From a virus: DNA of 64,000 nt. Where the stretch lies: positions 4,589 through 68,588 of IMG/VR virus record IMGVR_UViG_3300011261_000157. One strand, 5' to 3'. A model generated the notes under the pieces. That model worked only from the letters and a program-made list of their open reading frames with translations. It was not told the origin of the DNA and ran no database searches. Shown here in pieces: positions 1 through 64,000 of this stretch. Made by a program: the position numbers and the translations under genes. How positions within the stretch are numbered: position 1 is the stretch's first letter; the number at the start of each line of letters is the position of its first letter.

Positions 1-334
1 CCCTAGGATGTAGCCAATACTTACGTTCTCTACTAGGCCACTTACAGATAGGTAAAGGGACTTCATGTAAGCCTAATTCCCTAGTTATATACATGCCCGT
101 CATGTTATCATGGGAGAACCTGCGCCACTCAGTGTAAGGGTGAGTCACAAACTCCCCCTCAGAAGGGCTCAGAAGCCCGTAGGACGCGTCCAACATGCCG
201 ACCCTACTCGTACCATTCATTCGCATCAGAAGCTCTGTAGCAGCCGTAAATAGAGGCTGATTCTCTGACTCGGTTAGTTTAGGGTGCTCATTGAGGTGGA
301 TGAAGCCTAGTTTATCTTGGAAATTGGAGTACAT
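1..334 (-). CDS. hypothetical protein, partial (runs off left edge)
   Basis: Hand-translated open frame MYSNFQDKLGFIHLNEHPK... with AAGGA RBS and no stop before position 1. Confidence 0.6.
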   Translation of the reverse strand, partial: MYSNFQDKLGFIHLNEHPKLTESENQPLFTAATELLMRMNGTSRVGMLDASYGLLSPSEGEFVTHPYTEWRRFSHDNMTGMYITRELGLHEVPLPICKWPSRERKYWLHPR

Positions 335-346
335 AAGTGTTCCTTG

Positions 347-538
347 TTAAAATACTGTAAGTTGATATAGGTATCTAGGACTCTCCATACGGAGATACTC
401 TTGTCGAGAGGTGTGAGGCATCAGATAAGCGTAAATAATGGCGGGCAATGCATATCGGTAATCCATACCTGTAACAGGGTAACTTCTATGAGTATACTCT
501 ACATACTGACTAACTACTCTAAGATTTGCTTGATCCAT
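347..538 (-). CDS. xVF-terminal microprotein (...YQLTVF)
   Basis: ORF track; C-terminal LxVF. Confidence 0.7.
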   Translation of the reverse strand: MDQANLRVVSQYVEYTHRSYPVTGMDYRYALPAIIYAYLMPHTSRQEYLRMESPRYLYQLTVF

Positions 539-545
539 ATAATCC

Positions 546-734
546 CTAGAACACAGTTAAAATACCAATTCCCTTGTAGAGCCGAAGTTGACCGCCTTTT
601 CCGTCTACGTCCATAGGGGATACCATAGTATAGGACAGCGAGATCCACCACAAACAAGACTCTACCTTAAAGGGAGATATTATAATAATAACACCTTCAG
701 GGCGCTCTACGCTATCTTTAGGTGATATTCGCAT
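546..734 (-). CDS. xVF-terminal microprotein (...GILTVF)
   Basis: ORF track; C-terminal LxVF. Confidence 0.7.
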   Translation of the reverse strand: MRISPKDSVERPEGVIIIISPFKVESCLWWISLSYTMVSPMDVDGKGGQLRLYKGIGILTVF

Positions 735-791
735 ATTTAAACCTTACCCTTGACGCATAACTCAAAACCCTGCAAACGCGGGCACAAGCAC

Positions 792-820
792 AGTCTACTA
801 CAATCAATCTAGTATGTCAA
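792..820 (-). promoter_or_regulatory. sigma70-type promoter (leftward)
   Basis: TTGACA-17nt-TAGACT on minus strand. Confidence 0.65.
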
Positions 821-843
821 CTGATTTATTTACAAGCTCAAGG

Positions 844-872
844 TTGACATACCTGCTAACTTGCGGTATAGT
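844..872 (+). promoter_or_regulatory. sigma70-type promoter (rightward)
   Basis: TTGACA-17nt-TATAGT. Confidence 0.7.
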
Positions 873-920
873 GTCTCCATGTACGTGATTTACAGACTTT
901 ACGTACTTAAAGGATTGATT

Positions 921-1061
921 ATGTCTAAATTATCGTCTTACTTTATAGATCACATGGGTTATGATATTAGCCTCACTAGGGGGCATAGGGAGATGACCGT
1001 TGTCACTTCAAGTGAGATATACCACCACTACAACGGTCTTATGCTTGTGGTGGTGTTTTAA
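921..1061 (+). CDS. xVF-terminal microprotein (...MLVVVF)
   Basis: ATG at 921 after AAGGA; same frame as track ORF 861..1061. Confidence 0.7.
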   Translation: MSKLSSYFIDHMGYDISLTRGHREMTVVTSSEIYHHYNGLMLVVVF

Positions 1062-1213
1062 TGAGTAAGGTTATTTACAACCAAGCGTACCTAGGTGAAT
1101 ACGGAGCTTACCATGGAACCCTGCGTGAGAACTTTAAGGTAGAGTACACTATGAGGGCGTGGCACGACTCTATGATCACTTACCGTACCTACTTCCAAAT
1201 AGCTGTGTTTTAA
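1061..1213 (+). CDS. xVF-terminal microprotein (MSKVIYNQ...FQIAVF)
   Basis: Hand-translated, 50 aa, TAATG overlap with previous ORF. Confidence 0.7.
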   Translation: MSKVIYNQAYLGEYGAYHGTLRENFKVEYTMRAWHDSMITYRTYFQIAVF

Positions 1214-1222
1214 GGGAATTAT

Positions 1223-2053
1223 ATGACCATTGAAGTTAATCTGTATGAATTTTTGATGCGCCAGCGTCCGATATGTACTCAATTCCCCTTGACTAAGGAA
1301 TTAGGCGAAGATTTTAAGGAGCTGCGACTCAAGTATCGTGCAGAGTTGGGATTTGATCTATTTGATGGTCGCTGCGGCAATACCTTCAACTGCTTAGTTG
1401 CGGATTCATGCGTAGGTAGGCCGTTCCCTAAGGACCCTTTAGTACATAAGTACTTGGAATCATTGAATGTTACTATTACCGACGGAGTATACAAGGGAGT
1501 TGATGTCTACTTGGCCAAGCCATTACTAGACTGCTCTGAGTGTCCCTTTAAGACCGTCTGTGATGAGCCTTGTCTAACCCATAAGTCCTACTACTCAAGA
1601 CGAATCAACCCCTCTAGGGAACCTAGGGATGAGGATCTAGTAGATTATCAGCTTTGGGAGGAGGGTGTGATACGCCTTAAACAGATGTACGAGGTAGAAG
1701 AGTGCCCTCAAGGTGAGTGGCTAGATGATGAGCTGGCTTGGGATTGCTTAAGTCCTAGGCAGCGGGAATGCCTACACATGAATCTAATCCAAGAGATCAA
1801 CCACGAAGATATAGCCTACAGTTTGAATATAAGTAGGCAGGTTGTATCACAACATATATCAATTGCTACTCAAAAGATAACAGAATTCTCAAAAGCACGT
1901 AAGATATTGAAAAGACAAACTAACCCATCTCAGAGAGCCATTAAGTACTACAGATTAGGCATGACTCAGGTGGAAATAGCCGACCAAGAAGGGGTTAGTC
2001 AGCAAAGTATCTCCAACTACATCTCAAAATGGAGAAAATCCAATAATATCTAG
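1223..2053 (+). CDS. sigma-70 region-4-like/HTH transcription regulator with Cys-rich N-terminus
   Basis: LSPRQRECL...IAYSLNISRQVVSQHI and a second HTH MTQVEIADQEGVSQQSISNY; CxxC motifs. Confidence 0.65.
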   Translation: MTIEVNLYEFLMRQRPICTQFPLTKELGEDFKELRLKYRAELGFDLFDGRCGNTFNCLVADSCVGRPFPKDPLVHKYLESLNVTITDGVYKGVDVYLAKPLLDCSECPFKTVCDEPCLTHKSYYSRRINPSREPRDEDLVDYQLWEEGVIRLKQMYEVEECPQGEWLDDELAWDCLSPRQRECLHMNLIQEINHEDIAYSLNISRQVVSQHISIATQKITEFSKARKILKRQTNPSQRAIKYYRLGMTQVEIADQEGVSQQSISNYISKWRKSNNI

Positions 2054-2149
2054 TATTCATAAGTACCCGTAATCATTCGATTCCTGCATTTTATTTAAAA
2101 ATAATATTGACATGCAGGTTGTAAACAGGCTGCCTAATGTCTAATGTAT

Positions 2150-2482
2150 ATAAGCACTGGTACGAGTGTATAAGACTTAGACCGACTGCAAGGAGGGCTA
2201 AGTCGCAGGATGAGTCTCATAAGAGACGAATCCAGCCGGCTAGAAACCTCTATAACCATCAATAGTGTTCGACTAATCATTACTAAGTATAGGTTAGAAC
2301 ACACCTGCTAGCTACGAGATAGCATACGAACGAGCAGGGAAAGGTTAGAGAAGTGCAGGCGAGTGAGTATGCATGTAGAGCTTGCCATAACGCAATAAAG
2401 ATTCATATCTAAGGATCAAGGGTTCTCCTCCAACTCTACCTTAGGTTATGAGGGGTCGGGTGTAAAAGCTCGGCCCCTTCCA
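2150..2482 (+). ncRNA. putative structured non-coding RNA
   Basis: No long ORF; at least 7 complementary stems (see findings); strand and boundaries inferred. Confidence 0.4.
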
Positions 2483-2497
2483 ATATAAAGAGGACTT

Positions 2498-2650
2498 ATG
2501 ATCTACCCTAAAGGACTACCCGATAACCTTAGGGCTGAGTATGATAAGTATATGCGCGATCCGAAACGGTACGTTAAGTTATACCCAGTCATCCACAAGA
2601 TATTATCTAAATACTTAGGAGTGCCTAATGGCAAAGAAAAAGGTAAATAA
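2498..2650 (+). CDS. small hypothetical protein
   Basis: Hand-translated MIYPKGLPDNLRAEYDKY..., GAGGA RBS. Confidence 0.5.
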   Translation: MIYPKGLPDNLRAEYDKYMRDPKRYVKLYPVIHKILSKYLGVPNGKEKGK

Positions 2651-2870
2651 GGGACTTACAAATAGTTCAGACATTAAGCTTAAACAGGTTAAGAAGAAGC
2701 CTAAGCCTAAAGCGGCCAAGGTAGAGGACTTATCCCCTAAAGCCAGCAACAAAGACAGCCTGACTGACAATATCAAGTCTAGGTCTAGCAAAGCCATTAA
2801 AGGTGGTGAGCTGGGAAAGACAAGTCGAGTGCCTCTAAGTCAGAAGCTGGACATAAAAAAGAAGAAGTAA
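2628..2870 (+). CDS. Lys-rich protein; possible N-terminal part of frameshifted small terminase
   Basis: ORF track; AGGAG RBS; ends just after an in-phase A_AAA_AAG. Confidence 0.65.
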   Translation: MAKKKVNKGLTNSSDIKLKQVKKKPKPKAAKVEDLSPKASNKDSLTDNIKSRSSKAIKGGELGKTSRVPLSQKLDIKKKK

Positions 2871-3064
2871 GCCCATTCACAACGGGGCAAGCTCCTATAG
2901 CTAAGAACCTTAAGATACTTAATGATATTAAGGCTAAAGGACTTAGCAAGCAGCACGAGGCCACTCAGATAAGACACCAACTATCAGCTTATGCATCAGG
3001 TAAGTGGGATCTCACGCAGGATATCCTACTTGACATAGATGTAGCCGGTGTAATTAATGTAAGT

Positions 3065-3460
3065 ATGGGAAATCAGGCAGTTCCTTACTCTTGTCCTAAG
3101 ATGCTAGAGCTAGCAGAACAGGAGATAAGAGAAAGGTTCAAGAATGAGCCCGAGCTGATGGAAATAGTAGTCGAGGTTCTGCCGGGCGTTAAAACCCTAC
3201 AGCGCTGGATTAAGCGTCAAGACTGGAAAGAAGAAGTCGAGAAGAGACTTAAAGACGGTAATCTATTTTCAATGGATAAGAGAGCTAGAGTAATCAGTAT
3301 GGTATTTAACCGTGCAGTTAACGATCTGGACCTCAAAGCCGCAGAAACTTACTTAAAGCTATCAGGCGACCTAACCAACAAACCTCCTCAAAAGGACAAA
3401 GGTTACGAAGCTTATCAAGAACTAGCTGAATCACTAATCAAAAAGAACATAGATAAGTAA
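3065..3460 (+). CDS. putative terminase small subunit (HTH)
   Basis: Directly upstream of TerL; HTH-like VKTLQRWIK; frame stays open upstream to 2810. Confidence 0.55.
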   Translation: MGNQAVPYSCPKMLELAEQEIRERFKNEPELMEIVVEVLPGVKTLQRWIKRQDWKEEVEKRLKDGNLFSMDKRARVISMVFNRAVNDLDLKAAETYLKLSGDLTNKPPQKDKGYEAYQELAESLIKKNIDK

Positions 3461-3541
3461 TCCCCCTTAGTCCCCACAGACTGAGGTATGAGGCTCCCTT
3501 AGGGGAGCTTTTGCTATTTATATGACTGACACGGAGGTTAA

Positions 3542-5101
3542 ATGTCGGATGAATATAATCTGCCAGGGAAACCTTTGCGACTACAAGAGTTTGATTTCAT
3601 TAGCTTTACCAAAGAGCTATATGATAAGAACATCAAATTCACAGACGGTAGACGTGTCGGAGAGGTGATCATCGACGGAGTACCTCAGTTCATAGGTCTC
3701 AGTCAAGGTCAACAGGAAGTAGTAGCGAGTCAAGCCCGTTTCAAGGTCTTGGCCGCAGGTAGACGTTTCGGTAAGACTAAGATATGCGTACTGCTAGCCC
3801 TAGCTGCTATGATGATGCCTAACAGGCTCGTTATTGTGGTGGGTCCAGAACACGCTCACGTCGAGAAGGTCTTCAAAGAGCTATACTACATCATAGTAAC
3901 TCAGCTAAAGTGGGTCAACAAAGGCACCGGAGAAGGTACCATTGCTAGAAACACTAAGGGTGACTATGTAATTCAAATGAGAAACGGAAGTCGAGTAGAA
4001 GGTAAATCAGGAACGAACCCCGATTCAATCGCGGGTGACGCTGTTGACTTATATATCTTCGACGAAGCCGGTCTTGAAGATAACTTAGATGATCTATGGG
4101 GAATTGCCGAACCAGCTTTGGCCGATAACCTAGGATCAGCCATATTCATTTCTTCTCCCCGAGGCAGAAATGATTTCTATAAGTTATACAAACTAGGTCA
4201 GAAAGGCATAGGTCAGACGAAAGGGTATATACCTCTAACTGAAGCTACCGATATGACTGATTGGGCGAGTTGGAACTTCCCCTCTTACGCTAATCCATTT
4301 ATCCCTAGAAGTGAATACGAAAGGGCTAAGAGAACGGCTATAGAGAAGGGTAAGTACGAGAAGTTTAAGCGAGAATGGGATGCTGACTTTGATGCAGTAA
4401 CCGATGTGGCCTTCCCTGAGTTTAGGGCTTTCAAGAAAGAACTAGACGACAAAGGACAAGAGATCCACGCTCCTTACCACGTTCAACATTACACGTTCAA
4501 TCCCGCTAACGGCCCATGGTTCGCAGCTTGCGATTTCAACATTGCCCGTCCAGCTTCCACGGTCTACCTTCAAGTAGATCGTAACAACAACGTAATAATA
4601 TTCGATGAGTTATTCAAACCTAGCACAGACGCTAAGCTACAAGCTCAGTTCATCTTGGAAAAGCAAGAGGAATTGGAAGTCCCATACACCGCCGTAATTG
4701 GAGATGTGTCGGGAAGCTTCAATAGAGCTGGGGTAAATGAATTCACCTTGATGGAAGGAGTCTTAGGTCACGCACCTTACGCCCAACGTCAATCAAGGGA
4801 CTCAGGAAATCACCTACTGCATCAAATGTTAGCTGTACCTTACTTAGACAGTCAAGGTAAGTTGATATATGATGAGTTAGGCCAACACAAGACTTACCCC
4901 AAGTTATTCATCTCTAGTAACTGCGTAGAAACTATATATGCTTTCGAAGCAGCTAAGAAGAAGATGAGTAAGGACGGGTCGATCAAAGACGACTACGTAG
5001 AGTTCAAAACAGGCCATGAAGGTCTGTTAGATGCTGTTAGGTACGCGTTAGTGGCGATATTCAAAGAAAGACAAGGAATGCAGGTTATTAAAGGCTTATA
5101 A
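3542..5101 (+). CDS. terL: terminase large subunit
   Basis: Walker A AAGRRFGKT, Walker B YIFDEA, ISSP motif, nuclease CDFN and LLDAVRY. Confidence 0.93.
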   Translation: MSDEYNLPGKPLRLQEFDFISFTKELYDKNIKFTDGRRVGEVIIDGVPQFIGLSQGQQEVVASQARFKVLAAGRRFGKTKICVLLALAAMMMPNRLVIVVGPEHAHVEKVFKELYYIIVTQLKWVNKGTGEGTIARNTKGDYVIQMRNGSRVEGKSGTNPDSIAGDAVDLYIFDEAGLEDNLDDLWGIAEPALADNLGSAIFISSPRGRNDFYKLYKLGQKGIGQTKGYIPLTEATDMTDWASWNFPSYANPFIPRSEYERAKRTAIEKGKYEKFKREWDADFDAVTDVAFPEFRAFKKELDDKGQEIHAPYHVQHYTFNPANGPWFAACDFNIARPASTVYLQVDRNNNVIIFDELFKPSTDAKLQAQFILEKQEELEVPYTAVIGDVSGSFNRAGVNEFTLMEGVLGHAPYAQRQSRDSGNHLLHQMLAVPYLDSQGKLIYDELGQHKTYPKLFISSNCVETIYAFEAAKKKMSKDGSIKDDYVEFKTGHEGLLDAVRYALVAIFKERQGMQVIKGL

Positions 5102-5102
5102 C

Positions 5103-5342
5103 ATGAAAAGACCAACTGTAATAGTTAGAAAGGGAGATAGATTCGTTCTAGACTCCAAGAAGCTATATCCACATTTAAGAAAGCATGAAGATATGGTTAG
5201 ATCGGCTTTACAGATGGCATGTTTACACTATAAAGCCTATCCTCAACTGTACAAACATCTAGACCCCAAAGATCAATTAGACAAGGTGAATGATATGTTC
5301 TATCAGTTGCTAATCGACTGGGGCGTCTATAAGGGAAAATAA
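5103..5342 (+). CDS. hypothetical protein
   Basis: ORF track; operonic spacing. Confidence 0.6.
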   Translation: MKRPTVIVRKGDRFVLDSKKLYPHLRKHEDMVRSALQMACLHYKAYPQLYKHLDPKDQLDKVNDMFYQLLIDWGVYKGK

Positions 5343-5614
5343 TGGCTAAGAAAGAGAAAGGTCAGAAGCTAAAGTACTTCTTAGACCACCCGCAGATCAA
5401 AAGACACGAGTCGCCAGGCAACGGAAACGCGCCAGGCTCTCTAGCTGAGAAGATCAACTGGGGCGGTAAAAATACCCCTGAACAGAACGCAGCTATCAAA
5501 ACACAACAACCTAAACAGCCGGCTCAGCCCTCATCATCTAGTAGTACTAGTAGCTCAAGTAGCTCTAGCTCAGGTGGGGTTATGTCAGCCATAAAGGGTT
5601 TATTTAAGAAATAA
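5342..5614 (+). CDS. small basic Ser-rich protein
   Basis: ORF track; poly-Ser tract. Confidence 0.6.
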   Translation: MAKKEKGQKLKYFLDHPQIKRHESPGNGNAPGSLAEKINWGGKNTPEQNAAIKTQQPKQPAQPSSSSSTSSSSSSSSGGVMSAIKGLFKK

Positions 5615-5623
5615 GGAGACATA

Positions 5624-6124
5624 ATGTCACTAAGTTCAATACTTAAGAAGCTCGCTGGCATTAAGGCTAAGGTACAGACCGGCTCTAAATACGATAAGCT
5701 AAACCTAGCTGATGACGTAAGAGCTAGATCACCATTAGCTAAGCAAGTGGTTGATAGAACGGCTAGAATCTTCATAAAAGAAGCCCTAGGCGAAGATGAG
5801 ACTGTAGCCCCCGAAGATTTCGACACCAACCAGAAAGCAACACTAGCTATCCAAGAGTTAGTATTCACATCAGTAGAAGCTCACCCTTCAGCTAACAAGA
5901 TTTCAATTGAGATCATCGCTGATTCGGCTGAGTCTATTGTAGTTTCAGGTAAGAGTATCAAGATTCACATCGACGATGGCGTGTCTGATTCAGACGCAGT
6001 AAAAGCTCTGGTTGATGGAGATGATCAAGTATCAGCAATGGTAACAGTAGAAGTTAACGCTGGTCAAGGCGCTACTATAGTTACGGCTGAAGCTAAGGCT
6101 AAGATGAGCGGAGCCTTAGGTTAA
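5624..6124 (+). CDS. hypothetical, possibly virion protein
   Basis: ORF track; AAGGAG RBS. Confidence 0.65.
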   Translation: MSLSSILKKLAGIKAKVQTGSKYDKLNLADDVRARSPLAKQVVDRTARIFIKEALGEDETVAPEDFDTNQKATLAIQELVFTSVEAHPSANKISIEIIADSAESIVVSGKSIKIHIDDGVSDSDAVKALVDGDDQVSAMVTVEVNAGQGATIVTAEAKAKMSGALG

Positions 6125-6179
6125 TCAATAATATAAACCTGCCTTATGGCAAGGTATTGTATATACAAACGGAGAACAT

Positions 6180-6338
6180 ATGGAAAAGAAACTAAAGAAA
6201 ATCCCTGGCGGCTTAAAGTCTCAGGGTATGCGTAATGCTAAGTGGGATAAGTTAGAAAAACAATCTAATGAATCTGCTGAGAAAGCCCCTCATGACCAAA
6301 TGAACGGTGGCGAAGCTAAGAAAATTAGCAAGAAGTAA
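6180..6338 (+). CDS. small Lys-rich protein
   Basis: Hand-translated MEKKLKKIPGGLKSQGMR..., GGAG RBS. Confidence 0.55.
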   Translation: MEKKLKKIPGGLKSQGMRNAKWDKLEKQSNESAEKAPHDQMNGGEAKKISKK

Positions 6339-6414
6339 GATAACGGGCGAGCCGAGGTAAAACTCGGCAAGCCTTTATTACTCGTAATGTGAAGTATAAA
6401 ACGGAGGAGTAACC

Positions 6415-8337
6415 ATGGCATTCAATTTAGGAGTAGGTAGGACAGGTCAGTCCGCTGCTTTCGCCATGCAGGTAAATTACCTATATGAATCTGTGGTTTA
6501 CCGTAGATGGGTAGTGGATCTAGCTTTATCATTCTATGAAGGCCGTATGGACGAGTTCGTATGGTTGGACTTACAGAAGCAATTCAGAGATCCTAGTAAG
6601 CAACAAATTATACCCTACGCACTAACTCAAGAGATCATAGATGAAACCTCCATCTTATATAGGGAGGAACCTGTCTACATGATTAAAGACAAGAAGACAG
6701 GCAAAGTACTCAAGAAAGATCAAGAGTTGTGGAGAAAGATAAGAAAAGACGCTAGATACCATAATATGTGTCAAGAACTGGACGCTATGACCAAACTGCT
6801 AGGGACTGTCCTAGTTAAGGTCAATTTCGTAGATCCAGACACAGGTGACTTAGTAAATGCTAATAAGCCAGGCATGGTCAATTTTGAACTAGTATATGGC
6901 GGGTCTTACGACGTTAAATACGCAGCGAGCCCCTACTACATCAGTTCTATTGAATTAGGAATGGTAGAAGCACCTTCAGCATGGGGTCTAGGTGGACCTT
7001 CAGTAGCTGGAGCCGTGCCTCTAGATCATAATCTAAGCGTTGCAATGCGTTCTAAATCAGGGATGAAGTACTCAAAGGTACAGTCCGTAAAAGACTTAGA
7101 CAACGCAAATATAAATAAAGTATACTGGGGAGTAGACGGACATAAAGTGCAAGATGCCGACGGTAATTACTACGAAGGGGATAACCCTTACGGATGTATA
7201 CCAGCGGTTCCTTTCTTTAACCGTGACCCCGGCAATAAATTCTTCTTACCAGTAAACGAGCCTCTACTTTACGCTAATCACGCTGTGAATATGAGACTCT
7301 CAGACTTGAACCACGTTGCTAAGTTCCAATCATTCGGACAAGCGGTGGTTAAAGGGATCGAACGTCCAATCAACAACAGATTGGGAAGACCTATAGACGA
7401 CTTCAACGCTAGAGGTGGTAGTCGAGGTACAGGCTTCGGGTTCGGCAACACAGGTCCTACTGGACTAGATAGAAACAGTTTCTCTCCTTTCGAGTTCTAC
7501 GGCGATGGTAATGCTACCGCTAATATGAACGGATTCAGCTTGGGCCCAGACACGCTACTGAGCGTAGGTGAGACGGGAGACTTCAAGTTTGAAAAGCCAG
7601 GCGCTGATATCCAAGGTCTTACTAGTACCATTTATACAATGATGGACATGGTAAGGATTAACCACGGATTACAACCTAAGCATAATAGCAAGTTACCTCC
7701 TTCAGGAGCGGCTTTATTATCAGCTAAGTTGGGCGTAGTTGAGCAGAATAAGAGAAGACAGATTCTATTTAGAGAAAGAGAGCAGCAGTTATTCGAGGTA
7801 GTTAAGAAGCTCTGGAACGCTCACCATAACGGTGAAGGTGCCGAGATGTTCTCAGAAGACGCTGAATTGGAAATACATTACGTAGATCCAGAATTCGCGG
7901 TAGACCCTCAAACTAGAGCTGCTACAATCAAATTAGAATTAGATATCCTACTTACAGGTAATGTAGACTCAGTACAGAAGATGTACCCTCACTTAGATGA
8001 GATCGCAGCTAAAGAGCTATTAGCGAAAGCCCATAGGGAGCGCATAGATCAGGCACAGCGAGACGCTGAGGTAGAAGGTGCTAAGCTGACTAAGCTCAAA
8101 GACTTAGGGTTTGAAGTTGAAAGTGATAAAGAGGTTAAAACCCGAGCATCACAATCAGATGTGAATCCTAATCAAGGTAATAAGGCCAAGTCTGACGACG
8201 GACCTAAACCTAAGATTAGTAATCGAGCTAAACACGCGGAGCAGAGTTCTATACAACCGAATAAGAATGGTGATGTAAGAAAATCAGATAAGACAAAACG
8301 TGCCGAAGAGCAGAAGCGGAAAGAGTCCGGCTTCTAG
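6415..8337 (+). CDS. portal protein
   Basis: 640 aa between TerL and scaffold/MCP; NPYGCIPAVPF and SGAAL motifs resemble SPP1-type portals. Confidence 0.8.
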   Translation: MAFNLGVGRTGQSAAFAMQVNYLYESVVYRRWVVDLALSFYEGRMDEFVWLDLQKQFRDPSKQQIIPYALTQEIIDETSILYREEPVYMIKDKKTGKVLKKDQELWRKIRKDARYHNMCQELDAMTKLLGTVLVKVNFVDPDTGDLVNANKPGMVNFELVYGGSYDVKYAASPYYISSIELGMVEAPSAWGLGGPSVAGAVPLDHNLSVAMRSKSGMKYSKVQSVKDLDNANINKVYWGVDGHKVQDADGNYYEGDNPYGCIPAVPFFNRDPGNKFFLPVNEPLLYANHAVNMRLSDLNHVAKFQSFGQAVVKGIERPINNRLGRPIDDFNARGGSRGTGFGFGNTGPTGLDRNSFSPFEFYGDGNATANMNGFSLGPDTLLSVGETGDFKFEKPGADIQGLTSTIYTMMDMVRINHGLQPKHNSKLPPSGAALLSAKLGVVEQNKRRQILFREREQQLFEVVKKLWNAHHNGEGAEMFSEDAELEIHYVDPEFAVDPQTRAATIKLELDILLTGNVDSVQKMYPHLDEIAAKELLAKAHRERIDQAQRDAEVEGAKLTKLKDLGFEVESDKEVKTRASQSDVNPNQGNKAKSDDGPKPKISNRAKHAEQSSIQPNKNGDVRKSDKTKRAEEQKRKESGF

Positions 8338-8346
8338 GGAGGACAA

Positions 8347-8673
8347 GTGGCATCAAGTTTAATTCACAAAGTTATAATATACCGTGTAGACGGTAATGAT
8401 ATCGAAATGCTAGTATCAGACGATATTAAACAAGCAGAAAACATGTATAAGGGATTAGATCACGAATGGTTAACTTCGACGGCTGAGAAGAGACCATTTA
8501 GATTGCCGGAACCCAAGATGCATAGTTTTGCTCCTTCGTTAATATCTGAGATAGTAGTACAATCGATATCTAGAGAGGAGTATGAAAAGCAGAGTAATCC
8601 CTACTGGAACCAAATGAGCAAAGAGGGACTCGGCGGGTCAATGAATCGCAATTTCAACAACGGTGGATTTTAA
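8347..8673 (+). CDS. hypothetical protein
   Basis: ORF track; GGAGG RBS. Confidence 0.65.
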   Translation: MASSLIHKVIIYRVDGNDIEMLVSDDIKQAENMYKGLDHEWLTSTAEKRPFRLPEPKMHSFAPSLISEIVVQSISREEYEKQSNPYWNQMSKEGLGGSMNRNFNNGGF

Positions 8674-8726
8674 GGTAGAGCCTGAAGTCCCAACGATCAA
8701 TTTCGGTAGAGCCGAAGGAGACACAG

Positions 8727-9578
8727 ATGAGTTTAATCGACAAAATCAATGCAAGACCAGAAAACAGCGGTAGAGCCCCAACTAAAGCTCCACCTGCCAA
8801 ACCCGAAGTGACTAAAGAAGAGATTGAAGCTTTAAATGCAGAGTTAGACTCTGAATTAGAGACCGACATCAAAAAAGAAGACACTGAGGAATTGGAACTT
8901 TCACCGGCTGAACTAGCAGCACGTACTAAAGATTCTTATGAAGATGAGATCAAGAAGCTACGTGAAGAGAACGCTAAGCGTCGTAAGAAAGAACAGGAAG
9001 CTAAAGAAAAAGCACTAGCTATGGCGGATGAAGTATTTAAGACCGAAAGAGAAGAGTACGACGCCCAACTTGCTGCGATGAAGAAAGAACTTGAGGTTTT
9101 AAAATCCCTTAAGAATGAAGAGAACAAGGTAGATAAAGAAGTTAAAGACGCAGAATTCAAAGCTGAGTCAGAGCGTCTCCGTAAAGAGTGGGAAGCCATT
9201 CGCAAGGAGAACGCAGAGATCAAAGCCCAGATTCAAGCTCAAAAGGAAGCTGAGGAGCAAGAGAAATCCCTCCGTAAGCAAGCCGCTGAGAATCGTTTTA
9301 CCTCTATGCTTAAAGAAATCCCTGAGGAGTTCAAAGAAGCAGCTTCTGCAATGTTCAAAGGTTATACAGACCCGAGTGAAGGCCTCCTCGCTATCACTAA
9401 ATATAAAGCACAAGGTCTATTCGGCAAGAAGACTATCGAAGTCGTAAACCGAGTACCTAAAGAACAAAACAATAATAATGAAAATAAAGTCCTGACATCT
9501 AGAGAGAAGTTTCAGCGTAAGACTAAAGCACTCACTGAAAGAAGACAAGGACTTACCCCTGGCAGTCGAATCGTATAG
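8727..9578 (+). CDS. capsid scaffolding protein
   Basis: E/K-rich coiled coil (IKKLREENAKRR) immediately before MCP. Confidence 0.75.
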   Translation: MSLIDKINARPENSGRAPTKAPPAKPEVTKEEIEALNAELDSELETDIKKEDTEELELSPAELAARTKDSYEDEIKKLREENAKRRKKEQEAKEKALAMADEVFKTEREEYDAQLAAMKKELEVLKSLKNEENKVDKEVKDAEFKAESERLRKEWEAIRKENAEIKAQIQAQKEAEEQEKSLRKQAAENRFTSMLKEIPEEFKEAASAMFKGYTDPSEGLLAITKYKAQGLFGKKTIEVVNRVPKEQNNNNENKVLTSREKFQRKTKALTERRQGLTPGSRIV

Positions 9579-9601
9579 TCAGGTAAATTTAAGGAGATAA
9601 A

Positions 9602-10981
9602 ATGGCTAGTTTGTTACTATCAGAAGCAGCCAAACTTTCAAACGACGAAGTGGTAGAAGGTATCGTAGAAGATATCATCACTGAAGATATGTGGTTTCAA
9701 TACCTACCTTTCGTTCAAATCAATGGCCTTTCACACAACTTCCAACGTGAAAAAGCCCTAGGCGCTGTTGACTTCGCTGGTATCGGTCAAGACCTAACTG
9801 GTGACGAGTATCGCGCAGGCGCTACTTTTGAGAACGTCACTGTAGGTATTGCAGCTATCGTTTCTGAGATCATCATTGATTCTCAAATCGACGATCAGCT
9901 ATCAGATATCAACTCTCAACTTCAAGTCCAGATCAGCTCTAAAGCTAAGGCGATGTCACGTTTCTTCATGAACGCGTGTATCAACTACGGCTCTAACGGC
10001 TTCGCTTTCACTCAAGCCGTTCACGGTAGAGTTGGCGCTGAGACTTTCGAAAATGCCCCTATGTTCAAAGGTATGAAAGCCCTATTGGACGAGGAAGTAG
10101 GTAACTCGGAAGACGTTAACCACCCTAACTACAGCAATGGTGCAGCTACTCAGACTGTAACTCTTGAAGAAGATGATGCTTCTTCTGCTCGTTTCGGTCG
10201 TGACGGTCGTGTCTTCACTCTTGAGGACTTGGACAACTTGCTTGATATCGTAACTAAGGGCGCTGAGTTCTTGCTTATGAATAAAGCACAACGTCGTGTA
10301 CTTAAGACACTACTTCGTAACACAGGTGGCGGAACTGACGCTGCTCAGATCATGAGATCAGACCTAGGCCAAGGTAAGCCAATGCTTCACTACGGCGATA
10401 CTCCGGTATTCATTTCTGATTTCGTATCTAGCGTTGAGCCAGTACATCAAGTACATTCAACTGCGGTAACGATCGCTTCTACAACTGATACTTCAGTGAC
10501 TCTATCAAGCGACATCTCTGCTGAGATCGTAGCTTCTGTAGGTGCTGTATCAGCTTCTAACCCAGTGTTCCTAGTAGCACGTACGGGTTCTACTGGTAAG
10601 TGGTCTAAAGCGGTTCTAAAAGTAACTGCGGTAGCGGCTGCGGTTCTTACAATCGACCCTGCTTTCAAGATTACTGATGACGAGAAAAACCGTCCTCAAG
10701 CTCTAGCTGCATTGTCTACGTACAACGTAACTACTGGATTGGTAAATAAAGCTGCCACTCTTTATGAGCGTGTTGATGGAACTTCAATCTACGCAGGTAA
10801 ATTCGGTGAAGGTGAAGGCCTTTGCGGATTCACACTTGATATGAGTCAAGCGATTCAGATTAAGTACGTAGGTCCAGTTCGTGAGCGTGACCAAGAGCAA
10901 TACCGCATGAAATTCTATTGTGGTTTTGAATCTTATTCCCGTCTCGCAGTCGCAAGACTAAGAGCAGTATTACCTCTATAA
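9602..10981 (+). CDS. major capsid protein
   Basis: MASLLLSEAAKLS...LPF...FQRE, TLEDLDNLLD, C-terminal YRMKFYCG...AVARLRAV; follows scaffold and precedes a terminator. Confidence 0.85.
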   Translation: MASLLLSEAAKLSNDEVVEGIVEDIITEDMWFQYLPFVQINGLSHNFQREKALGAVDFAGIGQDLTGDEYRAGATFENVTVGIAAIVSEIIIDSQIDDQLSDINSQLQVQISSKAKAMSRFFMNACINYGSNGFAFTQAVHGRVGAETFENAPMFKGMKALLDEEVGNSEDVNHPNYSNGAATQTVTLEEDDASSARFGRDGRVFTLEDLDNLLDIVTKGAEFLLMNKAQRRVLKTLLRNTGGGTDAAQIMRSDLGQGKPMLHYGDTPVFISDFVSSVEPVHQVHSTAVTIASTTDTSVTLSSDISAEIVASVGAVSASNPVFLVARTGSTGKWSKAVLKVTAVAAAVLTIDPAFKITDDEKNRPQALAALSTYNVTTGLVNKAATLYERVDGTSIYAGKFGEGEGLCGFTLDMSQAIQIKYVGPVRERDQEQYRMKFYCGFESYSRLAVARLRAVLPL

Positions 10982-11002
10982 TCTAATTATAGACTAAGAT
11001 AC

Positions 11003-11036
11003 AGGGAGGGTAGTTAACGCTACCTTCCCTTCTTTT
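11003..11036 (+). terminator. Rho-independent terminator
   Basis: AGGGAGGGTAG-TTAACG-CTACCTTCCCT followed by TCTTTT. Confidence 0.75.
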
Positions 11037-11056
11037 AATGTTTAAACGGAGGAACC

Positions 11057-11575
11057 ATGAGTATTTATTATGGCGTAAAAAGCTCAAACAGAGAGTATAT
11101 AGTCGTGAAACATCAAATCAGCGGTATCAGCACCGAAATACTCGGTATCCGCTACATGGATGGGTTCGGCGTAGTTGCTAAAGACTCAAAAGAGCATAAG
11201 CGACTCAAACAGGTACGTATGGCCGTGGTGGATGAATTCCCAATCACATACCTATCTAAAGTAAAATCAGTAATCAACAAAGCCCAGATTAAAGCTATCT
11301 GGGGTCCAGATATATACCGTTGCTACCTAGCACATGCAGATAAGAAAGAAGCTCAACCAGCCCCACTTAGAGAGGCGACAGAGCTACCTCGCTGTTCAGG
11401 TACTAAAGCCGACGGAAGTCAATGTAAATCAGCAGCCTTAAGAGATTTCAAGCATTGCCGAACTCACATCGAGAGTGACGCTAAGCTTAAACCTTTCATC
11501 AAGGATATGAAAATGATGCCCGTAAAAGAGAAGCGTCTATTTATAACTGAGGCTATTCAGAAAGCGAGAGGATAA
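11057..11575 (+). CDS. hypothetical protein with Cys/His motif
   Basis: RCSGTKADGSQC...HCRTH motif. Confidence 0.65.
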   Translation: MSIYYGVKSSNREYIVVKHQISGISTEILGIRYMDGFGVVAKDSKEHKRLKQVRMAVVDEFPITYLSKVKSVINKAQIKAIWGPDIYRCYLAHADKKEAQPAPLREATELPRCSGTKADGSQCKSAALRDFKHCRTHIESDAKLKPFIKDMKMMPVKEKRLFITEAIQKARG

Positions 11576-11826
11576 TGACTAGCGGATTAGAGAGTAAAGT
11601 AGATAAAATCATAGAAGATGTGTCAGATATCAAATCCAGCCAAGCTAGAATAGAAGTCCACGTTGGCAAGAATACGAAAGATCTTTCAGAACACATGAAG
11701 AGGACTGATCTTAACGAGACTAGAATCTACAGGCTAGAGAAGATAGAGCAATGGCTCCGAGGCGCTACTTGGATAACCTTAGGTATCGGCGGGTTGCTTA
11801 TTGCAGCCATTAAGCTACTAAAATAA
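11575..11826 (+). CDS. coiled-coil plus C-terminal TM protein (XhlA/holin-like)
   Basis: Coiled coil followed by a hydrophobic C-terminal segment. Confidence 0.5.
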   Translation: MTSGLESKVDKIIEDVSDIKSSQARIEVHVGKNTKDLSEHMKRTDLNETRIYRLEKIEQWLRGATWITLGIGGLLIAAIKLLK

Positions 11827-11837
11827 TAGGACTAACC

Positions 11838-12167
11838 ATGCAAATTAAAGGCCACGTACATTATAGTGCGTTACTTAATGAGTTCGACTTAACCTTTTGG
11901 GTTGAAGATCAAGGAGCTATCGTAACCACTGACCTAGGGTCTCTTAATTGGCAACTCTATGATAAAAATGGAGTGATCATATCAGATCCAGAAGCTACCG
12001 AATCTGGAGTAGCCCCCCTAGCTAATGGTATCTACAATGGAACCTTAGTTAGCGATCCCGAATTCGTTCAGAACTACAATAGCTACTTAGTTAGAGTAGA
12101 GGTCGAAGTGGGAGACCCAGCGAGTACTTACTCCACTTTCATTCCGTTCATAATTACTAACCTGTAA
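11838..12167 (+). CDS. putative virion protein
   Basis: ORF track; position in head-neck region. Confidence 0.55.
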   Translation: MQIKGHVHYSALLNEFDLTFWVEDQGAIVTTDLGSLNWQLYDKNGVIISDPEATESGVAPLANGIYNGTLVSDPEFVQNYNSYLVRVEVEVGDPASTYSTFIPFIITNL

Positions 12168-12176
12168 GGAGACACC

Positions 12177-12989
12177 ATGGCCACAAGCCTCGGATTCAAT
12201 TCAAAAACTCCTGTGTCTCAACAGGGCGGTAGTAATATAGTAAATAACACATCTAACCCTAGGATACCACCGTCAGCCAACGGCAGTCGCATAGAGCCTA
12301 AGGACAGCTACAAGTTCGTAGCTGGATCTAAAGCTATCTTTAAAGCGACCTTCACCGATACTGACAAGCCTATCCAAGTGGATACAGGAACAGCACCTAA
12401 GGCTGCTATATATCAGGATAATATCTTGGTCGAGCAGGTTACAGGAGCCCTAGTACTAGGTCAAGTGTATGAGTACCAGTTTGAATGGGACATACCGGCT
12501 GACATAAGTACTAAAGGTCACACCTACCAAGTCTTATATAGTGGCTTCTTAGGCGGTACCGAGTACGTCTGGGGTAATGAGTACTTCGAGATTAACCTAT
12601 CACCTTCAAACATCAAACTGAAGGTTCAAGCTTACGCCACAGTCGATGAGCTTCGTATGGATAAGTTCAATATTGATAGTTACTTACCTGAAGACTTAAG
12701 TAAAGACAAAGCAGCGAGAGACCACCTACTACATCAGCAGTTAGTTAGCGCTAGCAAGTGGTTAAATGGTCAACTTAATCTACGTGACTTCCACAGTAGC
12801 TACAACGACAACTTCAACCAGTTCACTAGGTACTACGCCATATGGTCGATCCTAGGTCAGAGTATGGGAGAAGAAGGTAGCGCGGTTAGTGATCGTTCTC
12901 TTCGTTTTTGGGAAGAGAAGTGGAGAGCTGTACTTAAGCAGATCAAGATGCATAGTCAATTAAGTAATATACCAGCCGGCAGAGCCTAA
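12177..12989 (+). CDS. putative head-tail adaptor
   Basis: AYATVDELR...SASKWLN motif resembles gp15/gp6-like adaptors; Ig-like N-terminus. Confidence 0.55.
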   Translation: MATSLGFNSKTPVSQQGGSNIVNNTSNPRIPPSANGSRIEPKDSYKFVAGSKAIFKATFTDTDKPIQVDTGTAPKAAIYQDNILVEQVTGALVLGQVYEYQFEWDIPADISTKGHTYQVLYSGFLGGTEYVWGNEYFEINLSPSNIKLKVQAYATVDELRMDKFNIDSYLPEDLSKDKAARDHLLHQQLVSASKWLNGQLNLRDFHSSYNDNFNQFTRYYAIWSILGQSMGEEGSAVSDRSLRFWEEKWRAVLKQIKMHSQLSNIPAGRA

Positions 12990-13000
12990 TCGGAGGTCTT

Positions 13001-13603
13001 ATGTCTAAGTCTAAATTCGAAGTTAGGATGGAGTTAAGCAAGTCTGACTTGAAAGCCTTAGATAAAGACCTAGATAAACTCTTAACTGGAATAGGTAGAG
13101 AGTTAGCTTCAGCTCCTAAAATGCAACCGATGGTAGATAAGATCCAGAAAGGCATGTCCGAGAACGCCATGAAGTTCACCAACCATGAAGTTTGGGCTCA
13201 TAATAAAGAAGTAGCTCGTAGGGCCGGATTGATTGATTTCGACAGCCCCCTAATGGTGACAGGTCAATTAGTAAACGACTTCATATACCATGCTGGAAAG
13301 CCCAAGATCAGTCAGCTACCTTACTCAAATGAGTTCGTAGTTGGAATGTTTACTTGGGCAGACAAAGTGAGAAAGAGACCTACCTCTAGGCATATCTTAA
13401 ATGAGACGGCCAAGAAGAGAGGGTACGGTAAGATCGACGAGGAAGCTCAGAAGTTCACTCACATAAAGACGACTGACTTAGTTAGAATGATCATGAAGTC
13501 CCCTAGGTACCCAATTATGGATTCTATTATGAGCCTATATGATAAGGATGTCACCTTACATATGGAGCGTCTCATAAATGAAGCATTCAGTAAGAGGAAG
13601 TAA
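13001..13603 (+). CDS. putative neck/virion morphogenesis protein
   Basis: PLMVTGQL motif; synteny. Confidence 0.5.
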   Translation: MSKSKFEVRMELSKSDLKALDKDLDKLLTGIGRELASAPKMQPMVDKIQKGMSENAMKFTNHEVWAHNKEVARRAGLIDFDSPLMVTGQLVNDFIYHAGKPKISQLPYSNEFVVGMFTWADKVRKRPTSRHILNETAKKRGYGKIDEEAQKFTHIKTTDLVRMIMKSPRYPIMDSIMSLYDKDVTLHMERLINEAFSKRK

Positions 13604-13606
13604 TCC

Positions 13607-15034
13607 ATGAGTAGTAGACAGACTATTAAGGACATCGAAGAAGCTCTTAAGAGAGATATAACACGTCTGACTACCCATTACCCTCAGACTAAGACCAACA
13701 CAGGGACACAGACCACTTACGATGTATTTACAGGGGATGTTAAAGCCATCCCTCTAAAGGCGCACTTCTATGATGAGAGTTCAAACCCTAATCATGTGCA
13801 GTATCCTAGAGTAGATATAAAGTTCGAGGAAATAGAAGAAGACAGAGAGTCAGGTCGTATGGTCTCCTTATGGGAAGCTAGAAACACTGATTACAACCAG
13901 CTAGCTTGGCCTAACCAAGATAGACCTGCTGTTTACTACCGCTTAGCTAGTGGAGTAGACGGAGTTACCTCTGGAGACAACTTCTTGATATCTCCCTACA
14001 ACACTAAATTAGTGGAGTCGGGAAACATAGTCTCAATACTAACAGGCAATAACAAAGGAAGGTACAAGGTATTATCGGTAGACTATACCAATAGCATAAT
14101 CACCTTAGATCCAACTTTGGTAAGCAATATAGACGCAATATCATACAATGAAAGTACTAGGAAACTATACCTATTAAATCCTACTGATTTATCAGCCGTA
14201 AAAGCAGGGGATGTCTTTGAAGACGCTAATAGCACTAGGTTTCCAATACTCAATGTGAATATCAATAAGAGAGAACTCTACCTAGGAGGTAGTGGAACTC
14301 CCGCTTTAGTAGCTGGAGCCACCATACTTAGGGATGGGGATGTACTAGGGAACATAGACATATCAGCCGTAAAATATGTCATCATGGACGCTAACAGACC
14401 TCTTATTTACCAGCCATGTAACTCACCTCAGACTGAGGCTTGGGATACAGAGAACTACGCTACTCCGTTCAATTACCATTGGACAGTAGAGATCAAGAAC
14501 AAAGAGAGACAAGCACACATCTCAATAGCAGATAGAGTCTCAGAGACTTTAATCAACCGTACCAGACGAGCATTAGATATCTTACTAAGGACGCCTGACT
14601 CAGCCGAATCAGAAGTAGAAGATGGACCCTACCTAGGAATGTCAAATGTTATTAAAGTACGAGATGCCAGTAAGATGTCAGTGAATGACTCAGTGTACTT
14701 AATCAACCAGTACAAGATCAGCGACAACAACCAGATCATCGATATTGACTACAACACCAACACCGTAACCTTACGTTTTGAGGTATCTTCTGAATTCAAT
14801 GTTTACAATGAAGCGAAGATAGTAACCAAAGCTAAGCTCAAGCTGTGGGGGATGTACCTAGTTAATGGAAATGGAGTGATGGGGCAAGACTCGCTAAACA
14901 ACTTCTTCCGTCAAGAATACAGATTTAAGATAGAAGGGTGGAAAGAAGACGAAGCTTCCCAAACAACTCAATCAGCAGTGACCGAAGTGGATGTAAATCC
15001 TAAAACCTTCGACGGTGGGGATCTAAGTTGTTAA
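13607..15034 (+). CDS. putative neck/tail terminator protein with inserted domains
   Basis: Synteny before sheath; YPRVDI; GDVFED repeat module. Confidence 0.5.
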   Translation: MSSRQTIKDIEEALKRDITRLTTHYPQTKTNTGTQTTYDVFTGDVKAIPLKAHFYDESSNPNHVQYPRVDIKFEEIEEDRESGRMVSLWEARNTDYNQLAWPNQDRPAVYYRLASGVDGVTSGDNFLISPYNTKLVESGNIVSILTGNNKGRYKVLSVDYTNSIITLDPTLVSNIDAISYNESTRKLYLLNPTDLSAVKAGDVFEDANSTRFPILNVNINKRELYLGGSGTPALVAGATILRDGDVLGNIDISAVKYVIMDANRPLIYQPCNSPQTEAWDTENYATPFNYHWTVEIKNKERQAHISIADRVSETLINRTRRALDILLRTPDSAESEVEDGPYLGMSNVIKVRDASKMSVNDSVYLINQYKISDNNQIIDIDYNTNTVTLRFEVSSEFNVYNEAKIVTKAKLKLWGMYLVNGNGVMGQDSLNNFFRQEYRFKIEGWKEDEASQTTQSAVTEVDVNPKTFDGGDLSC

Positions 15035-15049
15035 TACCAAAGGAACGCA

Positions 15050-15331
15050 ATGAATAAGTATAGAGTACTTAAATCATACCCAAAGAGAATATCAAACTCA
15101 GGCCGACTAGTGACCTTACGTCCTAACAGTATCGTGTACCTCAAGCAAGAGGCGCAGGTAATTAGGTTAGTTAAGCTCGGATTTATCAAGCCTGTATCAG
15201 GTCTTCCTGATAAGAAGCGTAAAGATAAAGCAGAGCCAGTGAAAGCTAGCTCAGAGACGAAAAGAGTAAGTAAGTCTGATTACTTAAATAAAAAGAAGAA
15301 TAAGGATGTTTCGGACGAGAAGAAGTCTTAA
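15050..15331 (+). CDS. small basic hypothetical protein
   Basis: ORF track. Confidence 0.6.
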   Translation: MNKYRVLKSYPKRISNSGRLVTLRPNSIVYLKQEAQVIRLVKLGFIKPVSGLPDKKRKDKAEPVKASSETKRVSKSDYLNKKKNKDVSDEKKS

Positions 15332-15357
15332 ACATCTATAACTCATAGGAGTAAACA

Positions 15358-17979
15358 ATGGCATTAAACACAAACATAGGGCCAGAAAGAGTAGAAGCTA
15401 CTCTCAGTCCTATCGGTACAGTGTTGCCTCAAGGCGCAGCCACAGCTAGAACAGCAGTGCTTCTAGCTACTGACTTCGCATCAGCTCCATTAAACACCGC
15501 TGTCACAGTGACCAGCTTAAGTCAATTCGAGCAATTGTTTGGAAGCATTTCCAACATGGGCGAAGTGTACTTGAACGTAAAAGGTTACTATGAAAACGCA
15601 GGTGTTGGAACTGAATTAGTGGTAGTAGCTGTTAGTCCTTCAGGGATTACAGGTAGCCCACTAGAGATAGCTTTGAACCAAAACGACCGAGCTATCGTAG
15701 GTAGTTTAGCTCAAATTCTAGACGACGGGGACTTGAATGCCTCTATCGTTCTAACTAGTTACACCCCATCAACAGGTGTAGCTGCTCTTGATTTAACAGG
15801 AGCAACCCTCTCTACTTTGGATAATGTCAAAGTAGGAGATATGCTTAAAGACGCAAGTGGTAAGTTGTACCCAATCCTAGCCGTATCTGTAGGTTCGGAC
15901 TCAGTAACTATCCAATCTGGCTTAGATGCTCAGTTGGTTAAGTCTGCTAAGTCGGTAGCTGCTGACGGAGCTACAGGCTTGAGTATCGTTAGACTCTACC
16001 CTGAAGGTGCTTACAGCGGTAAGACAGCTATCCAAGAAGGTGCTGATTACGGTGTTTCAGTTTCAGTTACAGTAGCAGGCGACATCCTTACTACTTCAGG
16101 TTTCGACTCATACCTCAACAACGTACAAGAAGGCGACATCATCACTGACGGCGACTCGGAAGAGTATTTGATCGTAGATGTGATCGATGGCAATAACCTT
16201 CAAGTGGACCGCGAAGGCCTATCAGCAGGCGTGGTAACCTTTACTAGAGGTGTTAAGAATAAGATCATCCAGTCAACTTACGATGCAGGTGCGTCTGAGC
16301 TTTCTATTGGATCAGCTCCAGTTTCAGCCGAAGCGGGAAGCATTGTATTCAACCTAGCCGACTCATCCACTTACCCAGCTAACCAAAGTCTAGTGGGTAA
16401 ATTCCTTAAGTTCAGCGATGACTCACAAGCTCAGATTACAGAGAACTCGATCGTAGCTAACAATGCAGTAACGATCAGCTCTTTCGCAGGGGCTATTTCG
16501 TATGTAGCTTCTACAGGCGTAGTAACTCTGCCAGGCGGATCAACAGCTATTACAGACGGTGCTAAAGCCGGTGATGTATTCGTTGACAGCTTAGGTAAAG
16601 AGTTCGTAATCCATGCAGTACCAACCGAGACTACTATCCGTATTGATAAGAACCTAGCTTCTCCTAATCCTCTTGCAGGATCTAAGATTTCTAAGGGCCT
16701 TATCGAACTAAGCTTAGCTGCTAGTGCTGACTTCAGTGCTAAAGTAGTAGGTGAAGCTGGAGCCGACGCCTCAGCCGAGATCCATGCTATCGCTAATAGC
16801 TTGGTATTCGCTTCAGGAACTAGCCTTGCTTCAGATGATTACTTCATCATGGAGCCTTCAGTTCAAGCTGCTGATTATATCGGAAGTGAAGCTGATGCAA
16901 GCGGTCTATATGCCTTAGAGGCAGTGCCTGTAATTAACCTAGTAACTATCCCCGGCGTTTATGAGCCTTCAGTTCAAGCAGCTCTAGCTGATTACTGTAG
17001 TATCACTCGTCAGGATTGTATGTCATTACTAGCTATCCCTGAATTCATCAGCTCAGCAGCTAATGACTCATTGGTAGTTGGTAACCTAAGCATGAGTTCA
17101 CTAGTCGAGTCGGAGCAAGGTGTTGTAATCACATTTACAGGATCACCTGACTTATCTAGCGTAGCCGTGTACGACATCCTACAAGTAGGTAGTTCTAAGT
17201 TTACAGTTAAGGCTGTGAGTGATCAGGATGATCAGATCGTACTATTCCAAACTACAGGGGTACCTTTAACAGGTGCAATCTCTGTGTTCAGCCCGTCAGC
17301 AGTTAGTTGGAAAGATGTAATCGTCAATAAACCTTCAACTAAGGCTGCTTGGTATTACAACCACCTAATCGTTCAGAACGGAGCTTCTCAATCTATCGTA
17401 GACCCTGTACTTCACGTAGCAGGCGTTATGAATAGAATTGATAGAAATATCAGCATCGGTGGCGTATCACACGCTCCAGCCGGTATTCAATACGCCCAAC
17501 TAGCAGGTATCATCGGACTTCAACTCGACATTAGCGAGAAGAAAGATGGCGGACCTCTACGTCTAGCTTATATCAATCGAATCACTTCATCTGCCGGTAA
17601 CGGTAGATACATATTCGGCGGATACTCAGCAGCGGGCAACTCAGCTACTCCAGACGAGAAGTTGATACAGGTAATGAGATCATTGATGTTCATTAAGAAC
17701 AGCCTTGAGCCAGGCCTAATTGGTTTCCTATGGGAAAACAACAGTCCTATTACACGTCAGAACATTGCTAATGCAGCTCTCAACTTCTTACGTGCTAATG
17801 CTTACCTATTCCCAGCAGGTCTACCTGAAAATGAACAATTCCAAGTTGAGCTGGTTCAGCCAACACAGACGGATATTGATCAAGGCTTAGTGAAGCTGGT
17901 TTTACGTTGTAGATTCAATACTGCGATAAGATTTATTGATATTGATTTGGCCTTCCCACTTCCACAAGCAGAAGCTTAA
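15358..17979 (+). CDS. contractile tail sheath protein
   Basis: SLSQFEQLFG N-terminus, GLYAL...INLVTIPG, GVSHAPAG, WENN, C-terminal AIRFIDI. Confidence 0.9.
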   Translation: MALNTNIGPERVEATLSPIGTVLPQGAATARTAVLLATDFASAPLNTAVTVTSLSQFEQLFGSISNMGEVYLNVKGYYENAGVGTELVVVAVSPSGITGSPLEIALNQNDRAIVGSLAQILDDGDLNASIVLTSYTPSTGVAALDLTGATLSTLDNVKVGDMLKDASGKLYPILAVSVGSDSVTIQSGLDAQLVKSAKSVAADGATGLSIVRLYPEGAYSGKTAIQEGADYGVSVSVTVAGDILTTSGFDSYLNNVQEGDIITDGDSEEYLIVDVIDGNNLQVDREGLSAGVVTFTRGVKNKIIQSTYDAGASELSIGSAPVSAEAGSIVFNLADSSTYPANQSLVGKFLKFSDDSQAQITENSIVANNAVTISSFAGAISYVASTGVVTLPGGSTAITDGAKAGDVFVDSLGKEFVIHAVPTETTIRIDKNLASPNPLAGSKISKGLIELSLAASADFSAKVVGEAGADASAEIHAIANSLVFASGTSLASDDYFIMEPSVQAADYIGSEADASGLYALEAVPVINLVTIPGVYEPSVQAALADYCSITRQDCMSLLAIPEFISSAANDSLVVGNLSMSSLVESEQGVVITFTGSPDLSSVAVYDILQVGSSKFTVKAVSDQDDQIVLFQTTGVPLTGAISVFSPSAVSWKDVIVNKPSTKAAWYYNHLIVQNGASQSIVDPVLHVAGVMNRIDRNISIGGVSHAPAGIQYAQLAGIIGLQLDISEKKDGGPLRLAYINRITSSAGNGRYIFGGYSAAGNSATPDEKLIQVMRSLMFIKNSLEPGLIGFLWENNSPITRQNIANAALNFLRANAYLFPAGLPENEQFQVELVQPTQTDIDQGLVKLVLRCRFNTAIRFIDIDLAFPLPQAEA

Positions 17980-17993
17980 TATAGGAGATACAT

Positions 17994-18524
17994 ATGGCAC
18001 GTTCAGCCAGTTTCGACCCTATCGATAACTTTAGGTACTTAGTAAGTTTCCTAGGTTCAGATGGTCAAGAGACACTTACAAAAGCCGGATTCAGTCAGTG
18101 TGGTCTACCTACAGCTTCAACTGGGGAGATCACCTACCGAGAAGGTACTTACCGTGATACAATGGAGAAGTCGTCAGGCTTGACTTCCTATGGAGACGTA
18201 ACACTCTCTAGGGGAGTCACTTCAGAGCAGGACTTCTATCTCTGGTTGCAACAGCACAAGAAATCAGCAGCAAACGTACGAGGTTCAGACGGAGGCTTTA
18301 CAGCAGCCGATACTAGACCCACTGACGATGCCCAGAACGACTATAGACGTACTATCGTAATTACAGTGTTAGGGAGAGATTCCGAACCTGTTAAGCGTTG
18401 GACTATCTATAACGCTCACATCGCAGAATACGTGCCTGGCGACGGTCTTGATGCAAGCGCCGAATCCAAATTAATTTCCTCACTTACCCTACGCCACGAG
18501 GGGTTTGATGAGGTACTACTGTAA
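17994..18524 (+). CDS. tail tube protein (T4 gp19-like) 1
   Basis: DPIDNFRY, GFSQC, YREG, GLTSYGDVTLSRG, RRTIVI, LDA. Confidence 0.88.
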   Translation: MARSASFDPIDNFRYLVSFLGSDGQETLTKAGFSQCGLPTASTGEITYREGTYRDTMEKSSGLTSYGDVTLSRGVTSEQDFYLWLQQHKKSAANVRGSDGGFTAADTRPTDDAQNDYRRTIVITVLGRDSEPVKRWTIYNAHIAEYVPGDGLDASAESKLISSLTLRHEGFDEVLL

Positions 18525-18547
18525 TACTTAAACTATTACATTTACAG

Positions 18548-18578
18548 AGAGGGGAGCTTAACGGCTCCCCTCTTTTTT
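18548..18578 (+). terminator. Rho-independent terminator
   Basis: AGAGGGGAGC-TTAACG-GCTCCCCTCT followed by a T tract. Confidence 0.8.
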
Positions 18579-18597
18579 AGTATAAGAAGAGGTAATA

Positions 18598-19299
18598 ATG
18601 GCTAGATCAGGCAGACACGACCCCGTTACGAGTTTTAGATTTGAGGTCCAGCTAATTAGCCTATCGTTAGCGCCCACTCAGATAATCAACGGACTCAAGA
18701 ATGGAGGCTTATCTCAGTTCTCCAGAGCAGGATTCGCTACCTGTAGTATACCTGAGTCATCCACTACGGTTACTGAGTATCGAGAGAACGTGGACAACTT
18801 CAGCATGAAGAAGATCCCCGGCCTCACTAAATTCAATGATATAACACTTACACGAGGGGTAATAGCTCCTCCTGACCCATCTCTTTTCAAAGTAGATACC
18901 AAGTTCAGCTCCAAAGAAGAGTCTCAAGGTAATGACTTCTACAAATGGGTTCAGCAAGTGGCTAGTTTCAACCCTGCATTATCGATAGCTCAGACTATAT
19001 CAGGGACTACCAGAAACGCCATACTTAGACAATCTCAAGACTTCAGAAAAGACATGATTATCATCATGAGAGATAGAGAAGGTAAGGCAGCTAGACGTTG
19101 GTACTTACTAGACGTATGGCCAAAAGACTACAAGGGCGGATCAGATCTAGATGCTGCGTCAGCCGCAATAAGTATGGAATCACTAACTCTAACTTATGAA
19201 GTAGCCTTTGAACTACCAAGCGCCTTAAGTGCAGCTACTGAATTGATAGCTAATATCTTTCAAGGACCTGAAGCCGACTTACTAGGAGGGTTGCTTTAA
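18598..19299 (+). CDS. tail tube protein (gp19-like) 2
   Basis: DPVTSFRF, YRE, KIPGLTKFNDITLTRG, WPKDYKG, LDA, ESLTLTYE. Confidence 0.85.
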   Translation: MARSGRHDPVTSFRFEVQLISLSLAPTQIINGLKNGGLSQFSRAGFATCSIPESSTTVTEYRENVDNFSMKKIPGLTKFNDITLTRGVIAPPDPSLFKVDTKFSSKEESQGNDFYKWVQQVASFNPALSIAQTISGTTRNAILRQSQDFRKDMIIIMRDREGKAARRWYLLDVWPKDYKGGSDLDAASAAISMESLTLTYEVAFELPSALSAATELIANIFQGPEADLLGGLL

Positions 19300-19451
19300 T
19301 GCTTTCCTATATAATAGCCGATCCAGATCTAGAGATCACTTTGTATTTTAAATACAACACTTATACGGACATAACCAGATACTACAACGTAGCAGATGAC
19401 CTACACCGTCATGCGGTGGTAGCTAATCACTACACTTTAGCAGTGTTTTAG
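19299..19451 (+). CDS. xVF-terminal microprotein (MLSYIIAD...YTLAVF)
   Basis: Hand-translated, 50 aa. Confidence 0.7.
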   Translation: MLSYIIADPDLEITLYFKYNTYTDITRYYNVADDLHRHAVVANHYTLAVF

Positions 19452-19459
19452 AGGACTCA

Positions 19460-19630
19460 ATGAACATATTCCCATGGTCAAAGAAATACTGCATACGAAA
19501 CTTCCGAGAACAACTATACTACTCAGAGTTGATGGGGCACACCCCTAACTTGTATACTGTATCTAGGACTTACTTACCTAATATAACTCGTATGTATAAG
19601 ACACCTAATTTGTATTTGTGCGTATTTTAA
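19460..19630 (+). CDS. xVF-terminal microprotein (MNIFPWSK...LYLCVF)
   Basis: Hand-translated, 56 aa, GAGGA RBS. Confidence 0.7.
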   Translation: MNIFPWSKKYCIRNFREQLYYSELMGHTPNLYTVSRTYLPNITRMYKTPNLYLCVF

Positions 19631-19660
19631 TTGACAAAACAACACAAACAATGTTACCTT
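19631..19660 (+). promoter_or_regulatory. possible sigma70-type promoter
   Basis: TTGACA-18nt-TACCTT. Confidence 0.4.
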
Positions 19661-19670
19661 GGAGGTAGCC

Positions 19671-20300
19671 ATGGCTAGAACAGGGAGCTTAGACCCTCTA
19701 TCAACATATAGATACATCGTACATATTAAGATAGATAACAACTACTTAAGCTTTGAAAGACTTGGCTTTGAATCAGTGACCCTCCCTAGAGTGGACCTCC
19801 AAAAGGCCCAGTATAGAGAAATGGGGCGTCACTTAAGCCCTCGTAATATCGTAGAAGGAGCAACTTTCAGTCCGATCACTCTTAGGAGAGGTAAGACTTA
19901 TAGTAATGACTTCTACAATTGGGTAGCTTTAGTATATAGGTCGTTCTATGGTGACAAAGATGGAAATACCTCTAACTACAGAGGGACCATCGTAATCGAT
20001 CATATGGACAGATCGGGAAGCATAATCAAGAAGTACGTAGTACTGAATGCAGCCCCTAGTGCCTATATAGCAGGTTCTAACCTGAATGCCATGGATGACA
20101 CGGCAGTATGTATAGAGACTTTGATGTTGGATTACGAAGGTTACATAGAGCTATCAGCAAGCTCATCCTTCATATCAGCATTAGCAGGAGCCGCGGTAGG
20201 TTCGCTACTCGGAGATACCAGCGTGTTAGAGCCAGGTTTCAGTAATCAGGTTAACGAAGTACTGGAGAACATCGATGCTAGAAAAACATCCTATCGTTAA
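19671..20300 (+). CDS. tail tube protein (gp19-like) 3
   Basis: MARTGSLDPL, YREMG, FSPITLRRG, FYNW, IETLMLDYE; GGAGG RBS. Confidence 0.8.
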   Translation: MARTGSLDPLSTYRYIVHIKIDNNYLSFERLGFESVTLPRVDLQKAQYREMGRHLSPRNIVEGATFSPITLRRGKTYSNDFYNWVALVYRSFYGDKDGNTSNYRGTIVIDHMDRSGSIIKKYVVLNAAPSAYIAGSNLNAMDDTAVCIETLMLDYEGYIELSASSSFISALAGAAVGSLLGDTSVLEPGFSNQVNEVLENIDARKTSYR

Positions 20301-20469
20301 TAGAGTATATTTAACACTTGACAAACCATTCAAATTGAGTATAATAGATTATAAGTGGTCTAGTACCAAGTTACCTTGGGTGGTAGATAAAGCTGTTTGG
20401 AGTGGTTGGAATTACACCTACTTACAAAACAGTTTGAGAGATGGCAAGTACTTAATAGGAGTGTTTTAG
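20275..20469 (+). CDS. xVF-terminal microprotein (...YLIGVF), start uncertain
   Basis: ORF track. Confidence 0.55.
   Translation: MLEKHPIVNRVYLTLDKPFKLSIIDYKWSSTKLPWVVDKAVWSGWNYTYLQNSLRDGKYLIGVF
20318..20345 (+). promoter_or_regulatory. sigma70-type promoter upstream of xVF array
   Basis: TTGACA-16nt-TATAAT. Confidence 0.6.
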
Positions 20470-20645
20470 TGAAATTGGCATATCACGTTTGGGTAAACCT
20501 GACAGAAGCAGCCACTATGTACTACAGGTACGAGAGTAATGAAGAAGAGTGGCCTTTTAATTCTTACATAGAACCATTTAGAGACAACCAATTAATGGGA
20601 GAATCTCTTCTAGATGAGTCGGATCTATTCTTGGTGGTGTTCTAA
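20469..20645 (+). CDS. xVF-terminal microprotein (...LFLVVF)
   Basis: GTG overlapping previous TAG; frame of track ORF 20397..20645. Confidence 0.7.
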   Translation: MKLAYHVWVNLTEAATMYYRYESNEEEWPFNSYIEPFRDNQLMGESLLDESDLFLVVF

Positions 20646-20797
20646 TGGCACGTAACCATGTAGTGGAGACTGAAGCCCGCGTAGCCTACTTCCTATGGAG
20701 ATCTGAACCACGAGATATGAATGGATTACTCCACGTTGCTTATGTAGGTAGTTTAACTAGTCATTACGAAGGTGATGTTATACTGGCGGTATTTTAA
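20645..20797 (+). CDS. xVF-terminal microprotein (MARNHVVE...VILAVF)
   Basis: Hand-translated, 50 aa. Confidence 0.7.
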   Translation: MARNHVVETEARVAYFLWRSEPRDMNGLLHVAYVGSLTSHYEGDVILAVF

Positions 20798-20946
20798 TGA
20801 GGTACTACTTAAATATTTTAATACCTTATCTGACCTACCTATCAGACGAGCAATTTATTGGTAAGCACAATTCTTTAATGCAAGAAGCACTCGGAATCTC
20901 ATACCTAAGTAACGTCTCAGGTAGATGTCTCGTGGTGGTGTTTTAA
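20797..20946 (+). CDS. xVF-terminal microprotein (MRYYLNIL...CLVVVF)
   Basis: Hand-translated, 49 aa. Confidence 0.7.
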   Translation: MRYYLNILIPYLTYLSDEQFIGKHNSLMQEALGISYLSNVSGRCLVVVF

Positions 20947-21099
20947 ATGTACTTCACAGTGTTATTCTTACCTGAGCTACCACATACGCCTCCCAAGACT
21001 CAATATGAGTACGTATGTGGAGGAGCCTACACTCAGCCTTACGCCACAAACAAATATATGATATTCTGGATAGGACATTACCAATTAACTGTATTCTAA
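20947..21099 (+). CDS. xVF-terminal microprotein (MYFTVLFL...YQLTVF)
   Basis: Hand-translated, 50 aa. Confidence 0.7.
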   Translation: MYFTVLFLPELPHTPPKTQYEYVCGGAYTQPYATNKYMIFWIGHYQLTVF

Positions 21100-21113
21100 G
21101 ACATGGAGGAAAG

Positions 21114-21854
21114 ATGTCTAAATTTACACTCCCAAACGGAGTAACCGTAAACGACAAACACTACGCTTTAGTAGAGATTGACGAGCTTAGGGGAAAGCAT
21201 CAAAACATGCTGGTAAACCCCTCACCAAAGACTCCAATTGATTTCGTACTCCCTATCTTGACTGATCTGGTAATCGACATCACCAATGCCGGCGGGGAGT
21301 CAGTAATGTCGGAACTAGACAAGAAGTCAGTACTACTACATAAACTACCTATTCAAGACGTACAGTTCATCATGACCAAGGTAAGAGAAGTATCCTATGG
21401 TAAAGATTACATGATGAAGCTTAAATGCCCTCACTGTAGTGCGTCTAATAATGCTAAGCTAGATCTATCAACCTTGGAAGTATTTCCACGTAAGGATAGC
21501 CTAGCTGAAGATAAGATGATCCTTCCTAAAGACGGACTAGAGTTTAGATACGGCCATATGAGCTTATCTAACCTACTTAAGATGGCCACGGAAGATGAGT
21601 CTGCTGACTTCATGAAGCACATCGTAACAGCTACTACATCATTCATGTTATCTAAATTAGGAGACTCAACTGAAGTCAAGCCTAGTGATCTAGATGAATT
21701 GAAGGCTACTGACATAGACTTCTTGAAGGATAACATACCAGAGTTAGCTTCTATTGATCTTAAAGTGGAACACACATGTACATCATGCAGTGAGGATTTC
21801 GAGCAGGAGTTACCCGTACTGGCGGCTGATTTTTTGCTCCATTCGAGGACTTAG
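21114..21854 (+). CDS. tail assembly chaperone / T4 gp26-like baseplate hub assembly protein
   Basis: ATG after GGAGG; FTLPNG, REVSYG, CPHC and CTSC motifs; precedes tape measure. Confidence 0.7.
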   Translation: MSKFTLPNGVTVNDKHYALVEIDELRGKHQNMLVNPSPKTPIDFVLPILTDLVIDITNAGGESVMSELDKKSVLLHKLPIQDVQFIMTKVREVSYGKDYMMKLKCPHCSASNNAKLDLSTLEVFPRKDSLAEDKMILPKDGLEFRYGHMSLSNLLKMATEDESADFMKHIVTATTSFMLSKLGDSTEVKPSDLDELKATDIDFLKDNIPELASIDLKVEHTCTSCSEDFEQELPVLAADFLLHSRT

Positions 21855-22033
21855 TTAATAAGAACTACGTTCCTCACTATGATCAAATAGTATCAGATAT
21901 GCAATTCTTAGCTGAACACTTCAGTTGGGGGATTGATGACTTTAACAGTATGACTTGGCGTATGCGTAAGGAACTAATGCAGTTCCATATGGATGTGCTT
22001 GAAGAAAGGAAGAAACCACGTGGAAACAGTTAG
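21830..22033 (+). CDS. -1 frameshift extension of tail chaperone (gpE'-like)
   Basis: TTTTTTG at 21830-21836; -1 frame reads FFAPFEDL...LAEHFSWGIDDFNSMTWRMRK. Confidence 0.65.
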   Translation, partial: FFAPFEDLVNKNYVPHYDQIVSDMQFLAEHFSWGIDDFNSMTWRMRKELMQFHMDVLEERKKPRGNS

Positions 22034-22202
22034 GACCTATCTAGTGCACGGTGTTGATTGGGGTGGGGAAATATATTACACATCAGAAGATTCACCGAGT
22101 CCCAGTCCCTGTGGGGATGTTAGAGGGGTGGTCTCTGGCTATGATTCTGGAAGGTCCTATATGGACTGCACCTACTCAGGTTCTGCGTTGGCGGTGTTTT
22201 AA
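22020..22202 (+). CDS. xVF-terminal microprotein (...SALAVF)
   Basis: Frame of track ORF 21993..22202; GTG start after AGGA. Confidence 0.65.
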   Translation: METVRTYLVHGVDWGGEIYYTSEDSPSPSPCGDVRGVVSGYDSGRSYMDCTYSGSALAVF

Positions 22203-22417
22203 TGGGACTCATCAATCACCACACACCCGTTAGACGTAATCCGCATACTCGATACTTTAAAGTGGACTTAGGGACTAGCAACTTACGATACTCAGCGGAA
22301 CCTTATTACGCCACTAGCCCTACTCCTAATTCCTACCCCAAAGGATACTACGCTCCATTGGGCCTCCCGAGTGACTTGTGCTTCACGTACGGGGCTTTAG
22401 TACTCACTGTATTTTAA
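22202..22417 (+). CDS. xVF-terminal microprotein (...LVLTVF)
   Basis: ORF track; TAATG coupling. Confidence 0.7.
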   Translation: MGLINHHTPVRRNPHTRYFKVDLGTSNLRYSAEPYYATSPTPNSYPKGYYAPLGLPSDLCFTYGALVLTVF

Positions 22418-22470
22418 AGAAGCATAGCAAACCTGACAGACGTGTCTGGTATTTTTAAATAAGGAATCAC

Positions 22471-24327
22471 ATGGAACGTGAGATCTCCATTATATTGAAG
22501 GTTAGAGGCGCTCAGGCAGCTAAGAAAGCTGTCCAAGACGTATTTAACCAACAGACTCAGAGCTTAGTAAAAGGATTCAACCAGCAGACTAAGAAGTCTG
22601 GCGAAAACATGGAAAAGGTTGCCAAATCCTCTAAGAAAGCAAAAGAGGGTTTGCAATCATTTACCAAAGTTCTAGGTAGAGGTATGGCAGCGCTATACCT
22701 ATATAACAGAGCTTGGGATGTATTCGGTCGCAATTTCGAATCAGGTATGCAACTCGAAAGAGCAGGTATGCAATTCGAAATGAACATAGGCAGGGTAACT
22801 GAGATGTTACCTGTCTTGCGTACGGCTACGCGAGGGATAGTTTCGGATTTTGAACTTCTAAACACGGCCAACAGAGCTTTCCAACAGGGGTTAAAACCTC
22901 AGAATATGGGAAAAGCCTTTAAGATGGCCACAGTAGCAGCTCAGAGACTAGGTTTAAATGCCACTGACGCTATCAAAACGATAACCAACGCTATTACAAA
23001 GCAGGACGAAGGTGCCTTAAACACACTAGGCATAGTGACGAAGGTCAACCAAGCATATAAGACTCAAGCAGCCATGATCGCCAAGACAGGCGGTGTAATG
23101 AGCAATGCTATGTCGATCCAATTACGTCAATCACTCATCATGCAGGAGCTTGAGAAACGCTTCGGAGGAGTGAATAGAGTACAAGACGACGGACTGTCTA
23201 TCCTAGAGCGCCTGAGAGCCTCTTGGGGCAACTTTAGAGCTGAATTAGGGATAACCCTAGGGTCAGCTTTAAGACCTATTATACAGGTGCTTACGGGCTT
23301 CTTAGATGTGACCACCAGAGTACTTGATAAGTTGAATGATACCTCAGGGTTTAAAGCCTTCGTAAGAGGCATTGCCACATTAGGCATAGCCCTAGGGAGT
23401 ATTAAGCTGGTAGGGACTATCAAAAGCTTAGCAAGTCTATTAGGAGTATTCAGTAAAGGGAAGACTGTGATGAACGTAGCTAAGACTGCGTTTCAGCTTA
23501 GATCGCTAGGTTCCTTGTTTAGTTTAGTGCCAGGCTGGGGTTTAGCCATAACCGGACTAACCTTACTGTGGGACCCCCTAGTAAATATCATAAAGAAAGC
23601 TTGGGTGGCCGGCAAAGTATTCTTCCAGCTACTAAATAACTTCGACGCCTCATCTGGCTTATCGAAGGTCCTGAAAGAAGACGTATCGACACTAGGTACC
23701 ATGTATAATCTCATTGAGAACATAGCTAAACTGACTTTGAATGTCGGAGCCGTGCTATCAGGGTTAGGACAAGGTATCTCAGATGCTTTCTCCCCAGTAA
23801 TAAATATGTTTACTTGGGTAGGCAATAAGGTATCTGACTTCGCAGGTTGGCTATTTGATGTTAAGAAAACAGCAGTAGTAGCACAATCAGGCTTAGATTC
23901 ACTCACAAACTCAACTAGGAACTTAGTTAAGTACTTAGGGTTTGGAGTATCGCTATTAGCTTCGTTTGTGCCAGGCTTACAGGTACTTGGGGGAGTAGGT
24001 GTAGCAGCTTTCGGTAGTGCTATTGTAAAAGACTTGGGACTGCCTGATTTCATGGCAGATGCAGTTGACTGGGCGTTAACACCGTCGCAGGAAGCAGCTC
24101 CAGCAGGAGCACCTCAACCGCAGCCTCAATCAGCACCCTCAACTCAGTTTGCACAGCCGGCCGTAAGATCTATGCATTTAGAATCTAAAGAAGACAGCAC
24201 AGAAGTACTCAAGCAGATATTGAAAGAGAATAAGAAATCAAACACTATGACCGAAGAGCAGGTTCAAAAAGAAGAGATCAAGAACTCTCAGAACCAAGCC
24301 CGAGGGAATATACTACTTAGAAGGTAA
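22471..24327 (+). CDS. tape measure protein
   Basis: Ala/Gly/Leu-rich helical sequence, LNTLGI motif, hydrophobic central segments; follows chaperone. Confidence 0.8.
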   Translation: MEREISIILKVRGAQAAKKAVQDVFNQQTQSLVKGFNQQTKKSGENMEKVAKSSKKAKEGLQSFTKVLGRGMAALYLYNRAWDVFGRNFESGMQLERAGMQFEMNIGRVTEMLPVLRTATRGIVSDFELLNTANRAFQQGLKPQNMGKAFKMATVAAQRLGLNATDAIKTITNAITKQDEGALNTLGIVTKVNQAYKTQAAMIAKTGGVMSNAMSIQLRQSLIMQELEKRFGGVNRVQDDGLSILERLRASWGNFRAELGITLGSALRPIIQVLTGFLDVTTRVLDKLNDTSGFKAFVRGIATLGIALGSIKLVGTIKSLASLLGVFSKGKTVMNVAKTAFQLRSLGSLFSLVPGWGLAITGLTLLWDPLVNIIKKAWVAGKVFFQLLNNFDASSGLSKVLKEDVSTLGTMYNLIENIAKLTLNVGAVLSGLGQGISDAFSPVINMFTWVGNKVSDFAGWLFDVKKTAVVAQSGLDSLTNSTRNLVKYLGFGVSLLASFVPGLQVLGGVGVAAFGSAIVKDLGLPDFMADAVDWALTPSQEAAPAGAPQPQPQSAPSTQFAQPAVRSMHLESKEDSTEVLKQILKENKKSNTMTEEQVQKEEIKNSQNQARGNILLRR

Positions 24328-24329
24328 AT

Positions 24330-25214
24330 ATGGGAATAGGACTACCTAAATTCAATTTGAATAAGAACCTGATCCTAGGCCAAGACGCTTCTGGGTTGGA
24401 CGTTAGGAATCTAGCTCCGCCTAAGCAGCTTAAAATGGCTATTATACCTACTCATGAGCCGTCTAACCCTCTACTTACAACCCTACTCCTTAACCCAGAG
24501 TCGGTAACTGAGAGTAAGGCGGCGAATTGGGTTCAGCAGAATATCCCCGGCCAGTCCGACCCACTACTTCAATGGATCAGTGGATCAGCTAGAACCGTAA
24601 GCTTCACGGCTAAGGTTACTTTGGACATGGCAGAGAACTTCACGGTCAACGCAGGGTCAGACGCTGATATATGGAGCTTAGAGATAGCACCTGAACTTAG
24701 CCGTATCTCAGAGATTACGGACGGTTACAATGCAGCTATTCTGAGTCAATTGTATAATGTATCACTTCGAACTACTGGAGCTGACTTAGATGCTTTATCA
24801 GATCAGCAGAATCTTGACGATAGATCTAGTACTAGATGGAAGCAGAGCATTCAACCTCAGCTAGATTTCTACCGCGGATTACTACTACCTCGTGAAGGTA
24901 GCCGTAAGAACCAAGTTAGAACTCCTCCGCTAGTTAGATTATATATGGGGGATGTACTTGGAGCTGCTAGTTACAGTGCTAATCAAGACTTTATACTGGC
25001 CAGCTACAACTTCAATATAACACAGACCACACCGGAACTACTACCAACTTCGGCAGATGTAACTTTCACCTTCATTGAATACAATGATAAGGGCAAGTCA
25101 CTTAAACCTAAGCCTCCGGTAGAAGTAACTAGAAATCAACCACAGCGAGTAAATGCACTTAACAATGCACCTAGAATACTCGGTGATATAGGCGGGTTTA
25201 ACCCGATAGCTTAA
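24330..25214 (+). CDS. baseplate/tube-initiator protein (CIS tube-like)
   Basis: LNPESVTESKAANW...IPGQSDPLLQWISGSARTVSF, PPLVRL, PTSADVTFTFIEY. Confidence 0.7.
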   Translation: MGIGLPKFNLNKNLILGQDASGLDVRNLAPPKQLKMAIIPTHEPSNPLLTTLLLNPESVTESKAANWVQQNIPGQSDPLLQWISGSARTVSFTAKVTLDMAENFTVNAGSDADIWSLEIAPELSRISEITDGYNAAILSQLYNVSLRTTGADLDALSDQQNLDDRSSTRWKQSIQPQLDFYRGLLLPREGSRKNQVRTPPLVRLYMGDVLGAASYSANQDFILASYNFNITQTTPELLPTSADVTFTFIEYNDKGKSLKPKPPVEVTRNQPQRVNALNNAPRILGDIGGFNPIA

Positions 25215-25222
25215 GGATTGGT

Positions 25223-25363
25223 ATGCGAGATCGCGCAACCGTAATTGTGGGACCGGCTGTATATTACGCGTGGAGTAGAATTTCAGCCTACCCACACCTT
25301 AGTTGTAACTACGTAACTCTACTCCCACTAGATGTAGCTGATTACACACTGGCGGTATTTTAA
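25223..25363 (+). CDS. xVF-terminal microprotein (MRDRATVI...YTLAVF)
   Basis: Hand-translated, 46 aa. Confidence 0.7.
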   Translation: MRDRATVIVGPAVYYAWSRISAYPHLSCNYVTLLPLDVADYTLAVF

Positions 25364-25509
25364 TGAAACTAGATGATTTAATGCAAAGTATAAGATGTCT
25401 GTTTAATCACCACAATATAGGTATTAAGACAGCTATAGATAGAAACGGTAATTACCATAATCACTTCGAGTGTGTACACTGCGGTAAATACATCGGGAGG
25501 ATAAATTGA
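25363..25509 (+). CDS. small Cys/His protein
   Basis: Hand-translated ...RCLFNHH...CVHCGK. Confidence 0.5.
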   Translation: MKLDDLMQSIRCLFNHHNIGIKTAIDRNGNYHNHFECVHCGKYIGRIN

Positions 25510-25691
25510 TGAATATACAAGAGAAAATGATTGAAGTAGCTTGGGAAGGTTTGAAGGATATAGAGATCGTCAAACCCGAACATGAGACTTACTTAAAAAG
25601 CATACTAACTAGCGAATTAAACCGAGCTATGTATAAGGTCTTATCAACTTACGAGAAAGACATCTTAGATAAAGCTAATAAGAGGCAGTAA
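25506..25691 (+). CDS. hypothetical protein
   Basis: ORF track. Confidence 0.55.
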   Translation: MMNIQEKMIEVAWEGLKDIEIVKPEHETYLKSILTSELNRAMYKVLSTYEKDILDKANKRQ

Positions 25692-25824
25692 TGCGTAAAG
25701 TAATATACTGGCTTACAGCCCTGCCAATGCTTCCTCTCTACTTCTACTCTTACTGTTGTCGCCATGATCGTAATTGGGTAGATGCAGCGGTAGAATGGCA
25801 TGATTTATTGATTAAGGAGGAGTA

Positions 25825-26151
25825 ATGTCATACACAGCTAACTCACGCTATCGAGGCTCAACCATCACCTCCGTAGAGACTACCGAAGGACTTAAGAACT
25901 ACACTATCTTAAAGCTACCTATCGAAGTACCGGAGACTGAGTTCGACTTCTACGTTCAGCTCGACTCGACTAATGAGTTCAGACCGGACATGTTAAGTTA
26001 CCAAGTTTACGGCACCGCAGAATATGGGTGGGCCTTGATGGAAATCAACAACCTAAGGTCGTTCAAGGACATGTACATCGGCAATCGACTTAGAATCCCA
26101 CCTTTGGACAGCATTCAAGACGCAGTAAGGGCTTCGCATGACCGTGGGTAG
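25825..26151 (+). CDS. baseplate protein, LysM-like/gp53-like
   Basis: NSRY, RPDMLSYQVYG...WALMEINN, LRIP. Confidence 0.75.
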   Translation: MSYTANSRYRGSTITSVETTEGLKNYTILKLPIEVPETEFDFYVQLDSTNEFRPDMLSYQVYGTAEYGWALMEINNLRSFKDMYIGNRLRIPPLDSIQDAVRASHDRG

Positions 26152-26284
26152 TAGCGTGGTGTACTCAATCGTAGATACAATGTATTCTGAACTAGGTTAC
26201 ATGATGTTATATAATCAGTCTAGAAAGTATCAAATGAAAGCTCGATATATCAACACCAACCTACTGAAACTAGCGGTGTTTTAA
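26138..26284 (+). CDS. xVF-terminal microprotein (MTVGSSVV...LKLAVF)
   Basis: Hand-translated, 48 aa. Confidence 0.65.
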   Translation: MTVGSSVVYSIVDTMYSELGYMMLYNQSRKYQMKARYINTNLLKLAVF

Positions 26285-26285
26285 T

Positions 26286-26429
26286 ATGCAATCAGTGTAC
26301 AGACAGCGGCTATTTAAGTCGGTATTATTATTTAATAGTACCAGCGGGTATAAACACCACGGACTATTCGTAGGAGTTAGGGGCGACGTTAGCTCTTTAT
26401 CTTTCCTATATACCTTAGCCGTTTTCTAG
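26286..26429 (+). CDS. xVF-terminal microprotein (MQSVYRQR...YTLAVF)
   Basis: Hand-translated, 47 aa; ends GTT TTC TAG. Confidence 0.7.
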   Translation: MQSVYRQRLFKSVLLFNSTSGYKHHGLFVGVRGDVSSLSFLYTLAVF

Positions 26430-26441
26430 GAGGGAGGAACT

Positions 26442-26615
26442 ATGAGGTACTTAATTAAAGAGTTCTACTATGCCTTTCTATGTAGAGCTGGCTATAGAAT
26501 TGGAGATAAACCTCCTAAGGGTAAGAGATTATCGGAGTTAGATTCCGAATGGGCTTTTAGACTTAAACATAGAGTTAAGTTAGTCGATGCTTTAGTTAAA
26601 TGGGTGAAGGAATAG
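26442..26615 (+). CDS. small hypothetical protein
   Basis: Hand-translated MRYLIKEFYY..., GGAGG RBS. Confidence 0.5.
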   Translation: MRYLIKEFYYAFLCRAGYRIGDKPPKGKRLSELDSEWAFRLKHRVKLVDALVKWVKE

Positions 26616-26616
26616 T

Positions 26617-26820
26617 ATGAGATATATTAGATCAGGGAAGACCTACTGCTGCGAGTGTAATTATTGTGTAAAAGATGAAAACCAGCAGATCCTCCTATGC
26701 AGGTGTGACTTGGATGAGATTTTGGTAGAAGATGTTACAGAGTCTTCCAAGGTAGGTAAGATAAAGGAGAGGTCCCAAGACTTATCCTTTAGGTTTTCTG
26801 ACTTAAGAAAAGTGAGATAG
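26617..26820 (+). CDS. small Cys-rich (possibly Zn-binding) protein
   Basis: CCECNYC and CRC motifs. Confidence 0.5.
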   Translation: MRYIRSGKTYCCECNYCVKDENQQILLCRCDLDEILVEDVTESSKVGKIKERSQDLSFRFSDLRKVR

Positions 26821-26822
26821 AC

Positions 26823-28316
26823 ATGAGCTATAGAGACGAGTCTAAGAACTTCTTCTTCGACGTTAAAGTATCAACCCCAGATGGTAAAAAGTCAGCCAGA
26901 CTGACCGACACCATCATGCGTATGTGTGCTAAAGCAGATATCATGGAAGCTATAGCTAGTGAGCAGTTAGGTGAAGGGGCCAGCTCTCTAACTCTAACAT
27001 TCATGGAGGCTGACCTACTTCCAGACGACCTTAACAAGACGCCCGCTGAAGGTGTTGAAGGTCGCGGGTACATTACCAACAGAACAGGTGCTTTGATTGA
27101 TTTAAGATTCGATAGTGAGAAAGGATTTACATACGTAACCCCTGAGGAACTAGAATCAGGCTATACGCAGTCGAGTAGAACGCAATCAGCTAAGTCAGAG
27201 CCCGTGGCATTTATGTTTAGCCACAATAATGAAATTGAAATCACTTGGGGCCATCTAGAGCCTAAAGTATCGCGTAAGAGAAAGTTCAAGATCGGCACAG
27301 TTAACTATTCAACTGGAGCCAGCGGGAACACACTTACCATCCAAGCATACACACTTCAGCAAGATCTAGGCAAGCTACAATTAAATGAAGGTAAAGCCTT
27401 CGTAGATAAGCAAGGTCAAGCTAAGTCGTTAAAGCAAGCCCTGTATGACATCTCAGCCGTATTCGGAGCTAGATTGATGTTCGACGGAGAGCTTGTTAAC
27501 CGTCCACCTGGCGTTCGTCCAGACAACTTCATATTAGATAGATCACAAGTAGGCGGAGATACACTACCGACTACAGAAGGAACTCCTCTATATCTAACTA
27601 GAAATCAGAAGATGGATGATTGGATTAAGGAGCTGGCCAACAAGTACAACTCAACCTACGAAGTGTATGATGATCCTTTTACAGGAGAGCCGGTAATAGA
27701 TTTCTCAGCGGAATCACTGAGGTTTAAGAAGGTAATCCGAAGCATCAACTACAGAGACCCTAAAGGTGTAATGTTGGAATTCCAATTCAATACCATAGCA
27801 GGAGAAGTTGATAAGTCTTCAGCCGCGAGCGCCATCGGAGACGATAGTGTTGCTTCAGCAGAATACCAAGCCGTCCGCATGACTGACGGTAGAAGTGAAG
27901 GAACTCAACCTAAAGCTTTTGATACTACTTCAGGTGCTGATTACAACAGTAGAGCCAATGATATACTAGAGCGCGACCTTAACGGGGCATCCATTACAAC
28001 TCCGTCTGACTCAGTTAGTAGCGTTGGAGCAGCAGCTTTCAATTCAACTAACGAGAGATCATTCTTAGGCTTCATTACTGTTAAGGTAGTGGGGCACCCT
28101 GACTTCAGACCTGATGTGATGAAGATTGAAGGCGTCGGCGTAAGAGCTAGTACTACCTACAGATTCTTTCAAGTACAACACAGTCTAAGTGCAAGTGGGT
28201 ACGTGTGTACTATGCAAGGGAAGACTCAAGAGTCAGTAGAGCAAGGTGTTGATAATTTAGATGAATTAAAGCAGAATGAGGACTACGTTGTCGCTCGATT
28301 AACTGACGGTAGGTAA
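26823..28316 (+). CDS. baseplate hub protein (gpD/gp27-like)
   Basis: Synteny; C-terminal VVGHPDFRP...IEGVG...YRFFQVQHSLSASGY. Confidence 0.7.
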   Translation: MSYRDESKNFFFDVKVSTPDGKKSARLTDTIMRMCAKADIMEAIASEQLGEGASSLTLTFMEADLLPDDLNKTPAEGVEGRGYITNRTGALIDLRFDSEKGFTYVTPEELESGYTQSSRTQSAKSEPVAFMFSHNNEIEITWGHLEPKVSRKRKFKIGTVNYSTGASGNTLTIQAYTLQQDLGKLQLNEGKAFVDKQGQAKSLKQALYDISAVFGARLMFDGELVNRPPGVRPDNFILDRSQVGGDTLPTTEGTPLYLTRNQKMDDWIKELANKYNSTYEVYDDPFTGEPVIDFSAESLRFKKVIRSINYRDPKGVMLEFQFNTIAGEVDKSSAASAIGDDSVASAEYQAVRMTDGRSEGTQPKAFDTTSGADYNSRANDILERDLNGASITTPSDSVSSVGAAAFNSTNERSFLGFITVKVVGHPDFRPDVMKIEGVGVRASTTYRFFQVQHSLSASGYVCTMQGKTQESVEQGVDNLDELKQNEDYVVARLTDGR

Positions 28317-28318
28317 GG

Positions 28319-28501
28319 ATGAGCTATGCAGTGATTATGATGGGAAGGTTCAATTTCGTAGGAACACCCCTCAATGTCGTATCTATACCTACAATTACTA
28401 TGACCATCATGTATAACCACAGGCGTCATTTATCAAGTCGATTAGGGATGCCAAGCGCCATCAATGACCTAACTTATGGGTATTGCTTAGCATGTTTTTA
28501 A
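28319..28501 (+). CDS. xVF-family variant (...CLACF)
   Basis: ORF track; first ORF of the array. Confidence 0.55.
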   Translation: MSYAVIMMGRFNFVGTPLNVVSIPTITMTIMYNHRRHLSSRLGMPSAINDLTYGYCLACF

Positions 28502-28644
28502 TAAGAGTCACCCAATCTAACTACAGTAGCGCCTGTCGATTGAACTATTTCAACCTACCTGTAAATTTAGTCTTGACAAAACAATCTAATAAGTGTAATG
28601 TTAGAACTGTGATTAATAACTGTTATAGTTTAGCTGTATTCTAG
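28492..28644 (+). CDS. xVF-terminal microprotein (MFLIRVTQ...YSLAVF)
   Basis: Hand-translated, 50 aa. Confidence 0.6.
   Translation: MFLIRVTQSNYSSACRLNYFNLPVNLVLTKQSNKCNVRTVINNCYSLAVF
28573..28601 (+). promoter_or_regulatory. sigma70-type promoter within array
   Basis: TTGACA-17nt-TAATGT. Confidence 0.5.
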
Positions 28645-28651
28645 GATTCGT

Positions 28652-28810
28652 ATGTTTACTGATAGAATAGACATTGATAAGATATACGTTCAGTACTTTA
28701 GCAAAATCGATATATACGGAGACTGGACACTTACAGACAGTCTGGAGATGGTTCGCACTTCTGACAGCGTAGAAAGTGACTTCGAAGGATTTACATTGGC
28801 GGTGTTTTGA
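28652..28810 (+). CDS. xVF-terminal microprotein (MFTDRIDI...FTLAVF)
   Basis: Hand-translated, 52 aa. Confidence 0.7.
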   Translation: MFTDRIDIDKIYVQYFSKIDIYGDWTLTDSLEMVRTSDSVESDFEGFTLAVF

Positions 28811-28989
28811 TAGATCTAACAACTTACTATATTGATATGTACGATTACTCCAATGCATCTTATTATGATGAAGTTTGTGATGTACCCTTCCTAGGTAGAG
28901 CTGGCGCAGCCATAGACTCACTGTGGAGAGAAGGAAACTACATAGAAATTAATTGGGACAGTGAGATTTACTTAGTGGCGGTGTTTTAA
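28807..28989 (+). CDS. xVF-terminal microprotein (...YLVAVF)
   Basis: ORF track. Confidence 0.7.
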   Translation: MIDLTTYYIDMYDYSNASYYDEVCDVPFLGRAGAAIDSLWREGNYIEINWDSEIYLVAVF

Positions 28990-29145
28990 ATGAACTACTC
29001 TAGAGGCCTGACTGTCCAATTCGATATGGGGGTAGTAAAATACGGTGGAGTGGCCGGTACAGTACCGTGGGTATATTCGAGGCCTTTGACTAACACATTT
29101 ATAATAAGAAGCTTTAGATACCACTTAGCCTTGCAGGTATTTTAG
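28990..29145 (+). CDS. xVF-terminal microprotein (MNYSRGLT...LALQVF)
   Basis: Hand-translated, 51 aa. Confidence 0.7.
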   Translation: MNYSRGLTVQFDMGVVKYGGVAGTVPWVYSRPLTNTFIIRSFRYHLALQVF

Positions 29146-29311
29146 ATGGACCGCAATAGAGGTATGGCCGTTAGCGTTAGAATGGCGGGGTTAGGGGTAA
29201 GGTATGATCGTTTTGCTGGTTTTACACCGTGGGTTTATTTGAGGTCCCGAGGTACATCCTTTGCAATAACCAGCTATGAACACGACTTAGCCTTGCAGGT
29301 ATTTTAGATGG
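29123..29311 (+). repeat. 27-bp exact direct repeat at ends of two adjacent xVF ORFs
   Basis: ACTTAGCCTTGCAGGTATTTTAGATGG at 29123-29149 and 29285-29311. Confidence 0.9.
29146..29307 (+). CDS. xVF-terminal microprotein (MDRNRGMA...LALQVF)
   Basis: Hand-translated, 53 aa; paralog of previous ORF. Confidence 0.7.
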   Translation: MDRNRGMAVSVRMAGLGVRYDRFAGFTPWVYLRSRGTSFAITSYEHDLALQVF

Positions 29312-29493
29312 CATTATCTAAGTACTTTGACAGTTACTACGTAGATGCGTTCGACTACATCGATACAGTTCACTATGAAAATGTGTGGCATGATGGACCT
29401 TGGAACTCCTTTAAACTAGAAATAAAGGAGTATGGTGAGTCCGCACTAAACAGTAAGTTTGAAGCACTAATATACAAAGTAGCCGTATTTTAA
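29308..29493 (+). CDS. xVF-terminal microprotein (...YKVAVF)
   Basis: ORF track. Confidence 0.7.
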   Translation: MALSKYFDSYYVDAFDYIDTVHYENVWHDGPWNSFKLEIKEYGESALNSKFEALIYKVAVF

Positions 29494-29504
29494 TTAGGAT
29501 TGTA

Positions 29505-30245
29505 ATGGAATATATAAAAGGTAAAGACGGATTGAAACTCTTAGGTATGGGCCAAGCTCGTGTCTTAGAAGTAAGTTCGGATACCCAAGACAATCACCAA
29601 GTGAGAATCAATCATCCAGATATCGGGGACACACCTTTTATACCTTACGTTCAGACAGCCGGCGTGTACAAAGTGCCAGCCATTAATGACATAGTGTACG
29701 TGTTCTGTAAAGAGGGATTCCACAGTTACCCTATGGCTTGGGGAACTAAGTTACACAGCTCAGCCGTCCAAGCCTTACTAGGTACTAGAGACAATAAAGC
29801 AACCATCATATATAGCACAGGCGCAGACCACAAGACCGTATCACACACGATCATATTAGATGACGGTGAGGATCGAGGAATCAGAGTTAAGACCGCAGGT
29901 GGCAACCTAGTAGACATAAAGAACGATCAATCCATAACGGTCACTCAAGTTAACGGAGCTAAAGCTACTCTAGACCAAGCAGGTATCAAACTTGAAAAAG
30001 GCGCTTCCAACATAACAATGACAGCGACCTCAGTAGACATTAATTCCGAAAACATAACCTTGAACGGTAAAGTGATTACAGTTCAAACAGAAGAAGGGTC
30101 AGTCATAAAAGTAGATAAGACGGTGAATGTAAAAGCTTCAGATGATCTAACTACGATTGATAAAGTAGTAATTAGCACCCATGACCAAGCTGTCGGTAAC
30201 TTAGGCTTCCCTACTTCAGGTGGACCTACTAAGACGGGGACTTAA
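29505..30245 (+). CDS. baseplate central spike (gpV/gp5-like)
   Basis: OB-fold-like N-terminus (VPAINDIVYVFCKEG..YP) and beta-repeat C-terminus ending TH..GNLGFPTSGG. Confidence 0.8.
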   Translation: MEYIKGKDGLKLLGMGQARVLEVSSDTQDNHQVRINHPDIGDTPFIPYVQTAGVYKVPAINDIVYVFCKEGFHSYPMAWGTKLHSSAVQALLGTRDNKATIIYSTGADHKTVSHTIILDDGEDRGIRVKTAGGNLVDIKNDQSITVTQVNGAKATLDQAGIKLEKGASNITMTATSVDINSENITLNGKVITVQTEEGSVIKVDKTVNVKASDDLTTIDKVVISTHDQAVGNLGFPTSGGPTKTGT

Positions 30246-30433
30246 TGGGAGACCTTCTAATGTCCAGTTACTTACTAAACGTAGATTCAGATGTCCGAGA
30301 GAGAATAGCATACACCTCCGGCAATATAGTGTGGAACCTAATGGACACCTATGAGGAAGTTTGGTCTGTGACTCATCTTAGCGAGGTCAGTACAACTTAT
30401 GATGCCCCGTATCTTAGATTAACCGTATTTTAA
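30245..30433 (+). CDS. xVF-terminal microprotein (...LRLTVF)
   Basis: ORF track. Confidence 0.7.
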   Translation: MGDLLMSSYLLNVDSDVRERIAYTSGNIVWNLMDTYEEVWSVTHLSEVSTTYDAPYLRLTVF

Positions 30434-30442
30434 GGAATAAAC

Positions 30443-30709
30443 ATGGCAGCAGACCCTAATAAATTAACTCAATACATATCTCAAGAACTAGTGAACACCT
30501 TTAAGCTAGGGTCTTCTAATGAATCCATTGAGAAGTTCGCAGCAGCTCTATCAAGATCTGTAGTTAAGTTCTTAAAGGAAGATGTAGAGGTCAAGGCAGG
30601 TCAACAGATAGTTGGCCAAGGCACAGGCGAGGTTGATGTGGGAGGTAGTCCTGAAACAGTCAACACTGAAGTATCAGGTAAGACCACTACCAAGGGCAAG
30701 TTATTGTGA
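30443..30709 (+). CDS. small baseplate-associated protein
   Basis: ORF track; between spike and gp25. Confidence 0.6.
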   Translation: MAADPNKLTQYISQELVNTFKLGSSNESIEKFAAALSRSVVKFLKEDVEVKAGQQIVGQGTGEVDVGGSPETVNTEVSGKTTTKGKLL

Positions 30710-30855
30710 TGCGCATTGAGAGGCATGAGGTATCTGTATGGGGAGGTGTCGTTATGTATTCTGGTATCTTCAACGTATCCCCTGTATTATTGATGGACCT
30801 CACTGGCTACTGCTTACGGAGCGCTAAATCACATTACCATATAACCGTATTCTAA
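30709..30855 (+). CDS. xVF-terminal microprotein (MRIERHEV...YHITVF)
   Basis: Hand-translated, 48 aa. Confidence 0.7.
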   Translation: MRIERHEVSVWGGVVMYSGIFNVSPVLLMDLTGYCLRSAKSHYHITVF

Positions 30856-30867
30856 AGGTATATCCAT

Positions 30868-31248
30868 ATGACTACTAAACGAGACTGGCTGGGTCGGGAC
30901 ACCAAATTCCCCATATCCGGAGCATTCAAACCCCAAGAAGGCGTGTCAGAAGTGAATCAGTGTATTCAACTTCTAATAGCTACAGTAATCGGTGAGCGAG
31001 TAGGTCGCCCTGAGTACGGATGTCGCCTTTACACTCGCGTTTGGGATAACATAGATCAAGTAGCGAGTCAAGGTCTAAAAGACATCCAAGAAGCTATCGA
31101 GAACTTCGAGCCGAGAGTAGACTTAGTATCAGTTAACAGCCGTATATTCAGAGATGAAGGTCGAGTCCTATTTGCAATTGAATACGTGATTAAAGATGAG
31201 AACACGGTAGAGAACTTAGTGTTCCCGTTCAACGGGAGTATAGGCTAG
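30868..31248 (+). CDS. baseplate wedge gp25/gpW-like protein
   Basis: T..GERVGRPEYGC, AIENFEPRV, NLVFPF. Confidence 0.9.
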   Translation: MTTKRDWLGRDTKFPISGAFKPQEGVSEVNQCIQLLIATVIGERVGRPEYGCRLYTRVWDNIDQVASQGLKDIQEAIENFEPRVDLVSVNSRIFRDEGRVLFAIEYVIKDENTVENLVFPFNGSIG

Positions 31249-31437
31249 GTGGCTATTTTACTGTGGAAGCTAAGTTTCATAAACCCTACAAACCAATACA
31301 TAGGGTACGAGGTAGCTACTGTTTATAATGTCAAAGCTAGGACAGAGCAGTACATCATAGATTTAGACTCAGATAGATATCACCCAGTTACTGAATTAGA
31401 CAATAGAGAATGGTATTATAGATTGGCGGTGTTTTAG
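31249..31437 (+). CDS. xVF-terminal microprotein (...YRLAVF)
   Basis: ORF track. Confidence 0.7.
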   Translation: MAILLWKLSFINPTNQYIGYEVATVYNVKARTEQYIIDLDSDRYHPVTELDNREWYYRLAVF

Positions 31438-31692
31438 ATGGGTACTAAATACATAGTAGAGTGGTGGTTGAAATCCCGTAAGGTCGAGTACTTCAAGTAT
31501 CCTTCCAAGGTTGATCTTAACCGTAAGATGTACTACACATTAGTGCACGTGACTCACGGGTTCCCTCCGGTAATAGCCATGGTAGGTAACGGGGCTACAC
31601 CCTCCCCTACTTACGTCATGCCAGAGTTACAGACTAAAATAGGGAGCTTTTGTTTCCCGTCATTACATAATTTGAATATAGTAGTATTTTAA
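31438..31692 (+). CDS. xVF-terminal microprotein (...LNIVVF)
   Basis: ORF track. Confidence 0.7.
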   Translation: MGTKYIVEWWLKSRKVEYFKYPSKVDLNRKMYYTLVHVTHGFPPVIAMVGNGATPSPTYVMPELQTKIGSFCFPSLHNLNIVVF

Positions 31693-31704
31693 TAGAGGTA
31701 AATA

Positions 31705-34700
31705 ATGGCTAATATAGCAATCGACACGACTGGTAAGGATCTCAACTCAATAGTTGACAGCCTCATAGATTTCGCCACTATTAAGTATGGCGCTCAGGCT
31801 TCTAGTAACCGTGTGTGGTCTGATTTCAATATCAGCTCATTCTCACGCAACTGGGCCGAGCTAGTAGCTTACGTAGGGGATCAGTTGATGTTCTACATGG
31901 ACACTCAAGCGAACCAAGCCTACCTAAGATCAGCCACAATCCCGTCATTTGTGATTGACATTGCTAATCAACTAGGCTATGAAGTGCCTACTCAAAAGTC
32001 AGCGTCAGGTAAAGTCCAACTTACATTCAGCGGACCAGCTTCAGTAGACGCTTTCTACCGAGTATTCGCAGGCGATGTACAGTTCATCACGACTAGAGCC
32101 GTAGTAGCTAACCAAGCTGAAGTGGTAGAAGTAGATGCTATCCAAGGCGCGAGGTTCACCGAATCATTTACGGCAGACGGCATTCAGAATGAAAGCCTAA
32201 CCCTCCAAGAAACAGACATCATTGTAGATTTAGATAATCCTAACCCAGAGTTAAGATCTCCAATTGTAGTAGTTAATGGAACTACGTACAACGTAGTGAC
32301 CACCCAAGTAGACTCAGCGCCTAACAGCACTGACGTAGTTCGCAAAGAGCTGCCAGACGGTAGGACTAAGTTGATCTTCGGAGATGGTATCTTCGCTCGC
32401 AGATTAGTCGAGAATGAATCTATCAATATCACATACAGAACGCAGGGCGGGTCTCAAGGTAACGTAGAAGCGGGTGAAATCACCACGCTAAGTAGTGCCG
32501 TGACCAACCTAGCTTCAGTAAACAACTCAACATCATTTAGCGGCGGTGTAGATCGCCTAACATTACAGCAGATCAAAGATAGAGTCCCACTCAGCCTTAA
32601 AACTGTAGCAGGGGCAGTGAGTCTAACTGACTTCGCCGACATCTTGATTGCTAATTTCCCTCAAGTATTGACGGCCAAAGCCGATCTCAACCTAGTAGAT
32701 ACTGGGATTGATATCAACGTGTACGTACTACCTAACGCGGAATCAGTAAGTAATGTATCTGATAATAACCTACTTCTTAACACTCTCACTGATTTCATTG
32801 AACGTAAGAAAGTCGTAGGCACTCAATTCCTAATTAAAGACGCAGAGCCTATTCAGCTTAAGTTGGACATCGAAGCTTACCTAGAAGCTGACGCATCTAG
32901 ATCAGCCGTAGAGTCTGATATCCGCAGTAAGATCGAAGCCATGTTCAATGTTAGAACGGGCGGAGTAGACGGCGCAGGTATCAAGTTCCAACAAGTAGTC
33001 AAAGTCAGTGACCTATTTGACCTACTACGTGAGGTTAATGGCCTTGCTAGATTTGAAATCAATAAGCATACAGTAATCCCTAGAGTAGAGCAAACGGTTG
33101 CGAGCGTTAACCAAGACTTCTACGTATCTAGAGTAGATGTGTATGGAACCTCAGGTAAGAATGAGTGGCTAGTAGCTACCTCAGAGTTATCCAACCCTGA
33201 ACCAGCTAATGGCCAAGTAGGCTATAAAGTATTTAAGAGAACACTAGGTGAAGTTACAAGCTTGACCGAAGACTCAATCACTGATAGCAATCTAGACTTG
33301 ACAGTTCTTGAAGGTAATGCAGTAGTCACAGGAGGGTCAACTCTAAGTGATCTACAGAACGTATTCACTCCAGCCCAGTTCGATGATTTTCTACTAGTTG
33401 ATTCTAGTAATAACATCTGGAGAATTGAGCAGACCAAATCAAGCTCACTCAAGCTATCATCACCCTCCCTAACTAACGCCGCGGTAGTAGCAGCCTCTAA
33501 TGGCCCTTATCGTATCGTACAGTCATTTTCAGGCAAGGTGATCGGCGTAGGTGAATCCTCGTTCACGATCCTATATAACAATCGAAACACTTTCTTCTCT
33601 CAAGGTGCAAGCTTCAACTTGATCACTACCTTAAGAAGTAAGTTCATCCTAAGTGAAGAGCAGACCAATACTGGGACTTACGGAGTACCCGTTAGCATTG
33701 CTAATGTAACTCCATCAGGTTCATCAGTAGGTGACTTAGTTAGCGTAGGCTTTAACGGCAACCCTAACCTTAGTGACGTAGATACTGACTTCGTATTGGT
33801 GGACTCAGCGGGCGAAGTATTTGAGATTGATACTGTATCAGACAACGACAGCTCTATTGCTACTTATAATAACGTAGCTTTGATAGATGATTCGATTACC
33901 TTAGTTGACTCAGGTAACGATGAGGCCGTGTCTGTGAAGTTCACTCCAAGTAAGCAAGTAGACGCTAGCTTCGTACAGGTGAGTGTTAGCTTAGAGAAGA
34001 CGAATGCCCCTTCAGGATTCATCTTCGCAGAGATCAGAGAGGACAATGCAGGGGTGCCAGGCGCACTTATAGCAACGTCAGCTCAGTATCCAGTCAGCTC
34101 AATCATCATAGGCTCCCAAAACTTAGTTAACATGATATTCTCAGCTTCTATGCAACTTGATGTGGGGACTGAGTATCATTTAGTAGTAGCAAGCGACACT
34201 GCTTACAAAACCAGCTACTTCAATGGAGCGGGCTCGGTTAAAGTAGGTATTGACACTTCAACTTTAGATTATAGACCGTCCACTACGGCGGCTGGATTCG
34301 TAAGGCTTGAATCTACAGCTTTAGATATCCTTAGCCAAGCTACAGGTACTATCGAAGTGACAGATAACTTCATTAGAAGCAGCAAGCAAGCTACAGCACT
34401 AATCACTTTACTTAACAACGCAGACTTCTCGACAGGTACTAACCGTATCACAATCGCAGGTCAACCGTTCACAGCGGTCGTAGGGGCTCCAGCGCCTTCA
34501 GGTGAGTTCCAGATCGGAGCTAGCTTAACCGACACTAGAGATAACCTCAGAACCGCAATCAATACTCAAATGGTAGGTGTAGTAGCAGCTACAGATGTGG
34601 GAGCTGATTCATTCACTCTTACGGCTGACGCAACTAACTACAAAGGCGAGCTAGGTAATGATATTACTTTAGAGTTCGTAGATCAAGGTGTTCAGAACTT

Positions 34701-35973
34701 CTCGTTCGGAGGCCTAGACAGCTTAGTAGGCGGTATTGACGGTGACAGCATTTCTGTTGTAGCTCCTCAGTACTTAAACTCAGTTAGTTACACTTACGAT
34801 TCAAGTACGGGAGTAGTTCAATTCAGCTCAGCCGTAAGTTTACCTTCTTTCCAAGCGGGTGACTTATTCAGAGACGGAGCAGGGACTGAACATGAAATCC
34901 TAGCTATCGACGATGGCACGGATAGTCTAACTCTTCAACCTTCCCTCACAGTTAGCACAGCTTTAGGCGATGGCCTTAGCGGGTCGATTTACCGTCAGTT
35001 CACTTACGTGTTCGGAGACGACGTTGCAGTGGGAGCTACAGCTACGATTACAGCTACTAACTTAGCAGCCGTGATTGATACTCAGCCTTACGTTTCAGCG
35101 TCTTCATCAGTGGCCGAGGTAGAACTTACCTCAGACCTGAATGGATCTTTAGGTAATACTATCAGAATGTCAACTAGTGATATCGGTCAAGAGAACTTCA
35201 CACTTAGCGGAGATACATTGACCGGTGGATTAGACGGAGACATCCTAGGTATCAACGGAGTTAACTTCGTACCTACCCTATCAGCCCCTTCGGCGGATGA
35301 AGAGTTCCAAGTAGATATCGGAAGTTTGAATAACACACTAGCTAACTTAGAGTCTAGAATCAACGCACACCCATCTTTAGTCGGGACATTGATTGCCTCG
35401 GTTAACGTAGGGTCTCAGCAAGTTCAAATTGCAGCAGACAGTGCAGGTTCAGCAGGTAATGCTATTACACTAGAATTAGTAGAAGATAGTTCAGGTCAGA
35501 TTACGATTAGTGGAGCTACTCTAGAAGGCGGCTCAGATAACGTATCAGTACAGTCTTACAACGGATCTACATGGTCTGTAAGGGCTCCTGAGTCCGATTT
35601 AATCTTCCACATCGCACTAGCTTCAGACACGCTCACAGTGGTATCTAAAGCTGACTCAGCCGGTAACCAAGTAATCCCTACTTTAAGTGTAGGTGGTGTA
35701 TTTGATGCAGGTCTAGGTCAGAGGTACTACAGCGACAACTCAGAAGTATCATTCACGATCATCACTAGAAGCCCTAACAGTTTGATTATTGGTGGGGAAC
35801 AAGTTGATATGTTTGGTAGAGGTGTCTCAGGAGGAGCAGCGGGCGTTAGAGTAGATCAGTTCGTATTTAGAACCTCTAGTCTAGAAGATGATATCACTAA
35901 CCTAAGACCTAACGAGATACCTGTGATTCAATCTAGTAATCTCAAGACGAATCTACTAGGTGGGGTAAGCTAA
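31705..35973 (+). CDS. baseplate wedge protein (T4 gp6/gpJ-like) with long C-terminal extension
   Basis: WSDFN, ELVAYVGD.L.FY.D.QAN, LGY, FGDG, GG..GN, GG.D, AVS..D motifs. Confidence 0.85.
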   Translation: MANIAIDTTGKDLNSIVDSLIDFATIKYGAQASSNRVWSDFNISSFSRNWAELVAYVGDQLMFYMDTQANQAYLRSATIPSFVIDIANQLGYEVPTQKSASGKVQLTFSGPASVDAFYRVFAGDVQFITTRAVVANQAEVVEVDAIQGARFTESFTADGIQNESLTLQETDIIVDLDNPNPELRSPIVVVNGTTYNVVTTQVDSAPNSTDVVRKELPDGRTKLIFGDGIFARRLVENESINITYRTQGGSQGNVEAGEITTLSSAVTNLASVNNSTSFSGGVDRLTLQQIKDRVPLSLKTVAGAVSLTDFADILIANFPQVLTAKADLNLVDTGIDINVYVLPNAESVSNVSDNNLLLNTLTDFIERKKVVGTQFLIKDAEPIQLKLDIEAYLEADASRSAVESDIRSKIEAMFNVRTGGVDGAGIKFQQVVKVSDLFDLLREVNGLARFEINKHTVIPRVEQTVASVNQDFYVSRVDVYGTSGKNEWLVATSELSNPEPANGQVGYKVFKRTLGEVTSLTEDSITDSNLDLTVLEGNAVVTGGSTLSDLQNVFTPAQFDDFLLVDSSNNIWRIEQTKSSSLKLSSPSLTNAAVVAASNGPYRIVQSFSGKVIGVGESSFTILYNNRNTFFSQGASFNLITTLRSKFILSEEQTNTGTYGVPVSIANVTPSGSSVGDLVSVGFNGNPNLSDVDTDFVLVDSAGEVFEIDTVSDNDSSIATYNNVALIDDSITLVDSGNDEAVSVKFTPSKQVDASFVQVSVSLEKTNAPSGFIFAEIREDNAGVPGALIATSAQYPVSSIIIGSQNLVNMIFSASMQLDVGTEYHLVVASDTAYKTSYFNGAGSVKVGIDTSTLDYRPSTTAAGFVRLESTALDILSQATGTIEVTDNFIRSSKQATALITLLNNADFSTGTNRITIAGQPFTAVVGAPAPSGEFQIGASLTDTRDNLRTAINTQMVGVVAATDVGADSFTLTADATNYKGELGNDITLEFVDQGVQNFSFGGLDSLVGGIDGDSISVVAPQYLNSVSYTYDSSTGVVQFSSAVSLPSFQAGDLFRDGAGTEHEILAIDDGTDSLTLQPSLTVSTALGDGLSGSIYRQFTYVFGDDVAVGATATITATNLAAVIDTQPYVSASSSVAEVELTSDLNGSLGNTIRMSTSDIGQENFTLSGDTLTGGLDGDILGINGVNFVPTLSAPSADEEFQVDIGSLNNTLANLESRINAHPSLVGTLIASVNVGSQQVQIAADSAGSAGNAITLELVEDSSGQITISGATLEGGSDNVSVQSYNGSTWSVRAPESDLIFHIALASDTLTVVSKADSAGNQVIPTLSVGGVFDAGLGQRYYSDNSEVSFTIITRSPNSLIIGGEQVDMFGRGVSGGAAGVRVDQFVFRTSSLEDDITNLRPNEIPVIQSSNLKTNLLGGVS

Positions 35974-36132
35974 ATGAACACTTACGAAGGGTCCTACGTA
36001 CATACCGTGGAGATGGGCCCTCACTACTCGTATTACTTTGACTGGTACGGTGACTACTCCCCTATTATATGCTTTGTTGATAAACGCGGCATTACCTCCA
36101 TACTACCTGAGTATCGACTGGCGGTGTTTTAG
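35974..36132 (+). CDS. xVF-terminal microprotein (MNTYEGSY...YRLAVF)
   Basis: Hand-translated, 52 aa. Confidence 0.7.
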   Translation: MNTYEGSYVHTVEMGPHYSYYFDWYGDYSPIICFVDKRGITSILPEYRLAVF

Positions 36133-36300
36133 ATGGATGTTACAAGTTTTGTGGGGATGTTCAGCTTCTCTAAAGTTGCATATTTAGATGGATATGACTA
36201 CGTAAGGTCTAGCTACTTAAATCGAACAGTGCCGTGGGATATGTTGTTTCTTGAATTTTGTGCATCTAGTTCAGGTACTTATCACTTAGTAGTATTTTAA
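36133..36300 (+). CDS. xVF-terminal microprotein (MDVTSFVG...YHLVVF)
   Basis: Hand-translated, 55 aa. Confidence 0.7.
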   Translation: MDVTSFVGMFSFSKVAYLDGYDYVRSSYLNRTVPWDMLFLEFCASSSGTYHLVVF

Positions 36301-36313
36301 TAAAAGGACAGAA

Positions 36314-39300
36314 ATGGCTAACATAGATCCTAATAAACTAGTTAGAAACTTCGAGGTGGTAACCCACACTCCAAGTGAATTACGCCTATATTGGGATTCA
36401 CCTCGCTCTGAGTCTGACTTGGAGGAAGTGGTAGTAGTTCGTCGTAAAGATGCTTTCCCTGTCGAGATACGTAACCGTAATTTCGAGGACCGCTACACGG
36501 ATGTAGCTCAGGTGGAAGTATTCAGAGGCAGCCCTATCTACTGTAGTCACCTAATACCTAACGGTAGCGGTGTCCTAGCTATAGCAGGTGACAATGCCTT
36601 CACGCCGGCCATGTCTGAATTCTCCCGTGATAATAATTACAAGGGGAGATTGATAAGGGACTCGTTAAGTCAAGTGTTCAGAATTACAGGTAATACTGAA
36701 GATGAACTCTACTACGAGTCTATATCAACTAACCCAGATAACCAAGTAATCCCAACAGAGGGAGCTTTCGTTATCTTGGCAGACTTCGCTAAAGAGCGCA
36801 GATCACTACAGACACTTAGCTTACTACCGGACTCAGCTACTATCACTATTTTAGCTAACTCCTTCACAGGCGGGGATTCAATAACCTTGAATAACTCAGT
36901 CACACTTAACTACGCAAGTGAGTGGTCGGCCGGTGCTACAGTAGAAGACACAGCTCAGAACTTACTCTTAGCTTGTCAGAATTCAGGCGTTAAGTACAAA
37001 GTAACCCGATACGGAGCTACCTTGCTCCTCCAAAAGTCCGAAGAGAATAGCCTATCCGTAACCTCTACAGCGGCTAACGCCGAGGTGATTGATTATGGGG
37101 CAGCCCGCGGTAAAGTATTCATTAACAATACCGTAGGTAATATCAAGGACAATGAATTAAATAAGCTAGTTATACAGGAAGGTAACCTAACCTTCAATCA
37201 CATCAAGTCCAACTCAGGCTTGTTAGTGGAGTTATATACTTCAGTGATCGTAGCAGCTAGCGACGTACATGTGTTAGATTCACATGCTAATACCTTCCCA
37301 AGTGGGTTCATCGATACTTACGGGTCTCAGATTGAATCTATTAGGAAAGACGGTAAAGGCCTAGAGTCCGACGTGTACTATTATTACACAGCATTTACAA
37401 CGCCTATTACTAGCATTTCAGTTACTTACAACGAGGAAGACCCTTACGGAGAGAATCCATTACCGTATACGGTAGATAAGGTCGCTTCTTACTACATGCG
37501 CGTGTTCTACGAAGATATCAAATACGCTAACATGGACGTAGGTGAGTATACTTACGATTCTGGGACAGGAGCTATCACCTTCACTGATGGTAGAGACCTT
37601 AGCGGAGAAGATATCCTAGTAGGCTATTTATTCGCAGATAACCTAGGACAGCGCTACTCAATCGTAGACGTGTCTAATTTAGCTTCTGGCAGCTTTAACT
37701 TAGCAACAGGGCTAACGGTAGGGACAGACCCTCAGACGCCTCTACACGGCGCTATAACGGTCGCTAACACGCCTGTAGGTTACGGAAGTATCCTAGTTGG
37801 AGATACCTTCAAAGATATCGCCGGTAACAGCTTCCAGATTTACGGGACTAATACAGACCCTCTAGGTGGTTTGCCGACTCCTCCAAGTCACAGCTTTGAC
37901 GTAGGTCAGGGGTTGATTGATACTAACTTAGTAGTCAATCCATTTCTAGTACCCTACAGTTATGACCCAACGGACGGAGCCATTCAGTACGGTGAATTAC
38001 CGATCACTCAGAACACTCAGCTAAGCCCTTATACCTACACTTCGGGCACAGGTATTATATCCTACACTACTAACATAGAGCTGGGAGATGTTGAAGTTGG
38101 CCACACTTTCGTTGATGGTGTTGGTAATTACTTTGAGATCTTAACTGTAGATGCAGTTAACTTGAAGTTAGGACTAGCAGCAGGACTGACAATCGACACT
38201 ACAGTAGCTAATCGTAGATCAGGCTCGGTGATCTCAGAAGTAGGATTTACGGATGAGGAAGGTAACCTATTGGTTGACCTAGCTGAAGTTAAGCCTCTGG
38301 ATCTATTCAAGACTAACTCTAAAGCTGACTATGTAGTCCTCGGAGCAGATGCTTCAGAAGCTAGGCTTTTCATTGAACCTAACCTAGACTCCTTAGCTAC
38401 GATAGTAGAGACTGAGTTTGACGGTTCCGTGTATCGTCGAGGTAACGAAGTGACTTGGATTGGGTTTGAAGGTGAGAACGCAGCGATCTTAAACTCATCT
38501 AACTTAGGTGCCGTACGTAGGTACAGCTCAGTTAACGACGTTCAGTTTGCTTACGCAAGTAACCCTCTAAGTACTCAGGCTTTCGCAATTAGCGCGGCTG
38601 AGAATGATATAGTTAGACTACTTTATAAATGGTGGCCTAGTGTTTTCAGAGACTTAGACGAGACAGGTGACTTAGAAGATTTGATGGGCGTATTCGGCTA
38701 CAAGTTCAATGAGATATATTCACTCATATCAACTTACGAGCTACAGAATGCAGACTTAATCGTACCTAAGTATCTAGATCAAGGGTATCGTAACCGAGGT
38801 ATGTCAGTAGTATCTGAGTCCTTAGGTATTGATACTAGACGTAGAGTCATGAAAGATATCGTATCATGTTGGAAGTTAAAAGGCAGCCGAGAAGGTTTAG
38901 CTAAGTACATCAAGGTACTAACTACTTGGGACGTGACTAACGGGACGGGCGACTTAATCAGAGCTATCCAAGACAGTAGTCAAGATCTAGTAGGTTTAAG
39001 ACATTACTCAGCCTTCCTAGGTAATCTAAATACTGAGTTCGTAGATACAACTAACGTGAAGAGCCCTCCAGCAGGTCGCTTCGTAAAGGGTCTGCCTGGC
39101 TTTAACTTGGCAGGTTTCTTTGATGTAGTTGAGATTCAGATTGAACTACCTAACGTAGCCTTACATACTGGTAACTCGACTAACGTAAGTTATGTAGGCA
39201 GTACCAGCATACTTCAACATAGTGGCACGGACTTCGGCGGGATGAATAATCTCAAAGGATGTTTCGTAATCCCAATTGAAGGTAGCCCTAATGATTACTA

Positions 39301-39490
39301 CGAGATCCTAGCTAATGATTCAGACACACTTACTGTTCAAGGGTCGATACCATTTTCAGCACTTGGCAATAAGTACGTAGTCCTAAGTCCCCTTAACTTA
39401 AATAGATTTGTAGCCCTTCAGAGGACTATAGTCGAACAGTTATCATACAGATCAGTACCAGTTTTCAACTTTACCATCAAGACAATTTAA
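36314..39490 (+). CDS. baseplate wedge/tail protein I (gp7-like), large
   Basis: FN3-like N-terminus (YYYTAF); LYKWWP.VFR..D and WKLKGSREGL motifs. Confidence 0.7.
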   Translation: MANIDPNKLVRNFEVVTHTPSELRLYWDSPRSESDLEEVVVVRRKDAFPVEIRNRNFEDRYTDVAQVEVFRGSPIYCSHLIPNGSGVLAIAGDNAFTPAMSEFSRDNNYKGRLIRDSLSQVFRITGNTEDELYYESISTNPDNQVIPTEGAFVILADFAKERRSLQTLSLLPDSATITILANSFTGGDSITLNNSVTLNYASEWSAGATVEDTAQNLLLACQNSGVKYKVTRYGATLLLQKSEENSLSVTSTAANAEVIDYGAARGKVFINNTVGNIKDNELNKLVIQEGNLTFNHIKSNSGLLVELYTSVIVAASDVHVLDSHANTFPSGFIDTYGSQIESIRKDGKGLESDVYYYYTAFTTPITSISVTYNEEDPYGENPLPYTVDKVASYYMRVFYEDIKYANMDVGEYTYDSGTGAITFTDGRDLSGEDILVGYLFADNLGQRYSIVDVSNLASGSFNLATGLTVGTDPQTPLHGAITVANTPVGYGSILVGDTFKDIAGNSFQIYGTNTDPLGGLPTPPSHSFDVGQGLIDTNLVVNPFLVPYSYDPTDGAIQYGELPITQNTQLSPYTYTSGTGIISYTTNIELGDVEVGHTFVDGVGNYFEILTVDAVNLKLGLAAGLTIDTTVANRRSGSVISEVGFTDEEGNLLVDLAEVKPLDLFKTNSKADYVVLGADASEARLFIEPNLDSLATIVETEFDGSVYRRGNEVTWIGFEGENAAILNSSNLGAVRRYSSVNDVQFAYASNPLSTQAFAISAAENDIVRLLYKWWPSVFRDLDETGDLEDLMGVFGYKFNEIYSLISTYELQNADLIVPKYLDQGYRNRGMSVVSESLGIDTRRRVMKDIVSCWKLKGSREGLAKYIKVLTTWDVTNGTGDLIRAIQDSSQDLVGLRHYSAFLGNLNTEFVDTTNVKSPPAGRFVKGLPGFNLAGFFDVVEIQIELPNVALHTGNSTNVSYVGSTSILQHSGTDFGGMNNLKGCFVIPIEGSPNDYYEILANDSDTLTVQGSIPFSALGNKYVVLSPLNLNRFVALQRTIVEQLSYRSVPVFNFTIKTI

Positions 39491-39500
39491 GGAGTCGTGA

Positions 39501-42074
39501 GTGAGTACAACTAATAACTACTTCAGACCTAAGCGCCACTATAGGTCAGTGTTTAGGGAAGGCAAGTACCTACTTAACACCGAGGCGACAGAGATTCAGT
39601 TAGAAATGATGGATAGGTTGAAAGAACAAATCAACTTAATCTACGGCCCTAACTTCTCTATCCAAGACGGTATGTTGGTAGAAGCGGACACTGTAGTGGG
39701 GCGTGTAATTATCAGGCCTGGCTACAGTTACATCGACGGGTACCCAGTAGACTTCAACTCAGCTAACGATCCTTTGATCGGGTTGGGAGTCTCACCTACT
39801 GAGTTCACTTCGGCTGATTTCATTAAGGTCAACAAGACACCTAGTGAAGCTGGCGGGATCGCCCTTCAATTAGGCGGCGGTACTCCGATTGACGCTGGTA
39901 CTTATATGATCGTCCTTGAACTTAAAGAGGAATTGATCACAGCGGCGCAAGATCCTTACTTACGCTCAGCTAACCTATCAGAGTCAACAGCGGATAGACA
40001 TAGACTTATCGTTGATGTCCACTTAATTCCTAAGTTTATTGATAACGTAGAGGTTAATGGACCTAACATCGACGCTAGTCCAATCCCTTACCGTGGATCA
40101 GCAGCTTATAACTTCACTGACTATGTGAGCATTACTCAATCAGGTAGTACTTATTCATTAGTTTCGACTACAGCTATCACAGGCGCTGAAGCTATTGATG
40201 GTCGTAACGTAGAGTTACAGTTCAACAACGGTAACGGAACCTCCACGGCGGCGTTCCCAACCTCTAACGCAGATATCAGAGAATTCATCCATGGGACTCT
40301 AATCGACTCCAATGGCACTGAGTTCCACATTTCAAACATGTTCGTAACGCCTGGCAATGCTACGCGTATCACGATGCAGCTCGACTTGGAAAAGGCTAGG
40401 CCAGTAGACCTAACTACATTCCAATCAACTCCAGTAATTGTATCAGGTCGCCCTTATCGTTTGGTTAAGCGTAGTCTATACGTTACAAGTTCAAGTCAGC
40501 TTCCTGAAGGTAAGAGATTCTATCCTATCGCTGAAGTTGAATGGAACGGAGCTACGGTAAGCTCTAGTGACATCATGGACTTGAGACCTAAAGCTCTAGC
40601 TCGTGATGGTGTACTTGATCTTATTCGCAACCAAGGTCTAACCCTTACTTCTGAAGGTGCTCTTTACTGGAATCAGGCGAGCGGCGGTGAATTAGTATGG
40701 GCGGATGATCTATATATCCAATCAGCCTTTGAAGGATTCGACTGGACTATTGCTGCTGGCGATTCTATTTCACTATTTAGTGGACTAGCTGTTAATGAGG
40801 TACTTTATGTAAACCTCAATGATGAGCCTGTGGGAGGATCACTCACACTTAAGAAAGGTGTGCGAGGAGTGGGGGATTTAACTCAAGACTCACTTAGAGC
40901 TTCAGATGTATTCTGGGTAGCTAAGCGTCTTAGTGATAACCGCATCTACTTCAACGGCGGCCTTACACTCAATGACAAACAGTCTAAGTTCTTCTACGAT
41001 GTACCAGATTACGAGCTTCTGCCTCAGGACATCCTAACTCTAGGTTACTCAGCTCTATTTGATGATAAACTAGAAGACTCCACGGCCTTTGATGATTCAG
41101 CTAGTTCGGGGGAATTCTTCGCTAGCTCATATATGCTTGAGTACAGCAACCGAGTGATTACTGTAGTTGGTAACGATGTTACTTTAGCTTCAGCCACTAG
41201 CTTTACCTTGAGCGTAGGTGATGTAATCGTCCAAGGACCTGTAATGGCTACTATCACAGTAGTTACAAGTCCAACCCTAGTGACCGTAGATGATGGATCA
41301 GGACTTACTGACTCCGTTAATGCAACGATCAGTCAAGTAGCTCAGACCTTGAACATCCGTACTTTGGATGACGGGGGCGGTTCAGCCGAGCAGATTAATT
41401 CTTACTTGAATACTCCAGTGAATAAAGTGCTAGTTCGTTACGATGATAATATCATTCAATCAATTGGAAACTCACCTAGATTAGCTTACTCAGTAACCGC
41501 TAATGCAGGTACTGATTGGACAGATGCTCAGGCACGTCCAGATGCACTTTCCGACACAGTAACTGAAGTAGTACCTACTACGGCAGGTTCAGATGTTAGA
41601 TTGAGATTCTTCTCTAATGTGACTTCGGGAGATGGAACCTCGATCCTTGAGTCATTCAGAGCTTTCCTCCACAATCGATCCTTCGTAGGTACTTTGATTA
41701 GTACAGGCGGAGCAGGCGGGGCAGCCGGAGCACGGGCTTTAGAGTTCAGAGTCTACGGTGACATCGAAAACCCAGATCTTGAGCCTACAGGAGCCCCTAC
41801 TTACAATGTAGCTGAGTTAGAAATGACTTCGGGCATCCTTGTGATTGAGAACGGTCAGATCGGAGAATTCAACGTACATATCGTAAGTTACGACACTGAC
41901 GGTACTAACCCTGTGACTCACATCATGGAGAACGTAGTACTAGCTTCAGCAGGTAGTTCGGTTATCAGCATGAGCTTCTCTAACACGACTATTCCAGCCG
42001 GCAAAGTAGTTAAGCTACTCACTCAGTACGTATCTGGCACTAAAACATCTAACATAGCCGTAGTGCTAAGCTAA
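39501..42074 (+). CDS. baseplate/tail-fibre attachment protein
   Basis: FRPKRHYRSVFREG...TE.TEIQ, IRPGYSYIDGY, TADR. Confidence 0.6.
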   Translation: MSTTNNYFRPKRHYRSVFREGKYLLNTEATEIQLEMMDRLKEQINLIYGPNFSIQDGMLVEADTVVGRVIIRPGYSYIDGYPVDFNSANDPLIGLGVSPTEFTSADFIKVNKTPSEAGGIALQLGGGTPIDAGTYMIVLELKEELITAAQDPYLRSANLSESTADRHRLIVDVHLIPKFIDNVEVNGPNIDASPIPYRGSAAYNFTDYVSITQSGSTYSLVSTTAITGAEAIDGRNVELQFNNGNGTSTAAFPTSNADIREFIHGTLIDSNGTEFHISNMFVTPGNATRITMQLDLEKARPVDLTTFQSTPVIVSGRPYRLVKRSLYVTSSSQLPEGKRFYPIAEVEWNGATVSSSDIMDLRPKALARDGVLDLIRNQGLTLTSEGALYWNQASGGELVWADDLYIQSAFEGFDWTIAAGDSISLFSGLAVNEVLYVNLNDEPVGGSLTLKKGVRGVGDLTQDSLRASDVFWVAKRLSDNRIYFNGGLTLNDKQSKFFYDVPDYELLPQDILTLGYSALFDDKLEDSTAFDDSASSGEFFASSYMLEYSNRVITVVGNDVTLASATSFTLSVGDVIVQGPVMATITVVTSPTLVTVDDGSGLTDSVNATISQVAQTLNIRTLDDGGGSAEQINSYLNTPVNKVLVRYDDNIIQSIGNSPRLAYSVTANAGTDWTDAQARPDALSDTVTEVVPTTAGSDVRLRFFSNVTSGDGTSILESFRAFLHNRSFVGTLISTGGAGGAAGARALEFRVYGDIENPDLEPTGAPTYNVAELEMTSGILVIENGQIGEFNVHIVSYDTDGTNPVTHIMENVVLASAGSSVISMSFSNTTIPAGKVVKLLTQYVSGTKTSNIAVVLS

Positions 42075-42084
42075 GGAGACCTAA

Positions 42085-42750
42085 ATGGCTTTAACTAAGC
42101 AAATTAGCCGTAGATCACTCATTCTGAGTCCAACTACGGCAGAAGTATCCACAGCTCAGACTATCGCTCCGTACTATGACTTCCGTATTGATGGTTTACT
42201 TGAAATACCTCTAGCTGAGACATTCGATGTGTCTCGCTACGTAGACGCTGAGCAGACTCTAGTAGGAGCTAAGCTAAGCGTACTGACAGGAGGAACTAGT
42301 CAGTATCGCGTTATCGTAAACAGCTACGATGCAGCAGGGGCGTTTCAAACTGAGCATATCAACACTCTAGTCTCACCTACTACTGATAATGTAGTCTACA
42401 CCCTACCTTTCATTGAAGCTACTGTTCCAGCTAACAGCACGTTAGTTCTAAGTGTGGCTGAGGAAGTGATTGGATCAGCGGTAGAGGACTTGAGTCTTAC
42501 GTTAGTGGCTGGTACTTTTGCAGATCTAGATCAGATTAGTGCAACTAGCCTAGCTGGGATTCACCCAATAGGCGGGACACTTAGGGCTGACCTATCAGTA
42601 GCTCAGTTTCAGTCTCAGATGGGAACCAACTGGATTGAGGCTAACGGTCAATCTTCAGTAGGTACACAGTACGAAGCTATAACGCTTAACACAGTAGTGC
42701 CGACGATAGTAGATCCTGACGGATTAACTGTAATGATTAGAGTTAACTAA
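42085..42750 (+). CDS. tail fibre-associated protein
   Basis: PIG...WIEANG collar-like motif, C-terminal MIRVN. Confidence 0.55.
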   Translation: MALTKQISRRSLILSPTTAEVSTAQTIAPYYDFRIDGLLEIPLAETFDVSRYVDAEQTLVGAKLSVLTGGTSQYRVIVNSYDAAGAFQTEHINTLVSPTTDNVVYTLPFIEATVPANSTLVLSVAEEVIGSAVEDLSLTLVAGTFADLDQISATSLAGIHPIGGTLRADLSVAQFQSQMGTNWIEANGQSSVGTQYEAITLNTVVPTIVDPDGLTVMIRVN

Positions 42751-42814
42751 TATCAGAATAAACAAGCCGGATAACCGGACGGGTATAAAGACCCAAGATC
42801 AAAAGGACAGGTAA

Positions 42815-44887
42815 ATGGCCACAATTGTAACAGATCTCATCTCCCACCTTCAGTGTGGCGAGACCATCGCAGCCAACGACGCAGTTTACATCGACGACAT
42901 CACGGGTAAAGTAGGCCTATACAATCCTACTATCCCAACTCAAGTGTTCGCAGGTATTGCTAAAGAAGCAGGCGTACTTGATGACTTCATTCGAGTAGTA
43001 CAAACAGGTAGAGTTAAAGGCTTCTCAGGCTTGACGCCTGGCCAGTTCGTATATGCCTCTACAACCGTGCCTGGCGCTTTCCAGCTAACTGAGCCTATCG
43101 CTTCTCAGAAAGTGATCCTAGGTATCGCTAAGAGCGCTACAGAGCTTGTAATCAACGGCGGCTTAGGTATTAAGCCTGGCGGAGCAGGCGGCGGTGGCGG
43201 TGGGCTTGATGTCTATCATACGCAGGATATGGAAGGTTTAGCCGACGCTTCAGGATTCACTACTGGTAATGACGTAGTATTTCTTAACGCAGGCAGCATG
43301 GCCGGTACCCTAGCTTTAGATGAAGTCTCTCCTATCTCAGGTGCTAAATCACTTAAGTACACTCAAGCAGCCGGATCACTTAATGACTACTTCGCAAGTG
43401 AAGTGATTGATGTTGAGCTGAAGCAGCAGAACAACGATTCAGGCATGACCCTATACTTCGAGTACGACGGGGCTGATGATGATATCAAACTGGTAGTATG
43501 GGATGAGACCAACTCAGAGGAACTTACTACAGGCGTTGAACTCATCAAGACTACAGGTAAAGCTACACGTTACGCATTGTCTTTTTACGTGCCTGTTACA
43601 TGTACTCAGATCAGGTGGGGCGCTCAAGTACTCGTAGAGAATATCGGAGCTGTACTTAAGATTGATGATGTTGAGATTACAAGTAATCCGTTCGTTGAAG
43701 CTGATTTATCGGAGGAGAATCACTTCAGCGCTCGCATAGGATCAGGCGGGGCCATCATTAGTCAGGATGTGCCGTGGATTCAAAGTGTAGGTAACCCTTC
43801 AGGAGGGACTTATACAGTAGTATTCACGCCGGGCTTCTTCACTGTGCCTCCGGCACTTACTACCGGAGGAGGAGATGTCAATGACGGCTCTGCTAGAATT
43901 GGTGAAGGTACCGTTACAACTTCAGGAGTCACTATCTATACAGGTATCTCTGATAACAGTGGACCTACGGCTCGTAACATACCTTTCGCCCTTCACGCAT
44001 CTCGCCAAGGCTCTGACTACTCAGTAGGCTCACCTCACGTGTTAACGCCGGCTAGGTCGAGTAGCACTGTCACTAAGGTATTGAACGCAGATGAGACTAC
44101 CAGTGGAATCACCCTCAGTGACCTAACTTTCTCAGACTTAGTAATTGGTAATAAGTATGAGATCGCTCTAACCGCTCAGTTGGGAGGGATCAGCGGGTCT
44201 GTAAACGAGATTGGGATACGACACAACGGTGTTGAGATTGGAAAAGCTCAGTCTTACGGGGGAGGGTCTTCCGTGCAGTTTGTAAGTACTGTATCTGTTA
44301 AGTTTACAGCTACAGCAACTTCCTTAACTTTCTTGACAGGCTTTACAGGATCGGGTTTCGTTCAAGGTAATGGAACTCAGTCAGAGACCTTTGCCCAATT
44401 GACTAACCTAACCTCTCAATTCCTAGCCGCTATACCTACTCCTAAAGTAGCTTACTTAAAAGATGTTAAGACCAGCGGTACTAACGGAGGCGACTTTAAC
44501 TCAGGCTCCTACGTCACTCGCGTTCTGAACACAGTAGAAGGTGATAGTGGATTTGTGAGCTTGAGTGGTAATCAGTTCACACTTCAGCCTGGCAAGTATC
44601 AGATTGAAGCCCATGCGCCAGGCCACCTGTGCGGAGCCCATAAGGCTAAGGTCTACAACGTGACTAACTCGGTTGACGCCATTATCGGTGCTTACGCTTC
44701 TTCTGAGACAGGCTCAGGAACAGGCACTCGAAGCGTGGTTGATGGTACCCTTACTTTAACTTCTCCTAAGGTGTTTGAATTACGTCATAGATGTACGAAT
44801 ACTAAAGCCTCTAACGGCTTAGGGTTCCCCTGCGCTTTCGGAGACTCAGAAATCTACGCTGTAGTGAAGATCACCAAGCTAGCTTAA
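42815..44887 (+). CDS. tail fibre / receptor-binding protein
   Basis: GLTPG..VY..T..G, Gly linker, beta-rich C-terminus (FTLQPGKY, YAVVKITKL). Confidence 0.65.
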   Translation: MATIVTDLISHLQCGETIAANDAVYIDDITGKVGLYNPTIPTQVFAGIAKEAGVLDDFIRVVQTGRVKGFSGLTPGQFVYASTTVPGAFQLTEPIASQKVILGIAKSATELVINGGLGIKPGGAGGGGGGLDVYHTQDMEGLADASGFTTGNDVVFLNAGSMAGTLALDEVSPISGAKSLKYTQAAGSLNDYFASEVIDVELKQQNNDSGMTLYFEYDGADDDIKLVVWDETNSEELTTGVELIKTTGKATRYALSFYVPVTCTQIRWGAQVLVENIGAVLKIDDVEITSNPFVEADLSEENHFSARIGSGGAIISQDVPWIQSVGNPSGGTYTVVFTPGFFTVPPALTTGGGDVNDGSARIGEGTVTTSGVTIYTGISDNSGPTARNIPFALHASRQGSDYSVGSPHVLTPARSSSTVTKVLNADETTSGITLSDLTFSDLVIGNKYEIALTAQLGGISGSVNEIGIRHNGVEIGKAQSYGGGSSVQFVSTVSVKFTATATSLTFLTGFTGSGFVQGNGTQSETFAQLTNLTSQFLAAIPTPKVAYLKDVKTSGTNGGDFNSGSYVTRVLNTVEGDSGFVSLSGNQFTLQPGKYQIEAHAPGHLCGAHKAKVYNVTNSVDAIIGAYASSETGSGTGTRSVVDGTLTLTSPKVFELRHRCTNTKASNGLGFPCAFGDSEIYAVVKITKLA

Positions 44888-44891
44888 CCTC

Positions 44892-44920
44892 TTGACAGAC
44901 CTATCAAACTTTGATATACT
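44892..44920 (+). promoter_or_regulatory. sigma70-type promoter upstream of xVF array/lysis genes
   Basis: TTGACA-17nt-TATACT, followed by a hairpin at 44921-44948. Confidence 0.6.
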
Positions 44921-44969
44921 TAACCCTCGGACTTCGGTTCGGGGGTTATTTTGCGTTTAAGGAGACTGA

Positions 44970-45098
44970 ATGAGGCTTAGTGGATTATCGATTGCAATAG
45001 GTGACGTTAGGATTGGAGTTTTTGATAAGTACCCTTTAACATGTTTCTCTCACCTCAAGTTTAACCGAAAGCTCCGCCATGCATTGCAGGTGTTTTAA
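44970..45098 (+). CDS. xVF-terminal microprotein (MRLSGLSI...HALQVF)
   Basis: Hand-translated, 42 aa, AAGGAG RBS. Confidence 0.7.
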   Translation: MRLSGLSIAIGDVRIGVFDKYPLTCFSHLKFNRKLRHALQVF

Positions 45099-45251
45099 AT
45101 GGGCCATATAATATACACAGTTGATATGATTTCGGACAGTGTGCAGTATTGGGAGTGGAGTGAATACCCTGAACGGATTCTGTTGTTCCACTTTCAAACA
45201 CGGACTACATTTGCTAGTGAGTATGGAGATTACCTAATAGGAGTGTTTTGA
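45099..45251 (+). CDS. xVF-terminal microprotein (MGHIIYTV...YLIGVF)
   Basis: Hand-translated, 50 aa. Confidence 0.7.
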   Translation: MGHIIYTVDMISDSVQYWEWSEYPERILLFHFQTRTTFASEYGDYLIGVF

Positions 45252-45252
45252 T

Positions 45253-45426
45253 ATGGGAGCCTTTGAATACGGGATCATGGTCGATGATGATCGATCTCAC
45301 GAGATTCAATACTACAGGTCCGACCATATAATAGTGTGGAATTTAGTAATTATTAACAAGAGTTATGGAGTATCTACCATCCGTACTTATACTGCTGATC
45401 ATAAATACTACCTAGGGGTTTTCTAA
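45253..45426 (+). CDS. xVF-terminal microprotein (MGAFEYGI...YYLGVF)
   Basis: Hand-translated, 57 aa. Confidence 0.7.
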   Translation: MGAFEYGIMVDDDRSHEIQYYRSDHIIVWNLVIINKSYGVSTIRTYTADHKYYLGVF

Positions 45427-45869
45427 TGTCCTACTTCACTCGCAGTGAGATCCTCATGGGTAGGGATGTTCAATATCCAATCTCACCTACTCAATCTCGT
45501 AACTTAGACCTACTCATAGAAGCCTTAAACCCCATACGAGAAGCATGGGGGCGAGCCATGATCCTAAGTTCTGGGTATAGGCCCTCACAGATCAATCAAT
45601 CCGCAGGCGGCGCTAAGATGTCCGCTCATATGTCCTGCCAAGCTGTTGATATCGTTGATAAAGACGGATCATTTGCTGAATGGTGTTTAAATAACCTTGA
45701 CATATTAGAAGAATGCGGTGTATACTTAGAGGACCCTCGGTATACTTATATCGTAGATGAAGAAGGTGATCGAGTAGGTGGGTGGGTTCACTTGGATATC
45801 AGAGGTCCTAAATCAGGTAATCGAGTATTCATACCGTACTCTGGACCTATTAAATTGAAGGTAGTATGA
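45426..45869 (+). CDS. endolysin, peptidase M15A family
   Basis: SSGYR..N..GG...SAH....AVD and WVHL motifs. Confidence 0.85.
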   Translation: MSYFTRSEILMGRDVQYPISPTQSRNLDLLIEALNPIREAWGRAMILSSGYRPSQINQSAGGAKMSAHMSCQAVDIVDKDGSFAEWCLNNLDILEECGVYLEDPRYTYIVDEEGDRVGGWVHLDIRGPKSGNRVFIPYSGPIKLKVV

Positions 45870-46048
45870 TAATTAAATACATGATAATTAAATATAGAGT
45901 GGACCTAGAGGACATCAATGATGTACTATCTTACAGTGAAGACGACGAGGCACTGTGCGACTACCTAGATAGTTACGTCTACAACCTTAATACTTACACC
46001 TACATGGAGGCTCCTCATTTTGAATTCGTATCCTTGGTGGTGTTTTGA
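45866..46048 (+). CDS. xVF-terminal microprotein (...VSLVVF)
   Basis: ORF track. Confidence 0.7.
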   Translation: MIIKYMIIKYRVDLEDINDVLSYSEDDEALCDYLDSYVYNLNTYTYMEAPHFEFVSLVVF

Positions 46049-46227
46049 TGGAGGGTTCTATGACATTGAAATATATGGTGTATCTAACCAATTATAAGGA
46101 ACACATAAGCTACTACGAGGATGATGACACCTTAGGCGCTAGTTACGACCACTATGCACATTCTGATGGTTTTGATGATTACTTAGAGACAATAATCTCT
46201 AATATGTGGTGTATAGTAGTATTTTAA
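46045..46227 (+). CDS. xVF-terminal microprotein (...WCIVVF)
   Basis: ORF track; paralog of previous ORF. Confidence 0.7.
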   Translation: MMEGSMTLKYMVYLTNYKEHISYYEDDDTLGASYDHYAHSDGFDDYLETIISNMWCIVVF

Positions 46228-46240
46228 ATAGAAGGTAATT

Positions 46241-46543
46241 ATGATAAAGAAACTAAAAGAACTGCTTGAGTATCTAAATGAGAAAGGCTGGCCCACTCCA
46301 ATGTTGCGTGACCACGGTAAAGCCTCGGTATCGCTCACGCTACTTGTACTATCATCACTATTTCTAATGGCTGGCTTACTTCGTGAATTACACCCTCTAC
46401 TTGGAGGTGTGAACTTTTGGGAAGCCCTAGCTTGGCATATTACATCAGCAGTGCTATATTATAACCGAGGGGCTAAGATTAGCAAGTCGGGATTCGAAAT
46501 AACATCTGATACATCAGTATCTAAACCGGAGATAAAAGAATGA
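46241..46543 (+). CDS. membrane protein, putative holin
   Basis: Two hydrophobic segments; near endolysin. Confidence 0.5.
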   Translation: MIKKLKELLEYLNEKGWPTPMLRDHGKASVSLTLLVLSSLFLMAGLLRELHPLLGGVNFWEALAWHITSAVLYYNRGAKISKSGFEITSDTSVSKPEIKE

Positions 46544-46677
46544 CTTATTACACTACTAAAGTAACTAAATTAGAAAACTTAGCGGCTGAGCTTCAAAGAC
46601 TCAGCGATGCATCTCACACCATCGTACAGACTATTGTGATTGATGGCTCTATCGTAATCATCTCAACTACAGTTTAA
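46540..46677 (+). CDS. small hypothetical protein
   Basis: Hand-translated MTYYTTKVTK..., GGAG RBS. Confidence 0.45.
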   Translation: MTYYTTKVTKLENLAAELQRLSDASHTIVQTIVIDGSIVIISTTV

Positions 46678-46874
46678 TGGAAGCAGAGTTAACGGTAGGT
46701 AAAAGCGTTAGCATAGGTCCTTTAAGATTACCCTTGCTATACGTTGATATTAAAGTTAGTTTATCTAACTGTTACTTAAATTCCTACGCAGGACTATTCG
46801 TAGCGTCTCACTTCAAGTCACACACTACGTACTTAGATCTGACAGATAACGATGTACTATTAGCTGTATTTTAA
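46677..46874 (+). CDS. xVF-terminal microprotein (...VLLAVF)
   Basis: ORF track. Confidence 0.7.
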   Translation: MEAELTVGKSVSIGPLRLPLLYVDIKVSLSNCYLNSYAGLFVASHFKSHTTYLDLTDNDVLLAVF

Positions 46875-46884
46875 AAGAGGTATA

Positions 46885-47088
46885 ATGGCTCGTAAAGAAG
46901 AGTTAGATGATATCGTAAAGAAACGCATAGACAAGCTAAAGAAAGACGAGCCTCCAAAGCCCTCTGAGAGCGACCCTAAGGTGGACGAAGGGGTAGACAA
47001 GGAGGTAGACGTTGAGAAGGCTAAGAAGGGCAAAAGAAAGCGCCTGAAGGGATACGTGAGCAAGACTGGGAGGAAGAGTGGTAGATAA
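46885..47088 (+). CDS. small charged/basic protein
   Basis: ORF track; GAGG RBS. Confidence 0.6.
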   Translation: MARKEELDDIVKKRIDKLKKDEPPKPSESDPKVDEGVDKEVDVEKAKKGKRKRLKGYVSKTGRKSGR

Positions 47089-47272
47089 TCGCACTAGTAT
47101 AGATGAGCATACGGGTAACGGGGTATTTATAACAATTGGCCCTAGTCTTAACTATAGTGAGTGGATGTGTAATTGGAATTACTATGCATGGACACGTGAT
47201 CGGACTTTCCAAAATCGGAGTAACCTTCCTAATTCTTTCACAGCCACCTTACACTGGCTAGGAGTATTCTAG
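47078..47272 (+). CDS. xVF-terminal microprotein (...HWLGVF)
   Basis: ORF track. Confidence 0.7.
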   Translation: MVDNRTSIDEHTGNGVFITIGPSLNYSEWMCNWNYYAWTRDRTFQNRSNLPNSFTATLHWLGVF

Positions 47273-47467
47273 ATGCTACTACTTAAGCGTTACATTGGCG
47301 AGGGAGTTTTCATACGACCGACCCACGACTTCTGTAGTAGAGACATCCAAGTCATGGGACCTTGGCAGCTAGCTTCGTGGGTTTACGATAGACCTTTATT
47401 TAGACATGGCAGGAACCATGCTGGAGAGGGTCTACTTACTCACATTTACTTCATAGGTGTATTTTAA
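47273..47467 (+). CDS. xVF-terminal microprotein (...YFIGVF)
   Basis: ORF track. Confidence 0.7.
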   Translation: MLLLKRYIGEGVFIRPTHDFCSRDIQVMGPWQLASWVYDRPLFRHGRNHAGEGLLTHIYFIGVF

Positions 47468-47632
47468 ATGAAAAGAGCAGAGATGATCAAGCTATTCAAA
47501 GATTACTTAGAACTAAGGGATGAAGACCCTAACATACACTCTGTTGCCGAAGACGCTGCTGAGTACTTAGTAGGTTGCTGGGAGACTTGGCGACCTGAAA
47601 CTACATGGGAGGATGATGATGGCGAAGATTAG
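47468..47632 (+). CDS. small hypothetical protein
   Basis: Hand-translated MKRAEMIKLFKDYL... Confidence 0.45.
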   Translation: MKRAEMIKLFKDYLELRDEDPNIHSVAEDAAEYLVGCWETWRPETTWEDDDGED

Positions 47633-47745
47633 ACTTACTAAAGGCAAGGCCACAATCAACCGTAGAAATATCAACACATTACTTCAAAACGTACTAACTT
47701 ACATTAACTTTATTTTACTAGCTGCACTTTTACTAAGGGAATTCA

Positions 47746-50700
47746 ATGTCATATAAGACCAGAGATGGTAAGACCCATCCCTCCAACGTCTTAATCGGAG
47801 AGAACGGCTTACCTGTAGATTCAATCGCTACTATCGCCGCGAGCTACCAGTTCGTAGAGGGCGAGGCTCCGTTAACTTACTCAGCAGGTACTGTAACTGC
47901 GCCGGTCGGCGTAGATTTAACTGCGTTATCAGTAGCTAGACCTAGATACACAGGTAACTACATCCTACGTACTTCGGACGGAGGTATCTACTATATCGAC
48001 CGTAAGACTATTGATATCGGCAACAGGACCTTCGTTATATCGGTATCCGATAAGTCCCCCGTACCTCCTCCAGCTATCGATCTAACTACAGGTTGGGTGA
48101 TTGCGGAAGCCAAGATCGTAAATAGACTAGCCACTACATCAGCCGCCAAGGTTGATAGTGTAGAATTTAGAGACCTTCAATTCCAGATGGAACTTGACGG
48201 CGACCCTGTAACTGTCAGAGGCTTGAATGGTAATTACATTCAACCTAATGAAGACGGGTCAATCAACACCAATACTCAAAACGGTAACTTAGAAACCACT
48301 CAGCAGGATGTTTTAGTTCAACTAGAACAGGTCAATGTTAACTTAAATAATCTAGATCTAGAGCTAGAAGATATCAATCTAGAGCTAGACACTCAAACTA
48401 CATCGCTGGCGTCTATAAACGCTGACTTAAACACGCAGCTTACTGACGTTAACGCCGAGCTTGACGGCATAACCACTGCTCTTAGTGATGTGAATTCAGA
48501 GCTAGATACTCAGACGACCTCACTTTCGCAGATCAATTCTGATCTAAACACTCAACTAAATTCAACTAACTCTGAGTTAGGTAGTATAAACACTGAATTA
48601 GATACTCAGACGATTTCGTTGGGTCAGATTAACACAGACCTTAACACGCAGCTTACTGATGTCAATAGCGAACTTGATGGAATTAGAGCGGATATGAACG
48701 CTCAGTTCGATGAGTCGCAGGCTAGCGCTCAGCTACAAGTTGATCAATTAAATAACATACACTGTAGGGTGGATGCCGGTAATTCTACCGACACTCCTCT
48801 AGGTATCGGCGAAGTATTCTACGGACCTTGGACTGAGAGGACTACGCCCGAACTGACAGTCGCCCCTTATGCAGATCAAGACTTTGAGTGGTACGTGCAG
48901 TTTGCTAATACGGAGCTATCAACTACGAACGGTCAACCCGTCTATACCGCAGGTACAGCCGCGGGGATTGACTCTAGTCTACTCTACCCTTACGTGGTTG
49001 GAGTTGATATTGGAACTCCTAGACGATTAGTTATAGGTCGTCAATGGTACAGGATCGTAGCAGTTAATACATCAGGCTCAGCCATGACGGAGTTTAGACT
49101 CCAAACATCAATTGGTAAGTTTGACCATTTAGTTGCTAGGTTGGATTCACATTTAGCCATAGACGCGGACGCTCTAGTATCTAGGTCTGTGACTACAGGC
49201 TTAGACCCTAATCAAGAATTCGTCAATGCTCGTCAAGGGGGAAGGGTTGCAAATGGATCTACTAGCACCCCGTTAGGAGCCGGTCAAGTGTACACCACCG
49301 CTGTTTTAGATTGCGAAGGGTATACTCAAGTAGCTTCTGAATTAAGAGCAGATCAGCCAGGCACTTTAAGAGGAGTTTGGTACGAGGATGCGGCAGGGAC
49401 GGTTGTTCTTAGGGATTTCACAGTGCCTTACGAACCTTTAGATGATATTTCATGGTTCTCCAGCATTACTTTCTCTAGGTATTTTCAGATAGAGTTCACT
49501 AACGGCGCTACGCCTCAGACGCAGTTCCACTTAAGGACTATATTAGATAACCAAGCTAGACACGGCCAGATGCTAAGCCTAGAATCATTCATACCAAGTA
49601 ACTCAGTTGTAAACTTGACTAGAGCTACAGCAGTAGGTAAAGATCCTAACGGAATCTACACTAACTCAAGGCAGCAAGGCTTACATGCTGGCAACACAAC
49701 TACTACTCCGCTAAACGCTTCTGAGACTTATCGAGGTGAGTGGTTTCCTCTTCAGGAGAGCTATGTTAAAGCCATCACTTCCCTAACTTCAGATGTGCCT
49801 GGCACTTTGTTTCTAGATGTGACTAACGTGGAGTTTCCTACTAACGGAGTAGATACAGACGTTCAAGGCGCTTTGATATTCCCATATGCAGCCGGAGGAG
49901 ATATCCTAAGGATTCAATCACCTGCTCAGTCTAGATGGGTTAGACATCGTTATATAAATAGTAACGCAGCTCAGTCAGTATTCAACCTACAAGGATCATT
50001 CGTAACTGTAGACCCTGGCACGTCAGCTCAGCCATTAAGGGACTTACCCAATGTGGCCATACAGGCCAACATAGTAAGAGCAGTATCGGCGATCCCTAGT
50101 GGGAATGGTTTGACTTATGTTGAGACTCCGATTGACGATGAGACTAAAGACCCCACTCAAGTCGTAACTAAGATTAGAGATGACATCCTTTTCAGACCTT
50201 TAGACTCAGCTCAGGCCAATCAAATATCAGTAGGTACTACTCCAGTTAGGTTAGATCCAACTCCTCTAGCTAATCGTAGAGAAGTTATGATCAGCAATGA
50301 CGGGGAGACAGCGGCAAGTGTAGGGTTCAGTAATTCTATTACATTTGCTTCTAATAGCTTTATCATGAAGCCAGGCACAGTTAGAACGTGGAGCTTAGAT
50401 CAAGGCGTAGCTTTATGGGGAGTCTGTCAAAACACAGGCGGAGTTCAAACTCTATACAAGAGAAATGGAGCCTCCGCTTCAGGTACAGCAACTTCACCTA
50501 CTAACGCCTTACTCAGTAACAACGTATACTCTATCATAGATGCTAATGCCGAGACTATCAACGTAAGTGGATTTACGTCTCCGAGCGCTAACCCAATCGT
50601 ATCAGTTAAACTAGGACTTGAAGCTAAAAAGCAAGCAGGTCAGACTCAACAAGCTACTTACATAGATACTCAAACTGGATCTGGAGGTAACGTAGGTTCT

Positions 50701-51555
50701 GTCAGCACGACATCTAACGTGACCGCTGTAAATAACCAACTATACTTAGCAGCTATAAGTAGGGAGAATCCAGCCTCCGTCGTTACTTCCGTATCAGGTA
50801 TGGGGCTAACTTGGGTCAAGTCTCAAACGATAGTCTACGCTTCAGAGAGAGTTCTAGACGTGTGGTATGCTATTGGAACCGTCACTGTGAATCAACAAGT
50901 GGTAGCGACATTCAGTAACCTAGCTTCTAACACTCACATTGCAGTGTCTAGGTACTCTAACGTGCATACTACAACTCCTATCCTAACCTCTACTACTGCT
51001 ACTGGAAATAGTGCTTCTGTATCTACAGGAGCCTTATCAGGAGTTAATAAAGGGATAGCCTACTTAGCCGTAGCTAAGAATAACACATCATTCACGCCTG
51101 GCGCAGGTTACACTGAGAGGTCGGATGAAACCACCCCTACAGGCGGTGATCGAGATGGTCTAGCTACTGAGACTAAAGCCTTGACTGTGACTGGGTCTGA
51201 AACTCCAACGGGCACCCTGTCTAGTAGTACTCAGTGGGCGGCCATCTCACTAATCATCAACCCATCCCCAGCTATCGACCCTGAAGTTACGATGTCTTAT
51301 ACTGTAAGTGCAGTTGCAGGTCCGACTACAGGCGTGGTAGCGGTGTCATCTACTTCAGATACTACTTACACAGTAGATGTAACAGGAGATAGGGCTTGGG
51401 TAGCGGCTGATATACCTAATGTAGCTGTTATTGCGACAGGCACTAATATCGGCGGAGCAGCAGCAGATGTAGATCACGCATACTTAGAAGTAACCGACAC
51501 AACAGGAGCATCTACTAGGATTTCCATTGTGCAAGGTGGAAGGGAGTTAGTATAA
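47746..51555 (+). CDS. large fibre/appendage protein with coiled-coil repeats
   Basis: ELDTQTTSL..IN.DLNTQL repeats followed by Thr/Ser-rich beta domains. Confidence 0.6.
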   Translation: MSYKTRDGKTHPSNVLIGENGLPVDSIATIAASYQFVEGEAPLTYSAGTVTAPVGVDLTALSVARPRYTGNYILRTSDGGIYYIDRKTIDIGNRTFVISVSDKSPVPPPAIDLTTGWVIAEAKIVNRLATTSAAKVDSVEFRDLQFQMELDGDPVTVRGLNGNYIQPNEDGSINTNTQNGNLETTQQDVLVQLEQVNVNLNNLDLELEDINLELDTQTTSLASINADLNTQLTDVNAELDGITTALSDVNSELDTQTTSLSQINSDLNTQLNSTNSELGSINTELDTQTISLGQINTDLNTQLTDVNSELDGIRADMNAQFDESQASAQLQVDQLNNIHCRVDAGNSTDTPLGIGEVFYGPWTERTTPELTVAPYADQDFEWYVQFANTELSTTNGQPVYTAGTAAGIDSSLLYPYVVGVDIGTPRRLVIGRQWYRIVAVNTSGSAMTEFRLQTSIGKFDHLVARLDSHLAIDADALVSRSVTTGLDPNQEFVNARQGGRVANGSTSTPLGAGQVYTTAVLDCEGYTQVASELRADQPGTLRGVWYEDAAGTVVLRDFTVPYEPLDDISWFSSITFSRYFQIEFTNGATPQTQFHLRTILDNQARHGQMLSLESFIPSNSVVNLTRATAVGKDPNGIYTNSRQQGLHAGNTTTTPLNASETYRGEWFPLQESYVKAITSLTSDVPGTLFLDVTNVEFPTNGVDTDVQGALIFPYAAGGDILRIQSPAQSRWVRHRYINSNAAQSVFNLQGSFVTVDPGTSAQPLRDLPNVAIQANIVRAVSAIPSGNGLTYVETPIDDETKDPTQVVTKIRDDILFRPLDSAQANQISVGTTPVRLDPTPLANRREVMISNDGETAASVGFSNSITFASNSFIMKPGTVRTWSLDQGVALWGVCQNTGGVQTLYKRNGASASGTATSPTNALLSNNVYSIIDANAETINVSGFTSPSANPIVSVKLGLEAKKQAGQTQQATYIDTQTGSGGNVGSVSTTSNVTAVNNQLYLAAISRENPASVVTSVSGMGLTWVKSQTIVYASERVLDVWYAIGTVTVNQQVVATFSNLASNTHIAVSRYSNVHTTTPILTSTTATGNSASVSTGALSGVNKGIAYLAVAKNNTSFTPGAGYTERSDETTPTGGDRDGLATETKALTVTGSETPTGTLSSSTQWAAISLIINPSPAIDPEVTMSYTVSAVAGPTTGVVAVSSTSDTTYTVDVTGDRAWVAADIPNVAVIATGTNIGGAAADVDHAYLEVTDTTGASTRISIVQGGRELV

Positions 51556-51986
51556 TGTATTCAGGTGGATTTAGTGATATAGACAGTACGGCTTACCCTT
51601 CATTGGATTATGCGGAGGCTCAGTCGTCCGTAACTACTAACATAACCTCAGCTACAGATACCCTGATCTCCTCAATGACCTTGACCCCTCAAGCAGGGGT
51701 GTATATGGTGTGGTTCAGTTCCTCCTTTATTAACAATAGTAATGGGGAAGATGTATTCTATAGTATCTACTCAGGTGGAGTTCAGGTAGCACCTACTGAG
51801 AGGCGGGCCAGATCATTTATCAATGGTGTAGTGATTGGGAATCAACCTAATGGAACCACTATGTGCACTCAAGGTCTAGTGTCAGTAGATGGAACTCAAC
51901 CTATCGAGGTTAGAGCTAGACGAACTGGCGGAACGGCGACTATATACCAACGAACCTTAACTATTTTAAAGGTGGCTAATTTATGA
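51555..51986 (+). CDS. putative fibre-associated protein
   Basis: MTLTPQAGVYMVWFS...YQRTLTILKV. Confidence 0.55.
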   Translation: MYSGGFSDIDSTAYPSLDYAEAQSSVTTNITSATDTLISSMTLTPQAGVYMVWFSSSFINNSNGEDVFYSIYSGGVQVAPTERRARSFINGVVIGNQPNGTTMCTQGLVSVDGTQPIEVRARRTGGTATIYQRTLTILKVANL

Positions 51987-52207
51987 CTTTAACAGAAATA
52001 CTACACGACTCAGAGATCCTTAAACCAGCCTTCGTAGTTAAAGGCAGTCAATACTTCCTACTTCAAAGTCCTATCCCTAACGGTTACGTACTGGGATTAG
52101 ACATGGTAGCTGCGGTAGCTCCTAAAGAGGGTTACGTTAAAGGCGACGGATGGGTAGTCCTCGACGGGGCCTCAGACGGTTGGAGCCTAGTAGGGGGTCC
52201 TGAGTAG
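51983..52207 (+). CDS. hypothetical protein
   Basis: ORF track. Confidence 0.55.
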   Translation: MTLTEILHDSEILKPAFVVKGSQYFLLQSPIPNGYVLGLDMVAAVAPKEGYVKGDGWVVLDGASDGWSLVGGPE

Positions 52208-52240
52208 GGCCTAAAACAACATTTCAGTTCAGAATTAATA

Positions 52241-52268
52241 GGCCCGCCTTAGTAGCGGGTCTTTTTTT
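52241..52268 (+). terminator. Rho-independent terminator ending the structural region
   Basis: GGCCCGC-CTTAGTA-GCGGGTC followed by T7. Confidence 0.75.
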
Positions 52269-52392
52269 GCGTCTAGAAACCAGATAAGTAATATCAATAG
52301 CTTAGAGAACAGGCTATGAGAAGCCCGCAAATAGGGTTTAAATGCATTGTGGAATTAGGTAGGATAAGATATGGATAAGTCGGTAGGGAGGC

Positions 52393-52524
52393 TTAGAATA
52401 CGGTTATTGAGTGGCTTAGTGGAATATACATACCTCTCATCCTAAATGTATAGTTGTAGGTAATGTAAGTTGTAATATATCTAGATTGATTGATGGCCGA
52501 GGTCCCGATAAAGATTGATTGCAT
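52393..52524 (-). CDS. xVF-terminal microprotein (MQSIFIGT...HSITVF)
   Basis: Hand-translated, 43 aa. Confidence 0.7.
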   Translation of the reverse strand: MQSIFIGTSAINQSRYITTYITYNYTFRMRGMYIPLSHSITVF

Positions 52525-52673
52525 TAAAACACCTGTAAAGCTAGACTGGCTACCCCACTTGATGTAATATTTCTTCTATGGGTGTGAAATATCACAGGTC
52601 GCCTAATGACCCAGTAGTGATACGTGATATGTATACCTAAGCTTACGTACGAACGCTCTAAACACTCATTCAT
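52524..52673 (-). CDS. xVF-terminal microprotein (MNECLERS...LALQVF)
   Basis: Hand-translated, 49 aa. Confidence 0.7.
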   Translation of the reverse strand: MNECLERSYVSLGIHITYHYWVIRRPVIFHTHRRNITSSGVASLALQVF

Positions 52674-52817
52674 CTAAAACACCTGTAGGGTTAAATTCCC
52701 CAACTGACTACTCTTTAATTGCGTAGGTAGGGCATGTATCATTATAGGCTTGGCAAGTAACCACAGTTTATAATACGAGGTCGCCACATAGTAGCGCTCT
52801 ATGTATTTAGTGCTCAT
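52674..52817 (-). CDS. xVF-terminal microprotein (MSTKYIER...LTLQVF)
   Basis: Hand-translated, 47 aa. Confidence 0.7.
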   Translation of the reverse strand: MSTKYIERYYVATSYYKLWLLAKPIMIHALPTQLKSSQLGNLTLQVF

Positions 52818-52984
52818 CAAAACACCGCCAAGACTACATCATCAGGGAATCTAATTACCTGATCAAGACGAGTAATATTACCGTTATCGCTAAAGTTCCA
52901 GTTGTAGGAGTAACGCAACCGCTTAACATAATTGTAATTGATTGCTAAGTCTCCGTATATCCTAATAACAATAAAAGCTGACAT
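52817..52984 (-). CDS. xVF-terminal microprotein (MSAFIVIR...VVLAVF)
   Basis: Hand-translated, 55 aa. Confidence 0.7.
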   Translation of the reverse strand: MSAFIVIRIYGDLAINYNYVKRLRYSYNWNFSDNGNITRLDQVIRFPDDVVLAVF

Positions 52985-52985
52985 A

Positions 52986-53141
52986 CTAGAATATTACCAA
53001 GTGAGTAGCAGTAGTAGTAGTTGCCCAGAGTATACCTTTTCTGTAAGTCGATGCTGTATATAAATCCTCGCTATATGGGTACTCTTGATAGAATATCCCT
53101 GATATTCGGTCTAGAATTAGATAATTAGTGTAATAGATCAT
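52986..53141 (-). CDS. xVF-family variant (MIYYTNYL...THLVIF)
   Basis: Hand-translated, 51 aa. Confidence 0.65.
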   Translation of the reverse strand: MIYYTNYLILDRISGIFYQEYPYSEDLYTASTYRKGILWATTTTATHLVIF

Positions 53142-53321
53142 CTAAAACACCACCACTAAACCATCTTCATCAAACAGACTTATAATCGTATCGCTGTTTA
53201 CATGTGTAAACAGGTTCTTAGATGACTTCCCTACGCTGTAGTATGTAAGATCACAGTAATCATCACCTAGACCTTCCAGATACCACTTATGCGGGTAATG
53301 TTCACTAGGTAGCTTTTCCAT
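53142..53321 (-). CDS. xVF-terminal microprotein (MEKLPSEH...GLVVVF)
   Basis: Hand-translated, 59 aa, GGAG RBS. Confidence 0.7.
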   Translation of the reverse strand: MEKLPSEHYPHKWYLEGLGDDYCDLTYYSVGKSSKNLFTHVNSDTIISLFDEDGLVVVF

Positions 53322-53333
53322 TCAACGTCTCCA

Positions 53334-53362
53334 AACAAAAACCCCCGCCGAAGCAGGGGTCT
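53334..53362 (-). terminator. probable terminator after 53422..54159
   Basis: On minus strand GACCCCTGC-TTCG-GCGGGGGT followed by TTTT. Confidence 0.6.
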
Positions 53363-53421
53363 AAGGGTCTCGATAAAAGCCTACTAGGTAAGCTTAAATC
53401 GAGTAGGGGTCTTACTAAATC

Positions 53422-54159
53422 TTACTTAAGGACAGTGAAGTTAACATCGATGATGTCAAGGCCAGTGCGGCCAGACTTCTGACACTTAAGTGACTTAAGG
53501 TGAGCTAGTGTCTCTTCACGGTTAAGGTGTAGATCACGTTGCTTGCTCAAATGCTCTTCAGCCGCTTCCGCAATCACTCCGCCTTTAAGCTTAGGCTCAA
53601 GGATAGTGAAGTTCTTAAGGAAGATATCACGGTGTTTAGCATAGTACTCTTGGATGGCCACGGCTAGGACTGAACGTCCGAAGTAACAACCCTCAGCTTC
53701 TTTGAATGGTAGGTCTTCTTGATTGACCAACATTACCTTATTCAGGTGAGTTAGGTCAAGGAAGCAAACGCTCAACATCCAGTCTACTGAAATTGAGTCT
53801 TCACCGTTGTTGATCTTCTTGAAGTCGTTCTTAAGCGTGTCTTTAACAGCCGCTGTGAACTTGTAGAAGTCGATCTTCTCAGGTAGGCCTGCGTCTTTAT
53901 TGATCTGAGAAGTGTGGTCCTCTACCAACTCAGTGTTAGTCTTGAACACTTTAGTTGAGAACTCAGGAATGAAGTCTAGGAAGCGAAGTACTTGATAGGC
54001 AAGCATTCTCTCAGCTAGGAAAGGAAGGAAATGTTCCTCTACCTCTTTCTGGTTGAAGTTTGAGTTGAGTTGAAGGAAGTGAACACCTTCGAGGTTGATT
54101 TTAACCTTGTCTAGAGGTTCTAGGTCAGGTGTAAGTTTTTCGTAGTTCAAAATCGGCAC
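53422..54159 (-). CDS. hypothetical protein (245 aa)
   Basis: ORF track; AAGGAG RBS; own promoter and terminator. Confidence 0.75.
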   Translation of the reverse strand: MPILNYEKLTPDLEPLDKVKINLEGVHFLQLNSNFNQKEVEEHFLPFLAERMLAYQVLRFLDFIPEFSTKVFKTNTELVEDHTSQINKDAGLPEKIDFYKFTAAVKDTLKNDFKKINNGEDSISVDWMLSVCFLDLTHLNKVMLVNQEDLPFKEAEGCYFGRSVLAVAIQEYYAKHRDIFLKNFTILEPKLKGGVIAEAAEEHLSKQRDLHLNREETLAHLKSLKCQKSGRTGLDIIDVNFTVLK

Positions 54160-54195
54160 TCGTGTCTCCTTGGTTAGTGCAGTTACGCAGAATTC

Positions 54196-54224
54196 AATGT
54201 AGCACTGTTAATTTAATTTGTCAA
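54196..54224 (-). promoter_or_regulatory. sigma70-type promoter
   Basis: TTGACA-17nt-TACATT on minus strand. Confidence 0.6.
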
Positions 54225-54295
54225 TAGGCTATTTATTACTTGACTTACCACTTAAAATAATGTAAAGTAGATAGACAACCTTAAAGCAGTCTAAC

Positions 54296-54445
54296 ATGGG
54301 AGTTTTGGTTTTGCAAGTAAAAAATGCACAGGAAGTATGGAAAGACGTAATTAATTATCAAGGTCTCTATAAAGTCAGCAACTTAGGAAGGGTCAAAAGA
54401 CTCGCTAGACATAGAATGAGAGCTAACGGGCGAAGCTTAAGTTGA
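54296..54445 (+). pseudogene. truncated NUMOD4 (homing endonuclease-associated) fragment
   Basis: EVWKDVINYQGLYKVSNLGRVKRL matches the NUMOD4 pattern; stops after 49 aa with no HNH. Confidence 0.7.
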
Positions 54446-54470
54446 CATAGCAAGCAATATAGTATAAGGT
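54442..54470 (+). promoter_or_regulatory. sigma70-type promoter upstream of xVF array
   Basis: TTGACA-17nt-TAAGGT (alternative TATAAG at 15 nt); AGGAGG RBS follows. Confidence 0.55.
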
Positions 54471-54489
54471 AAGATTAGGAGGACTGTGT

Positions 54490-54645
54490 ATGTTTGATGT
54501 CCATGAGCCCGTTCTATATAGCTTTGATAGCCACTCTAGATACTGCGGGCGTAACTTCTTATACTATACTACGAGATATCTAAATAGAGGTGAGCATATA
54601 TCTGACAGATATTGGTTAAGTTCAACTACACTCGCAGTGTTCTAA
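54490..54645 (+). CDS. xVF-terminal microprotein (MFDVHEPV...TTLAVF)
   Basis: Hand-translated, 51 aa. Confidence 0.7.
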   Translation: MFDVHEPVLYSFDSHSRYCGRNFLYYTTRYLNRGEHISDRYWLSSTTLAVF

Positions 54646-54653
54646 AGGAATAT

Positions 54654-54806
54654 ATGCAACAGAATACATACACACTCATAATGTTCGGACGCACCTTAGT
54701 AGTAGAGCTACTTGTGCCCGATAACCATAAACTAGTACGTCAGATAAGAATATCCAAATTCGACGAACTTGAGTACTGGACAACTATGCAATTGGTGGTG
54801 TTTTGA
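54654..54806 (+). CDS. xVF-terminal microprotein (MQQNTYTL...MQLVVF)
   Basis: Frame of track ORF 54612..54806; AAGGA RBS. Confidence 0.7.
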   Translation: MQQNTYTLIMFGRTLVVELLVPDNHKLVRQIRISKFDELEYWTTMQLVVF

Positions 54807-54934
54807 TGGATGCTTTCATTTATACCATTGATGTAACCCTCGTCTCGGTCACCTACTATCCGTACTCTTCAGTACCAATTAAACCTTTGATTTATAGGTC
54901 TGGGAATTACGATCTTATACTGGCGGTGTTTTAA
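54806..54934 (+). CDS. xVF-terminal microprotein (MDAFIYTI...LILAVF)
   Basis: Hand-translated, 42 aa. Confidence 0.7.
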   Translation: MDAFIYTIDVTLVSVTYYPYSSVPIKPLIYRSGNYDLILAVF

Positions 54935-55081
54935 ATGGATATATGGAAATACTCAGTGTCAATTAGTTACTATGACGATGTAAAGTGGTCGGATTGGAAT
55001 CTTAACGATCCTAGCTTGATTTACAGAGCCAGACTTATCAAATGCCGGCTCATATACGCAGCTAACTTAGTGGTGTTTTAA
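54935..55081 (+). CDS. xVF-terminal microprotein (MDIWKYSV...ANLVVF)
   Basis: Hand-translated, 48 aa. Confidence 0.7.
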   Translation: MDIWKYSVSISYYDDVKWSDWNLNDPSLIYRARLIKCRLIYAANLVVF

Positions 55082-55092
55082 GGGAGTTGAAT

Positions 55093-55263
55093 ATGGATAC
55101 AGTTGAGGGTTGGAGATACACGGTAGATATAAGTTCATTTAGAAGTTACACTAGGTACTACTTATGGTATGGACATATGGTGACGTACAGGTACTCGGCG
55201 ATAGGTGGTATTTACAAGCTCAGTTACATTACCCCCTCCGCATGTAGCGTAGTTGTATTTTAA
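55093..55263 (+). CDS. xVF-terminal microprotein (MDTVEGWR...CSVVVF)
   Basis: Hand-translated, 56 aa. Confidence 0.7.
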   Translation: MDTVEGWRYTVDISSFRSYTRYYLWYGHMVTYRYSAIGGIYKLSYITPSACSVVVF

Positions 55264-55274
55264 GGAGATTTAGT

Positions 55275-55418
55275 ATGCAATGGAAAGTTGTCTACTACGT
55301 AGAAAAAACAGAGACGGTGACCTGCCTTCGAGACACTCACCTGCTTGGGATTATCCTTAAGAGGGGCATTAGTCGTATGGGAGACTTTAGGAATAGGGTC
55401 TCCCTAGCTGTATTTTAG
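55275..55418 (+). CDS. xVF-terminal microprotein (MQWKVVYY...VSLAVF)
   Basis: Hand-translated, 47 aa, AAGGAG RBS. Confidence 0.7.
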   Translation: MQWKVVYYVEKTETVTCLRDTHLLGIILKRGISRMGDFRNRVSLAVF

Positions 55419-55423
55419 GTAAT

Positions 55424-55448
55424 AAAAAACCCGCTCAAGGCGGGCTTA
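55424..55448. terminator. terminator between convergent units (T tract on minus strand)
   Basis: AAAAAA-CCCGC-TCAAG-GCGGG. Confidence 0.65.
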
Positions 55449-55626
55449 ATGGAGTCTGAATGTACGCTGGAAGAATCTGGTTATATGGGGTGATGAGGCA
55501 CTCTTCAAGCTCAGTTCGCAGGGCTAATATAACTTACTTACCTTGGAAGTATACTCCGCCTTCTAATCTACTAAAATCTAAGCAGGACTTAAGTAAGTAT
55601 AGCAACTTAGAATACATAGCCATATT

Positions 55627-57348
55627 CTAACCTTCGCATGATTTACAATCTGAATCATCCTGCTTAACGCTGATCCCACTTGTAGACTTACAGTAATATA
55701 GTGTCTTAACACCTAACTCCCAAGCTAGTAAGTGAACATCATTGAAGTACTTAGGGTTACAGTCAAACGGGAAGAACACGTTCAGAGACTGTGATTGACA
55801 GATGTACTTTTGACGTTGAGCCGCCTGCTGGATAATAGCCTTCTGATTAATCTCATAAGCTGTCTTAAACACTTCCTTTTCAACTTCAGTCAACTCTTCC
55901 ATATGCTGGACACTTCCACTATTGGAGATGATTGATTTCCACACCTTATCATTATTCAAACCTTTAGACTCCAGTAGAACTTCCAAGTGCTTAGACTTAC
56001 GTATGAACGTACCCTTACCAGTTACGTCAGTGTAAGCGGTGGCCGTATAAGGCTCGATACCGGCTGACACGTCCCCACAGATAATGGAGTTAGACTTAGT
56101 AGGAGCTACGGCTAACAAGTGAGTGTTGTACATACCAGTACCTACGCACCACTCAGGTTCAAATCTCTGAGCTGCTAATTCACGACTAGCTTGAGTAGAC
56201 TCGTCCTTGATAAGTTTGAAGATCTCATTGTTAGCTTGCATGGCTTGAAATGATTCAAAAGGGATCATACGATCCATCAAGTAAGTATGCCACCCCATAA
56301 CACCTAGACCTAAAGCTCTACCTTTGATGGCCGAGCGCACAGTGTTCTCCATGTAAGGTAGGTACTGAGCTTTATCAATGAACTCATCTAGAACGCCGTT
56401 AAGGAAGTAGATAGCTAAGGCAGGTAAACTCAATCCTGAGTGAGTACCTCTCCAATCTTTCCATACATCATACTCAGCTAGATTAAGCGAAGATAAACAA
56501 CATACGAATGAGTGAAGCGGGTCGGTGTGTAGTGTGATCTCAGAACATATATTAGTAGCTGAGACCTCAAGTCCATGCTTGCGATAAGCCAGTGGACTAT
56601 TTCGGTTAACTGTATCAGAGAACATGATGTAAGGTTCGCCCGTCTCAATTCTAGACTTCATTAACTCAGTCCATTTAAGCCTGGCACCGATATCGCCGTT
56701 CTTGACCTTATGCATAAATTCATCAGACACAGTAGCGCAGTGGTGGAGATTCAAGCACTGCCTATTCACATCCCCTTCAGGACGACGCATCTTGATGAAC
56801 TCTCCGAAGTCTTGATGTTCAATTGATAGATTGATAGAGGCTGACCCTCTGCGCACTTCACCTTGCTTAGAAGCTAGGATAGCACTATCATAGACCTTGG
56901 CAAAGGGGACAATACCTTCAGACTTGCCGTTCTTACCACCTTTGATAGCAGATCCGCGAGGACGTAGACGTTGCATAGACACGCCTACCCCACCTCCGAA
57001 TTTAGTCAACATAGCTAACTCACCTAGTCCGCGCCCCATGATATCTTCCATTCGATCATCAAGGTCGATAGTGAAGCATGAGATAGGTAAGCCGCGATCG
57101 GTACCTAGGTTAGACAGAACAGGGGAAGCTGGACCCAACCAGTTCATATTGAACATTACGTAGAATAGATCCTGTTTGATATCATCGGAGAAGCTACCAG
57201 ACTTACAAGCTGCACGAGCTACCCTACGGTACATGGCCTTAGGTGTTTCGCCTGGCTGCAAGTAACCTTTAGATACAGTAGTGTAACTCTCTTCAGTATA
57301 CCAATTAGGAGCTTCACCTGCGGCTTTTAATTTATCTAGTTCAGACAT
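55627..57348 (-). CDS. nrdA: ribonucleotide reductase class Ia alpha subunit
   Basis: PISCF, GGGVG, TNICSEI (NxCxE), CCLSSLNL, GLGVMG, APT, KTLYY, C-terminal CKSCEG; no ATP cone. Confidence 0.95.
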   Translation of the reverse strand: MSELDKLKAAGEAPNWYTEESYTTVSKGYLQPGETPKAMYRRVARAACKSGSFSDDIKQDLFYVMFNMNWLGPASPVLSNLGTDRGLPISCFTIDLDDRMEDIMGRGLGELAMLTKFGGGVGVSMQRLRPRGSAIKGGKNGKSEGIVPFAKVYDSAILASKQGEVRRGSASINLSIEHQDFGEFIKMRRPEGDVNRQCLNLHHCATVSDEFMHKVKNGDIGARLKWTELMKSRIETGEPYIMFSDTVNRNSPLAYRKHGLEVSATNICSEITLHTDPLHSFVCCLSSLNLAEYDVWKDWRGTHSGLSLPALAIYFLNGVLDEFIDKAQYLPYMENTVRSAIKGRALGLGVMGWHTYLMDRMIPFESFQAMQANNEIFKLIKDESTQASRELAAQRFEPEWCVGTGMYNTHLLAVAPTKSNSIICGDVSAGIEPYTATAYTDVTGKGTFIRKSKHLEVLLESKGLNNDKVWKSIISNSGSVQHMEELTEVEKEVFKTAYEINQKAIIQQAAQRQKYICQSQSLNVFFPFDCNPKYFNDVHLLAWELGVKTLYYCKSTSGISVKQDDSDCKSCEG

Positions 57349-58313
57349 TATGAGTCTCCGAATAGGTTGTCGATATTGAAATTAACCTTGGAATATTCAA
57401 CTACTCTTGAGCTGAAGAAGTCAGTGTTAGAGATACCGCCGGATACATTATCAAACCAGCTCATCCTGTCTAAGGCTGCTTGGTCGATATTCTTCCAGTT
57501 GGACTTGAGGCCGATCTCTCTAAGTTTAGAGTTAGCTCGCTCTCTGATGTATTGCTTAAGGTCTTTAGGGTCTAACCCTCTAACTACGCCGAGGCTGAAG
57601 CATTGATCAATGAAATTATCTTCCAGTTGAACGGAAAGCCTGGCAGCGTCATAAATGCTCTTCTTAAGATCTTTAGTAAGTAACTTAGGGTTCTCGCTGA
57701 TCAAGGTATTGAATAGCCAACACCCTGCTTGAGAGTGGAGCTGCTCATCTCTGATACTCCACGCTACGATATTCTTGACGCCCATAAGTAAGTTATAACG
57801 AGATAGTCCCGTTAAGATTGCGAATGAACTGAACAGGTTCACACCCTCAGTGAAGGCGCTAAACACAGCTAGTGAACAGGCTATGTCGGCCTTAGAATTG
57901 CCCCTAACAGCTTTCAAAGCATCTAACTTAGCTAGGGCGCTAGGGTCTTGGAGGAAGGCACTGTAATTATCAAGCCCCAAAGTATCATTTAAGTAAGCAT
58001 AGCCCACTTGATGAATTGACTCCATAGAGGCAAATGCACTACACATCAGTTGTATCTCAGGCTTGGGGAACCATTTGCTCACTCGTGTGGCCCAATACTC
58101 GTTAACATATATTTCAGTTTGAGTGAACGACTTAAGCACATTACCTAGTACTAACTTCTCACTCTCAGTCAACTCACTGTCCCAGTCTTGTAGGTCTTTC
58201 GACATAGATACCTCTGAGGGTAGCCAGTGGTTGTTTTGTTGTTTTTCCCAGAACTCGAAAGCTCTGTCATATTCAAAAGGCTTATATACATCACGTTGCG
58301 ATGTTAGGCTCAA
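57348..58313 (-). CDS. nrdB: ribonucleotide reductase class Ia beta subunit
   Basis: YKPFEY, WLPSEV...D..DW, MESIHQVGY, EGVNLFSSF, RDEQLH, DFF; TTG start after AAGGAG (track start 58382). Confidence 0.93.
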   Translation of the reverse strand: MSLTSQRDVYKPFEYDRAFEFWEKQQNNHWLPSEVSMSKDLQDWDSELTESEKLVLGNVLKSFTQTEIYVNEYWATRVSKWFPKPEIQLMCSAFASMESIHQVGYAYLNDTLGLDNYSAFLQDPSALAKLDALKAVRGNSKADIACSLAVFSAFTEGVNLFSSFAILTGLSRYNLLMGVKNIVAWSIRDEQLHSQAGCWLFNTLISENPKLLTKDLKKSIYDAARLSVQLEDNFIDQCFSLGVVRGLDPKDLKQYIRERANSKLREIGLKSNWKNIDQAALDRMSWFDNVSGGISNTDFFSSRVVEYSKVNFNIDNLFGDS

Positions 58314-58350
58314 ATCGAACTCCTTGATTGAATGTTTATTAATTGGGAGC

Positions 58351-58977
58351 TTACTTACCGCTCCAGTGGAAACCTTTCTCATCGACTCTCAGGACTTCAA
58401 AGCGAACGCGCCCTTCATCGATGTTCTTCTTGATTCTATTCTGTTTAGGTGTAAGCTTAGCCTCTCCGGTCTTGACTTCCACGAATACTACTTCATCTTC
58501 TTCAAAGCAGATTAAGTCGATAGGCTGGAGTAAGGACTTGGTTTCTTTACGATTGTATTTGAACTCGTCATTGAAGAACACGAACTGCTCACCTATCTGA
58601 CCCATTTTAACTCTGTTACTTATCTGCTTACCTCTAGACTCTTCAAACTTAACTGTCACTTCATCTAATTGAGTTCGTAACTCTGCCATCTGAGTAGTTA
58701 GCTCACTCACTTTATCGGCGTGTACTTGCTTAGGGATTGAATTCTCAGGAGTAATCGTCGAGGCTCTGATTGTTTCTAGTTTGGCTTTTACGATGGCCAG
58801 CTCATGTTCAGCCGCTAGGTGATCGTTGAGGTCGCGCTCATGATCCTCAATCGTCTTATCTAAGAGGAGCGCTAGTTGATTAGCTTCTTCTCTTAGTCTT
58901 ACTTTATCTGTATAAGTTTTATATAAATAGAATACCAAGGCTAGGATAGCCAAAGCTACTGAGAAGACCACTTCCAT
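58351..58977 (-). CDS. Holliday junction resolvase-like PD-(D/E)xK endonuclease with N-terminal TM and coiled coil
   Basis: GQIGEQF, PIDLICF, VFVEVKTG..KLT..Q. Confidence 0.8.
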   Translation of the reverse strand: MEVVFSVALAILALVFYLYKTYTDKVRLREEANQLALLLDKTIEDHERDLNDHLAAEHELAIVKAKLETIRASTITPENSIPKQVHADKVSELTTQMAELRTQLDEVTVKFEESRGKQISNRVKMGQIGEQFVFFNDEFKYNRKETKSLLQPIDLICFEEDEVVFVEVKTGEAKLTPKQNRIKKNIDEGRVRFEVLRVDEKGFHWSGK

Positions 58978-58998
58978 GTGATGTCCTTGATTATTTAA

Positions 58999-59163
58999 TT
59001 AGAATATTACTAGGGATACGAACTCGGAATGAGGAGAGTTAAGAGCAGTAGGTGATTCGTAGATCCAATACTCAGCCGCATACTTGCAACTGTTATACCC
59101 TATGTCCCAGCCGCCAGTACACACTTGAAAATAAGTTAAGGCGTAATCAGAGCCAGCTCTCAT
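58999..59163 (-). CDS. xVF-family variant (MRAGSDYA...VSLVIF)
   Basis: Hand-translated, 54 aa. Confidence 0.65.
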   Translation of the reverse strand: MRAGSDYALTYFQVCTGGWDIGYNSCKYAAEYWIYESPTALNSPHSEFVSLVIF

Positions 59164-59298
59164 CTACAGTACCACAATGGAATAACAGTCGGAGTATAGG
59201 GATATGTTATCTTGCGGCCACCAAAACTGAAGTAACCTAGATGGATCTCCAGAGTCAAGCTGAATAGGTCTATATGAAACTTCATACAAGACTATCAT
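59164..59298 (-). CDS. xVF-family variant (MIVLYEVS...YSIVVL)
   Basis: Hand-translated, 44 aa; coupled to next ORF. Confidence 0.5.
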   Translation of the reverse strand: MIVLYEVSYRPIQLDSGDPSRLLQFWWPQDNISLYSDCYSIVVL

Positions 59299-59314
59299 GT
59301 ATCGCAAGGTTGAA

Positions 59315-59671
59315 TTATCTGTTAACACGGCTAACCCCAAACATAATCAATACAGATAACCCAACGCCGTATAAGAAACCCTGAGTAAGGTCATTGTCCT
59401 TGGAGTGGGCGGCTTTAGATTGCTGATTCGCCTGCGCCTTCCAACTATCTCGATCATCAGTAATAGACTTAAGCTGTAGGTCTTTAAGCTCTATTTGCTG
59501 CTTACGCAGCTCACCGTCTCGTAAGTCTTTACGGATATGAGATTCGGTATCATCATTAAAGAAGTAACCCGTACAAGGAGCTTTAGTGCCCACTTGCATA
59601 CGTAAGTAGTTAGGGCAGGCCTGAACTACGGGTAAGGTCATAATAACGATTAAGGCAACTAAAACACGCAT
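59315..59671 (-). CDS. signal-peptide, coiled-coil and C-terminal TM protein (possibly spanin-like)
   Basis: Hydrophobic N- and C-termini. Confidence 0.55.
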   Translation of the reverse strand: MRVLVALIVIMTLPVVQACPNYLRMQVGTKAPCTGYFFNDDTESHIRKDLRDGELRKQQIELKDLQLKSITDDRDSWKAQANQQSKAAHSKDNDLTQGFLYGVGLSVLIMFGVSRVNR

Positions 59672-59802
59672 AAATTAACTCCTGAATCCCTGAGGATCAG
59701 TTCATCTTTAAGATCAAAGTCAACCAATCCCGTAGGACCCATCCAGCAGGTCAGCATTATTATAGTTCCGTAACTAGAATAAGGACGTAGATTAATCATC
59801 AT
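59659..59802 (-). CDS. xVF-terminal microprotein (MMINLRPY...VNLCVF)
   Basis: Hand-translated, 47 aa. Confidence 0.65.
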   Translation of the reverse strand: MMINLRPYSSYGTIIMLTCWMGPTGLVDFDLKDELILRDSGVNLCVF

Positions 59803-59988
59803 CTAAAACACCTGTAAAGTTACATGGTAAGAATTAATGGAGATAGTAGGGGCCTCTATCTTACACATATTAAAGTACACCCAAGGGACTCTACCTGCCG
59901 AGGTAATCAACTCCACCGTATACCCTGAGAGGGCGACTACGCACTGCCTTCGGTAATTAATAGCTATGTCGCCAACATCAAACATCAA
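59803..59988 (-). CDS. xVF-terminal microprotein (...VTLQVF)
   Basis: ORF track. Confidence 0.7.
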   Translation of the reverse strand: MMFDVGDIAINYRRQCVVALSGYTVELITSAGRVPWVYFNMCKIEAPTISINSYHVTLQVF

Positions 59989-60179
59989 AACACCACCAAT
60001 TTAAGACTGTCATACTCAAGAGGTTCCACTATAAAGCCCTGCTCTAATTTAGTATAGAACCATGAATCGGTTACAAAGTTAGCGTACCAAGAAGAACTGA
60101 TATCGAAATCACAGTCAACCCACACATGGTAAGCTTGGTGGTTTACTTCTTCTTTTTCTTCTCGCTGTACTCTGTCCAA
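59985..60179 (-). CDS. xVF-terminal microprotein (...LKLVVF), start uncertain
   Basis: ORF track. Confidence 0.6.
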   Translation of the reverse strand: MDRVQREEKEEVNHQAYHVWVDCDFDISSSWYANFVTDSWFYTKLEQGFIVEPLEYDSLKLVVF

Positions 60180-60397
60180 AAGCCCTCCGCTTCCTCAGGC
60201 TCACTCTCCATAGCTTCTTGGAGGCTGTCAATCTTAACCTGAGCTTCTGAGACTACCTCATCTACTACTTTACTAGATTCACTCTGAACTGTCAAGTCCT
60301 TATCTGCCTTAAGCTGAACATTCTCCTTAGACTTGCGAAGGAGTAAGAAACCTAGACCGCCGATTACAGCGATCAGTAGGGTAATTAGGTTTTCCAT
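60143..60397 (-). CDS. N-terminal TM plus coiled-coil protein
   Basis: ORF track. Confidence 0.6.
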   Translation of the reverse strand: MENLITLLIAVIGGLGFLLLRKSKENVQLKADKDLTVQSESSKVVDEVVSEAQVKIDSLQEAMESEPEEAEGFWTEYSEKKKKK

Positions 60398-61107
60398 TAT
60401 CCGATTCTCCCGTGACTACCGTCTGGGTGGCCGTCGATAGCGTTTTCTAAGATGACAAACTCATCCACTCCGAACTTCTTATGCCAGCCAGCACATAGAC
60501 CTAAAGCATCGTACAAGTCAGACGGAGTACCTCTAAGGTTCCCTGTCACATTACTCTTGATGGTTTTAGGTATCTGATTATCAAACATAGTGTCCATGTA
60601 GTTGATGATCGGAGTCTTATAGTCCCTATCAAACATAGGGCGGCCTTTCTTAGTTCTAAGTTGATTACCTTGACTATCTAGCTTAGGCGTCTTTAGAGGC
60701 TGAAGGCCAATCTGACCGCGCCAGGCAGTAGGTGACATATCTTCTACCCCTAGAGGCATTGATGATACATCGTATAGGCAGGCTTTCATCGCCCCAATCA
60801 TCTCAGGCACTACTAGAGAGTTACCCACTTGACTAGGGTTTACGTGGTATGATTCGTAAATCACGTCTGTAATAGCGTTGATTACGTAGAATTCACAGGT
60901 AATAGCTTGTTGAAGGGTGAAGTATTTCTCACCATTTTCCATATTGTTACCAAACCACATCACACCGAGGCGGCTGATGATACATTTGCGACCTTCCATC
61001 TTGGCGATCACATATCCGGTACAAGTGCTTGATAGATCTAGGAAGAGCCTATAGCAATCTCCCATATCAACTTCTTTAGCTTGATCCATAACTTTTTGAA
61101 TATCCAT
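60397..61107 (-). CDS. RuvC-like Holliday junction resolvase
   Basis: LFLDLSSTCTGY, VIYE, PTAWR, D.YDALGL. Confidence 0.75.
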   Translation of the reverse strand: MDIQKVMDQAKEVDMGDCYRLFLDLSSTCTGYVIAKMEGRKCIISRLGVMWFGNNMENGEKYFTLQQAITCEFYVINAITDVIYESYHVNPSQVGNSLVVPEMIGAMKACLYDVSSMPLGVEDMSPTAWRGQIGLQPLKTPKLDSQGNQLRTKKGRPMFDRDYKTPIINYMDTMFDNQIPKTIKSNVTGNLRGTPSDLYDALGLCAGWHKKFGVDEFVILENAIDGHPDGSHGRIG

Positions 61108-61126
61108 AGTTCCTCCTGAACTTAGG

Positions 61127-61276
61127 TTAAAATACAGTAATTAGTAAGGCTTCGGGGTCAGAGTGGACATCTGAAGATGAATCCGAAACTCTAAGTATAT
61201 AGGATGGCCTCATATCCTTCTCACCTAGATAATCAGAATACTTCCAGCTACGTAGAAAGTAAACTATATGAAACAT
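61127..61276 (-). CDS. xVF-terminal microprotein (MFHIVYFL...LLITVF)
   Basis: Hand-translated, 49 aa. Confidence 0.7.
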   Translation of the reverse strand: MFHIVYFLRSWKYSDYLGEKDMRPSYILRVSDSSSDVHSDPEALLITVF

Positions 61277-61438
61277 CTAAAACACCACTAGAGCAAAGTC
61301 TTCCTGAAACCTCTGAGTAAGACCAGAAGTCCCTATAGACATCGTATGATTTATAGCTCTAGAGTAGAAGTAATTGACCTCCTGACACCATAACTCAACA
61401 GTCCACATGCATATATTATCATCTAATGCACTAGTCAT
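61277..61438 (-). CDS. xVF-terminal microprotein (MTSALDDN...FALVVF)
   Basis: Frame of track ORF 61277..61459. Confidence 0.7.
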   Translation of the reverse strand: MTSALDDNICMWTVELWCQEVNYFYSRAINHTMSIGTSGLTQRFQEDFALVVF

Positions 61439-61940
61439 TCTTAAGCCTCTGTATATCATCTCTCAGTAGCTTCAATTTAGCCTGTAGCTCCTTCATTTCA
61501 GCTAAGTGAGTAGGGTCACTAGGGTTTAAGCTAGAAGCTCTTAAACAGGCTGTCATAGCCTTACGTACAGACTTCACTTCTTGCTCTAGCGCGTATATGG
61601 GAGCCTTCTTAACTACTAGCTTAACTAAGTCATCTTCAGTTTTCAAAGTAGGACTATTGAGTAGTTTCTCTTGCGCCCTCAATTCAGCTAGTTTCTCGCT
61701 ATTGCTTTTAACGCGAGGTACTATGCCTATTAGGTTTTCATGTTTAGTTCGATCCTCAGGGCTTAGACTCCGTAGGTACTCATTGATGCGTTTTACGCCT
61801 CGGTAGAGTTTGGAGTTCTGTCTCTGCTGGATCTTCTGAGGGATTGATAATAAATCTACGACTACTTCATCGTCCCAACTTTCAATCAAGGTGTAGTACC
61901 AGAGCTTGATCTTTAATATAAGAGATTTGATAAATCGCAT
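61431..61940 (-). CDS. hypothetical protein
   Basis: ORF track; AAGGA RBS. Confidence 0.65.
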   Translation of the reverse strand: MRFIKSLILKIKLWYYTLIESWDDEVVVDLLSIPQKIQQRQNSKLYRGVKRINEYLRSLSPEDRTKHENLIGIVPRVKSNSEKLAELRAQEKLLNSPTLKTEDDLVKLVVKKAPIYALEQEVKSVRKAMTACLRASSLNPSDPTHLAEMKELQAKLKLLRDDIQRLKND

Positions 61941-61948
61941 ATGTTTCC

Positions 61949-62101
61949 TTAAAATACAGTTAAAGTATGTAGAGGGTTAATAGCTGAGAAGCCCCCTCGA
62001 TACTTAAGTCCACTTAACCAATAGTAAGCCCAACTTGCCTTCATCCAACCGGAGTGCTCAAGCCCCCTTCGATTAAAAATGAAACCTTGTAGCTCATTCA
62101 T
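61949..62101 (-). CDS. xVF-terminal microprotein (MNELQGFI...HTLTVF)
   Basis: Hand-translated, 50 aa. Confidence 0.7.
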   Translation of the reverse strand: MNELQGFIFNRRGLEHSGWMKASWAYYWLSGLKYRGGFSAINPLHTLTVF

Positions 62102-62275
62102 CTAAAACACCACTAGGGTATTAACAGAAGCCCATCTATTAGACCCTCTGGAGTTTAAGCACTTACGATGGAAGTCTACCAAGACTGCGTACCCTTGTAT
62201 ATACGGACTCCACCTATAGGGGTATGTTTTATTCGCGGTAGAACTATTAATCTCTAATATATAGTTAAAAACCAT
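62102..62275 (-). CDS. xVF-terminal microprotein (MVFNYILE...NTLVVF)
   Basis: Hand-translated, 57 aa. Confidence 0.7.
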   Translation of the reverse strand: MVFNYILEINSSTANKTYPYRWSPYIQGYAVLVDFHRKCLNSRGSNRWASVNTLVVF

Positions 62276-62437
62276 CTAAAACACCAATAAGCTGTGATAG
62301 TGTACATCAGCTTGGATGCGGTCATTTGAGAAACGCTTAAATTCGTACATAGTTTGCTGCCAGCTTCCATACCCTTGAAGATGAGTCATCACTATCAAAG
62401 CATTAAATAGAGGGCTCCCCTTAGCTGAATACGTCAT
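62276..62437 (-). CDS. xVF-terminal microprotein (MTYSAKGS...HSLLVF)
   Basis: Hand-translated, 53 aa. Confidence 0.7.
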   Translation of the reverse strand: MTYSAKGSPLFNALIVMTHLQGYGSWQQTMYEFKRFSNDRIQADVHYHSLLVF

Positions 62438-62614
62438 CTAAAACACCACCAATAGTACAAGCTCAGAGTGCATACTCTCCACGTATGTGCGACCTCTACA
62501 GAGGTAGGCGTGATTAGCTAGGGAGTCCCATAGTGTGTCTCCGTCTTCATGGTAATTTAATAAAGCATTGAAATCATTTATGTCTATTAGGTATTTAATT
62601 GTTCGATCACCCAT
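62438..62614 (-). CDS. xVF-terminal microprotein (MGDRTIKY...VLLVVF)
   Basis: Ends and frame checked by hand, 58 aa. Confidence 0.7.
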   Translation of the reverse strand: MGDRTIKYLIDINDFNALLNYHEDGDTLWDSLANHAYLCRGRTYVESMHSELVLLVVF

Positions 62615-62790
62615 TAAAACACCGCCAGTACGTGAAACTCATCTTCATAGACTATAGATCGATGACCTCTACCTTCTGGTAGCCGTATAAAATCACCCAT
62701 ACACCAATTACTCTCAACTGAGGCATACCCGCTAGCGTCCTTGAAGATACTTAACGGAATATAAGCTGTACACTGTATAGTACGGATCAT
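62614..62790 (-). CDS. xVF-terminal microprotein (MIRTIQCT...HVLAVF)
   Basis: Ends and frame checked by hand, 58 aa. Confidence 0.7.
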   Translation of the reverse strand: MIRTIQCTAYIPLSIFKDASGYASVESNWCMGDFIRLPEGRGHRSIVYEDEFHVLAVF

Positions 62791-63048
62791 CTAAATCAAC
62801 CCCGCTATAACATCAGCTATAACTACAGCGCCAGTACATACGCTTACAATCAAGCTCAATAGAACTACCCTAAGTAGTCCTTCTTGCGTGTTTGATAGTG
62901 ATACGTTGAATCTCTCTGAAGCTGTCTCATCGCCTTTATCATATAGATCTAGATCTACTTGCTGGCTCTCATTAAGCGTAAAGCCGAATACAAAAGCCGA
63001 CACAACCATGATAGCAAGGGACACAAGTGTAACATCGTGTAAATTCAT
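62791..63048 (-). CDS. two-TM membrane protein
   Basis: ORF track; two hydrophobic segments. Confidence 0.6.
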   Translation of the reverse strand: MNLHDVTLVSLAIMVVSAFVFGFTLNESQQVDLDLYDKGDETASERFNVSLSNTQEGLLRVVLLSLIVSVCTGAVVIADVIAGLI

Positions 63049-63146
63049 AATTACCTCAGTAAGTAGTCAACAACAGTAGCAATCAGCCAGGCGGTGCCGA
63101 AGATGATCAATACGGACTTAAGTAAATGTCGGATTCTAAACCACAT

Positions 63147-63296
63147 CTAAAACACTCCTAGTGAGTAGCCCCAATCATAGGCGAACATCCTGTAGCGGTC
63201 TTTAGACCTCCACATATAGGCTGCATTGGGATTAGACCAGTAACAGTGGCTGAAACTATCCCTATCAACTACTAGTACAGAGATCCGATCATCCAT
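63147..63296 (-). CDS. xVF-terminal microprotein (MDDRISVL...YSLGVF)
   Basis: Ends and frame checked by hand, 49 aa. Confidence 0.7.
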   Translation of the reverse strand: MDDRISVLVVDRDSFSHCYWSNPNAAYMWRSKDRYRMFAYDWGYSLGVF

Positions 63297-63458
63297 CTAA
63301 AACACCGTCAAGTTATGCAAGTCAGAGGAGACTCGGGTGTAGATACCTTCTAACCCTTGGTACCTTCTGTGGTACATTAGGCTATAGCTCTTTCTAATCT
63401 TCCACTTTACAGATAGTAAATGCACGTAGTATAGTCTCTCAGGGAAAACGGAATACAT
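63297..63458 (-). CDS. xVF-terminal microprotein (MYSVFPER...HNLTVF)
   Basis: Ends and frame checked by hand, 53 aa. Confidence 0.7.
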   Translation of the reverse strand: MYSVFPERLYYVHLLSVKWKIRKSYSLMYHRRYQGLEGIYTRVSSDLHNLTVF

Positions 63459-63649
63459 CAAAACACCGCCAGTTGACTACGATGAACCCAGAAACTAGCT
63501 CCGTAAGAGGATAGACTACCTAGCCGGTAGGGAATTTCCAAATTGGCTGCCCACCCCTCTAAAGTAAACTCACCGGAAAACTCAATGGGGCTCCTACATA
63601 GCTTAGGTAACCTAACATACTGACTCACCATACACCCTCCACTTACCAT
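63458..63649 (-). CDS. xVF-terminal microprotein (...SQLAVF)
   Basis: Frame of track ORF 63458..63712; start chosen after end of upstream gene. Confidence 0.65.
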   Translation of the reverse strand: MVSGGCMVSQYVRLPKLCRSPIEFSGEFTLEGWAANLEIPYRLGSLSSYGASFWVHRSQLAVF

Positions 63650-63653
63650 CTTA

Positions 63654-64000
63654 CTACTTCTTTTTCGATTTGTCAACTCGCTTAGTGAAGATGTACTCTC
63701 TAAGCTCCACATTGGTAGTGAAAAGCTCGTGTAATCGAGGTGTTACAAGGCGGACGATCTGCTCTTCTATCTCAGAAGAAGCCCCCTCCATCTTGCTAGT
63801 CGTGTCAATGATATCCTCAAGTACCACGTGCATACACTCATGTAGCAGTGTGTCTTTAATCACCTGCTCCGAGTAGTTCTTACAGGTGATATTGATTTCT
63901 CTGACGGACTTGTGAGTCTCTCCGTGAGACTCACTTTCCACCTCTAGGTAGTTAACCTTCCAATCGAACGTCCCCAGCTTAAAGTGCGTGGGGCGCTTAG
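63654..64000 (-). CDS. HExxH metallopeptidase-like phage protein, partial (start beyond right edge)
   Basis: TLLHECMHVVLE...EEQIV; frame open to window end. Confidence 0.6.
   Translation of the reverse strand, partial: KRPTHFKLGTFDWKVNYLEVESESHGETHKSVREINITCKNYSEQVIKDTLLHECMHVVLEDIIDTTSKMEGASSEIEEQIVRLVTPRLHELFTTNVELREYIFTKRVDKSKKK

Follow-up and report, generated by a model that had tools for sequence, protein, structure and literature searches.

C-terminal signals that occur on dozens of unrelated proteins and are read by one machine each are known from the LPXTG/sortase, PEP-CTERM/exosortase and T9SS CTD systems, in which lineage-specific variants of the signal are paired with their own machine. 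These signals are much longer than the tail described here and belong to exported cellular proteins with an N-terminal signal peptide, whereas the phage microproteins carry no export signal and no sorting enzyme was found in the contig. Among phages, the internal proteins of T4 and the Dar proteins of P1 have capsid-targeting sequences, while lambda CIII (against FtsH) and T4 PinA and T7 Gp4.5 (against Lon) are small early proteins that engage a host AAA+ protease, in some cases as competing substrates. The latter are single genes of defined sequence, in contrast to a class of 60 tagged members, and no homology of these members to lambda CIII, T4 PinA or T7 Gp4.5 was found.

Degrons of AAA+ proteases (LAA of ssrA; LPF of S. 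mutans SsbA) are, like the phage tail, free, non-polar C-terminal tri- or tetrapeptides (PMC5143411; PMC9382460). Such degrons are attached by tmRNA or belong to a single substrate, whereas the phage tail is gene-encoded on about 60 unrelated small proteins and reads L-x-V-F instead of LAA or LPF; a role for it in degradation is putative. Encapsulin cargo peptides are short terminal peptides common to unrelated proteins that dock in a hydrophobic pocket of an HK97-fold shell (PMC7355545). The phage likewise encodes an HK97-type major head protein (phrog_212), to which binding of the tails would be putative, but encapsulin peptides span about 10 residues, against 4-6 for the phage tail, whose genes lie outside the head module and are preceded by the best host-type promoters. 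Finally, hyperplastic regions, PeSL cassettes and morons consist of small ORFans between core genes, some with their own promoter or stem-loop, which are quickly replaced from one close relative to the next (PMC2839356 and PMC4122927); these systems share a regulatory DNA motif and their ORFs have nothing in common, whereas the phage class shares a protein tail and a composition. A layout of many phage microproteins with a common tail was not found in the literature searched, in line with the earlier note on this DNA, which knew of no described system of this kind.

Census and arrangement of the VF microproteins

The window analyzed is a 64,000-nt stretch (C1:4589-68588) of a 68,588-nt contig from an uncultured tailed phage, about 41% of whose genome is absent from the contig. 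It holds 60 ORFs, 35-84 aa long when counted from their first start codon (42-94 codons stop-to-stop), that end in [LIV]-x-V-F-stop, hereafter VF ORFs, distributed in 22 arrays, together with four tail variants (LVIF twice, LACF and IVVL). The features are as follows.

347-734, minus: two VF ORFs (347-538, 546-734)
792-872: divergent sigma-70-like promoters, minus strand 820-792 (10/12) and plus strand 844-872 (11/12), which would drive both flanking VF arrays
1223-2053, plus: sigma-like factor gene, into which the plus-strand operon runs
879-1213, plus: two VF ORFs
1223-19299: head module, no VF gene
19299-19630, plus: two VF ORFs between tail-tube paralogues
20275-21099, plus: five VF ORFs, with a 12/12 consensus sigma-70-like promoter inside (20318-20345)
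21993-22417, plus: two VF ORFs
25223-25363, plus: lone VF ORF
26138-26429, plus: two VF ORFs
28319-28501, plus: LACF variant, with orthologues in G003 and G002 that end in LTCF
28492-29493, plus: six VF ORFs, including tandem paralogues
30245-30433, plus: lone VF ORF
30709-30855, plus: lone VF ORF
31249-31692, plus: two VF ORFs
35974-36300, plus: two VF ORFs flanked by two large baseplate-region genes
44892-44948, plus: sigma-70-like promoter (11/12, with TG), then directly a stem-loop of 12 bp and a T-run; a VF array begins 22 nt further on
44970-45426, plus: three VF ORFs, then an M15-type endolysin gene
45866-46227, plus: two VF ORFs of subfamily A4
46677-46874, plus: lone VF ORF
47165-47467, plus: two VF ORFs
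52393-53321, minus: operon solely of tail-bearing ORFs, five VF ORFs and an LVIF variant (52986-53141), with a terminator at 52259-52243
54240-55447, plus: free-standing operon of a promoter-like site (54240-54268), one small ORF, six VF ORFs (54490-55418) and a terminator (55427-55447)
58999-59340, minus: two variants, LVIF (58999-59163) and IVVL (about 59164-59340)
59659-60179, minus: three VF ORFs
61127-61459, minus: two VF ORFs
61949-62790, minus: five VF ORFs
63147-63712, minus: three VF ORFs

Many arrays are placed among tail and baseplate genes, and two in an RNR/early-looking region. The earlier note had counted 60 short ORFs plus 4 variants by hand; a scan of stop-to-stop frames confirmed this count, and the coordinates of the 22 arrays agree with its list. 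The scan returned 64 frames ending in [LIV]xVF in the window, four of them only 4-15 aa long and attributable to chance. Across the whole contig, 64 ORFs of 35-95 aa have this end, against 0.64 expected and a maximum of 3 in 100 mononucleotide shuffles, a null that keeps base composition only, so that the proposed enrichment over shuffled sequence was observed. VF is the end dipeptide of 64 of the 614 stop-to-stop frames of at least 35 aa in the contig, the runner-up being SL with 11. In a gene model of 141 ORFs, built with a simple longest-ORF script and not a trained gene finder, VF ends 60 of 102 genes of up to 100 aa and none of the 39 that are larger (Fisher p = 3e-12), which bears out the claim that large core genes lack the tail; 56 of these 60 ORFs fall inside the window. 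The microprotein class makes up nearly half the genes of this phage, whose other small proteins frequently end in Lys-containing dipeptides (KK, GK, KE).

Constraint on tails and bodies

The C-terminal tail is the only sequence element that the microproteins share. Its pattern is hydrophobic, small, hydrophobic, hydrophobic and a free carboxyl end, which in this phage takes the form [LIV]-x-V-F; position -3 is small (A/V/T/G), Gln occupies -5 in 6/60, Tyr, His or Leu is common at -6, and hydrophobic residues alternate at -6, -4 and -2. Among the 60 ORFs, the tail Val codon is GTG in 35, GTA in 23 and GTT in 2, Phe is TTT in 50 and TTC in 10, Leu uses both TTR and CTN, and all three stop codons occur. 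Information along the tail is 3-periodic, with 0.58-1.33 bits at third codon positions and 1.9-2.2 bits at positions 1 and 2. In the 32 ORFs that abut the next start codon, the x codon ends in G 29 times and GTG encodes the tail Val 24 times, the tail codons spelling an SD-like GGTG six bases 5' of the abutting ATG; in the 28 ORFs with no abutting start, the x codon ends in G twice and GTA encodes Val 18 times. Both groups retain L-x-V-F. Because only codon positions 1 and 2 are fixed, and because the Val and x codons shift with the downstream context while the residues stay constant, the constraint on the tail acts on the protein. Both the synonymous variation in Val, Phe and stop codons and the protein-level constraint claimed previously were upheld by these counts, and conservation of a fixed nucleotide motif, the alternative then named, was not found, since at the nucleotide level only codon positions 1-2 are conserved.

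VF ORFs begin with ATG in 58/60 cases, have an SD-like site upstream in 50/60, and are the best-scoring frame by codon usage in 58/60. Their products, of about 50 aa, are enriched in Tyr, Trp and His and depleted in Lys, Ala and Gln; Tyr reaches 10%, three times the value in large proteins, and the median Y+W+H of the bodies is 0.163 versus 0.087 in other small ORFs (p = 3e-9). Pairwise BLASTP among 102 small ORFs (60 VF, 42 other) gave 11 comparisons with E<0.01, and a family HMM gives its own members just 12-32 bits, which, with the composition, agrees with the hypervariable, aromatic-rich bodies first described. Kinship was detected between the tandem paralogues 28990-29145 and 29146-29307 (43% identity) and within subfamily A4, which joins the VF ORFs of the 45866-46227 array to paralogues at 62438-62614 and 58999-59163. 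In a near-identical strain (contig depth 2-3), indels are frame-preserving (3 nt) or lie at a stop/start junction (1 nt, TAAATG to TAATG), and V and F are unchanged in the six VF ORFs for which substitutions were scored, at 10 synonymous and 16 non-synonymous changes in all. Omega is 0.12-0.18 in four G002/G003 body pairs. Confidence in the structure predictions was low (pLDDT 58 and 51): the AlphaFold2 model from a 56-member alignment shows the tail as a strand, and a second subfamily was modelled as helical.

No signal-peptide-like long uncharged or hydrophobic segment was detected in any of the 60 VF ORFs of the contig gene model. This, together with the small residue at -3, where a Y-x-F signal has an aromatic one, makes the periplasmic and outer-membrane readers suggested earlier (DegS, Tsp/Prc, BamA) unlikely. 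The microproteins had no match in Pfam, PADLOC or PDB and only two weak ones in PHROGs, and Pfam and PHROGs searches of the mid-size genes revealed no protease, adaptor or other reader in the 68.6-kb contig, from which about 41% of the genome is absent. Judged from sequence, the VF ORFs are genuine genes that look translated and encode a separate class of soluble microproteins, whose bodies are under short-term constraint yet quickly replaced.

Related phages and expression signals

Similar Tyr-rich small ORFs were found in three related phage records, and more distant relatives lack the tailed small ORFs. The same intergenic slots are occupied in the two related records with comparable segments (tail modules), copies per slot ranging from 0 to 7 across three genomes. 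Each lineage has its own form of the tail, which reads L-x-[VI]-[LF] in two of the records and [VI]-L-[WF]-[IL] in the other. In G003, a hydrophobic tail (a mixture of VL, IL, VF and IF) is present on 20/24 small ORFs versus 0/23 large genes; in G001, 16 ORFs have tails, mostly with LW[IL] or LFF ends, and the ATG of the next gene is often within the L-W codons. Body composition is alike in all three lineages, although the bodies themselves seldom match across them and show purifying selection where alignable. For the ORF at 19299-19451, the orthologue in G003 ends in LTLF and the one in P0057, at 78% identity, in LAVF, and same-slot orthologues switch their tail with the genome (LAVF to LTLF; VVF to AIF/TIF within subfamily A4). 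By these comparisons, which the earlier note had recommended, the microprotein class belongs to a phage clade and its tail consensus to the individual lineage.

All four sigma-70-like sites of at least 11/12 lie within 190 nt upstream of a VF gene, as do 7 of the 8 listed sites whose -35 box is an exact TTGACA; compared with a base rate of about 0.43, by our own estimate, this association is of modest significance (p ~0.01-0.03). Two VF arrays resemble free-standing operons. The position of the best promoters just upstream of VF genes suggests that these are expressed early by the host polymerase, which weakens the earlier proposal that the microproteins are loaded into the virion; saturation of a protease, or action as decoys, is plausible.

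Possible readers of the tail

Our preferred reading, held tentatively with a probability of about 0.35, is that these are moron-like accessory microproteins carrying one common C-terminal tag for recognition, which is most likely a degron read by a cytoplasmic AAA+ protease or adaptor. The VF genes would be morons, in other words inserted accessory genes that bring along a promoter, since many of them are just 3' of strong sigma-70-like promoters and two arrays are operon-like. The tail would be a short linear recognition motif for one common partner, probably of the ClpXP, ClpAP, FtsH or Lon type; as a degron it would render each microprotein short-lived, and some 60-100 tagged species made together could compete with host substrates for the protease. 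Consistent with this, hydrophobic and aromatic residues are under-represented at C-termini across 1,582 bacterial genomes and reduce protein levels, mostly through degradation (PMC7246954); the three residues LPF suffice at a C-terminus for ClpXP degradation, with strain-dependent recognition (PMC5143411); LAA is a common end of ssrA tags (PMC9382460); and tagged proteins are described as competing with each other for ClpXP. However, one or a few decoys could block a protease, so that a degron does not explain 60 different, individually constrained bodies, and strict V-F in 60/64 copies exceeds the need of a generic non-polar-tail degron. The degron rules of the host may also differ from these precedents.

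Alternatively, the tail may dock or sort effectors with variable bodies onto a common non-protease partner, a reading that we consider rather unlikely. On the phage side the partner would be a receptor co-evolving with the tail, for which the inside of the capsid, a component of the tail or baseplate, and an enzyme with the microproteins as interchangeable specificity subunits come into question; on the host side, a hub with a hydrophobic pocket, such as the sliding clamp or SSB-tail-bound proteins. Co-evolution with one receptor predicts the joint shift of the tail consensus across paralogues (VF in G000, [VI][LF] in G003, LW[IL] or LFF in G001), and V and F are strictly kept though I or L is one nucleotide away. 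The purifying selection on individual bodies is expected of effectors, the location of many arrays among tail and baseplate genes points the same way, and encapsulin cargo is loaded into an HK97-fold shell through a short C-terminal peptide and an inner hydrophobic pocket (PMC7355545). Against docking, the tail is on 0/39 large proteins, the head module has no VF gene, promoters and the two arrays in the RNR/early-looking region point to early expression, the conserved part is shorter than an encapsulin peptide, the Gln at -5 required by a clamp is in just 6/60, and the 68.6 kb yielded no candidate receptor. An external reader would be unnecessary if the tail were the last core beta-strand of one very fast-evolving small fold, or an oligomerisation strand, its lineage consensus arising by birth and death as arrays are refilled by duplicates of few founders. 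The hydrophobic alternation, the low-confidence modelled strand, the paralogues in tandem and in distant arrays (copies spreading within the genome), the 0 to 7 copies per slot and the mixed ends tolerated in G003 all fit, but we find this improbable: the rest of the protein is unconserved by BLASTP and HMM, the helical second subfamily leaves a common fold not evident, and same-slot orthologues changed tail with genome. Moreover, because synonymous sites of the tail are randomised while V and F are invariant, the tail is selected much more strongly than any core body position.

RiPP pathways, in which many precursors are served by one enzyme, raise the prospect of precursor or scaffold peptides modified or processed at the C-terminus by one promiscuous enzyme. 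Many variable, aromatic-rich small peptides with one short invariant element recall such a system, yet it is very unlikely here, as neither a conserved leader nor export signal peptides are present and the genes scanned (about 41% of the genome being absent) include no radical-SAM, P450, ATP-grasp, cyclodehydratase or peptidase partner. Similarly little weight falls on the motif as a by-product of nucleotide signals, be it translational coupling by an SD sequence and spacer lying within the final codons, termination context or cassette-shuffling microhomology like that of PeSLs in T4-type phages. Abutting starts in 32/60 with the SD-like GGTG, the ATG within G001 L-W codons, the promoter-plus-stem-loop composite at 44892-44948, the shuffling of small ORFs by PeSL cassettes (PMC2839356 and PMC4122927) and terminal Phe as TTT in 49-50/60 (large genes: TTC 386 vs TTT 145; VF bodies: TTT 61, TTC 48) argue for it; the low information at third positions, the TTR/CTN switch of Leu and the residues kept with other codons in the 28 cases without an abutting start, including the last gene before a terminator, argue against it, and a junction signal cannot account for the tail-linked body composition. 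Least credible of all is that the frames are untranslated spacers, RNA genes or an assembly artefact. The unusual amino-acid composition and poor structure models would suit this, whereas 60 open frames of at least 42 codons against 0.64 expected, the ATG starts and SD-like sites, omega values below 1 wherever pairs could be aligned, the lack of any Rfam match at gathering thresholds, and open frames kept intact both in the strain variant and in three independent related records indicate coding sequence.

The shared tail, its coding evidence and the bodies

Sixty frames of the window end in [LIV]-x-V-F-stop (VF ORFs); they are 42-94 codons long (35-84 aa from the first start codon), are grouped in 22 arrays, and coincide in position with those listed in an earlier note, which had counted about 64 tagged ORFs by hand. 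That number is reproduced once the four variants it named (tails LVIF twice, LACF and IVVL), all recovered, are included. For the whole contig the count is 64, whereas 100 shuffles averaged 0.64 and never exceeded 3. In a crude gene model of the whole contig (141 genes), 60 of the 102 genes of at most 100 aa end in VF compared to none of the 39 larger ones, in line with the note's remark that large genes lack the tail. When codon usage was modelled on the large genes, the open frame had the best score in 58 of the 60 VF ORFs; 58 start with ATG and 50 carry an SD-like site, and non-translation of these frames receives the least credence of all the readings considered here. The observation of a microprotein class with a shared tail is confirmed. 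This one undescribed class takes up ~15% of the contig's DNA and ~45% of its genes, an outlay too great for an incidental feature.

Near the stop, the only invariant bases are the first two in each of the Leu, Val and Phe codons; the third positions vary, and the Leu codons include both TTR and CTN. Codon choice differs with the context of the next start codon.

Codon choice in the tail according to the next start codon
Next start abutting the stop: n = 32; third base of the x codon G in 29; Val codon GTG in 24
Next start not abutting: n = 28; third base of the x codon G in 2; Val codon GTA, the genome's usual one, in 18

In the abutting cases the tail DNA forms an SD-like GGTG six bases 5' of the ATG, whereas the non-abutting cases do without GGTG and still keep the residues L-x-V-F. 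Retention of these residues in both contexts shows selection on the amino acids, with the use of the DNA in coupling as secondary; the protein-level constraint proposed in the earlier note thus stands, and a tail arising as a by-product of nucleotide-level signals is highly improbable. One bias at the nucleotide level is left unexplained: 49-50 of the 60 VF ORFs use TTT for their last Phe, while large genes favour TTC (386 to 145), and this places four T in a row ahead of the stop in every context. Neither a +1 frameshift nor stop read-through at U-UUU-UAR was retained, because the downstream frames misfit, all three stops occur and code 11 leaves the large genes intact; an alternative genetic code was dropped on the same grounds.

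Without the tail, the bodies contain 10.0% Tyr, 2.5% Trp and 3.3% His, about three times the level of large proteins, and are low in Ala, Gln and Lys. Their median Y+W+H fraction is 0.163, versus 0.087 in the other 42 small ORFs (p = 3e-9), which are Lys-rich, so that two independent traits, tail and body composition, mark the class. A relic of stop-codon repair was discarded as the source of the Tyr enrichment, since Gln, Lys and Glu, whose codons are likewise one step away from a stop, are depleted rather than enriched. Beyond the tail only a weak Y...W pattern is common to the members: BLASTP links just 11 pairs at E<0.01, and a profile of 56 members, run on these very sequences, gives scores of only 12-32 bits, which agrees with the earlier description of the bodies as mostly unalignable and aromatic-rich. 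None of the 56 matched Pfam or PADLOC, a PDB profile search gave no match at E<=1, and two of the 56 matched PHROGs families of unknown function, weakly (E 0.004-0.006). A long uncharged or hydrophobic run, sought as a sign of a signal peptide or membrane span, occurs in none of the 60 VF-ending ORFs of the contig gene model. AlphaFold2 produced low-confidence models, with five strands for the member alignment A1 (pLDDT 58) and two helices for the subfamily A4 (pLDDT 51), and a homodimer prediction for member 28990-29142 with A1 scored 0.01 and gave no answer. For member 19299-19448, the best ESM Atlas score was 0.79, under the usable level, and a word-index search returned two candidates; the same search with A1 returned one match, itself. 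An HMM of A4 run against 1.84 billion representatives retrieved, apart from the members of this phage, only a near-variant (P0060) and one repeat protein that is unrelated.

The phage, its relatives and gene turnover

The contig (G000) is a single record of 68,588 nt, bases 4589-68588 of which form the window; IMG/VR lists it as a linear viral contig, with a CheckV completeness estimate of 59% (~41% missing). Its gene content, sheath and baseplate included, is that of a contractile-tailed phage.

Main genes of the window
1223-2053, sigma-like factor (PHROGs, E about 1e-9)
3542-5101, large terminase
6415-8337, portal
9602-10981, major head protein
15358-17979, tail sheath
22471-24327, tape measure
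31705-35973, baseplate wedge protein
42815-44887, tail fibre
55627-58382 (minus strand), class I ribonucleotide reductase (RNR), both subunits

An M15 endolysin and a Holliday-junction-resolvase-like nuclease are also encoded; neither tRNA genes nor Rfam families were found in the window. Megablast of 8 kb against phages gave no close cultured relative, the head protein is at most ~29.5% identical to that of any phage record, and the terminase protein had no relatives among viral contigs. Three MAG contigs with sheath identities of 44-48% are labelled with three different taxa and are unusable as a clue to the host. Three tail-tube-like paralogues lie in a row (17994-18524, 18598-19299 and 19671-20300), all starting MARS/MART..DP and kept in the three related records described below; the VF arrays begin directly after the second. 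The baseplate hub ORF listed as 21015-21854 overlaps the VF ORF 20947-21099, and an ATG with GGAGG near 21113 gives an N-terminus like that of its orthologue in the related record G003 (MS.FTLPNG), so the true start of the hub gene is probably there.

Four sigma-70-like sites matching at least 11 of 12 consensus positions occur in the window, all 7-172 nt upstream of a VF gene.

Predicted sigma-70-like sites
844-872
20318-20345 (12/12)
44892-44920
45697-45726

Seven of the eight perfect TTGACA -35 sites likewise precede a VF gene. All are consensus matches, and their enrichment has p = 0.01-0.03 by rough estimate. Operon-like arrays made of tail genes only, with a terminator at the end, lie at 52393-53321 (-) and 54240-55447 (+); such apparently free-standing arrays argue against the ORFs being mere translated spacers that tune the coupling of structural genes. 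The sigma-like gene is the third of an operon whose first two genes are VF ORFs behind an 11/12 site. A 56-aa Tyr-rich frame ending ...YIAIF (55460-55630, +) lies 3' of the terminator of the second of these arrays, its last bases overlapping the 3' end of the opposite-strand RNR gene, and may represent a member that is decayed or spurious.

A search with the sheath found 54 homologues in metagenome protein sets (40-83% identity), and contigs of ~105-114 kb stand behind eight of these matches (P0004, P0013, P0018, P0023, P0026, P0028, P0052 and P0054). The relatives compared as DNA comprise three records.

Tails of the contig and its relatives
G000 (this contig): [LIV]-x-V-F; 60/102 small genes, 0/39 large
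G001 (49.6 kb; sheath 58% identical): mostly [V/I]-L-W-[I/L] or V-L-F-F; 16 ORFs
G002 (15.1 kb; sheath C-terminus, as in G003, 85-86% identical to the window's): L-x-[V/I/L]-[L/F]
G003 (31.9 kb; sheath C-terminus as for G002): L-x-[V/I/L]-[L/F]; 20/24 small ORFs, 0/23 large

The large genes are syntenic among the records, and the same intergenic slots of the tail/baseplate module hold Tyr-rich small ORFs with hydrophobic tails (Tyr 12.2% in G003 and 9.9% in G001), in 0 to 7 copies per slot across three genomes. The search in related phages that the earlier note had proposed therefore found a similar class, with a tail consensus that differs by lineage. A few single genes can be followed between records: the ORF 19299-19451 (LAVF) has orthologues in G003 (3030-3191, LTLF) and in the protein P0057 (78% identity, LAVF), the LACF variant has one that ends LTCF, and A4 ends VVF in G000 and AIF or TIF in G003. 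More distant loci (sheath 31-49% identical) hold 1-10 small ORFs each, of which 0-3 have hydrophobic tails, a rate no higher than that of their large genes, so the class appears confined to one sub-clade. The baseplate alignment retrieved only the same three records from viral contigs, and the sheath alignment found 16 loci in metagenome contigs, none both close and long enough to show arrays. Between sheath and first tube gene, G003 (locus L022, 814-1548) and G002 carry an extra ORF of 244-359 aa that is absent from the window and looks like a GIY-YIG-type homing endonuclease; its two copies are only 46% identical.

Turnover of the small genes is high. Only three small tail ORFs of G000 have an orthologue in G003 (two by reciprocal best hit, one by BLASTP clustering), among flanking genes that are 35-86% identical. 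Between G002 and G003, arrays are either identical or replaced: tracts without mismatch cover small-ORF arrays at 2833-3207, 3740-4180 and 5306 to at least 5900 of G003, the first fitting one array to ~20 nt, and a further one (7727 to at least 9300) covers mainly large genes. The large genes beside identical tracts differ at 5-7% of sites, and the other arrays are just 3-61% identical or wholly replaced. As both records come from the same metagenome, they represent mosaic exchange rather than two independent lineages, and the pattern suggests recent exchange of arrays between co-occurring strains. Where pairs align and differ, omega was 0.12-0.18 for four of them, and the two most diverged had values of 0.57 and 0.69. 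A search of public sequencing runs matched one DNA run (0.05 share), with no RNA run among the matches. Short, low-depth contigs of a near-identical strain in that run cover parts of five or six arrays. Of their nucleotide changes 10 are synonymous and 16 non-synonymous, and they have two deletions, one of 3 nt and one of 1 nt (TAAATG to TAATG); all frames, and the V and F, are intact. The 1-nt deletion, at 54933, removes one base in TTTTAAATG (depth ~3) and turns an abutting in-frame stop/start into an overlapping TAATG with both ORFs intact. Each body is thus under constraint, but the genes turn over fast by gain, loss, duplication and swapping.

Candidate readers of the tail

The analysis shows a tail at the free C-terminus that is constrained at the protein level and common to soluble microproteins without other relationship; its consensus changes in concert from one lineage to the next. 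Most simply, the tail would be a short linear motif with a single partner as its reader. As reader we rank first, tentatively and with a probability of about 0.35, a cytoplasmic AAA+ protease or its adaptor, the turnover of the proteins being itself a prediction: the tail would make the microproteins short-lived, and together they would compete for the protease. The non-polar extreme C-terminus typical of degrons is present in all 60, with L/I/V at -4, V at -2 and F at -1, and the relatives' tails are hydrophobic at the same positions; the tendency of the phage's other small proteins toward Lys-containing end dipeptides also counts for this reading. Tagged proteins queue for ClpXP, and small phage inhibitors of FtsH and Lon are precedents. 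Hydrophobic and aromatic C-terminal residues are described as generally avoided in bacteria, lowering protein levels via degradation (PMC7246954), the three residues LPF at a C-terminus as enough for ClpXP degradation with strain-dependent recognition (PMC5143411), and ssrA tags as often ending in LAA (PMC9382460). A degron does not explain 60 different constrained bodies, nor the strict V-F.

In the main rival reading, doubtful in our estimate, the tail would dock to a receptor or hub that co-evolves with it; virion loading on the pattern of encapsulin cargo peptides (PMC7355545) is one form of this. Docking explains the concerted shift of the tail well, but it fits poorly with host-type promoters and with the absence of VF genes from the head module; the ORFs differ from encapsulin-type cargo, which has a conserved terminal peptide of ~10 residues and is encoded beside the shell gene, in that only ~4-6 residues are conserved and no VF genes lie in 1213-19299, among the head genes. 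A structural strand combined with founder effects is unlikely. RiPP-like processing would require still more indulgence, as no conserved leader is seen and no modifying enzyme was found among the genes scanned (~59% of the genome, some small genes excepted). The readers put forward in the earlier note, the OMP beta-signal and DegS or other PDZ proteins, are unlikely: export signals were found in 0/60 ORFs, the N-termini are unconserved, and, of a Y-x-F signal, the terminal F is present but position -3 is A in 18, V in 17, T in 9, G in 7, Q in 6 and C in 2 of 60. In a beta-signal the hydrophobic residues take alternate, odd positions, whereas the VF ORFs have them at -6, -4, -2 and -1. The sliding-clamp motif is of the type Q-L-x-L-F, and was rejected because Q stands at -5 in 6/60, V replaces L at -2, and the G001 tails (V-L-W-I) misfit.

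A long shot, less probable than the structural strand, is that the clade carries a quickly exchanged library of ~60-100 Tyr/Trp-rich binders, each for a different host protein (e.g. a defence or stress factor), with a lineage-tuned tail that plugs all of them into one machine. Co-evolution of tail and reader would then explain the concerted shift. In its boldest form the members would act as adaptors and deliver their targets to an AAA+ protease, a phage counterpart of F-box/PROTAC logic; alternatively, they would be delivered together as ready-made effectors.

Relation to described systems

The earlier note knew of no described system with this layout, and in full-text literature searches no account of such a class came up among the main texts. 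In a review of phage small proteins, the terms "C-terminal", "C-terminus", "hypervariable" and "packaged" are absent (PMC11323111). Apart from the non-polar end typical of degrons, the ORFs lacked the features of specific families for which the tests gave a clear result. We rate the class as categorically new; its reader may prove a familiar machine. Genome-wide C-terminal sorting signals and degrons follow a similar logic.

If the tail is a recognition tag, four residues would serve as a transferable handle on stability, localisation or partner binding, and the class would be a natural case in which many proteins follow a single reader over evolutionary time. The tag identifies members without any homology, which offers a way into the "dark matter" of phage ORFans, and small binders or inhibitors of host functions may be present in quantity among the bodies. 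More generally, a search for terminal motifs can expose gene classes that profile methods miss, as the low scores of the family HMM on its own members illustrate.

In layout, T4-type phages offer a parallel with their hyperplastic regions and PeSL cassettes, but the common element of those is described as regulatory DNA (PMC2839356, PMC4122927), whereas here it is a protein tail. PeSL or integron-like cassettes were rejected because no repeated motif bounds each ORF and the common bases are positions 1-2 of three codons plus the stop. A search of viral contigs for a two-copy DNA pattern gave three matches with 0-1 VF-ending ORFs each, none with the VF pattern. One composite of promoter and stem-loop was found, at 44892-44948, and does not bound each ORF; it consists of a near-consensus sigma-70-like promoter (11/12, with TG) followed directly by a 12-bp stem-loop and T-run, and recalls the T4-type PeSL cassettes.
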